DNA of 23,925 nucleotides from Elusimicrobiota bacterium (GTDB lineage: Bacteria; Elusimicrobiota; Elusimicrobia; UBA1565). The translations under genes were made by a program, and so were the position numbers. Under the pieces are notes generated by a model that was given only the letters and a program-made list of their open reading frames with translations, searched no databases and had not been told where the DNA came from. Below are positions 1-23,925 of the stretch, piece by piece (positions within the stretch are counted from its first letter, which is position 1; the number at the start of each line of letters is the position of its first letter). The stretch covers positions 1 to 23,925 of the forward strand of contig JBDRPD010000074.1 of the NCBI GenBank assembly GCA_043827405.1, given 5' to 3'.

Positions 1-204
1 AGCGCGTCCATGCGCGCCAACTGCGTGGAGGAGGCGAAGCTTATCAAGGCGCTGCGGGAAAATGACGCGCGGTTGGTCGCCGGTACGGTATTCGCGCCGC
101 TGCTCGACCGCGGAGCTTCCTGCGCCGCGCTGGAAGCGCAGGCGCTGGAGACGTATGAAAGGTTCCGCGCCGAATACGCCGCTATCAGGGAGGCCGCGCG
201 ATGA
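1..204 (+). CDS. 3' end of a hypothetical Cys-rich protein, paralogue of the next two genes (5'-truncated by the window)
   Basis: The frame is open from position 1. C-VEEAKLIKALR...AGTVFAPLLDRGASCAAL...ALETYER aligns with C-TLQASLLKALR...ADTPYAPLVDDGASCAAL (201..1343) and C-RERAKLLLALR...AGTVYFPVFDRKASCEGA (1340..2467). Its TGA overlaps the next ATG (ATGA 201-204). Confidence 0.85.
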   Translation, partial: SASMRANCVEEAKLIKALRENDARLVAGTVFAPLLDRGASCAALEAQALETYERFRAEYAAIREAAR

Positions 205-1343
205 AGAAGCTTTTGTTCGGACTGCTGGGCGTTACGGCGGCTTTCGGCGTCGTCACGGTCGTGCTCCTCATGGGTACGGCGAAACCCGCTTCGGAACGGG
301 CCGCGCCGGCGCCGCCGGATATATATGCCGCGGCCGGAGGGGATGCGGGGGCGGCGGAGGATTCGACCGGCCGCTACGCGACGCCGGAGCAGCTGGCCGC
401 GGATTATGCGCGGGCGGCGCAGGTCGTCGTTTCGACCTACACGCTCAGCCGTCGGCTCGCGGAGTATTTCGCCTGTGCGTCTTTGGTGCAGAACTCGGAT
501 GCCGTATGCGCTCAGATAGACAAGCATCTCGACGGGCGACGGGCTATGACTTGCCGCCGGCACCGTTTGAGCGGCCTGCGGATGCGGGAGATCGTGCGCG
601 GGAGCGGGGAGATGGAGCATTGCGTCAACGACTATGCTCATTACAACGAGCTCTACGGCTATCCGACGAACCGCAAGGAGATCGCGGAGGGCTGCCGGAA
701 CGAGCGCCCGTTTCAGGTTCGCGGCGATGTGGCGGGATTTTGCCGCAACCTGCTGACGCATGAGCACGACCCGCATGACGGCGAGCGCGGCGGGGACGTG
801 CAGGAGACCATGGCCGGCTGCGAACGGGAGCATGCGTATCTGCGGGGCGATCCCGAGCGCTGCGCCATCCAGGAGGACGAGCTGGAACGAGAGCGCTGTA
901 CCTTGCAGGCCTCATTGCTTAAGGCCCTGCGGCGGCAGGAGGCGAGCTTCGCCGCGGATACGCCGTATGCGCCGCTGGTCGACGACGGCGCATCCTGCGC
1001 CGCGCTCGGCGCGCGTGCTCGCGAAGAGTATGAGCGGTCGGCGCGGGAATACTCCGCGATCCAGCAGGCGATGATTCGCTCCCGCCGCTTCGAGGCGCAG
1101 GAGCGGGACCGCGGCCAGCGCGAGCGCGCGGTTTCCGAACTGCGGACGCGCGAGCAGGCGGCGGCGGAGGAGGTTCCCGATCACGCCGAGACGGAGCACC
1201 GCGAGGAGGCGCCGCGGGGGGAAACGGCCGAAGAAAAACTGCGAAAATTCGAGGAAGCCCGGCGGGCGGATGAAGCCCGGCGCAGCGAACAAGGCCTTAA
1301 AATGCGCGACCAGATCGATGCGGAGAAGCAGCAGCGACAATGA
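201..1343 (+). CDS. Hypothetical exported or membrane-anchored Cys-rich protein with a charged, coiled-coil-like C-terminus
   Basis: 380 aa. MKK is followed by a hydrophobic segment (LLFGLLGVTAAFGVVTVVLLM). Motifs LAEYFAC, C-x-x-ID and GDPERC are shared with the next gene. The tail is E/R/A-rich. RBS GGGAGG upstream; ATGA overlaps at both ends. Confidence 0.85.
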   Translation: MKKLLFGLLGVTAAFGVVTVVLLMGTAKPASERAAPAPPDIYAAAGGDAGAAEDSTGRYATPEQLAADYARAAQVVVSTYTLSRRLAEYFACASLVQNSDAVCAQIDKHLDGRRAMTCRRHRLSGLRMREIVRGSGEMEHCVNDYAHYNELYGYPTNRKEIAEGCRNERPFQVRGDVAGFCRNLLTHEHDPHDGERGGDVQETMAGCEREHAYLRGDPERCAIQEDELERERCTLQASLLKALRRQEASFAADTPYAPLVDDGASCAALGARAREEYERSAREYSAIQQAMIRSRRFEAQERDRGQRERAVSELRTREQAAAEEVPDHAETEHREEAPRGETAEEKLRKFEEARRADEARRSEQGLKMRDQIDAEKQQRQ

Positions 1344-2467
1344 TGTCGACAAAGTCTAAAGCGTTCGTGCTCGCCGCCGCGGTCGCCGCCGCGGCCGCCG
1401 CGGCGCTGTGGCGGATGCCTTCCCGCACCGCGCCGGAGACGGCCCCTGAGCCGGGGCGGCCGGTGCCGACGGCGGCGGGCAGCGACCGCGGCTGGGACGA
1501 CGCCGATCTCGCGCCGCAGTATCCGCGCTACAGCAGCCCGGAAAGCCTGCTCGACGATTACGACAATGCGATGCGGTTTACGGTGTCGACCGAGGCGGTC
1601 AATCATTATCTCGCGCAGTACTTCGCCTGCTCGGCGCTGCGCGAGGGCTCCACGGAGGCCTGCGGAAAGATCGACGCCCGCCTGAACGAGCGTGAAACGA
1701 TGAGCTGCGAGGAGGTGCTGCTGACCGCGCAGTGGTACGTCGAGACCGTGCGGGGGGGCGGCGCCGTCGAGAAATGCCTGCGGGAGGACGCCTACTACGG
1801 CCGGATCATGGGCGAGCCGCACAATGAGAAGGAGTCCACCGCGGTCTGCACGTCCATGCTCCCGTACTTTTTCAGCGGCGATATGGAGGGCTACTGCCGG
1901 CAGGTAGTGCGCCAGCTGCAGGGCGGCCATAAGGCGGACGGCAATATCACCGATATGGCCAGCTGCCGGTCCGTTATGGCATTTCTCGCGGGCGATCCCG
2001 AGCGCTGTCCGCCGTCGGCAGAGGAGATCGACGCCCAGATGTGCCGGGAACGGGCCAAGCTGCTGCTGGCTCTGCGCCGCGGCGAGCCGGAGCTCGCCGC
2101 CGGCACCGTTTACTTCCCTGTTTTTGATCGCAAGGCGTCTTGCGAGGGCGCGGCGCGGCGGGCGCTGGAAGTGTATCGCGAAAAAGCGGTGGAGCAAAGC
2201 GAGCGCGAGAGCCGGCTGGCGCGCGACCGGCGGTTCGCGCAGCAGGAAGATATGCGGAGCAGGGGGGAACGGGCGGCGGCCGAGCTGCGGGCCAGCGAGG
2301 CGCTGGAAGACCTCGCCGCCAAGGCGCGCGCGGCGGAGCGGCAAAGGCGGGAGGCGGACCGCCAGGCTGTCGCGGATGCGGAAAGCAAAAAGGCGCAAGA
2401 AATACAACGTAATTTTGAGCGGGCGCGGCAGGAGGACGAGGCGGCCAAGGAAGCAAAAAAGCCTTGA
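1340..2467 (+). CDS. Hypothetical exported or membrane-anchored Cys-rich protein, paralogue of 201..1343
   Basis: 375 aa. Basic N-terminus followed by an Ala-rich hydrophobic stretch. Motifs LAQYFAC, ACGKID, MSC, GDPERC and ASC are present, with an E/R/K/A-rich tail. The start may be 1340 or 1343. Confidence 0.85.
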   Translation: MMSTKSKAFVLAAAVAAAAAAALWRMPSRTAPETAPEPGRPVPTAAGSDRGWDDADLAPQYPRYSSPESLLDDYDNAMRFTVSTEAVNHYLAQYFACSALREGSTEACGKIDARLNERETMSCEEVLLTAQWYVETVRGGGAVEKCLREDAYYGRIMGEPHNEKESTAVCTSMLPYFFSGDMEGYCRQVVRQLQGGHKADGNITDMASCRSVMAFLAGDPERCPPSAEEIDAQMCRERAKLLLALRRGEPELAAGTVYFPVFDRKASCEGAARRALEVYREKAVEQSERESRLARDRRFAQQEDMRSRGERAAAELRASEALEDLAAKARAAERQRREADRQAVADAESKKAQEIQRNFERARQEDEAAKEAKKP

Positions 2468-2501
2468 AAATACCGGGCAGACGAGCATAATTTGGTATGA
2501 T
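2464..2501 (+). promoter_or_regulatory. Candidate sigma70-type promoter(s), distal
   Basis: TTGAAA (2464-2469)-N16-CATAAT (2486-2491), plus an extended -10-like TGgTATGAT (2493-2501), at the start of the only sizeable AT-richer intergenic gap. Confidence 0.4.
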
Positions 2502-2530
2502 AAGGCCACTCACGCGGACGACAAAAGTCA

Positions 2531-2559
2531 TTGCGCTGGCGGCGGGCCGGGGATAGTAT
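2531..2559 (+). promoter_or_regulatory. Candidate sigma70-type promoter for the hxs operon, proximal
   Basis: TTGCGC (2531-2536)-N17-TAGTAT (2554-2559). An RBS-like GGGAG lies at 2596-2600, before the ATG at 2611. Confidence 0.4.
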
Positions 2560-2610
2560 TACACCGGGCGGCCATTATTCGTTTGTTCCGTTTTTGGGAG
2601 ATTTGCAGCT

Positions 2611-3372
2611 ATGGGCAAGAGCGTCAACGTCGACATTAAAACAACGATTTACCCGTTGGAAGCGATCTACGCGGCTGCCTACCAGTTCATTGATCGGGCG
2701 TATGTCCGTCTCGAAGAGAAGCCGAAGCAGGTGATCCGGGTCTGCCTGGACCCCAAAGAGGACGCGGACCCCAAAGCTTTCAAGAAAATCGACGGCGAAT
2801 TCCTTAACGAGCTTGTCCATCAGTTCGTGCGCACCAAAGTGGCCGAGAGCAATAAGAAGATTCGCGAGTACGTGGTGACTCGAGCGCTGCTGTCGGCGCA
2901 GTCGGTGCAGGAAATACCGGCCGGCTTCCCCGTGCCCGGCGCCCCCTCTCCCGAAGGCATGCTTCCCGGTCCCGACGGGATACCCAACCTCGGTTCCGAC
3001 GGTCAGCCTGTTTCCGGCGTGCAGCAGGGCGAATCCCCCATGGTCGACCAGCGGGAGGATGACCCCAGCCCCGGCGCCAACCTCGACCGGGTCAACCGCA
3101 AGGCCGCCCCTTCGGACGACGCATTGGCCGATGAGATCCAGAAGCTGCTTTCGGAGATCGACTCGGGCGGCGATGCGGAGGATCCCCTGGGCATAACCGC
3201 CCCGTGGGAGGAGCAGGCGGCCGAGAAGGGCAAGGACGCGAAAGCCAAGGGAAAGACCAAGCGCGGGAAAGTTAAGAAGGTCAAAGCCGCGAAAGGCGGC
3301 GGCAAGGACGCGCTCGCCGACGAGATCAAGGCGCTGCTGGAATCGGAGGCGGGAGGGGGCAAGTCCAAGTGA
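2611..3372 (+). CDS. hxsD: His-Xaa-Ser system protein HxsD with a long low-complexity C-terminal extension
   Basis: The N-terminal ~95 aa (IYPLEAIYAAAYQFIDRAYVRL...GEFLNELVHQFVRTKV...IREYVVTRAL) matches the HxsD pattern as I recall it. It sits upstream of hxsB and an HxS-repeat peptide. The tail is Pro/Gly/acidic, then Lys-rich, and contains DPLGITAPWEE. Confidence 0.8.
   Translation: MGKSVNVDIKTTIYPLEAIYAAAYQFIDRAYVRLEEKPKQVIRVCLDPKEDADPKAFKKIDGEFLNELVHQFVRTKVAESNKKIREYVVTRALLSAQSVQEIPAGFPVPGAPSPEGMLPGPDGIPNLGSDGQPVSGVQQGESPMVDQREDDPSPGANLDRVNRKAAPSDDALADEIQKLLSEIDSGGDAEDPLGITAPWEEQAAEKGKDAKAKGKTKRGKVKKVKAAKGGGKDALADEIKALLESEAGGGKSK
3115..3348 (+). repeat. Internal duplicated helix motif in the HxsD tail
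   Basis: DDALADEIQKLLSE (3115-3156) and KDALADEIKALLESE (3304-3348). Confidence 0.75.
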
Positions 3373-3575
3373 CCCTGAAGTTCAGCTCCAACCTCTACTC
3401 CAGGGCGGCTATCGATTACGCGATAGCGCGCTATAAGGACTTCGCCCGGATCAAGGTCAGCAAAACCGGCAAGGCTTTTCAGGTCGCTTTTTCCGGCATG
3501 GACGCGGAATTTGCCGACGCCCTTCCGGGCGAGTTCTCCAACTGCGTGCTGCTGGCGATGCGGGAGGGCGCGTGA
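3369..3575 (+). CDS. Small HxsD-like protein (68 aa)
   Basis: GTG start with RBS GGAGG/GGGGG upstream and GTGA overlaps on both sides. LYSRAAIDYAI...GEFSNCVL parallels IYPLEAIYAAA...GEFLNELV of HxsD. Confidence 0.75.
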   Translation: MTLKFSSNLYSRAAIDYAIARYKDFARIKVSKTGKAFQVAFSGMDAEFADALPGEFSNCVLLAMREGA

Positions 3576-5026
3576 GGGTCCCGGCGCCGCCCAAGATCGA
3601 CGACCAGAAGGTCGGATTTTTTCGCTTCCGGAAAGTGGGCGGCAAGTATGTGCTCACCAATGATACCGGCCAGTTCGCGCGCCTGACCCAGGCGCAGTTC
3701 GCTAAGTTTCTCGGCGGCAAGCTCAAGTCCAAGGACGTCCTGCACCAGGAGCTGCGGGCCAAGGGCTTTATCCGCGACTTTATGGATTTCGACAAGACGG
3801 TCGAAGCCTGGTCGCAGCGCCACAGCTACCTGATGCAGGGACCTAATCTGCATATCATCGTGGTGACCCTGCGCTGCGATCACGCCTGCACCTACTGCCA
3901 GACGAGCTCCGCGCCGATGGACCGCGACGGCCTCGATATGACCCAGGAGACGGCGAAGAAGACCGTCGATACGGCTTTCGAGACGCCGAACCCGGCGATG
4001 ACGATCGAATTTCAGGGCGGCGAACCGCTGGCCAACTGGCCGGTCGTGAAGTATATCGTGGAGTACGCCCTTAAGAAGAACAAAGAGAAGCATAAGACGC
4101 TGATGCTCAACCTGGTCAGCAACCTGAGCCTGATGGATGACAAGAAGCTCAAGTTTTTGCTCGATAAGGGCGTCAATATCTGCACCTCGCTCGATGGGCC
4201 GCAGCACGTGCACAACGCCAACCGCATCCTGCGCGGCGGCAACAGCCATGCGAACGTGATCGCATGGTTTAAGAAGATCAAGAAGCTTACCAAGGGCAAG
4301 CCCCATGGGATCGACGCCCTGATGACCACGACGCGGCTGTCGCTCAAGTATCCGGAAGAGATTATCGACGAGTACGTGCGGCTCGGCGCCCGCGGCATCT
4401 ACCTGCGGGGGCTGTCGCCCTTCGGCTTCGCCAAGAAGACCTGGGACGTCATCGGCTACTCCGCGGATGAGTACCTTGAGTTCTATACCCGCGCGCTCGA
4501 TCATATCTTCAAGCTCAACAAGAAGAAGCGGTTTTTTGAGCAGCACGCGCGGCTCTATGCCGCCAAAATCCTCAAGAACGAGGAGCCGAACTTCCTCGAT
4601 CAGCGCGACGTCTGCGGCGCGGGGATCGGCCAAATCGCCTACAACTACGACGGACGCGTCTTTACCTGCGACGAGGGGCGCATGCTCGCGCAGATGAGCG
4701 ACGAGGCGTTCAAGATCGGAGATGTCAACAAGGATACGTACGGGGACATGATCAACCATGCGACCGTGCGCGCCTGCGCCTCGGCCTCCTGCCTCGACAA
4801 TAACGCGGAGTGCTCTTCCTGCGCCTACAAGCCGTACTGCGGGACCTGCCCGGTGGAGAACTACTTCCTGCAGGGCGACCTGTTTCTCCGCGCGCCGCTG
4901 AGCGGCCGCTGCCGCATCTACAAGGGTCAAATGGATTACTTCTTCAAGAAAATGGAAGATCCTTGGATCGTGAAGACCATGAAGTCCTGGACGCGCGTAC
5001 CGTCGGGACTCTATCAGAGGGATTAA
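3572..5026 (+). CDS. hxsB: His-Xaa-Ser system radical SAM/SPASM peptide maturase HxsB
   Basis: 484 aa. Motifs: CDHACTYC, EFQGGEPL, TSLDGP and the SPASM cysteines CGAGIGQIAYNYDGRVFTCDEGRML...CSSCAYKPYCGTCP...C. It has an N-terminal FFRFRK..GKYVLTNDTG extension and lies directly upstream of the HxS peptide. Confidence 0.9.
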   Translation: MRVPAPPKIDDQKVGFFRFRKVGGKYVLTNDTGQFARLTQAQFAKFLGGKLKSKDVLHQELRAKGFIRDFMDFDKTVEAWSQRHSYLMQGPNLHIIVVTLRCDHACTYCQTSSAPMDRDGLDMTQETAKKTVDTAFETPNPAMTIEFQGGEPLANWPVVKYIVEYALKKNKEKHKTLMLNLVSNLSLMDDKKLKFLLDKGVNICTSLDGPQHVHNANRILRGGNSHANVIAWFKKIKKLTKGKPHGIDALMTTTRLSLKYPEEIIDEYVRLGARGIYLRGLSPFGFAKKTWDVIGYSADEYLEFYTRALDHIFKLNKKKRFFEQHARLYAAKILKNEEPNFLDQRDVCGAGIGQIAYNYDGRVFTCDEGRMLAQMSDEAFKIGDVNKDTYGDMINHATVRACASASCLDNNAECSSCAYKPYCGTCPVENYFLQGDLFLRAPLSGRCRIYKGQMDYFFKKMEDPWIVKTMKSWTRVPSGLYQRD

Positions 5027-5029
5027 GCC

Positions 5030-5338
5030 ATGGCGAAAAAGAATAAAGACGACGGTAAAGACAAAAAGAAAAGAGTCCTGCCGGCGGTGAAAAAGGAGCT
5101 TGGCCGGTTCCTCACCAGCGAAGAGGGGAAAATTTTAAAGGAAGATGTGTTTAAGGCCGCGGTCGTCCTCGGCATCGTCGGCACCGCGATGACTCACGGC
5201 GAGGACGCGCTCGCGCAGTCGCACCAAAACTACCTGCACAACTCCGGCGGCACCGGCTCGCATTACAGCCACAGCTCCCACGGCTCGCACGGCAGCCACG
5301 GCTCGCACGGCAGTCACGGTTCTCATGGAGCATGGTGA
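5030..5338 (+). CDS. hxsA: His-Xaa-Ser repeat RiPP precursor peptide (HxsA-type)
   Basis: 102 aa: a Lys-rich N-terminus, RFLTSEEG, the hydrophobic VFKAAVVLGIVGTAM, then ALA-Q, then the core ...HNS...HYS-HSS-(HGS)5-HGAW. RBS GAGGG upstream; starts 3 nt after the hxsB stop. Confidence 0.9.
   Translation: MAKKNKDDGKDKKKRVLPAVKKELGRFLTSEEGKILKEDVFKAAVVLGIVGTAMTHGEDALAQSHQNYLHNSGGTGSHYSHSSHGSHGSHGSHGSHGSHGAW
5261..5332 (+). repeat. 9-bp-period coding tandem repeat encoding HYS-HSS-HGS x5-HGA
   Basis: cat tac agc / cac agc tcc / cac ggc tcg / cac ggc agc / cac ggc tcg / cac ggc agt / cac ggt tct / cat gga gca. Synonymous codons vary between units. Confidence 0.95.
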
Positions 5339-6233
5339 CGCTCCCCGGCTCGTCCTAACAATCACCCGCGCCTGCAACCTACGTTGCGGCTTCTGTCCCC
5401 TCGAAACAGGAAAGATGGATATGTCGTCCGAGGTCGCGGCGCGGGCGACAGCTCTTTATCGGGACCGATTCGCCGGCCGCCGGCAGCATGTGCGTTTTTT
5501 CGGCGGTGAGCCGTTGCTGCGCTTCGGCCTGCTGCGCGACATCGTGGCTTCGTTTCCCGAGGAGGTGCGCTTTTCCTTCCCCACCAACGGCACTTTGTTC
5601 GCTGCGGAGACCGCCGACTTTCTGCGGACGCATCCGCAGGTGGAAGCGGCGGTCAGCCGGGTGCGCGACGTCCGCTTGCTGGCCTCGCTCGACAACGTTT
5701 TGATCAGCGTCTGCGTACCGCCCCAGGGTGCCGCCGACCTGGCGCCCTATGTGGCGCGGCTGCTGAAGGCGGGGATCTCGCGGCTGAATTTTCTGCCGGC
5801 TTTTTATGTGCGCTGGAATGCGGGAGAGACCGCCGCTTTGCGGCGGTCGTTTGGCCTCACCGCCGGCCTGATTCGGGAGTGGAGGTCCCGCGGACATGCC
5901 GTGGAGGTCCGCAATGCCGCCGTCTTCAATCCCGTCCCGCTCTACAATCACGGCATGGTCGTGGATTACAACGGCGACATTTATTCGAGCAACGCCGCCC
6001 TGGGCGCCGGATTCAAGGACCTGCGCGGTGAGCTGCGCCTGGGCAGCGTGCTGAAGCCGAAGACGGTCGCCTGGGAGCGCGCCGATAGCATCGATTGGCC
6101 GGCCCTCTTCCGGGCGAGGCTCGACGACGATGTCTATCAGTCCACCCGGCGGATCAACGATTCGCTGACGGACTTCGTACGGGAACTAGGTGATCATAGG
6201 AGCAGAAATGCGCCGGCCGCCGTCTCTGTGTGA
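5325..6233 (+). CDS. Radical SAM protein without SPASM cysteines
   Basis: 302 aa. Motifs CNLRCGFC, FFGGEPLL and PTNGT. The C-terminal VDYNGDIYSSN resembles a SPASM/twitch hairpin but has no Cys. It overlaps the precursor 3' end by 14 nt. Confidence 0.85.
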   Translation: MEHGDAPRLVLTITRACNLRCGFCPLETGKMDMSSEVAARATALYRDRFAGRRQHVRFFGGEPLLRFGLLRDIVASFPEEVRFSFPTNGTLFAAETADFLRTHPQVEAAVSRVRDVRLLASLDNVLISVCVPPQGAADLAPYVARLLKAGISRLNFLPAFYVRWNAGETAALRRSFGLTAGLIREWRSRGHAVEVRNAAVFNPVPLYNHGMVVDYNGDIYSSNAALGAGFKDLRGELRLGSVLKPKTVAWERADSIDWPALFRARLDDDVYQSTRRINDSLTDFVRELGDHRSRNAPAAVSV

Positions 6234-7383
6234 CGAGGAATACCCGCCGCTGGACGGCGCCTATCAGAACCGGACCTACGGCCGGCGCCTGAGCCTGGCG
6301 GCGGTCAAGGGCTTTTGGGAAAAAACCTTTCGCCTCGCGGCGCGCGGTGCGGTTCCCGCCGGCGTGGGGCTCTATGTGCATTGGCCGTTTTGCCGCGCCC
6401 GCTGCGCGTACTGCTACTGCGACAGCCGAGCGGCGGCGAGCGCCGCCGAGACGGAGCGCTATCTCGATGCGCTGCGGCGCGAGATGCGGGTCTTTCGCGG
6501 GACGTTTCGCGGCGTGCGGCTGTCTTCTCTTATCCTGGCGGGAGGCACCCCGACCCAGGCGTCCGCGGCGCAGCTCCAGCGGCTGTTTGACGGTATCGAT
6601 GACTGCTTTCAATTCCAAGAGGATGCGGATATCGCGGTCGAGGCGTCGCCGGATACGCTGACGGCGGCCCGGGCCCGGCTGCTGCGCCGCCGCGGCGTGC
6701 GCCGCATAGATCTCGGCATCGACGCCATCGACGCGGCCGTGCTCCGGGCGGCCGGCAGGCCGCAGAGCCTGCGGTCGGTCCGGCGCGCCTGCGCTGCGGT
6801 TAAGGATGAGGGAATGTCGCTCGAGGTCGGTCTGATTTTCGGCATCGAGCGCCAGACCGGCGCGTTATTCATCCGCGACCTGGTACGGGTCCTCGGTATC
6901 AAGCCCGCACGGATAAGGATCTACGGTTTCGAACCGCGGCCGCAGACCCTCTGCGCGCCGTCCGCGAATGCGCCTGCGGCGGCCCAGGTTTTCGCGCTGG
7001 CGGACAAGCTTATGCGCCGCGCCGGCTATGGAACCAGCTCCGGCATGTGGAGCGTCCCGCCGTCTTATCTCGGTATCGGCTGGAGCGCCAAGTCGCGCTG
7101 CTGCGGCGCCGGCTGGTATCAGCACCCGCCCCTGGGGCGCACCCGGCCGGTAACCGACCAGCTGCCGCCCTTTGCGGGAATGGCGCTGAGCTTGGCCGAG
7201 GAAAAACGCGGTGAGCTGATCAGCCGCCGCGCGGTGCTGGGGAACCGCCGCGGGCTGCACCGTCATTACAGCGCCGGCGTACGCCGCGAGCTGCGCCGCG
7301 TGCACGGCAAAGACTGGGCGAACGGGAACGGGACCGCGCCCGCAGAGCTGGAGTGCCGGGTCTATGAGAGGCGCGCATCATGA
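6208..7383 (+). CDS. HemN-like (class C-type) radical SAM protein, paralogue 1 (shorter, divergent)
   Basis: Motifs GLYVHWPFCRARCAYCYC, AGGTPT, EASPDTLT and RIDLGID. I moved the start from the track's 6190 to ATG 6208, which follows AGGAG (6198-6202). Confidence 0.8.
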   Translation: MRRPPSLCDEEYPPLDGAYQNRTYGRRLSLAAVKGFWEKTFRLAARGAVPAGVGLYVHWPFCRARCAYCYCDSRAAASAAETERYLDALRREMRVFRGTFRGVRLSSLILAGGTPTQASAAQLQRLFDGIDDCFQFQEDADIAVEASPDTLTAARARLLRRRGVRRIDLGIDAIDAAVLRAAGRPQSLRSVRRACAAVKDEGMSLEVGLIFGIERQTGALFIRDLVRVLGIKPARIRIYGFEPRPQTLCAPSANAPAAAQVFALADKLMRRAGYGTSSGMWSVPPSYLGIGWSAKSRCCGAGWYQHPPLGRTRPVTDQLPPFAGMALSLAEEKRGELISRRAVLGNRRGLHRHYSAGVRRELRRVHGKDWANGNGTAPAELECRVYERRAS

Positions 7384-8822
7384 AGGCGGCTGCCCGGCTG
7401 CGTGAGTACCTGTCCACCTTCTGCTTCGACGACTACTATTTTCCGATGGACGGTCCGTTCCAGAACTACACCTACTTCCCGTCCGCGAGCCTCGACGAGG
7501 TCCGCGCCTGCTGGAAAAAGACGGTGCGGCTTATGCGCGCGGGCAAGGCGCCGCGCGACCTCGGCATCTATATCCATTGGCCTTTCTGCGCCGCCCGCTG
7601 CGCGTTTTGTTTCTGCAGCATGAAGACGCCGGGCTCACGCAAGGAGGTTCAGCGGCAGCTGGACGCGCTGCGGCGGGAGATGGACGCCTTCCGCGGCATC
7701 TTCGATAAGACGCTGTTCACTTCCTTATGGATCGGCGGCGGGACGCCGACCTTTATGGGAGACGCGGACCTGGACGCGCTTCTGGGGCGGGTGCGCGACA
7801 GCTTCGCGTTCACGGAGGACGCCCAGATCTACGTCGAGTCCTCTCCGGCGACGCTGACGCGGACGAAAGCCGATATTCTGGCGCGGCACGGCGTCAACCG
7901 CATTACGCTGGGCGTGCAGAGCCGCGACGCCAAGGTCCTGCGGGCAGCCGGGCGCCGGGGCCAGAGCCGCGCGGTCGTTGACCGCGCTTTCGCTCTCGCC
8001 GCCGAACGGGGGCTGTTTATCGACCTCGATCTCATGTTCGGTCTCGAAGGGCAGAGCCGGGTATCTTTTGTGCGCGATCTGGTATGGGCGCTCAAGCGGC
8101 GGCCGCAGGCGCTGCATTTGTACGCTTTTGATCCCAAGCCGCAGACCGGCTACGTGCGAGCGGGCAAGCGCCGGCTCGCCGGGGGGCGCGAACGGCTGCG
8201 CATTCTCATGGAGATCGCCGACCGGTTGGCCCGGGGGGCGGGCTACCGGATGTCGCGCCTCGACCCGGCGACGCTCATGCCTGATTGCCCCGAAGAGCGC
8301 CAGGACAGCGCGGTGCGCCGCCAAGGCGCATCGGTCATCGGCTTCGGTCCGAGCGCGATCTCGCACGCTTTCGGCGGCGCCTGGTACTGCCATCCGCTCG
8401 TAGGTCGGGGCGGGCGCGCAGGAGGCATCCCGCCCTTTCGGCTGCTGCCGTCGGGGCTCGATGAGGAGATGCGGGGCTATGCGCTGCGCAATTTGGCGCT
8501 GTTCGGGAGGATTGCAGTCAAGAACTTTTACTCCCGTTTCGGCGTCGAGCCGCTGCGTGCCCGGGGAGTGGGCGGCGCACTGCAGGAGCTCGCGGCATCC
8601 GGCCGGCTGCGCGTTGACCGCAAGAGCATCGTCTACGCGGGCCGGGATCCGGTGGAGCGCGGGATAACGCTCAAGCGTCTCTATAGCCCGCGCCTGCTGG
8701 GTGCGCTGATGCGTGGGCGGCGGCGGGAGTTCACGGCCTATGCCAAGGGCCGCAACGGCGCCGCGGCAATCGCCGACAAGATGGAGGACCGGTCTCTGTT
8801 TCGGGCCTACTTCCGCCCATGA
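7380..8822 (+). CDS. HemN-like radical SAM protein, paralogue 2
   Basis: 480 aa. Motifs GIYIHWPFCAARCAFCFC, GGGTPT, RITLGVQS, DLMFGLEGQS and IGFGPSAISH. ATGA overlaps on both sides. Confidence 0.88.
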   Translation: MKAAARLREYLSTFCFDDYYFPMDGPFQNYTYFPSASLDEVRACWKKTVRLMRAGKAPRDLGIYIHWPFCAARCAFCFCSMKTPGSRKEVQRQLDALRREMDAFRGIFDKTLFTSLWIGGGTPTFMGDADLDALLGRVRDSFAFTEDAQIYVESSPATLTRTKADILARHGVNRITLGVQSRDAKVLRAAGRRGQSRAVVDRAFALAAERGLFIDLDLMFGLEGQSRVSFVRDLVWALKRRPQALHLYAFDPKPQTGYVRAGKRRLAGGRERLRILMEIADRLARGAGYRMSRLDPATLMPDCPEERQDSAVRRQGASVIGFGPSAISHAFGGAWYCHPLVGRGGRAGGIPPFRLLPSGLDEEMRGYALRNLALFGRIAVKNFYSRFGVEPLRARGVGGALQELAASGRLRVDRKSIVYAGRDPVERGITLKRLYSPRLLGALMRGRRREFTAYAKGRNGAAAIADKMEDRSLFRAYFRP

Positions 8823-10345
8823 TCGATTCGGAACGCCTCTTTCGCTGTATGTTCCATGGGCTGCTGGCCCGCAGCGACGACTATCCCCCTAAAGACGGCC
8901 TGTACCAGGACTATACCTACTTCAAGCCGGCGCCGCTGGATAAGATCCGCGACGCCTGGAAAAATACGGTCCGGCTGATCCGTGACGGCAAAGCGCCGGA
9001 GAATATCATCCTCTACATCCACTGGCCGTTTTGCCCCAGCCAGTGCACCTACTGCTTTTGCAGCATGACGGTGTCGCAAAACCGCCGGGAATGGGACAAC
9101 TATACCCGGTCGCTGATGCGGGAGATGGACGCCTTCCGCGATGTGTTTAAGGGCGTCGAGCTGCACTCGGTATATTTCGGCGGCGGGACGCCGACCTATA
9201 TCACGGAGAGCCAGCTCGATGCGCTGTTTAAGCATATTCGATCCTGCTTCAAGCTGCGCCGGGGAGCGGAAATCTACTTTGAAGCCTCGCCGGCGACGCT
9301 GACGGCCAAGAAGGTCGATCTTTTGCGGCGGCACGGAGTGAACCGCATAACGCTGGGCCTGCAGACGCGCGACGACGCCGTGCTGCGCGGGGTTAACCGC
9401 AAGGGGCAGAGCAAAGAGGCGGTCGAGCGCGCCTGGAAACTGCTGGCGGGATGCCGCGGCATTATCCGCGACGTCGATTTGATGGTCGGCTTGGAGGGGC
9501 AGACCCGTATGTCCTTTTTGCAGGACCTGATTTGGTCGATTCGCAAAGGCGCCGATATTATCCATATCCAATCCTTCGACCCGCGCGCCCAGACGTTGTT
9601 CTCACGCAAGCGCAAGCGTAAGGATGCCGATTACTGGCGGGTGATGGCGAAGACCGTCGAGATCGCCGAGGGCGTGCTCAAGACCGCCGGCTACGGCATG
9701 ACGCATTACGATTTGCAGCGAGGGGTCGGTACCAGCGAGGAGAAGATCCTGTCGGACGATCCGTTCGAGCTGTCGTCGGTGCTCGCGCTCGGCAAGCACG
9801 GCAAGGCGCATGCTTTCGGCAGCGCCTGGTACCAGCACCCGCCGGTCCGGGCCGGGGGCTTCCGTTCCGACCGCATCCCGCCGTTCCAGTATATCCCGGC
9901 CGATCTTGATGAGGAGATGCGCTGCTACGTCATCCGCAGCTTGTGTTTGCATGAACGCGTGAACCTGCCGGCGTTTCGCCGCCTCTTCGGCCGGGAGCTT
10001 AACGAAGATGTAGAGGTCTACCGGCCGCTGCTCGAGCTCGCCCAATGGGGCAAGGTGCGGCTGGGGACGTCCGAGATCCGCCTGGCGTCGCGCACTCCCC
10101 TGGAGCGGCTTATCTGGCTTAAGCATCTGTATCACGAGTCGGTGCTCAACGACGTGATCGCCAAGCACCGCGGCCGGTTTGCGGAATTTAAGCGCGCCTA
10201 TAAGCGCGATCCTGAAAACACGCTCCGGCAACTGCGTACCAAGGCCGAAGCGCGGACCTATCACCTGGTTTACTACCAAGGGTTTGGCGGCGGGCGGCGG
10301 CGTCTGCCGACGGAGAATGAGACCCGGCAGCTGGCGGCGCTGTGA
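8819..10345 (+). CDS. HemN-like radical SAM protein, paralogue 3
   Basis: 508 aa. Motifs LYIHWPFCPSQCTYCFC, YFGGGTPT, RITLGLQT and DLMVGLEGQT. Confidence 0.88.
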   Translation: MIDSERLFRCMFHGLLARSDDYPPKDGLYQDYTYFKPAPLDKIRDAWKNTVRLIRDGKAPENIILYIHWPFCPSQCTYCFCSMTVSQNRREWDNYTRSLMREMDAFRDVFKGVELHSVYFGGGTPTYITESQLDALFKHIRSCFKLRRGAEIYFEASPATLTAKKVDLLRRHGVNRITLGLQTRDDAVLRGVNRKGQSKEAVERAWKLLAGCRGIIRDVDLMVGLEGQTRMSFLQDLIWSIRKGADIIHIQSFDPRAQTLFSRKRKRKDADYWRVMAKTVEIAEGVLKTAGYGMTHYDLQRGVGTSEEKILSDDPFELSSVLALGKHGKAHAFGSAWYQHPPVRAGGFRSDRIPPFQYIPADLDEEMRCYVIRSLCLHERVNLPAFRRLFGRELNEDVEVYRPLLELAQWGKVRLGTSEIRLASRTPLERLIWLKHLYHESVLNDVIAKHRGRFAEFKRAYKRDPENTLRQLRTKAEARTYHLVYYQGFGGGRRRLPTENETRQLAAL

Positions 10346-11310
10346 TGGATATGAAGAAAGCACCGGCCATCGAGCGGCTCGAACTCCACGTCGTCTACCA
10401 GTGCGTCAACGACTGCGTGTTCTGCAGCGAGCGCGACCATATGCGCGAGTTCTCCGCGCATCCGGCGACCATGGCGGAGATCGAGGAGCTGCTCGAGCGC
10501 AAGCGCGGCGCGGGGTGCCGGCATGTGACGTTTACCGGCGGCGAGCCGACGCTGTTTCCGAAGATTTGGCGGGCGTTCGAGAAGGCCAAGGCGCTCGGCT
10601 ACCGGACCTTTCTGGTTACCAACGGCTCGGCGCTGGCGCTGGACGATTTCGCGGCGGCGGCGCTGCCGCACCTCGATGAGATATGCCTGTCGCTGCACGG
10701 TCCCGATGCCGCGGCGCATGAGGGATTAACGCGCAACCCCAAATCGTTCGCGCGGCTGGAGCGGGCGTTCGCTAATATTCAAAGCCATCCGGGGCCGCAC
10801 TTTCTCATGATCAACTGCGTCGTGAACCGGGAGAATGTGAATCAGCTCGCCGGCATCCTGCGCTTTGCGGCCGGCTGCGGCAAGCTGCGCCAGGCTCTAT
10901 TCTCCTATCCCGCCCCTCTCGGGGCCGCCCGGGAGCGCTACGCGGAGCTGGCGCCGCGGCTCGGCGAACTGAGCGCGCGGCTGCCCGAGCTTGTTCGAAT
11001 CGCCGCGGAGAAGGATGTCGTGCTCCGCATCGGCGGCGTGCCGGCCTGCGCGCTCGGCGAGCGCTGGGAGTGCTCAGACGATCTGTATTTCAGCCCCCGG
11101 CTCACCGTATCGCGAACCAAGACGGCGGACGGCGGCGTCGGCTGGTTTGAGGAGGAAGAGCGGCGCCCCGGGCGCGAGCGCTTCCATCCCGCCGGCTGCG
11201 GACCCTGCTCGCTGCGCGGGCGCTGCGGCGGCGTGTATAAGGCATACTGGGATAAGATCGAGCAGGTCGAGCTGAAGCCGTTCGCCGGCGAGGGTGCATG
11301 CCGCTCCTAG
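10342..11310 (+). CDS. HxsC-like radical SAM protein with a C-terminal Cys cluster
   Basis: Motifs CVNDCVFC, FTGGEPTL, TNG, SLHG...HEGLT, GVPAC and CGPCSLRGRCGGVYKAY. The start may be 10342, 10345 or 10351. Confidence 0.85.
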   Translation: MMDMKKAPAIERLELHVVYQCVNDCVFCSERDHMREFSAHPATMAEIEELLERKRGAGCRHVTFTGGEPTLFPKIWRAFEKAKALGYRTFLVTNGSALALDDFAAAALPHLDEICLSLHGPDAAAHEGLTRNPKSFARLERAFANIQSHPGPHFLMINCVVNRENVNQLAGILRFAAGCGKLRQALFSYPAPLGAARERYAELAPRLGELSARLPELVRIAAEKDVVLRIGGVPACALGERWECSDDLYFSPRLTVSRTKTADGGVGWFEEEERRPGRERFHPAGCGPCSLRGRCGGVYKAYWDKIEQVELKPFAGEGACRS

Positions 11311-13697
11311 AGGACGATCTCACGTATTTTGAGAACGCGGCGGACCGTTTCGGCGATCCTGAATATGATCTGTTGGAAATGTACTTTCGCATCTCCCGGG
11401 CCGGCGACCGCGAGCGCTGGGATGCTCTCGAGGTGCGCAAGTTCTGGAGCCGCTGGTCCCGCGCGGCCCAAGACGGCAGCGGACCTGAGCTGCTGAACCT
11501 CTACGTGCATGTCCCGTTCTGCAAGCGCAAGTGCGCCTACTGCCATCATTATTCACGTGAGAGCTACGTTGCCGCGGACGTGGCGGGCTACCTGACAGCC
11601 CTGCGCAGCCAGATCCAATACTTTTCCGCCCCGCTGCGCGGACGGACCGTGCGCAACCTCAGCATCGGCGGCGGTACGCCCAGCGTTCTGAGCGCGCCGC
11701 AGCTGACGGCTCTGCTGGCGGACCTCAACCGAGAGTTCGCGTTCCATCCCGACGGCGAGCGCGTCTGCGAGCTTAATCCGGCGAGCGTGTCGGCCGCCAA
11801 GCTTGATGCCCTGGAGCGGGGCGGCATCAACCGCATCAGTCTCGGCGTGCAGTCGCTCGATGCGGGCGTGCTCCGCGCGTCGCGGCGGGAGGCGGCGGCC
11901 GAGAAACGGGTGCTGCGCGCGATTGAAGACTGCGCGCGGCGCGGCTTTACCCGCGGGGTTCATGTCGACCTTCTTATGGGTCTCGACGGGGACACCCCGG
12001 AGACCTTTCGCCGGACCTTTAAGCGTCTTCTGGGTGCCCAGCCGGACGGGATATTCGTTAACTCGCTGCGTCCGACCAGTGCGTATCTTAAAAGCCGCTT
12101 CGGCGGGAACCTGCAGGCGTTCGCGCGGCATTTCGCGCCGTTTGCCGCGGTCGCGGCGGCGCTGGGCAAGGCCGCCGGCAAGGCGGGTTACGACGCCGTG
12201 CACGGCGCCGCCGACCGGGAGCTGATTTTCGTCCGGCGGGGATGCGGTCAGGACTGGAGCGACGAGCTCAATGTCTACTACGAGCATTCGGCGGAGCCGT
12301 TTTCCGTGCTGGGTCTGGGCGCCAGCGCGCAGTCGCATGTCTATGGAAGCTGCCATTATATGCAGGACGCGCCGGAGGCGGGGAGGTTCGAGCCCGCGGC
12401 CCAGGCTTACCATGGGCTGCGCTTCACCATCCGCGATGAGATGCTCAAACATGTCTTTACCAAGCTGCGGCAGAGGGCCGGGATCAGCGCCAAGGAGTTC
12501 GCGGCCAAGTTCGGGCGGCCGTTTGCCGAGGAGTTTCGCGAGGCGATCGCCAACGGCAAGGCACGGGGCCTGCTGCAGGCGCGCGGCGGCGTCTATCGCC
12601 TGCGGGAAGTGCCGGCGCGCGAGGAGTTCATCTGCGGCTTATACTTCGCCGGCCGCGGGGCGGTGGCACGCGCTCTGGGCGAGGACGGCGAACGCGCGGC
12701 GGTCGCCAGAGAGGTGAAGAATCTCGAGCTGAATCTCGGCATGGCCTGCAATAACCGCTGTCTGTTCTGCATGAGCGGACAGGTCAAGCCGGATATGCGC
12801 CTGTGGATGCCGCTGGAGCGGGCGCAGCGCGAGCTGCTGCACTTCTACAACGCCGGCTGCCGTTCGGTGGGCTTTCTGGGCGGCGAGCCGAGCGCCTATC
12901 CGCAGATTATCGAGTGCGTGCGCTATGCGAAGTCGCTCGGCTACCGGCGCATCGCCCTGTGCTCCAACGGTACCAAGTTTTCCGATCACCGGTTTACCGA
13001 CGCCCTGGTCGCCGCCGGCATGACGCGGGTGACGGTTTCGATCCACAGCCACCGGCCCGCGGTCGAGGACAAGCTGACCGAGCTTCCGGGAAATTTCGCG
13101 CGCAAGCTTAAGGGCTTGCGCCACCTGCGGGTGCTGCGCGAGCAGGGCCGGCTGCCGGACAACGTCTCGCTCAACCCGGTCCTCAACGCCCGCACCGTGC
13201 CGCATATGCGGGAATATATCGAGTTTTTCCGCCGGGAAGGCTTCGACGATATACGTTTTAACTACATTTGGCCGCAGGCGCGGGTGGAAAATGACCGCAG
13301 CATCGTCCCCCGCTTCCGGAACGCGATGCCGATGATTCTGCGCGTCCTGCTGCTTAACGAAGCCCAGTGGAAGATGCATATAACGTTCGGCGGCTTGCCG
13401 CCCTGCATGCTGCGCTGGGGCGGAAAGGATTTGTCTCCGGAGATGACGGACTATCTCGCCGTGCGCTACCTGCTTGAACTGGACGACCCTCCGACGCAGA
13501 CCAGCCTGCAGGGCCGCGAGCGCTTCGCCTGGAACACCCGCAAAGGACGCAAGCGCAATATGCTCAAGACCCATGCGCCGGGCTGCGAGCGCTGCCCGTA
13601 CTTCGCCGCCTGCGAGGGCGTGTGGAAAACCTATGCGGCGATGTACGGGCTCACGGAGATCGTGCCGCCGCGGCGGAAAGCGGGAGCGGCCGTATGA
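11298..13697 (+). CDS. Two-domain radical SAM fusion: N-terminal HemN-like plus C-terminal HxsC-like
   Basis: 799 aa. Domain 1 has LYVHVPFCKRKCAYC (Cys motif at 11520-11543), GGGTPS and RISLGVQS. Domain 2 has CNNRCLFC (12747-12770), LGGEPS, SNG, SIHS, GLPPC and CERCPYFAACEGVWKTY. Confidence 0.88.
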   Translation: MPLLEDDLTYFENAADRFGDPEYDLLEMYFRISRAGDRERWDALEVRKFWSRWSRAAQDGSGPELLNLYVHVPFCKRKCAYCHHYSRESYVAADVAGYLTALRSQIQYFSAPLRGRTVRNLSIGGGTPSVLSAPQLTALLADLNREFAFHPDGERVCELNPASVSAAKLDALERGGINRISLGVQSLDAGVLRASRREAAAEKRVLRAIEDCARRGFTRGVHVDLLMGLDGDTPETFRRTFKRLLGAQPDGIFVNSLRPTSAYLKSRFGGNLQAFARHFAPFAAVAAALGKAAGKAGYDAVHGAADRELIFVRRGCGQDWSDELNVYYEHSAEPFSVLGLGASAQSHVYGSCHYMQDAPEAGRFEPAAQAYHGLRFTIRDEMLKHVFTKLRQRAGISAKEFAAKFGRPFAEEFREAIANGKARGLLQARGGVYRLREVPAREEFICGLYFAGRGAVARALGEDGERAAVAREVKNLELNLGMACNNRCLFCMSGQVKPDMRLWMPLERAQRELLHFYNAGCRSVGFLGGEPSAYPQIIECVRYAKSLGYRRIALCSNGTKFSDHRFTDALVAAGMTRVTVSIHSHRPAVEDKLTELPGNFARKLKGLRHLRVLREQGRLPDNVSLNPVLNARTVPHMREYIEFFRREGFDDIRFNYIWPQARVENDRSIVPRFRNAMPMILRVLLLNEAQWKMHITFGGLPPCMLRWGGKDLSPEMTDYLAVRYLLELDDPPTQTSLQGRERFAWNTRKGRKRNMLKTHAPGCERCPYFAACEGVWKTYAAMYGLTEIVPPRRKAGAAV

Positions 13698-15736
13698 GCG
13701 CGCCGGCCAAGGTCTCCAAGCGCGGGGTTGAGCTCTACAATGCGGGACGCTATGCCGAAGCGATCATTTGTTTTGAAAAGGAAGTGAAGGCGGGCCGCGA
13801 CGACGCCGTGACGCGGCGCTTCCTCGCGCACGCCTACGCGTCTGTGGGGCGGACCGGCGACGCGGTGCGCCAGCTGCGGGCGGCGTTTCGCCGGGGCTCG
13901 GACCCCTCGGCGGTGTTCGATGCGCTGCGCATGATCATGGGTAAGGCCTCGCGTTTCGGCGAGACCGAGGAGAACCTGATGTGCGCGCTGGAAAAGGCGC
14001 CAAGCTCCGCCGGGATGCGCCTCGCGCTTGGCGGGCTTCATCTCGAGCAGGGTCGTCTGCGGCAGGCGGAAGTGAACCTGCGCGCGGCGCTGCGGCATGA
14101 TCCCCGATCCGAGCAGGCGCTGTTGATGCTTGGGCGCCTGCTGGAGGCGCGGGGCATGGATAAGGAGGCGGAAAAGATTTACCGGAAAGTGGATTCGGCC
14201 GAAGCGCGGCTGAAGCTGGGCGAGCTCTATCTGCGCCGCGGCCGTCTGGAGGAGGCCGAAAGGACGCTGCGGCAGGGCGCCCAGTCAACGACCGCGCTGC
14301 TGCTTTTGGGACGGGTTTTGGAAGCCCGCGGCGACGGCCGCGCCGCTGAGAAGCGCTACCGGAAGGCGCTCGAACTGGCTCCCGATTTGCCTGAGCCGAG
14401 GCAGCGTCTGGGCGAGCTCTATCTGCACCAGGGAAAGCATGAGCGGGCGGAAGAACTGCTGCGCCAAACCGCGGGCGCGCAAGCGGCTCTGCTGCTGGCG
14501 GAGATGCAGATCGGACAGGGAAAGCCGGCGGCAGCGGAGAAGACTTTGCTGGCGGATCTGCGCCGGCGCCCGAACGACCCGCGGCTCCTGTCCAAGCTCG
14601 GCTGGCTGTATCATCAAATGGAGCGGCCGGCCGATTTTCGCGCGGTCTTTAAGCGCTTTCTCGCCGCCGCTGACCAGGGGCATCCGCACCGGTTTCTGGC
14701 CCGAGTGGCCATCGAGGACTACAAGGGAGCGCTGCGCGAGGCGGAGCAGGCGCTGGCGGTCCGCAAGGCCGCGGTGGATGACCGTCTATTCCATCCCTGG
14801 GCGGATGATTGGTTCCCGCCGCGGAAGCCGGCGTTCTACGAAGGACAGCTGGAGAAGGTCGCGGCGCTGCCCGTTCCCTGGCGGCGGTTCTTCCGCGGGC
14901 TGCTGCTCGGGTATTTGGAGCGCTATCGCGAGAGCCTGTCCGAGTTCGACGGGATTTCCGCGCGTGGCGCTAAGCGCTGGGGCTGGATGCGCTACGCGCC
15001 GGGCCTGCAGCGGCTGCAGCTGCGCGACTACCCCGCCGCGGTTGAGGACCTGCGCGCGGCGCTCGCCAGCCGTCCGGATATGTGGATGGCGCGCTGCCAT
15101 CTGGCGGAAGCTTATCTATGCCTCGGCGAACCGGCCCAGGCTTTCCGCGAGTTCGCCGCGGCGGAGAAGCGCGGCGACGATGTCGCCGCGGCCAATGTGC
15201 GCGTATGGCGGGGCGAAGCGCTGCTGTGGCTCGGCCGCTGCGATGAGGCGCTGCGCGAGCTGGACCGGGAGAACCGGGACGTCTCGGCTTTCGCCTTCGC
15301 CTGGAGCGGCGCCGCGCGCATGCTGCTGGGCGATCCGGAGCGGGCGCTCGCCGATCTCAATCGGGCGGCCGCCGGCGGGGCGCATGATGCCGAAGTCTAC
15401 CTGTGGCGCGGCGAGCTGCACCGCCGCCAAGGACGCCATGCCGAAGCGCTCGTCGATTTAGACCGCTCGCTGGAGCTCGGGGGCTTGGCCTGGGCGCGGG
15501 TCAACCGGGCCTTGACCTGCGCCGCCCTGGGGCGGGACGCCGAGATGTGGCGCGACTTCGAGGCCATCCCGCACGAGGTGCTCGCGCTGGGGGCGGAGGA
15601 GCTGCCCCGCGGTCTGGACAAGCGCGGGATCGTCCGTCTGCTGGAAGCCGCCCTCGCGGCGGCCGGCGGCGTGCGCCGGCCGGAGCCGTATACGCTGGAC
15701 GCGCTCAAAGCGAAGCCCCGCCGGGGGCGCGGCTGA
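13694..15736 (+). CDS. Tetratricopeptide repeat protein (~680 aa)
   Basis: Many TPR-like units (e.g. ALLMLGRLLEARG..EAEKIYRK; RLGELYLHQGKHERAEELLR; YLWRGELHRRQGRHAEALVDLDRSLEL). I moved the start to ATG 13694 (ATGA overlap, GGGAG upstream). Confidence 0.85.
   Translation: MSAPAKVSKRGVELYNAGRYAEAIICFEKEVKAGRDDAVTRRFLAHAYASVGRTGDAVRQLRAAFRRGSDPSAVFDALRMIMGKASRFGETEENLMCALEKAPSSAGMRLALGGLHLEQGRLRQAEVNLRAALRHDPRSEQALLMLGRLLEARGMDKEAEKIYRKVDSAEARLKLGELYLRRGRLEEAERTLRQGAQSTTALLLLGRVLEARGDGRAAEKRYRKALELAPDLPEPRQRLGELYLHQGKHERAEELLRQTAGAQAALLLAEMQIGQGKPAAAEKTLLADLRRRPNDPRLLSKLGWLYHQMERPADFRAVFKRFLAAADQGHPHRFLARVAIEDYKGALREAEQALAVRKAAVDDRLFHPWADDWFPPRKPAFYEGQLEKVAALPVPWRRFFRGLLLGYLERYRESLSEFDGISARGAKRWGWMRYAPGLQRLQLRDYPAAVEDLRAALASRPDMWMARCHLAEAYLCLGEPAQAFREFAAAEKRGDDVAAANVRVWRGEALLWLGRCDEALRELDRENRDVSAFAFAWSGAARMLLGDPERALADLNRAAAGGAHDAEVYLWRGELHRRQGRHAEALVDLDRSLELGGLAWARVNRALTCAALGRDAEMWRDFEAIPHEVLALGAEELPRGLDKRGIVRLLEAALAAAGGVRRPEPYTLDALKAKPRRGRG
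14216..14426 (+). repeat. Exact 19-bp direct repeat within the TPR array
   Basis: ctgggcgagctctatctgc at 14216-14234 and 14408-14426, encoding LGELYL in both copies. Confidence 0.8.
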
Positions 15737-16875
15737 TGGAATATCAAGCGCGGCATTGGGTGCGGCTTACCGCGGCCTGCAACAATAACTGCGTGTTCTG
15801 CCTGGATGCCGCCGCCCGCATGGGCGAGATGCTTCCGTTCGCGGATATCATGGAAGAGCTGCGGCGCGGACGCGAACTCGGAATTACGCGGGTCGTCCTC
15901 AGCGGTGGCGAGCCGACCATCCATCCCCGCTTTCTCGATATCGTCGCCCAAGCGCGCGAACTCGGCTACACGCATATTCAAGCGATCTCCAACGGCCGGC
16001 GCTTCGCCGAGCCCGGGTTTATCGAACGCTGCGTTCAGTCCGGGCTGCGGGAGACGACGATATCGATGCATGGCCATACGCCGGAGCTGCATGACGGGCT
16101 GGTGCGGGTTCCGGGAGCTTTTAAGCAGAGCCTGGCGGGACTTGGAGGGGCGCTCAAGCGTTCGGAGCTCATCGTCAGCGTGGATATCGTCCTCAATAAG
16201 CAGAACATGGAGGTTATCGATGACGTGCTGTGGTTTTTCCTGCGTCTCGGCGTGCGCGAGTTTGATCTCCTGCATGTGGTTCCTTTCGCCAGCGCCTGGG
16301 ACAACTGGGAAATGCTCCGCTACGATCCCGCGGCGGTCCGCGAGCGCTTTCAGCGCGCCTTGAAGCTGGCCCGCAATATGGGCGCGGTGCTGTGGACCAA
16401 CCGTCTGCCGGCTAAATTCCTGGAGGGCTTCGAGGATTTGATCCAGGATCCGCGCAAGATCCAGGATGAGGTGCGGGGTCGCGCCGCGATGTTTCACGAG
16501 TTTCTGGCCGGCGGCAAGCTTATGGGCTGCCGCGACGAACGCTGCGGCTTTTGCTTCCTGGAAGGCTGGTGCGAGGACCTGATCCGGCTGCGGGATCGGG
16601 GACGGCTGGCGGGGCGTCCGCTGCCCAAATGCCTAAGCGCGGGCGGCGGGAAGGCCAAGCCGCCCGTGTTTCGCTGGGCCGGCGCGGCGACCGACCTCAA
16701 CGAGTGGACCCGCTTTTATATCGAGAACCGCTACCATATCAAGGGGAGCGCCTGCGGAGAGTGCGCGCATGAGCGGACTTGCGCCGGCGCGCAGATCGAC
16801 TTCATTCGCGCCCAGGGTTTTAAGGCGCTCAAGCCCGGCAAGAAAAAGAAGAGGAAAAAGACGTGTCGGAATTAG
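15736..16875 (+). CDS. HxsC-like radical SAM protein with an extra Cys-rich segment (~379 aa)
   Basis: I moved the start to ATG 15736 (TGATG overlap; MEYQARHWVRLTAACNNNCVFC). Motifs SGGEPTIHP, SNGRRF and SMHG..PELHDGL. The C-terminus has CRDERCGFCFLEGWC, PLPKC and CGECAHERTCAG. Confidence 0.85.
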   Translation: MEYQARHWVRLTAACNNNCVFCLDAAARMGEMLPFADIMEELRRGRELGITRVVLSGGEPTIHPRFLDIVAQARELGYTHIQAISNGRRFAEPGFIERCVQSGLRETTISMHGHTPELHDGLVRVPGAFKQSLAGLGGALKRSELIVSVDIVLNKQNMEVIDDVLWFFLRLGVREFDLLHVVPFASAWDNWEMLRYDPAAVRERFQRALKLARNMGAVLWTNRLPAKFLEGFEDLIQDPRKIQDEVRGRAAMFHEFLAGGKLMGCRDERCGFCFLEGWCEDLIRLRDRGRLAGRPLPKCLSAGGGKAKPPVFRWAGAATDLNEWTRFYIENRYHIKGSACGECAHERTCAGAQIDFIRAQGFKALKPGKKKKRKKTCRN

Positions 16876-17816
16876 CTTACCTTCAGATCACGCGGCGCTG
16901 CGACCAAAGCTGCCGCTTCTGCTCGAATCCATCCAACGGCCGCATGATCCCGCTGCGGCGCGCCAAGAAGTGGATCGACCGCTTCGTCAAGGAAGGCTAC
17001 GCCGGCCTGATCCTGACCGGGGGCGAGCCGACTTTGCACCCGGAGCTCGACAAGATTATTCGCTATACGGTCGACAAGAAGAAGGTCGCGGCGCGCGTCA
17101 TCACCAACGGTCAGAAGATCAGCGACTTCGCCTACCTCGAGCGCCTGCGCGACGCCGGCCTCCGGCATCTGCATGTTTCCGTTTACTCGCACCAGACCGG
17201 GATTATGGCGCAGCTGACGCGCCGGCCCAACTCGCTGCCGAATATTATCCAGGCCCTGGACAACGCGGCCGAGCTGGGGATGCACGTCGACGTCAATACG
17301 GTCATCAACCGCTACAACGCCGATCACCTGAGCCGGATCGTGGAGTGGATCTGCGGCCGCTGGCCCGCGGTGCGGCATTTCGTGTGGAACAATATGGATC
17401 CGACCATGAACCGGGCCAGCGACAACCCCGACACCGTGCCCCGGCTGAAGGACTTCGAGCTCGAGCTCTACCGCGCGATGAGCTTCCTTGAGTCGACGGG
17501 CCGCACCTTCCGCTGCGAGCGCGTGCCGCTGTGCTTCATGACGGATTTCGCCCACTGTTCAACCGAGACCCGCAAGCTGGTCAAGAGCGAGGGGCGCGCC
17601 ATCTACTTTCTCGATGAGAAGGGGATCAAGTTCCAGAACACCAAGGGCTTCTGGAATTACAGCAAGGCGCCCAAGTGCGCGCATTGTCCGCTGAACTCCA
17701 TCTGCGCCGGCCTCTATGAGATGGACACCTACTACAGCTCGGACGAGCTGTGCCCCGTTTTTGTGTCCAAGGAAGCGATCGTCGACCGGGTCCTGCGTTC
17801 TGGGGAGCAGGCGTGA
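16863..17816 (+). CDS. HxsC-like radical SAM protein
   Basis: 317 aa, GTG start after GAGG. Motifs CDQSCRFC, TGGEPTLHP, ITNG, RVPLC and CAHCPLNSICAG. Confidence 0.87.
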   Translation: MSELAYLQITRRCDQSCRFCSNPSNGRMIPLRRAKKWIDRFVKEGYAGLILTGGEPTLHPELDKIIRYTVDKKKVAARVITNGQKISDFAYLERLRDAGLRHLHVSVYSHQTGIMAQLTRRPNSLPNIIQALDNAAELGMHVDVNTVINRYNADHLSRIVEWICGRWPAVRHFVWNNMDPTMNRASDNPDTVPRLKDFELELYRAMSFLESTGRTFRCERVPLCFMTDFAHCSTETRKLVKSEGRAIYFLDEKGIKFQNTKGFWNYSKAPKCAHCPLNSICAGLYEMDTYYSSDELCPVFVSKEAIVDRVLRSGEQA

Positions 17817-19045
17817 CGCTGAGCTTGTTTTTCTACGATGCCCTGCTGCTTATGGGGCTTGTCATCTCCTACGAGGACTGGCGCGAGCGCAAGATCCGCA
17901 ACCGCTGGATCGTCGCCGGGCTGCTGCTGTGCGCCGGGGGCTACCTCTACCTGCTCGCCAACAGCGTGCTGGGGTATTCGAAGCTGCGCTGGATGGGGCT
18001 CGGCGAGTACTATCTGCCGTGGAACTTCTACCTCCTCGTGGCGGGACATGTGCTGCTGGTGATCATGACCGGCATCGTGAGCTGGTGGATGGGGCTGTGG
18101 CCGGCGGGCGACGCGAAGCTCTACATCGTCTTCGGCATCCTGATCGTGCTCATCGACCAGAATGTCCGGGGCTTCCCGTATATCGTTTTTCTCAAGCTGC
18201 TCATCAATATCTTCGTGCCGGCCGGTTTATGGATTCTGGCGACGGTTTTGCTGGGAGCGGTTAAGTCGCTGCCGAAAGTCGATTTTTCCAACCCGCGGCG
18301 CCGGGTGGAGGGGCTGCTGGACCGGGCCTGGAAGCGGGGGCGCGATATCTGGCCCTATCGCTACGGCTTTACGGTCTATCTGCTCAACATCTTCCTGCTG
18401 TTCTTCGCGCTCGATCTCCTGGAAGGACGATTCGCGGAATTGTCCTTTCTTAAGAACGCCTGGGGCAAGATCGTCGTGCTGCTGCTGATGTACGTGCTGT
18501 GGACGCCCGTCAGCCGGCTGCTGAAGGGAAAGCGCTTCTGGCGGACCTGGCTGCTCATCGCGGCCTGGTGGGTGTTCGATCCCGTGCTGCGGCAAACCAA
18601 TATGGCGGCGGCGGTAGCGGATACCATGGAGACCGTGATTATGTTCGGGGTCATCCTGACCTTTCTGCGCTCGGCGGTTACCCTCTTTCTGCGCTGGGAG
18701 AGTACGGAGAATATCGACGCCAAGGACCTGCGGCCCGGCATGATCCTGTCCGAGAAGGCTTGGGAGACCATGCAGGAATTCGGCCGCGAGCGCCGGGAAA
18801 ATTTCCCGCGCCGCTACGCCGACGGCCTGTTCCCGGAGGATGTGGAGCGGCTGCAGGAGTGGAAGATCCCGGATGCGGTGGTGACCGTCTACCGCGCCAC
18901 GCCATTCGCTTTCTGGGTGTTCTATGGGACCTTGATCACCCTGGTGCTGCCGAAAAACGCCGTCTACTGGCTGTTCCGGATCTTGTACGATCCGTCGGGG
19001 GCGGTCTATTCCTTCCTGCGGCTGTGGGGAATAGGGAGCGGCTGA
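17813..19045 (+). CDS. A24-family (prepilin/preflagellin peptidase-like) polytopic aspartic peptidase (~410 aa)
   Basis: I moved the start to GTG 17813 (GTGA overlap, GGGGAG RBS). The first Asp motif is SYEDWRERKIRN (Asp at 17876) and the second is WPAGDAKL (Asp at 18110). It has many hydrophobic segments, and the C-terminal DLRPGMILS...GL..EDVERL...ATPFAFWVFYG resembles FlaK-type peptidase C-termini. Confidence 0.75.
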   Translation: MTLSLFFYDALLLMGLVISYEDWRERKIRNRWIVAGLLLCAGGYLYLLANSVLGYSKLRWMGLGEYYLPWNFYLLVAGHVLLVIMTGIVSWWMGLWPAGDAKLYIVFGILIVLIDQNVRGFPYIVFLKLLINIFVPAGLWILATVLLGAVKSLPKVDFSNPRRRVEGLLDRAWKRGRDIWPYRYGFTVYLLNIFLLFFALDLLEGRFAELSFLKNAWGKIVVLLLMYVLWTPVSRLLKGKRFWRTWLLIAAWWVFDPVLRQTNMAAAVADTMETVIMFGVILTFLRSAVTLFLRWESTENIDAKDLRPGMILSEKAWETMQEFGRERRENFPRRYADGLFPEDVERLQEWKIPDAVVTVYRATPFAFWVFYGTLITLVLPKNAVYWLFRILYDPSGAVYSFLRLWGIGSG

Positions 19046-19049
19046 CGGC

Positions 19050-20042
19050 ATGCAACGGTTCGCGGATCTCAAGACCGGCTATGACTGCAACAACAACTGC
19101 GTGTTCTGCGTGCAGGGCGAAAAACGGAAGCAGCACGCGCCGTTGGCCTGCGCCGAGATCGAGCGCAAGCTCAAAGAGGGGCGCGGCCGGGGCGCCGAGC
19201 GCCTGCTCATCGCCGGCGGCGAGCCGTCGATCCGCGAGGACTTTCTGCCGACGGTGCGCGCGGCCCGCGGCCTCGGCTATTCCGAGGTTCACGTGCAGAC
19301 CAACGGCCGCCGCTTCTGCTATCCCGACTTTTGCCGGCGGACGATCGACGCGGGTGTGACCCACTATCATGCCGCGCTCCAGGGCTCCGGCGCGCCGCTG
19401 CATGACTATCTGACCGGTGCCGCGGGGAGCTTCCTGCAGACCGCGGCCGGCATCCGCGGCCTGCGGCGGCTCGGCCAGCGGGTGCTGACCGATACCGTTA
19501 TTACCAAAGCGAACTACCGCGACCTGCCCGACCTCGCGCGACTGCTGGTGCGGCTCGATGTGAACCAGGCGCAGCTGAGCTTTATTCACGCCGCGGGCTC
19601 CGCCGCCGCGGCCAAGGCCTGGCTGGTCCCGCGCTATGCGATGATCGAGCCTTGGGTCAAGGCCGCGGTCGACGTCTGCTCGCGCTCGGGAAAGACGGTT
19701 ACGACCGAGGGTATCCCGTACTGCTGCCTGCGCGGCTATGAGAGCTATGCGGCGGAGCTGATCATGCCCGAAATCGTGGTGTTCGACGCCGCCGGGACGA
19801 TTGAAGACTTGGCGCGGCACCGCGCCGAGAACGCCCGGGTCCTCGACGAGCGCTGCCGCGACTGCGCCTATGCCGGGGCCTGTGCCGGGCCGTGGCGGGA
19901 GTATCCGGAGCTGTTCGGCTGGAGCGAGTTCGCCGCGGTCCGGCGAGGGTGGCCGGCCGCGCCGGCGGACCAGCAGGCGGCCTTTGTCTGCGGCAAGAAC
20001 GGCCATATGCTCGAGCCCAAGCGGAGTGTCTGCCATGGCTGA
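19050..20042 (+). CDS. HxsC-like radical SAM protein
   Basis: 330 aa. Motifs DLKTGYDCNNNCVFC, AGGEPSIR, QTNGRRF, LHDYLT, EGIPYC and CRDCAYAGACAGPWREYPELFG. Confidence 0.88.
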   Translation: MQRFADLKTGYDCNNNCVFCVQGEKRKQHAPLACAEIERKLKEGRGRGAERLLIAGGEPSIREDFLPTVRAARGLGYSEVHVQTNGRRFCYPDFCRRTIDAGVTHYHAALQGSGAPLHDYLTGAAGSFLQTAAGIRGLRRLGQRVLTDTVITKANYRDLPDLARLLVRLDVNQAQLSFIHAAGSAAAAKAWLVPRYAMIEPWVKAAVDVCSRSGKTVTTEGIPYCCLRGYESYAAELIMPEIVVFDAAGTIEDLARHRAENARVLDERCRDCAYAGACAGPWREYPELFGWSEFAAVRRGWPAAPADQQAAFVCGKNGHMLEPKRSVCHG

Positions 20043-21360
20043 CAACGGGTACCGCAGCTACGAGAATCCGAACTGCCTGCCGCCGGACGTCCCCGGCTGG
20101 CGCAGCTTCCTCAAGCGCGACCGGTTTGCCCGCCACAAGTACCACTCGCTTATGCCCGCGCATCCCTGCGTCGACATCATGCACGGAGATCTGGAGTGCC
20201 GCTACACCCATCCGACCGGGGACGGCCGTACCGTCTCCTTTCTCAACTTCCCTTGGCTGCGGCCCAATCGCGAGTCGACGCCGGCGCCGTACCGGGTTCT
20301 GACCACGGATATGCGGGAATCCGACGTGGTCGCCGGCGCGTTGGGCAAGGCCCGGCGGCAGCTCCGGCTGGCGGTCGAGGAGATGCCGAAAGGCGCCTTC
20401 GTGCTGCTGAATTCCGCCTGCGTGCCGGACGTGACCGGCGAGGATCTGGAGACGGTCGCCCGCCCCTGGCGGGACAAGGCGCCGGTCTTCTACGAAAAAT
20501 CCGACGGCAAGGATAAGGCGCCGCCGCTGGTTTCCAAGATGATCGCGCTGGCCGGCCGGCCCGCCGCGGGCAGGCGAAAGAAAGGAGTCGTCAACCTCAT
20601 GGGCTGTCCTCCGGGCCGCGTGGAGAACGAATTGCGGGAGCTGCTGGCGGCGGCGGGGCTGCGCGTCGCCGCCTCTCTGGTACCGCTCCTGTCGCCCGCG
20701 CGGATACGCGCCGCCAGCTCCGCCTCGCTCAATATCCTGATGCCCAACCGGCTCTACGACGCGCTGTTTTATGAGTTGCTGCGGGCGGTTCGGCTGCCGA
20801 TCGTCCGGCCCCCGCCGCCCTACGGCCTGGACGGCACGACGCGCTGGCTGGCGGCGACGGGCGGCAAAGCCGCGGCAGTCAGGTCGCGCCGCCGCTGGGA
20901 AGGCGATTGGGGCCGGCTGCGCCGGGAGGCGGCCCGGCACCGGCTCGGCTTCATCGTCGATCCCGGCGAGCTCGCCGTGCTCTCCGATCCGGCCCTGAAC
21001 GCCGGCTGTCCGCTGCTCCCCATGAGCAAAGAGATGGGCTTTGGCGTCGATCTTCTGGTTTACGATCCGGCGGGGAAGACGGCGGGCGGGAAGGGACGGC
21101 ACCGGGCGCATTCTTTCGGCACGCCGGATGAGCTCGCGGCGCTGATCAGCGGACTTTCCTGCGGCGCCTTCTATTCGGACTGCTTCTTTGATGCCCGCCT
21201 GTCCCGGCGCGGGAAGGGGCAGTTCTCCCTGAATTTCTTCGAGGCCGGCTTTGCGGGAGGCGTGCGCACCCTGGAGCGCCTGCTGGACGTCTGCCGCCTG
21301 CCGTTTTACCGCCGCTACGGCCGTTACCTGGGACCTCATTATGAAAAGCAAGCCGGCTAA
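20035..21360 (+). CDS. Nitrogenase component 1-type oxidoreductase-like protein A (~441 aa)
   Basis: I moved the start to ATG 20035 (GGAG RBS at 20023-20026). IMHGDLEC, TTDMRESDVVAGA, LNSACVPDVTGEDLETVA, VNLMG, ELRELLAAAGL, PPYGLDGTTRWL and AGFAGGVRTLERL follow the NifD/K/E/N-BchN/B-CfbD motif order. Confidence 0.7.
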   Translation: MADNGYRSYENPNCLPPDVPGWRSFLKRDRFARHKYHSLMPAHPCVDIMHGDLECRYTHPTGDGRTVSFLNFPWLRPNRESTPAPYRVLTTDMRESDVVAGALGKARRQLRLAVEEMPKGAFVLLNSACVPDVTGEDLETVARPWRDKAPVFYEKSDGKDKAPPLVSKMIALAGRPAAGRRKKGVVNLMGCPPGRVENELRELLAAAGLRVAASLVPLLSPARIRAASSASLNILMPNRLYDALFYELLRAVRLPIVRPPPPYGLDGTTRWLAATGGKAAAVRSRRRWEGDWGRLRREAARHRLGFIVDPGELAVLSDPALNAGCPLLPMSKEMGFGVDLLVYDPAGKTAGGKGRHRAHSFGTPDELAALISGLSCGAFYSDCFFDARLSRRGKGQFSLNFFEAGFAGGVRTLERLLDVCRLPFYRRYGRYLGPHYEKQAG

Positions 21361-22645
21361 AAAGAAAATAAAGATCGGCCGCGACCTGAAGAAGTTCGGC
21401 CAGCCGCTGGATTATCCGTACCTGCTGGGCGTCTATATGGCGGTCAATGCCGTGCCCGGAACGGCGATCCTCATCGACGGGCCGGACTGCGCGGTCGGCA
21501 AAGCGGAGCATCTCTTCGGCAAGCATGACGGGCGCTCCACGCTTCTCGATTGCTCCGGGCTTAACCGCGTGGAATGTACCTTCACCGACGCCCGTAATAC
21601 CGCGCATTCGCGCGAAGCGGCGGTGCGCAAAGGCCTGCTGGCTTTGGCCGCGCGCGACGATGTACGGGCGGTGCTGCTGTCGTCTCTGCCGATGACCTTC
21701 GTTACCGGAACCGACTACCGGCGCATTCTGCGGGGAGCGGTGGAGCGGACGTCCAAGCCGCTGTATTTTGTTTCGCCGCGTTCGCTGCAGGGCGGCTACC
21801 TCGACGGCTTCGCCGCCGCCCAACAGAGCCTGGCCGAAGGAATCTCCCGGCCCCGCCGGCGCCCGGCCCGGGATAAAGCGGCGCTCGTCGGCTACCTTAT
21901 GGATCGCGGCGAGGAGGATCATCGCGCCAATCTGCAGGAGCTGCGGCGCCTGCTCGGCGCGCTGGGCGTCGATGTCGTTTCCGCGTGGTTTGACGGCTCG
22001 CCGTATGCGGAATTGGACGCCATCGGCCGGGCCGGTACGATCATCTCGCTGCCGTACGGCCGCCGGGCCGCGCGCGCCGCCGCCAAGCGGACCGGGGCGG
22101 AAGTGCTGGAGCTCGGCCTGCCGGTCGGGATCGACGGGACGCGCCGCTGGCTGGAGAAGGCCGGGGCTTTCTTCGGCGGCGCAAAGAAAGCGCGGCGCTT
22201 TATCGAATCCGAGCTGCGTGCCGTTGTGCCGCGGCTGGAATGGGTTGTGCCGCATTCGTTTTTGCATAAGCGGTTCTGGATTTCGGCCGACCCTCATATG
22301 CTTGCCGCGCTGACCGCTTTGGTCGAGGAATTCGGCGGACGCGTCGTCGGCGGCGCCGTCGTGGGAAGCGGCGTGCCTTCGGCGAAGCTGCTCGTTCGTC
22401 CAACCTCCGGGGCGCTCGCGGAAAGTCTGGGCCGGGCCTGCGCCGCGGGCGTCGACCTGGTGATCGGCGGCAGCGACGTCATAAAGCATGTGCCGCGCGG
22501 CGTGCCGGCGATCGAGCTGGGCTTTCCCTCATACTTCACGCATGCCCTGCATGCCAGCCCGACCATGGGTTTCGCGGGGAGCCTCGCGCTCATGGACCGC
22601 ATGGCGAATGCGATGAGCGCGGCGGCGTCGCCCCGGGGGGAGTGA
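21341..22645 (+). CDS. Nitrogenase component 1-type oxidoreductase-like protein B (~434 aa)
   Basis: I moved the start to ATG 21341. Motifs LIDGPDC, VTGTDY, ELRRLLGALGVDV, LPVGIDGTRRWL, DLVIGGS and IELGFPSY...PTMGFAGSLALMDRMANAM. Confidence 0.75.
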   Translation: MKSKPAKKKIKIGRDLKKFGQPLDYPYLLGVYMAVNAVPGTAILIDGPDCAVGKAEHLFGKHDGRSTLLDCSGLNRVECTFTDARNTAHSREAAVRKGLLALAARDDVRAVLLSSLPMTFVTGTDYRRILRGAVERTSKPLYFVSPRSLQGGYLDGFAAAQQSLAEGISRPRRRPARDKAALVGYLMDRGEEDHRANLQELRRLLGALGVDVVSAWFDGSPYAELDAIGRAGTIISLPYGRRAARAAAKRTGAEVLELGLPVGIDGTRRWLEKAGAFFGGAKKARRFIESELRAVVPRLEWVVPHSFLHKRFWISADPHMLAALTALVEEFGGRVVGGAVVGSGVPSAKLLVRPTSGALAESLGRACAAGVDLVIGGSDVIKHVPRGVPAIELGFPSYFTHALHASPTMGFAGSLALMDRMANAMSAAASPRGE

Positions 22646-23925
22646 TGGGAGACGCCAGCGCGATCCGGCGGCTGTTCGGGGCCGCCGCGCGCAGCCCCAT
22701 GTGGACGCGGGAGGGCGTCTTCCTGTATCCTCCGAAATCACTGTGGTCGCCGCTGCGCCCCGCGCAGGCGGCCGCCGACTGGCGCCAGCTCAAGCATGCG
22801 GATAATGATCCGGTCGGGCTGTATGTCCATCTGCCGGCCGAGACGGAGTCGATCGCGGAATTCTTCGCGCCGCGCCGGACGCATCCGTATATCGAGTGCC
22901 TGCAGAAGGAGGCGGATATCCTGCGCTTGCCCGCCGACCTGCCGCTGCGCACGCTGTATATCGGCTCGGGCGGCGCCGGCGTGCTCGGGAGCTTTTCGGC
23001 CGCGGACATCCGGACCTTGCTGAGCTGGCTGCGCCGCCGCTTCCGGCTGTCGTCTTTGCAGCAGGCGGCGGTCGAGGTCGATGCCGCCGAGCTGACGCGC
23101 GAGAAGGTGCGCGAGCTCAAGCGCGCGGACGTCGACCGCGTGACCGCCTTTTGCCCCGCGGCGGACGGCCCCGAGGTTTTTCTGCGCCGCCGCCGCTTCG
23201 CCGCCGGCCTGCGGCTGTGCCGCCGCGAAGGTATTCGCTATATCTCGATTGATCTGGCGGCCGGCCGGCCCGGAAAAACAGCCGGCGCCTCCTGTCTCGA
23301 CGCCGAGTTCGCTCTGTCGCTTAAGCCCGACGCGGTGCATCTCCATGACCAGAGCATGCCGGCCGCCGGGCGGACCATGCCGCTCGGCCGCCTGCAGCGG
23401 CTGGTGGCGGCGGCGCAGAAGGAGCGCGGTCCGGAGGGCGAGCCGAGCTCCGCGGCTAATAATCTCCAGCTGTCGCACGTATCCGCCCGCAGCGCCTCCA
23501 TCCTGGGTCTGGGCTGGAATGCCGTCTCCCATATCCGCGGGCGGCGGGTTTACGGGCATGCCGAGCCCTGCTTTAAATACGCCGCAGCCTTGCTTAATGG
23601 CCGCGCCCCGCGCTATACGGGGCATGCGCTGGATGAAGAGATGGAGATGCGTTCCTTCATCGTGCGCGCGCTCGAGGACACCGGGCGTTTGGACTGCGTA
23701 ACGTTTCGCGATACCTTCGGCCGCGAGCCGGAAGCGGCGTTCCCGCGGCTGTTCGGTCCGCTGCTGCGGGAAAAGCGGCTTTCCCGCCGAGCCGGGCAGC
23801 TGATAGTCGCCGCCAAGAGAGAGGAGGCGCGCTATCTGTGTTCGGTGCGGTTCTACGGGCGCGAGCTTCTGCGCCGGCTCGCGGCGGCGCCCGCGCAGCG
23901 GGCTCCGGATCCGGCGCACCGTACG
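22645..23925 (+). CDS. HemN-like radical SAM-fold protein lacking CxxxCxxC (3'-truncated by the window; absent from the ORF track)
   Basis: Translated by hand: ATG 22645 (TGATG overlap, GGGGGAG RBS), then 427 codons with no stop. MGDASAIRRLF...GLYVHLPAETESIAEFF...TLYIGSGG...EVDAAELTREKVRELKRADVDRV...SIDLAAGRPG...SILGLGWNAVSHI...EMRSFIVRAL...FRDTFGRE. Confidence 0.8.
   Translation, partial: MGDASAIRRLFGAAARSPMWTREGVFLYPPKSLWSPLRPAQAAADWRQLKHADNDPVGLYVHLPAETESIAEFFAPRRTHPYIECLQKEADILRLPADLPLRTLYIGSGGAGVLGSFSAADIRTLLSWLRRRFRLSSLQQAAVEVDAAELTREKVRELKRADVDRVTAFCPAADGPEVFLRRRRFAAGLRLCRREGIRYISIDLAAGRPGKTAGASCLDAEFALSLKPDAVHLHDQSMPAAGRTMPLGRLQRLVAAAQKERGPEGEPSSAANNLQLSHVSARSASILGLGWNAVSHIRGRRVYGHAEPCFKYAAALLNGRAPRYTGHALDEEMEMRSFIVRALEDTGRLDCVTFRDTFGREPEAAFPRLFGPLLREKRLSRRAGQLIVAAKREEARYLCSVRFYGRELLRRLAAAPAQRAPDPAHRT

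Follow-up and report, generated by a model that had tools for sequence, protein, structure and literature searches.

The original definition of the Hxs protein families is due to Haft and Basu (2011; via PMC9062424), and Li et al. (Nat Commun 2026; PMC13128918) report the four-gene HxsABCD as an antiphage system which protects E. coli. By their account, canonical HxsA is an exported protein, processed at its N-terminus and altered by +8 Da; maturation leaves its repeats in place, and none of the five is dispensable. They report a four-gene make-up for over 99.8% of systems, with 99.7% from Pseudomonadota. An earlier reading of the locus described here, made from the DNA letters without database searches (the sequence-only reading), knew of no characterised final product, which for the core system is now outdated. 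Nitrogenase-like genes were described by Meheust et al. 2020 (bioRxiv 10.1101/765248; ISME J), who found clusters of group VI NFL and radical SAM genes in groundwater Elusimicrobia and proposed a tetrapyrrole substrate; the sequence-only reading did not take account of this description. That proposal is repeated in a Chem Rev 2026 review (PMC13474568), which also states a simple [4Fe-4S] site for group VI; the searched passages of these two sources contain 0 occurrences of peptide, RiPP or His-Xaa-Ser. DPOR (BchLNB) and CfbCD, nitrogenase-like reductases whose [4Fe-4S] site is single, provide a model for the ATP-driven two-electron reduction of a conjugated ring.

The window analysed here is a whole contig of 23,925 nt in the 4.33-Mb assembly of one uncultured groundwater bacterium (Elusimicrobiota), so that the operon is truncated on its 3' side. 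From position 2611 to the contig end at 23925, the gene map has 18 genes, all co-oriented on the + strand (as are all features given below), in agreement with the at least 18 genes over more than 21 kb of the sequence-only reading; the locus spans at least 21 kb. The junctions of these genes all lie between -67 and +4 nt, nine of them being 4-nt start/stop overlaps, and this spacing fits a single transcription unit. The sole real intergenic gap, of 143 nt, is found upstream of hxsD, and in it lies a promoter-like site (TTGAAA-16-CATAAT, 2464..2491; 10 of 12 consensus matches), the best of four sites where shuffling gives an expected 2.5; it is a consensus match only, and the consensus may not be that of the host phylum. 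Further upstream (201..2467) lie the genes of two paralogous Cys-rich proteins, which begin with a hydrophobic segment, carry a tail of charged residues and match no family in NCBIfam or Pfam searches. Their relatives adjoin hxsD in two other genomes, and five further copies are found on host-genome contig C106.

The 18 genes encode HxsD, an HxsD-like protein, HxsB, HxsA4, ten radical SAM proteins (HxsB among them), a Cys-less HemN-like protein, a TPR protein, a membrane protease and a nitrogenase-like D/K pair. A recount returned the 11 intact CxxxCxxC motifs in 10 genes that had been claimed, and since all ten genes match PF04055 at E <= 2.6e-9, these motifs are not chance occurrences. Together with the HemN-like domain at 22642-23925, the one copy without CxxxCxxC, they make up the 12 radical SAM-fold domains of the sequence-only reading, whose TPR protein and two nitrogenase-like proteins are likewise matched by Pfam.

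As in canonical HXS, the window has HxsD, HxsB and a His-Xaa-Ser repeat protein above NCBIfam cut-offs, and its gene order begins D, B. HxsD (2611..3372; TIGR03976, 62.7 bits, cut-off 50) has an N-terminal HxsD domain at residues 9-97, for which 24 homologous domains were aligned, and then a long charged, low-complexity tail. Its gene overlaps by 4 nt that of an HxsD-like small protein of 68 aa (3369..3575; NF038315, 59.3 bits, cut-off 41). HxsB (3572..5026), a radical SAM/SPASM maturase with CxxxCxxC at residue 102, scores 512.3 bits against TIGR03978 (cut-off 370) and is the genome's only copy above that cut-off. The precursor HxsA4 (5030..5338; 102 aa) exceeds the NF038313 cut-off of 55 with 59.5 bits, so that the Hxs profile search proposed in the sequence-only reading gives four families above their cut-offs. 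HxsA4 is also the only ORF of the assembly with at least four HxS in 30 residues, which bears out the claim of a single visible precursor. It consists of a Lys-rich N-terminus, a conserved RFLTSEEGK motif (F27, S30, E31 and E32 are invariant in the family alignment), a hydrophobic segment, HNSGG, SHYSHSSH, (SHG) repeats and a GAW end. Its N-terminal part resembles that of canonical HxsA, and the SHSSH at the repeat start is comparable to the modified SHRSS. We count eight HxS here, a number which is uncertain because sequencing-run contigs carrying the locus break inside a 9-nt tandem repeat in hxsA4 (5254-5319). Across relatives the number of HxS varies from 7 to 30, while the leader and a C-terminal Gly-x-Trp remain conserved.

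The window also departs from the canonical system. No HxsC is found above cut-off; its place is taken by a short radical SAM protein and ten domains, five of them distantly HxsC-like and five HemN-like, and the nitrogenase-like pair, the TPR protein, a dedicated GxGD protease and a second, HxsD-like protein come in addition. HxsA4 is short, has no peptidoglycan-binding or other domain detectable by Pfam, and carries Ser-His-Gly repeats; the host belongs to the Elusimicrobiota and not to the Pseudomonadota.

The short radical SAM protein (5325..6233; 302 aa; PF04055, 2.6e-9) has CxxxCxxC at residue 17, no C-terminal Cys cluster, and relatives at 24-56% identity. Three HemN-like radical SAM genes follow. 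The first (6190..7383), with CxxxCxxCxC, scores 157 bits against the STM4012 family (cut-off 380) and 123.6 bits against HemN. The second (7380..8822), assigned by NCBIfam profiles, has HemN (1olt, 1.8e-25) as its first solved-structure relative and NocN (9p2u, 2.7e-17), a class C radical SAM methyltransferase of thiopeptide pathways, as its second. NocN shares with it the HemN-like fold and acts on a ribosomal peptide; the similarity is distant, however, and does not imply methyl transfer by the enzymes of the window. The third (8819..10345; NCBIfam and Pfam) is 44% identical to the second. HxsC-like a (10342..11310) has a C-terminal CxxCx5C and scores 91.4 bits against HxsC4 (cut-off 500) and 60.9 against HxsC (cut-off 267.9). 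The next gene (11298..13697; 799 aa) encodes a fusion of a HemN-like domain, with HemN_C, and an HxsC-like radical SAM domain, each with CxxxCxxC. Five more full-length fusions of the same architecture are found elsewhere (795-805 aa, 44-63% identity, 97-100% coverage), and because one polypeptide joins both domains, we consider the HemN-like and HxsC-like enzyme sets to be functionally linked.

Downstream of the fusion lies the TPR repeat protein (13694..15736; TPR_19 at 4.7e-33 and others), whose start is placed at an ATG overlapping the upstream stop. HxsC-like b (15736..16875; HxsC 97.0 bits, HxsC4 110.9 bits) and d (19050..20042; HxsC 90.4, HxsC4 126.8 over the full model length) again remain under both cut-offs, which no HxsC-like protein attains. 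HxsC-like c (16863..17816) is the best conserved enzyme of the set, with 56-64% identity to five relatives and 538 related stretches in a species-representative genome collection; a homologue of b is found within 10 kb at 50 of 78 loci centred on homologues of c. The Cys-less HemN-like pseudo-radical-SAM protein (22642..23925; HemZ 3.6e-10, STM4012 9e-9) is cut by the contig end. CxxxCxxC is absent also from its relatives in genome G008 and on host contigs C34 and C66, and about 170 residues are probably missing, because the G008 homologue has 598 aa and a C-terminal TPR part.

For the A24-type peptidase of the sequence-only reading, the support is indirect. The polytopic membrane protein at 17750..19045, whose start codon is uncertain, has no Pfam match even at E <= 10; PF01478 is matched by 15 of 23 aligned homologues, and the D43 and G120-D121-x-K123 motifs are conserved. 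Its model finds FlaK (3s0x_B) as the best solved structure (Z 11.2, next row 6.3; rmsd 3.5 over 168 aligned residues). We treat it as a predicted A24/GxGD-type aspartyl protease, which shares with FlaK and prepilin peptidases the two Asp motifs, the fold and clustering with a putative substrate that has a charged N-terminus and then a hydrophobic segment. Unlike these, it falls below Pfam detection and has an extra domain between helices (about residues 310-400), and HxsA4 carries no clear class III signal.

The NflD-type subunit (20035..21360) matches PF00148 at 70.2 bits and lies below all curated Nif, DPOR and Cfb cut-offs; the NflK-type subunit (21341..22645) matches at 143 bits. Cys55 and Cys129 of NflD are invariant in 34 of 34 sequences, while for NflK 28 of 30 sequences have Cys50 and 17 of 30 have Cys71. 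So small a number of invariant Cys (two NflD-like, one or two NflK-like) is consistent with a simple [4Fe-4S] site of the DPOR or CfbD kind. The likeness to those enzymes lies in the few conserved Cys and in dependence on a NifH-like ATPase, although the scores of the window's pair are far under the BchN/B, BchY/Z and CfbD cut-offs. The resemblance to group VI clusters is one of features: they share the host's phylum and habitat type, pair strongly diverged NifD/K-like genes, in which few Cys are conserved, with HemN-like and other radical SAM neighbours, and occur as multiple paralogous sets per genome. Related genomes contain as many as 12 matches to NflK, which thus forms a paralogous family, and host contig C101 (31 kb) carries a second nitrogenase-like island with three NflH, three to four NflD-like, three NflK-like and two to three HemN-like genes, and no HxS peptide. 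In contrast to group VI clusters as described, the window's pair stands near the 3' end of an operon that opens with hxsD-hxsB-hxsA4, and the window has no NflH gene.

We found by tblastn that hxsD-hxsB-hxsA4, HxsC-like radical SAM genes and NflD/K share one contig in five other genomes (G027, G034, G035, G047, G052), of which only G052 and G035 have a detected membrane protease and only G027 HemN-like matches; in G005 and G008 the parts are dispersed over distinct stretches or contigs. The shared-contig arrangement also occurs in family f5 of the same class (G112, G141 and G167; gene maps read for the first two). The genes of G035 run HxsA4, radical SAM, NflH, NflD, NflK, HxsC-like b, HxsC-like c, protease, HxsC-like d, and the order in G112 is similar; NflHDK lies beside HxsB/HxsA4 in both G112 and G141. 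A single NflH match occurs in each of the genomes G027 and G035, and it falls inside the hxs cluster. Among 61 relatives, 38 have HxsB above cut-off, and HxsB (E <= 1e-30) is present in 18 of the 19 NflK-positive genomes; the two share a contig in eight of the 18 positives other than the host's own genome. True HxsB and NflD/K both lie within 10 kb at only one of the 78 HxsC-like c loci; the clusters exceed such a span. The accessory genes (HxsC-like and HemN-like radical SAM genes, membrane protease, nitrogenase-like pair) thus co-occur with hxsD/hxsB/hxsA4 in several genera and two further families, contrary to a refuting condition named in the sequence-only reading, and with the Hxs families above their cut-offs this upholds its elaborated Hxs-type locus. 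In such relatives, NflHDK of the group VI type and the hxs cluster form one locus, a link unmentioned in the parts seen of Meheust 2020, Li 2026 and the 2026 review.

On the demonstrated gene content, tight gene coupling, family assignments and recurrence of the parts together in other genomes, we favour, at somewhat better than even probability, one pathway which matures a (Ser-His-Gly)n peptide and in which the nitrogenase-like pair reduces a peptide-derived intermediate. A translationally coupled operon would mature HxsA4 through its conserved leader motif, single hydrophobic segment and C-terminal (Ser-His-Gly)n tail. By analogy with canonical HxsB/C/D, HxsB would begin modification in the cytoplasm with HxsD and HxsD-like as small adaptors; five HxsC-like and four active HemN-like domains may then act repeatedly on the Ser-His-Gly units, with the Cys-less HemN-like and TPR proteins as putative non-catalytic binders or scaffolds. 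The NflD/K-like pair would rely on a single simple Fe-S cluster, and on one of the three NflH of contig C101 to feed it, for ATP-driven reduction of an unsaturated, peptide-derived intermediate, not of a free tetrapyrrole. Leader removal at the membrane would fall to the A24/GxGD protease, with the product ending up outside the cytoplasm. As the sequence-only reading inferred, this product may be a hypermodified peptide or a peptide-derived metallocofactor; its role could be metal binding, surface structure, cofactor or phage defence.

Counted for one pathway were the absence of any gap above 4 nt, the four Hxs models, recurrence, the genome-level counts of NflK with HxsB, interleaving, the single NflH in G027 and G035, the fusion protein, the Fe-S ligands, the protease, the unique precursor and the lack of ALAD (PF00490) and HemC (TIGR00212) matches in G112 (98% complete) and G141 (96%). 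Counted against it were HemN, a tetrapyrrole enzyme, as closest solved relative of the HemN-like enzymes, the lack of NflH in the window, the failure to attain HxsC or HxsC4 cut-offs, the peptide-free C101 and the single HxsC-like c locus with both HxsB and NflD/K inside 10 kb. To these were added an in-frame TGA in the G112 NflK match, ALAD and HemC in the host genome, G027 and G035, and G021, where an NflHDK and radical SAM block has no HxsB match and the contig ends at the expected hxsB place. HxsB is also found in 21 of 42 relatives without an NflK match, and because of this the nitrogenase-like part is an optional extra that could belong to another pathway.

That possibility, in which an Hxs peptide module (hxsD, hxsD-like, hxsB, hxsA4, HxsC-like radical SAM genes, protease) adjoins a separate group VI/HemN-like module reducing or remodelling a tetrapyrrole into a new cofactor, seems to us unlikely. 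It agrees with the published tetrapyrrole proposal, with HemN as nearest solved relative and HemN_C in the fusion, with ALAD and HemC in the host genome and with NflHDK and HemN-like genes on C101; Myxococcota and Omnitrophota loci, moreover, combine an Hxs module with an HxsC-like/protease module without NflD/K. Yet Hxs-specific and nitrogenase-like genes are intermingled within overlapping-gene operons (window, G035, G112), the fusion unites the supposed modules in one protein, G112 and G141 yield no ALAD or HemC match, and NCBIfam and Pfam profile searches find no chelatase or other tetrapyrrole gene within the window; NocN shows a HemN-like enzyme in a peptide pathway.

An enlarged antiphage system, whose exported His-rich protein would block phage DNA entry in the envelope while the extra enzymes elaborate the effector, is quite unlikely: HxsD, HxsB and the HxsA-type repeat protein are homologous to parts that defend E. 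coli (PMC13128918), and the probable removal of the precursor's N-terminal part and its hydrophobic segment fit export as in the canonical system, but HxsA4 is only 102 aa without a Pfam domain, the canonical system almost always has four genes and a place in Pseudomonadota, PADLOC detects nothing beyond generic viperin-like radical SAM similarity, and HxsB in 38 of 61 relatives is, in our judgement, frequent and lineage-wide against the usual patchy defence islands. We consider it improbable that HxsA4 is a multi-core precursor, each Ser-His-Gly unit giving a small imidazole-derived molecule or cofactor that is released, with repeat number setting only yield. The variable repeat number beside a conserved leader and Gly-x-Trp, and the many different enzymes around one very simple repeat, would suit this; however, NCBIfam, Pfam and structure comparison reveal no unit-excising protease besides the single membrane GxGD protease, and canonical repeats stay in the mature protein, all being needed (PMC13128918). 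The reading as one peptide-maturing pathway, in turn, suggests that group VI nitrogenase relatives may act on a peptide and not on a pigment-like ring.

The hxs operon consists of 18 plus-strand genes that run from position 2611 to the end of the contig, where it is cut at its 3' end. All junctions between genes fall between -67 and +4 nt, nine of them being 4-nt overlaps. The 143 nt upstream of hxsD are the sole intergenic space and hold the region's best promoter-like match; Rfam models gave no match at gathering score across the window and, between 2350 and 2700, none at E ≤ 1. One complete contig of 23,925 bases, C74, makes up the window; it belongs to a 4.33-Mb assembly (108 contigs, 98% complete, 63% G+C). 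Records related to the locus, where titles are given, are almost all Elusimicrobia or Elusimicrobiota MAGs, many of them labelled groundwater, and the metagenomes that contain DNA of the window are likewise from groundwater. The ORFs that precede the operon within 1-2467 (1-204, partial; 201-1343; 1340-2467) belong to one paralogous Cys-rich family; its proteins are about 375 aa long and have a hydrophobic segment at the N-terminus and a charged tail rich in Glu, Arg and Ala. They matched no family in Pfam or NCBIfam, and the ESM Atlas gave no usable match. Five further copies lie on another contig of the same assembly, C106, where the first 40 bases of the window also occur, and a relative of the family adjoins hxsD in the related genomes G008 (L043 9158-9778) and G052 (L033 14944-16017).

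The operon opens with HxsD (2611-3372; TIGR03976, 62.7 bits, cut-off 50), an HxsD-like protein (3369-3575; NF038315, 59.3 bits, cut-off 41) and the HxsB radical SAM/SPASM maturase (3572-5026; TIGR03978, 512.3 bits, cut-off 370), the only HxsB over cut-off in the genome. The HxsA-type His-Xaa-Ser repeat protein HxsA4, the precursor, follows directly (5030-5338; NF038313, 59.5 bits, cut-off 55). In the available text of Li et al. 2026 (PMC13128918), HxsD-B-C-A is an antiphage system in which HxsB, HxsC and HxsD mature HxsA by N-terminal processing and a change of +8 Da on SHRSS, and the exported HxsA blocks DNA entry; 99.7% of the systems are from Pseudomonadota and more than 99.8% have four genes. 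The canonical system has four genes in the order D-B-C-A, whereas the operon studied here has 18 and places hxsA4 directly after hxsB. Within the window neither the HxsC maturase model (TIGR03977, best 97.0 bits against a cut-off of 267.9) nor HxsC4 (NF038332, best 131.3 against 500) was reached in NCBIfam; judged by these scores, HxsC is represented in the window by distant paralogues only. As NCBIfam has models for HxsA4, HxsC4 and an HxsD-like protein, a 'type 4' Hxs system has been seen by a curator. HxsD itself carries a low-complexity tail of about 150 residues (residues ~100-253), Pro/Gly-rich, then acidic, then Lys-rich, with the motif DALADEI-x-x-LL-x-E repeated twice; tblastn matches to relatives reach residue 200-227.

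HxsA4 has 102 aa and comprises a Lys-rich start, RFLTSEEGK, a hydrophobic stretch, HNSGG, SHYSHSSH, SHG repeats and a GAW end; it is the sole ORF of this type in the assembly, and Pfam at E ≤ 10 returned two chance-level rows only, in which HxsA4 departs from the canonical HXS system. Twenty distinct relatives conserve the leader, with F27, S30, E31 and E32 invariant, and also the Gly-x-Trp terminus. They carry between 7 and 30 HxS motifs, and the eight of the window copy lie at the low end. This count needs to be interpreted cautiously and may be an assembly artefact, because the contig breaks of the best DNA source, at 5284-5307, fall within the tandem 9-nt repeat (5254-5319) that encodes (Ser-His-Gly)n. 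We considered a prepilin-type (class III) signal in HxsA4 but assign no cleavage site: a conserved Gly or Ala precedes Lys34, yet conservation does not extend to Glu at +5, and the hydrophobic stretch begins about eight residues further on. RNA contigs match the window only at the repeat (5275-5319) and in a few fragments of 18-40 bases, for which any organism bearing hxsA4 is a possible source. Ten short contigs from one metatranscriptome run match the 9-nt repeat alone, so that one of the organisms in that community may transcribe hxsA4-like repeats.

The radical SAM counts of the sequence-only reading proved exact: ten genes hold 11 CxxxCxxC motifs between them, and there is one Cys-less copy. 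By pairwise comparison the domains fall into two paralogous sets, HemN-like and HxsC-like; HxsB and a short radical SAM protein (5325-6233; PF04055, 2.6e-9) lie outside both. The HemN-like set (23-44% mutual identity) includes three standalone genes at 6190-10345, all with CxxxCxxCxC, and the CxxxCxxC core is present in four HemN-like domains and absent from the fifth. None of the curated equivalogs HemN, HemW, HemZ, ChuW/HutW and STM4012 was reached, the best family being STM4012 with 148-157 bits against a cut-off of 380; on profile scores, these proteins are HemN-like and outside any named family. The HxsC-like set (22-33% mutual identity, each with a C-terminal CxxCx5C) has four standalone members between 10342 and 20042, which we refer to as HxsC-like a (10342-11310), b (15736-16875), c (16863-17816) and d (19050-20042); their best scores are 97 bits for HxsC (cut-off 268) and 131 bits for HxsC4 (500). 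A HemN-like/HxsC-like fusion of 799 aa with two CxxxCxxC motifs (11298-13697) recurs in five other proteins. When the fusion protein alone was the query for related loci, 49 pattern matches were obtained and none was confirmed; an alignment-based search was used afterwards. The fusion gene is followed by a TPR protein gene (13694-15736; TPR_19, 4.7e-33).

The last gene of the window encodes the Cys-less HemN-like protein, which is cut by the contig end (22642-23925; HemZ, 3.6e-10). The CxxxCxxC motif has been lost in all four copies of this subfamily that we examined, including those on C34 (~101014-102141) and C66 (~29086-30201) of the same assembly, and the copy in G008 is fused to TPR repeats; from its motif pattern, the subfamily resembles a 'pseudo radical SAM', conserved but non-catalytic. 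Elsewhere, at least six HemN-like radical SAM genes stand in a row in a cluster of about 25 kb in G027 (contig C4, L030/L031) and G021 (contig C13, L125/L126), two members of one genus with genomes of 2.0-2.2 Mb, of which the cluster takes up more than 1%.

A polytopic membrane protein (17750-19045) had been taken for an A24-type peptidase in the sequence-only reading. The window copy has no family match, Pfam including PF01478 giving none at E ≤ 10; among 23 homologues, 15 had Peptidase_A24 (PF01478) matches with E ≤ 1, down to 1.6e-7 for the best of them. In the alignment of these homologues only W112, G120, D121 and K123 are invariant and D43 and N51 nearly so, residues that we read from the alignment as the two-aspartate GxGD signature. 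Foldseek with the AlphaFold model (pLDDT 80.6) found nothing in the PDB at E ≤ 0.001, and the protein's profile matched no protease among PDB sequences; the top match of an exhaustive structure search was the GxGD protease FlaK (3s0x_B, Z 11.2, rmsd 3.5, 168 aligned; next row 6.3). The A24 call therefore holds, with indirect support and for a divergent member, on the GxGD residues with their two Asp motifs, the matches of the homologues and the FlaK-like fold of the model.

The two nitrogenase-component-1-like proteins (PF00148, 70.2 and 143 bits; 20035-22645), NflD-like (20035-21360) and NflK-like (21341-22645), fall into none of the curated Nif, Vnf, Anf, DPOR, COR and Cfb families (NCBIfam ≤ 36 bits against cut-offs of 268-1229); among solved structures they are closest to NifE/NifN and NifK, with E values of 1e-8 or weaker. 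We assign the pair provisionally to group VI from its host phylum, its gene context and its identity of 31-52% to the D/K-like genes of related Elusimicrobiota genomes. Conserved Cys residues are C55 and C129 (34 of 34) and C420 (28 of 34) in the D-like subunit, and C50 (28 of 30) and C71 (17 of 30) in the K-like one. As a count, these may correspond to a reduced set that keeps no more than four of the six P-cluster positions; the two invariant Cys of the D-like subunit and the one or two of the K-like one would fit a single simple Fe-S site. NCBIfam and Pfam detected no NflH partner or other NifH-like gene in the window. Three NifH-like genes occur elsewhere in the genome, all on C101 and all below the NifH, CfbC, BchL and BchX cut-offs. 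A further nitrogenase-like island, roughly 20 kb long, lies on that contig (L127, L128): it has three NifH-like, three to four NflD-like, three NflK-like and two to three HemN-like genes, plus a pair of SPASM-type radical SAMs. C101 was rejected as a continuation of the operon, as its sequence was not found to overlap the window's 3' end and the homologous operon in G008 ends in TPR genes, not NflH.

We found that the operon kit recurs in other genomes. Of 61 relatives in the same order, 38 have HxsB above the cut-off and 19 gave an NflK-like match, 18 of these together with HxsB at E ≤ 1e-30; NflK and HxsB share a contig in eight of 18 genomes other than the source (G005, G008, G025, G027, G034, G035, G047 and G052). 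In tblastn maps, hxsD-hxsB-hxsA4 is followed by HxsC-like genes and, in places, by HemN-like, protease and NflD/K genes in variable order. Synteny with the closest relative, G008, extends from the gene for the short radical SAM protein to the Cys-less HemN-like gene, with 39-66% identity. G027 and G035 have exactly one NifH-like match per genome, which lies inside the hxs cluster, and NflH is inside the cluster also in G112. NflK-like genes at E ≤ 1e-60 occur in only five of 151 genomes sampled across the phylum; in G112, G141 and G167, from another family, HxsB is on the same contig as NflK in all three, 2-20 kb away. The HxsA4 peptide adjoins in the maps of G112 and G141, and in G112 NflH-D-K is embedded among HxsC-like genes. 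The module of HxsC-like b, HxsC-like c, protease and HxsC-like d has 538 related stretches, which extend far outside the phylum, with Myxococcota, Omnitrophota, Spirochaetes and 'Deltaproteobacteria' MAGs among their titles; there it co-occurs with HxsD, HxsB and an HxS peptide, mostly without NflD/K.

The tight coupling of the genes, the interleaving of Nfl and Hxs genes in several genomes, the single-copy cases and the recurrent HemN-like/HxsC-like fusion are together most economically explained by one pathway centred on HxsA4. In such a pathway, Ser-His-Gly units would be modified iteratively by radical SAM enzymes, NflDK would carry out an ATP-driven reduction with NflH supplied in trans, and the GxGD protease would remove the leader. 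Several observations argue against it, however: HxsB is present in 21 of the 42 relatives that lack NflK; of 78 loci (within 10 kb either side of HxsC-like c), 22 have NflD/K and 13 true HxsB but only one has both; in G021 the nitrogenase-like block comes without any HxsB match, on a contig that stops at the expected place of hxsB; the NflK match of G112 contains an in-frame TGA; and the nitrogenase-like island of C101 stands on a contig without any His-rich or HxS peptide ORF.

Two other readings bear on these genes. The part of Meheust et al. 2020 (10.1101/765248) available describes NifH/D/K paralogues of groundwater Elusimicrobia as 'group VI', reports as many as 13 radical SAM genes in their vicinity, of which some have HemN_C, and proposes tetrapyrrole reduction; the term 'peptide' does not occur in its main text, and supplementary figure S6 or the datasets may already show small His-rich ORFs. 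The accessible sections of a Chem Rev 2026 review (PMC13474568) give the function of group VI as unknown, treat genetic context as a 'tantalizing' tetrapyrrole hint only, and contain neither RiPP nor His-Xaa-Ser; of the 12 papers listed by a literature search that combined 'nitrogenase-like' with RiPP terms, none contains 'nitrogenase-like'. Tetrapyrrole reduction may apply in the source genome, where ALAD and HemC are both present, as they are in G027 and G035; neither has a match in G112 or G141. By analogy, the operon may also serve defence as the canonical HXS system does; PADLOC returned generic viperin-like radical SAM similarity only. A further reading is one that we put forward tentatively and consider rather unlikely: that the group VI nitrogenase-like proteins are peptide-pathway enzymes which, together with the HemN-like and HxsC-like radical SAMs, convert Ser-His-Gly units of a ribosomal precursor to a new kind of reduced structure derived from imidazole; this would be a polymer or else a cofactor that is set free.

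If this reading is true, these would be the first nitrogenase relatives to act on a ribosomally made substrate. For group VI, a concrete candidate as substrate now emerges from the locus and its relatives, a 100-residue peptide of the same operon, and this makes the open question of group VI experimentally addressable. The Hxs family, until now known only as a four-gene phage defence of Proteobacteria, would have a much larger form across several uncultured phyla, one that is probably functionally different from the four-gene system.

Follow-up and report, generated by a model that had tools for sequence, protein, structure and literature searches.

Two adjacent genes of the window (the whole stretch of DNA analyzed, 23,925 nt), referred to here as A and B, almost certainly encode the NflD and NflK subunits of a Group VI nitrogenase-like (NFL) protein. 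Our main reading, to which we give a probability of about 0.5, is that this pair functions as an ATP-driven reductase in the maturation of a His-Xaa-Ser (Hxs) peptide.

Gene A (20035–21360, plus strand, ATG start at 20035) codes for a short, unfused NflD-type (alpha-type) subunit of 441 aa, and gene B (21341–22645, plus strand, ATG start at 21341) for an NflK-type (beta-type) subunit of 434 aa. The two reading frames share a 20 nt overlap, the stop codon of the upstream radical SAM gene overlaps the start of A (ATGGCTGA), and the GTG start of the following gene, at 22642, overlaps the stop codon of B. Both proteins passed the gathering cut-off of Pfam PF00148 (28.6 bits), A with 70.2 bits (E-value, 2.1 × 10−19; residues 45–277), and B with 143 bits (E-value, 1.5 × 10−41) over its full length (residues 29–425), in agreement with the preliminary description of the locus, in which two adjacent, overlapping genes of the nitrogenase component 1 type had been recognized. 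The fold was recovered as well. The AF2 model of A (pLDDT, 81) has its top Foldseek match in MarD (9d9u_A; E-value, 1 × 10−15; TM-scores, 0.61/0.69), followed by NifD and NifE chains, with E-values from 1 × 10−15 to 1 × 10−13 for this set, while the model of B (pLDDT, 92.4) best matches NifK (4wes_B; E-value, 3.9 × 10−22; TM-score, 0.79), and then NifN and BchB (3aer_D; E-value, 2.8 × 10−19), the range being 4 × 10−22 to 3 × 10−19. By sequence, the nearest solved structures are NifN chains for B (E-value, 1.5 × 10−8) and MarD for A (E-value, 2.8 × 10−5), the matches of A also including NifE chains (E-value, 2.5 × 10−4).

In a tree of 74 rows (quick search, LG+G4; CfbD and Mar sequences not included), A and B fall into Group VI clades of 34 D-type and 31 K-type rows, respectively, each with a support of 99, and all of the NifD, NifE, NifK, NifN, BchN, BchB, BchY and BchZ references are outside the two. 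Group VI was defined on NifH phylogeny, and the placement of A and B given here rests on the D/K tree. One homologue of B (40% identity) comes from Elusimicrobia bacterium GWA2_69_24, a genome named in the Group VI section of the original report (Meheust et al. 2020, bioRxiv 10.1101/765248). The pair, proposed earlier as an uncharacterised reductase or Fe-S scaffold, is still uncharacterised, but it does not represent a new family, as Group VI has been known since 2020.

The positions of the conserved cysteines were read from the sequence and its alignments. The HGDLEC motif of A (20182–20199, plus strand) is invariant in 13/13 A-type proteins, and its C55, which takes the position of the Cys in HGPVGC, the motif of the NifD and NifE references, is matched by Cys in 12 of the 13 Group VI D-type rows. 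The second residue, C129 in NSAC (20419–20421, plus strand), is located where NifD, NifE and BchN have their third cluster ligand, aligns with Cys of the NifD, NifE, BchN and BchY references, and is Cys in all 13 D-type rows; the earlier assignment of Cys to the HGxxxC and SAC positions of A was therefore right. A further conserved Cys, C420 in the C-terminal CRLPFY motif (21292–21294, plus strand), is present in 11 of the 13 rows and is not among the interface residues named for the A/B model. In B, the DGPDC motif (21476–21490, plus strand) is nearly invariant among 36 homologues; its C50 is located at the Cys position of HGSQGC in NifK and NifN, which is Asp in BchB, and is Cys in 11/11 Group VI K-type rows. 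According to the alignment, L116-P117-M118 of B (21686–21694, plus strand), in LSSLPM, takes the site of the third Cys in NifK, NifN and BchB, and P117 is nearly invariant in the 36 homologues. The initial reading of B thus held for the retained DGPDC and for LSSLPM at the third-Cys site, but not for YPYLLG (residues 25–30), which had been listed as a ligand position and aligns with the upstream Cys motif of alpha-type subunits. NifE and BchN, both alpha-type, have a cluster ligand in this motif, which is no ligand position in the beta-type subunit. In the Group VI D-type proteins, the upstream Cys region is deleted, as seen in the alignment.

The A/B pairing prediction yielded an ipSAE of 0.85 (best control, 0.00), a mark attained by 116 of 157 solved complexes and by 2 of 215 mismatched pairs, although this pass may come from the memory that the model has of solved NifDK-type complexes. 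The runs had at least 67% of contacts in common, and the partner pLDDT was at least 88. The predicted interface involves residues 52–60 and 129–130 of A, and residues 48, 50 and 116–118 of B, with B-C50 in contact with residue 54 of A. All three of the conserved Cys (A-C55, A-C129 and B-C50) are found at this interface. Heteromeric pairing and asymmetric ligation, both suggested in the preliminary description, are supported by these results: D-like A and K-like B are predicted to form a pair with a cluster site at the interface and two Cys contributed by A and one by B. No equivalents of the FeMo-cofactor ligands Cys275 and His442 of NifD were found in the alignment of A and B.

The pair is located in an operon whose genes are all on the plus strand, and whose membership in peptide modification, claimed before, is borne out by models of the Hxs system. 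HxsD (2611–3372; TIGR03976, 62.7 bits, cut-off 50) is followed by the radical SAM/SPASM maturase HxsB (3572–5026; TIGR03978, 512 bits, cut-off 370) and by an HxsA4-like precursor (5030–5338; NF038313, 59.5 bits, cut-off 55), a 102-aa HGS-repeat peptide with eight His-Xaa-Ser repeats and the end ...HGSHGAW. The precursor gene is the single match across the whole genome, and no peptidoglycan-binding domain was detected in its product by Pfam. Downstream, eight radical SAM genes with nine CxxxCxxC motifs and one gene for a TPR protein occupy positions 5325–17816. These comprise a radical SAM gene (5325–6233), three HemN-like genes (6190–7383, 7380–8822 and 8819–10345), an HxsC-like gene (10342–11310), a HemN+HxsC-like fusion (11298–13697), the TPR protein gene (13622–15736), and two further HxsC-like genes (15730–16875 and 16863–17816). 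The next gene (17750–19045) encodes a multi-pass membrane protein with no Pfam or NCBIfam match that is conserved in the cluster, its homologues occupying the same position in many loci. Just upstream of A, and translationally coupled to it, lies a gene for an HxsC4-like radical SAM protein with a CNNNCVFC motif (19050–20042; NF038332, 126.8 bits, under the cut-off of 500), which is syntenic in two other loci (L015 and L016). The gene after B (22642–23925), truncated by the contig end, encodes a HemN-like protein with weak NCBIfam HemZ and HemN matches; the CxxxCxxC motif is missing from this protein and from its L015 and L016 orthologues. In total, ten proteins of the window contain eleven CxxxCxxC motifs, in keeping with the abundance of radical SAM neighbours that characterizes Group VI. 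Four of the radical SAM domains in the window are HemN-like, apart from the HemN-like protein that is devoid of the motif. The HemN-like and B12 radical SAM neighbours of A/B also suit a tetrapyrrole substrate. In a search for defence genes with PADLOC (2023), the matches were all of the generic viperin-like radical SAM type.

Among 301 genomes of the phylum, a B-like gene was found in 22, of which 20 have HxsB above the cut-off, one has it split, and one has none. HxsB and the B-like gene are no more than 25 kb apart on the same contig in 13 of these 22 genomes, so that the link to hxs genes does recur; in the other nine, including G214 with only about 30 contigs, the B-like genes are on no contig shared with HxsB. 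Two loci (L034 and L035) combine HxsD-HxsB-HxsA and NifH-NflD-NflK in co-directional operons, and in genome G188 (L045/L046) a single co-directional operon has HxsD-HxsB-HxsA, an A-type/B-type pair and NifH, with HemN-like and HxsC-like genes on the same strand. ORFs with HxS repeats are present in L046 and in five of seven loci that had been retrieved because HxsB and the B-like gene are near each other in them. On the other hand, a B-like match is missing from 28 of the 48 genomes that are positive for HxsB, and in family f5 HxsB is found in 22/22 genomes and NflK in 8/22. Because genomes of these lineages often have HxsB but no NFL, Hxs maturation does not need NFL, and co-occurrence at the genome level says little; support for the pathway comes from gene context among related, non-independent genomes.

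As had been stated for the window, no NifH was detected in it, nor on this contig, by profile search; in the same genome, contig C101 encodes three NifH domains and seven further PF00148 proteins. All three of the C101 NifH domains have the Walker A motif and both cluster Cys. In five of five further genomes tested, NifH adjoins the B-like gene.

According to the main reading, A and B would assemble as D-type and K-type subunits into an alpha/beta unit in which A-C55, A-C129 and B-C50 bind a presumably simple iron-sulfur cluster between the subunits, with the fourth ligand either non-Cys or absent, and with no FeMo-cofactor-type site. Electrons would be provided by the NifH-type ATPases (NflH) of contig C101, probably acting in trans. 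The pair would be part of an enlarged His-Xaa-Ser system of HxsD, HxsB, a single HxS-repeat peptide and some ten radical SAM enzymes, in which it would reduce, at low potential and driven by ATP, an intermediate of the radical-SAM-modified peptide, the peptide being the putative substrate. Judging from gene context, it is quite probable that A/B works in the Hxs pathway, while the chances that it reduces the peptide itself are slightly under even. More tentatively, Group VI enzymes including A/B might be the first nitrogenase-superfamily members acting on a ribosomal peptide, with ATP-driven reduction, at low potential, of a heterocyclic or unsaturated structure into which the His-Gly-Ser repeats of HxsA would be converted by radical SAM enzymes of the HemN-like and HxsC-like kinds, and with the several D/K lineages of a genome taking successive intermediates. 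To our knowledge, no nitrogenase-like enzyme acts on a peptide.

The published proposal is a different one, namely that NflH and NflDK act on a tetrapyrrole, reducing a C=C bond like DPOR, COR and CfbCD, to give a new cofactor whose macrocycle is tailored by HemN-like and B12 radical SAM enzymes. It was derived from the position of NifH beside groups IV and V, as well as from HemN_C and B12 domains encoded nearby (Meheust et al. 2020, bioRxiv 10.1101/765248), and was repeated in a later review (Chem Rev 2026, PMC13474568). The HemN-like proteins of the window are in line with it, and so is the presence of HemB, HemC and HemD in this genome, but the hem genes are found on other contigs than A/B. 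HemC was detected in all 27 genomes of family f3; it had no match in 7 of the 22 genomes with a B-like gene (92–100% complete), a gap also found in the 2020 paper and explained there by scavenging (bioRxiv 10.1101/765248). Moreover, A and B score far under the cut-offs of the BchN, BchB and CfbD models, and the Hxs operons in which NFL genes are embedded provide a candidate substrate of their own. HemN-family enzymes have non-tetrapyrrole substrates too, and we consider the reduction of a tetrapyrrole by A/B unlikely.

A NifEN-like scaffold or maturase, holding or assembling a metal cluster for the radical SAM enzymes or the His-rich peptide, would agree with the closeness of B to NifN and of A to NifE chains, with three conserved Cys instead of four, and with a His/Ser repeat peptide that is a plausible metal binder. 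This role is nevertheless quite unlikely, given that neither NifB (no match in this genome, which is 98% complete) nor another cluster-building partner was found, that Group VI D-type proteins carry a deletion where NifE has its upstream ligand Cys, and that NifH partners with intact ATPase and cluster motifs are kept in the family, as in reductases. It is very unlikely that NflH/NflDK form a dedicated low-potential electron supply, which would spend ATP on reducing the [4Fe-4S] clusters in the many radical SAM enzymes encoded by the operon, with the peptide left untouched. Such a supply would suit gene clusters with ten to thirteen radical SAM domains each and a window in which no ferredoxin or flavodoxin gene was detected by Pfam profile search, but many Hxs clusters that are equally rich in radical SAM genes have no NFL at all, and the several paralogous D/K lineages seen in the tree within one genome suit different substrates better than one housekeeping role. 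Finally, the missing NifH on this contig, together with the lack in A of the N-terminal extension or NifH fusion carried by most family members, might mean that the NifH-linked pairs on C101 have in A/B a paralogue that is decaying or has no catalytic activity. Orthologous A/B pairs, however, are 38–66% identical, with invariant motifs and intact frames, and the sole B-like match found in G188 belongs to an A/B-type pair adjoining NifH, which makes decay highly improbable.

Group VI proteins have been without a known substrate since 2020, and tetrapyrrole reduction, the sole proposal, came from weak context. The presence of NFL genes inside operons that encode a repeat peptide and its maturases makes this peptide a testable candidate substrate. 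Should it be the substrate, the modification of ribosomal peptides would come to include ATP-coupled reduction of the nitrogenase type, and the His-Xaa-Ser system, so far known only from a four-gene phage defence, would have a far more elaborate relative; should it not be, the published tetrapyrrole reading gains strength.

Among known systems, A/B is closest to the Group VI NFL proteins (NflH/NflD/NflK), described in groundwater Elusimicrobia (Meheust et al. 2020, bioRxiv 10.1101/765248) and still uncharacterised in a recent review (Chem Rev 2026, PMC13474568). Features shared with these are the lack of FeMo-cofactor ligands, Cys at no more than four of the six P-cluster positions, the lack of NifB, numerous radical SAM neighbours, and several copies in the genome; the contig of A/B differs in having no NifH and in encoding a HemN-like partner with the radical SAM motif missing. 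Hxs genes and peptide go unmentioned in both texts, the word "peptide" occurring 0 times in the preprint (bioRxiv 10.1101/765248) and "RiPP" 0 times in the review (PMC13474568). With DPOR (BchN/BchB and BchL), A/B shares the fold, a single asymmetric cluster site between subunits, and an ATP-dependent NifH-type donor. The DPOR cluster is bound by three Cys from BchN and one Asp from BchB, whereas A would provide two Cys and B one, in place of the Asp of BchB, the upstream Cys region being deleted. Identity with BchN/BchB was rejected based on NCBIfam scores of 32–36 bits (cut-offs, 324–509) and on the position of the references outside the Group VI clades. NifEN, which has NifN and NifE among the nearest solved sequences of B and A, respectively, has a simple [4Fe-4S] cluster in the place of the P-cluster and is a cofactor scaffold reliant on NifB; the A/B genome has no NifB match, and the NifE/NifN scores are 29–36 bits (cut-offs, 327–505). 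The methylthio-alkane reductase MarDK (PDB 9d9u, 9fmg) is the top match of A in both sequence and structure, but the identity is 19%, and ligands for its P-cluster and L-cluster-type cofactors (Chem Rev 2026, PMC13474568) are missing in A/B. A true nitrogenase NifDK was likewise rejected, since the six P-cluster Cys, the FeMo-cofactor Cys/His ligands and NifB are lacking, and the NifD/NifK scores reach 27–36 bits (cut-offs, 427–513). CfbD of F430 synthesis is a homomeric D subunit without a K subunit; this candidate was discarded due to the K-type partner present here and a TIGR03282 score of 19.2 bits (cut-off, 268.4). No bona fide HxsC was found in the window, the best scores being 96 bits for HxsC (cut-off, 267.9) and 131 bits for HxsC4 (cut-off, 500). 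The canonical HXS antiphage system is HxsD-HxsB-HxsC-HxsA, and 99.7% of HXS systems are found in Pseudomonadota according to the published survey (Li et al., Nat Commun 2026, PMC13128918). The operon head of the window resembles it in HxsD, HxsB and an HxS-repeat protein, each above the model cut-off, and differs from it in the order D-B-A, which is followed by about ten more radical SAM genes and the NFL pair.

The window comprises all of contig C74 (23,925 b, 65% G+C), part of a 4.33 Mb genome assembled in 108 contigs and 98% complete, and its + strand holds all of the credible genes, which are tightly packed. The first three ORFs on this strand match no known family in Pfam or NCBIfam. They are followed by genes coding for HxsD (2611–3372; 62.7 bits, NCBIfam cut-off 50), HxsB (3572–5026; 512 bits, cut-off 370) and an HxsA4-like peptide (5030–5338; 59.5 bits, cut-off 55), all on the + strand. 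No second gene of the HxsA4-like kind was found in the genome; the translation of this one ends in eight His-Xaa-Ser repeats (...SHYSHSSHGSHGSHGSHGSHGSHGAW). Next come four radical SAM genes, of which the last three are HemN-like, then an HxsC-like gene and a HemN+HxsC-like fusion. A TPR protein gene, two HxsC-like genes and a membrane protein gene follow. An HxsC4-like gene (19050–20042, +) directly precedes A (20035–21360), B (21341–22645) and a HemN-like gene (22642–23925, +), the 3′ part of which is lost at the contig end. PADLOC assigned no defence family to A, B or their neighbours apart from generic viperin-like radical SAM matches.

The HxsD of the window is 253 aa long, and the model matches residues 9–97 only, the remainder being a low-complexity, Lys/Asp/Gly-rich tail. 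The 799-aa fusion protein (11298–13697) combines HemN-like and HxsC-like radical SAM domains, each with one CxxxCxxC motif (residues 75 and 484). The 431-aa multi-pass membrane protein (17750–19045) belongs to no known family; its homologues (25–44% identity) are likewise flanked by HxsC-like genes in many related loci, and it is a candidate that could serve as exporter or protease for the peptide. The HemN-like protein encoded after A/B lacks CxxxCxxC in all three orthologues (window 22642–23925, L015:4297–5571 and L016:11345–12568), and may be a putative non-catalytic binding partner kept with the closest A/B pairs. The first ORF (2–763, 5′-open) overlaps ORF 201–1343 in a different frame. 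Its sole other match is a copy with 93% identity at the end of contig C106 (1–447), no relatives turned up among 40 genomes of its order, and it is probably a repeat at which the assembly broke.

A (441 aa) and B (434 aa) are encoded by genes that overlap by 20 nt, and each is coupled to its neighbour through overlapping start and stop codons. The preliminary description had assigned both to the nitrogenase component 1 fold, and both exceed the PF00148 cut-off of 28.6 bits (A, 70.2; B, 143). The nitrogenase-like pair is real, and every motif that had been quoted for the two proteins is present and correctly placed. The Pfam match in A spans residues 45–277 only. That A might be a fragment was ruled out, since conservation extends over its whole length and its model has the fold of an entire alpha-type subunit. 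A profile of 13 A-type proteins recovered 455 cluster representatives with E-values of 1e-30 or lower, in most cases across profile positions 4–426, and the AlphaFold2 model (pLDDT 81, pTM 0.82) can be aligned from end to end with MarD, NifD and NifE chains (best match 9d9u_A; E 1e-15, TM 0.61/0.69). The model of B (pLDDT 92.4) matches NifK, NifN, VnfK and BchB chains, with 4wes_B as the best hit (E 3.9e-22, TM 0.79). Sequence comparison with solved chains gave weak matches only (E 1e-5 to 1e-8), the closest being MarD and NifE for A, and NifN and NifK for B. Based on these structural and sequence matches, A is assigned as alpha-type and B as beta-type.

Scoring of 8,000 candidates gave 137 homologues of B with E-values of 1e-3 or lower. 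Those that carry a name are annotated as hypothetical or as "nitrogenase component 1" proteins and come from Elusimicrobia and Myxococcota MAGs; one of them (40% identity) originates from Elusimicrobia bacterium GWA2_69_24. The main text of Meheust et al. 2020 names this genome for "group VI" nitrogenase paralogues that have as many as 13 radical SAM genes as neighbours (bioRxiv 10.1101/765248). A tree was built from 74 PF00148 proteins: nine from the genome itself, 57 from related loci and eight references (NifD, NifE, NifK, NifN, BchN, BchB, BchY, BchZ) from two annotated plasmids, with three rows containing internal stops excluded. A falls in a D-type clade (34 rows, support 99) and B in a K-type clade (31 rows, support 99), with all of the references outside both. 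The placement apart from other Nif-like groups stands for Nif and Bch, in a tree that holds no CfbD or Mar sequence and whose long Bch branches are unreliable. Three lineages are common to both clades: the A/B type (the window and related loci L015, L016 and L017–L019, joined on the D side only by L031 and L032), one with an N-terminal extension that adjoins a free NifH, and one in which the D subunit is fused to NifH. Equivalog models of Nif, Bch and Cfb proteins gave A and B 19–36 bits against cut-offs of 268–513, and these scores, together with the ligands, rule out a true nitrogenase, DPOR or CfbD.

Alignment with the references places A-C55 and B-C50 at the HGPVGC/HGSQGC position, and A-C129 at the third cluster-ligand position. 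In the 13 Group VI D-type rows, a Cys stands at the C55 position (HGDLEC) 12 times, at C129 (NSAC) in every row and at C420 11 times; C50 (DGPDC) is Cys in each of the 11 K-type rows. No other Cys of either protein is conserved among the aligned homologues. B has Leu-Pro-Met in place of the Cys of NifK, NifN and BchB. Group VI D-type rows, with the exception of one protein of contig C101 (18452–19885), have a deletion where the upstream Cys ligand of NifE and BchN lies, and other residues replace the FeMo-cofactor Cys and His of NifD. Prediction of A and B with [4Fe-4S] gave an ipSAE of 0.85 (best control, 0.00); of 157 solved complexes, 116 attain this mark, as do two of 215 mismatched pairs, and the score indicates likeness rather than proof of binding, because NifDK-type complexes have already been solved. 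At least 67% of contacts were common to the runs, with partner pLDDT of at least 88. The predicted interface includes residues 52–60 and 129–130 of A, and 48, 50 and 116–118 of B, so that all three cysteines expected as ligands lie within it. The data fit a predicted simple cluster that would be held by A-C55, A-C129 and B-C50, the fourth ligand being absent or other than these.

The Pfam search found no NifH in the window, as had been noted from the sequence, and three NifH domains were found elsewhere in the genome, on contig C101 (31.4 kb). One is free-standing, and two form the N-terminus of D-type proteins (790 and 793 aa); all three keep Walker A and both cluster cysteines. This second nitrogenase-like gene cluster (L013:8236–19885 and L014:2987–4333, both on C101) contains seven PF00148 genes, four D-type and three K-type, and the contig also carries HemN-like, B12-type and other radical SAM genes, a TPR protein and a Crp regulator. 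No NifB match was found in the genome. At the start of C101 (L013:3–3496, minus strand), there are three tandem paralogous radical SAM genes, homologues of which lie beside HxsB copies in relatives; contig C16 of genome G306, of the same family, has at least 12 tandem matches. Neither C74 nor C101 has an end that overlaps another contig of the genome by 15 nt or more, and an ORF at the C101 end proved to be a radical SAM paralogue rather than the other half of the first window ORF.

In relatives, genes of the window and of C101 are intermixed in one locus (L021–L025), and in L023 and L025 a NifH-D fusion with its K partner occupies precisely the A/B place. In L017–L019, an A/B-type pair is followed by NifH, and NifH adjoins the B-like gene (NflK-type homologue of B) in five of five further genomes tested. 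Between the B-like gene and NifH of L017–L019, there is a small ORF (L017:11318–11674, L018:11333–11701, L019:11402–11686) that resembles the C-terminal part of NflK only, with 25–30% identity to residues 340–480 of the C101 K-type protein 12855–14447.

The sample covered 301 genomes of the phylum, G000 (the source of the window) included, with B-like genes accepted at E 1e-20 or better. HxsB was above its cut-off in 48 genomes and a B-like gene was present in 22; among these 22, HxsB was above the cut-off in 20, split in two in one (G176) and absent from one (G150), whose A/B-type contig breaks off inside the upstream HemN-like run. The recurring tie to hxs genes is borne out: both genes lie on one contig, 2–18 kb apart, in 13 of the 22, from three families (G000, G176, G188, G264, G266, G295, G054, G084, G112, G154, G178, G212 and G218), and on different contigs in the other nine. 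Seven loci were fetched among the closest cases, not as a random sample, and five contain HxS-repeat ORFs; in L034 and L035, HxsD-HxsB-HxsA and NifH-NflD-NflK are co-directional neighbours. In G188 (L045/L046), about 32 kb on one strand of a 779-kb contig holds HxsD, HxsB, a 16-repeat HxsA, HemN-like and HxsC-like genes, the A/B-type pair, which contains the only B-like match of that genome, NifH, further radical SAM genes and the membrane protein seen in the window. G188 and G150 share the gene order of L017–L019 and were not counted as independent of them.

According to the reading preferred here, A and B would form an ATP-driven reductase in the maturation of HxsA; the published alternative is reduction of a tetrapyrrole. 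The neighbourhoods favour the peptide, in genomes that are related and hence not independent. Against it, 28 of the 48 genomes with HxsB lack a B-like gene, HemB, HemC and HemD are present in G000, and HemC is found in all 27 genomes of family f3. In family f5, every genome (22 of 22) has HxsB, which makes co-occurrence at the genome level uninformative. A tetrapyrrole substrate is in turn opposed by seven of the 22 B-like genomes, all of f5 and 92–100% complete, in which no HemC match was found.

The main text of the preprint contains neither "Hxs", "His-Xaa-Ser" nor "peptide", and NifH-NflD fusions are mentioned neither there nor in the main text of a 2026 review (PMC13474568); Figures S5 and S6 of the preprint (alignments, gene neighbourhoods) might show Hxs genes or NifH fusions. 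"Hxs" and "RiPP" do not occur in the review. Among the matches listed, literature on His-Xaa-Ser/HxsB/HxsC/HxsD included no nitrogenase paper, and "nitrogenase-like" was absent from that on RiPP, radical SAM or precursor peptides combined with this term. The review lists Group VI as "unknown cofactor synthesis", and describes FeMo-cofactor ligands and NifB as missing from it, with no more than four of the six P-cluster Cys positions occupied (PMC13474568). A/B is a new member of this family, which is already known though uncharacterised. The canonical HXS system is reported to comprise four genes and to act in phage defence, and Pseudomonadota account for 99.7% of the examples (PMC13128918). 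The A/B pair adds to a recurring, unpublished hxs context that points to a candidate substrate.
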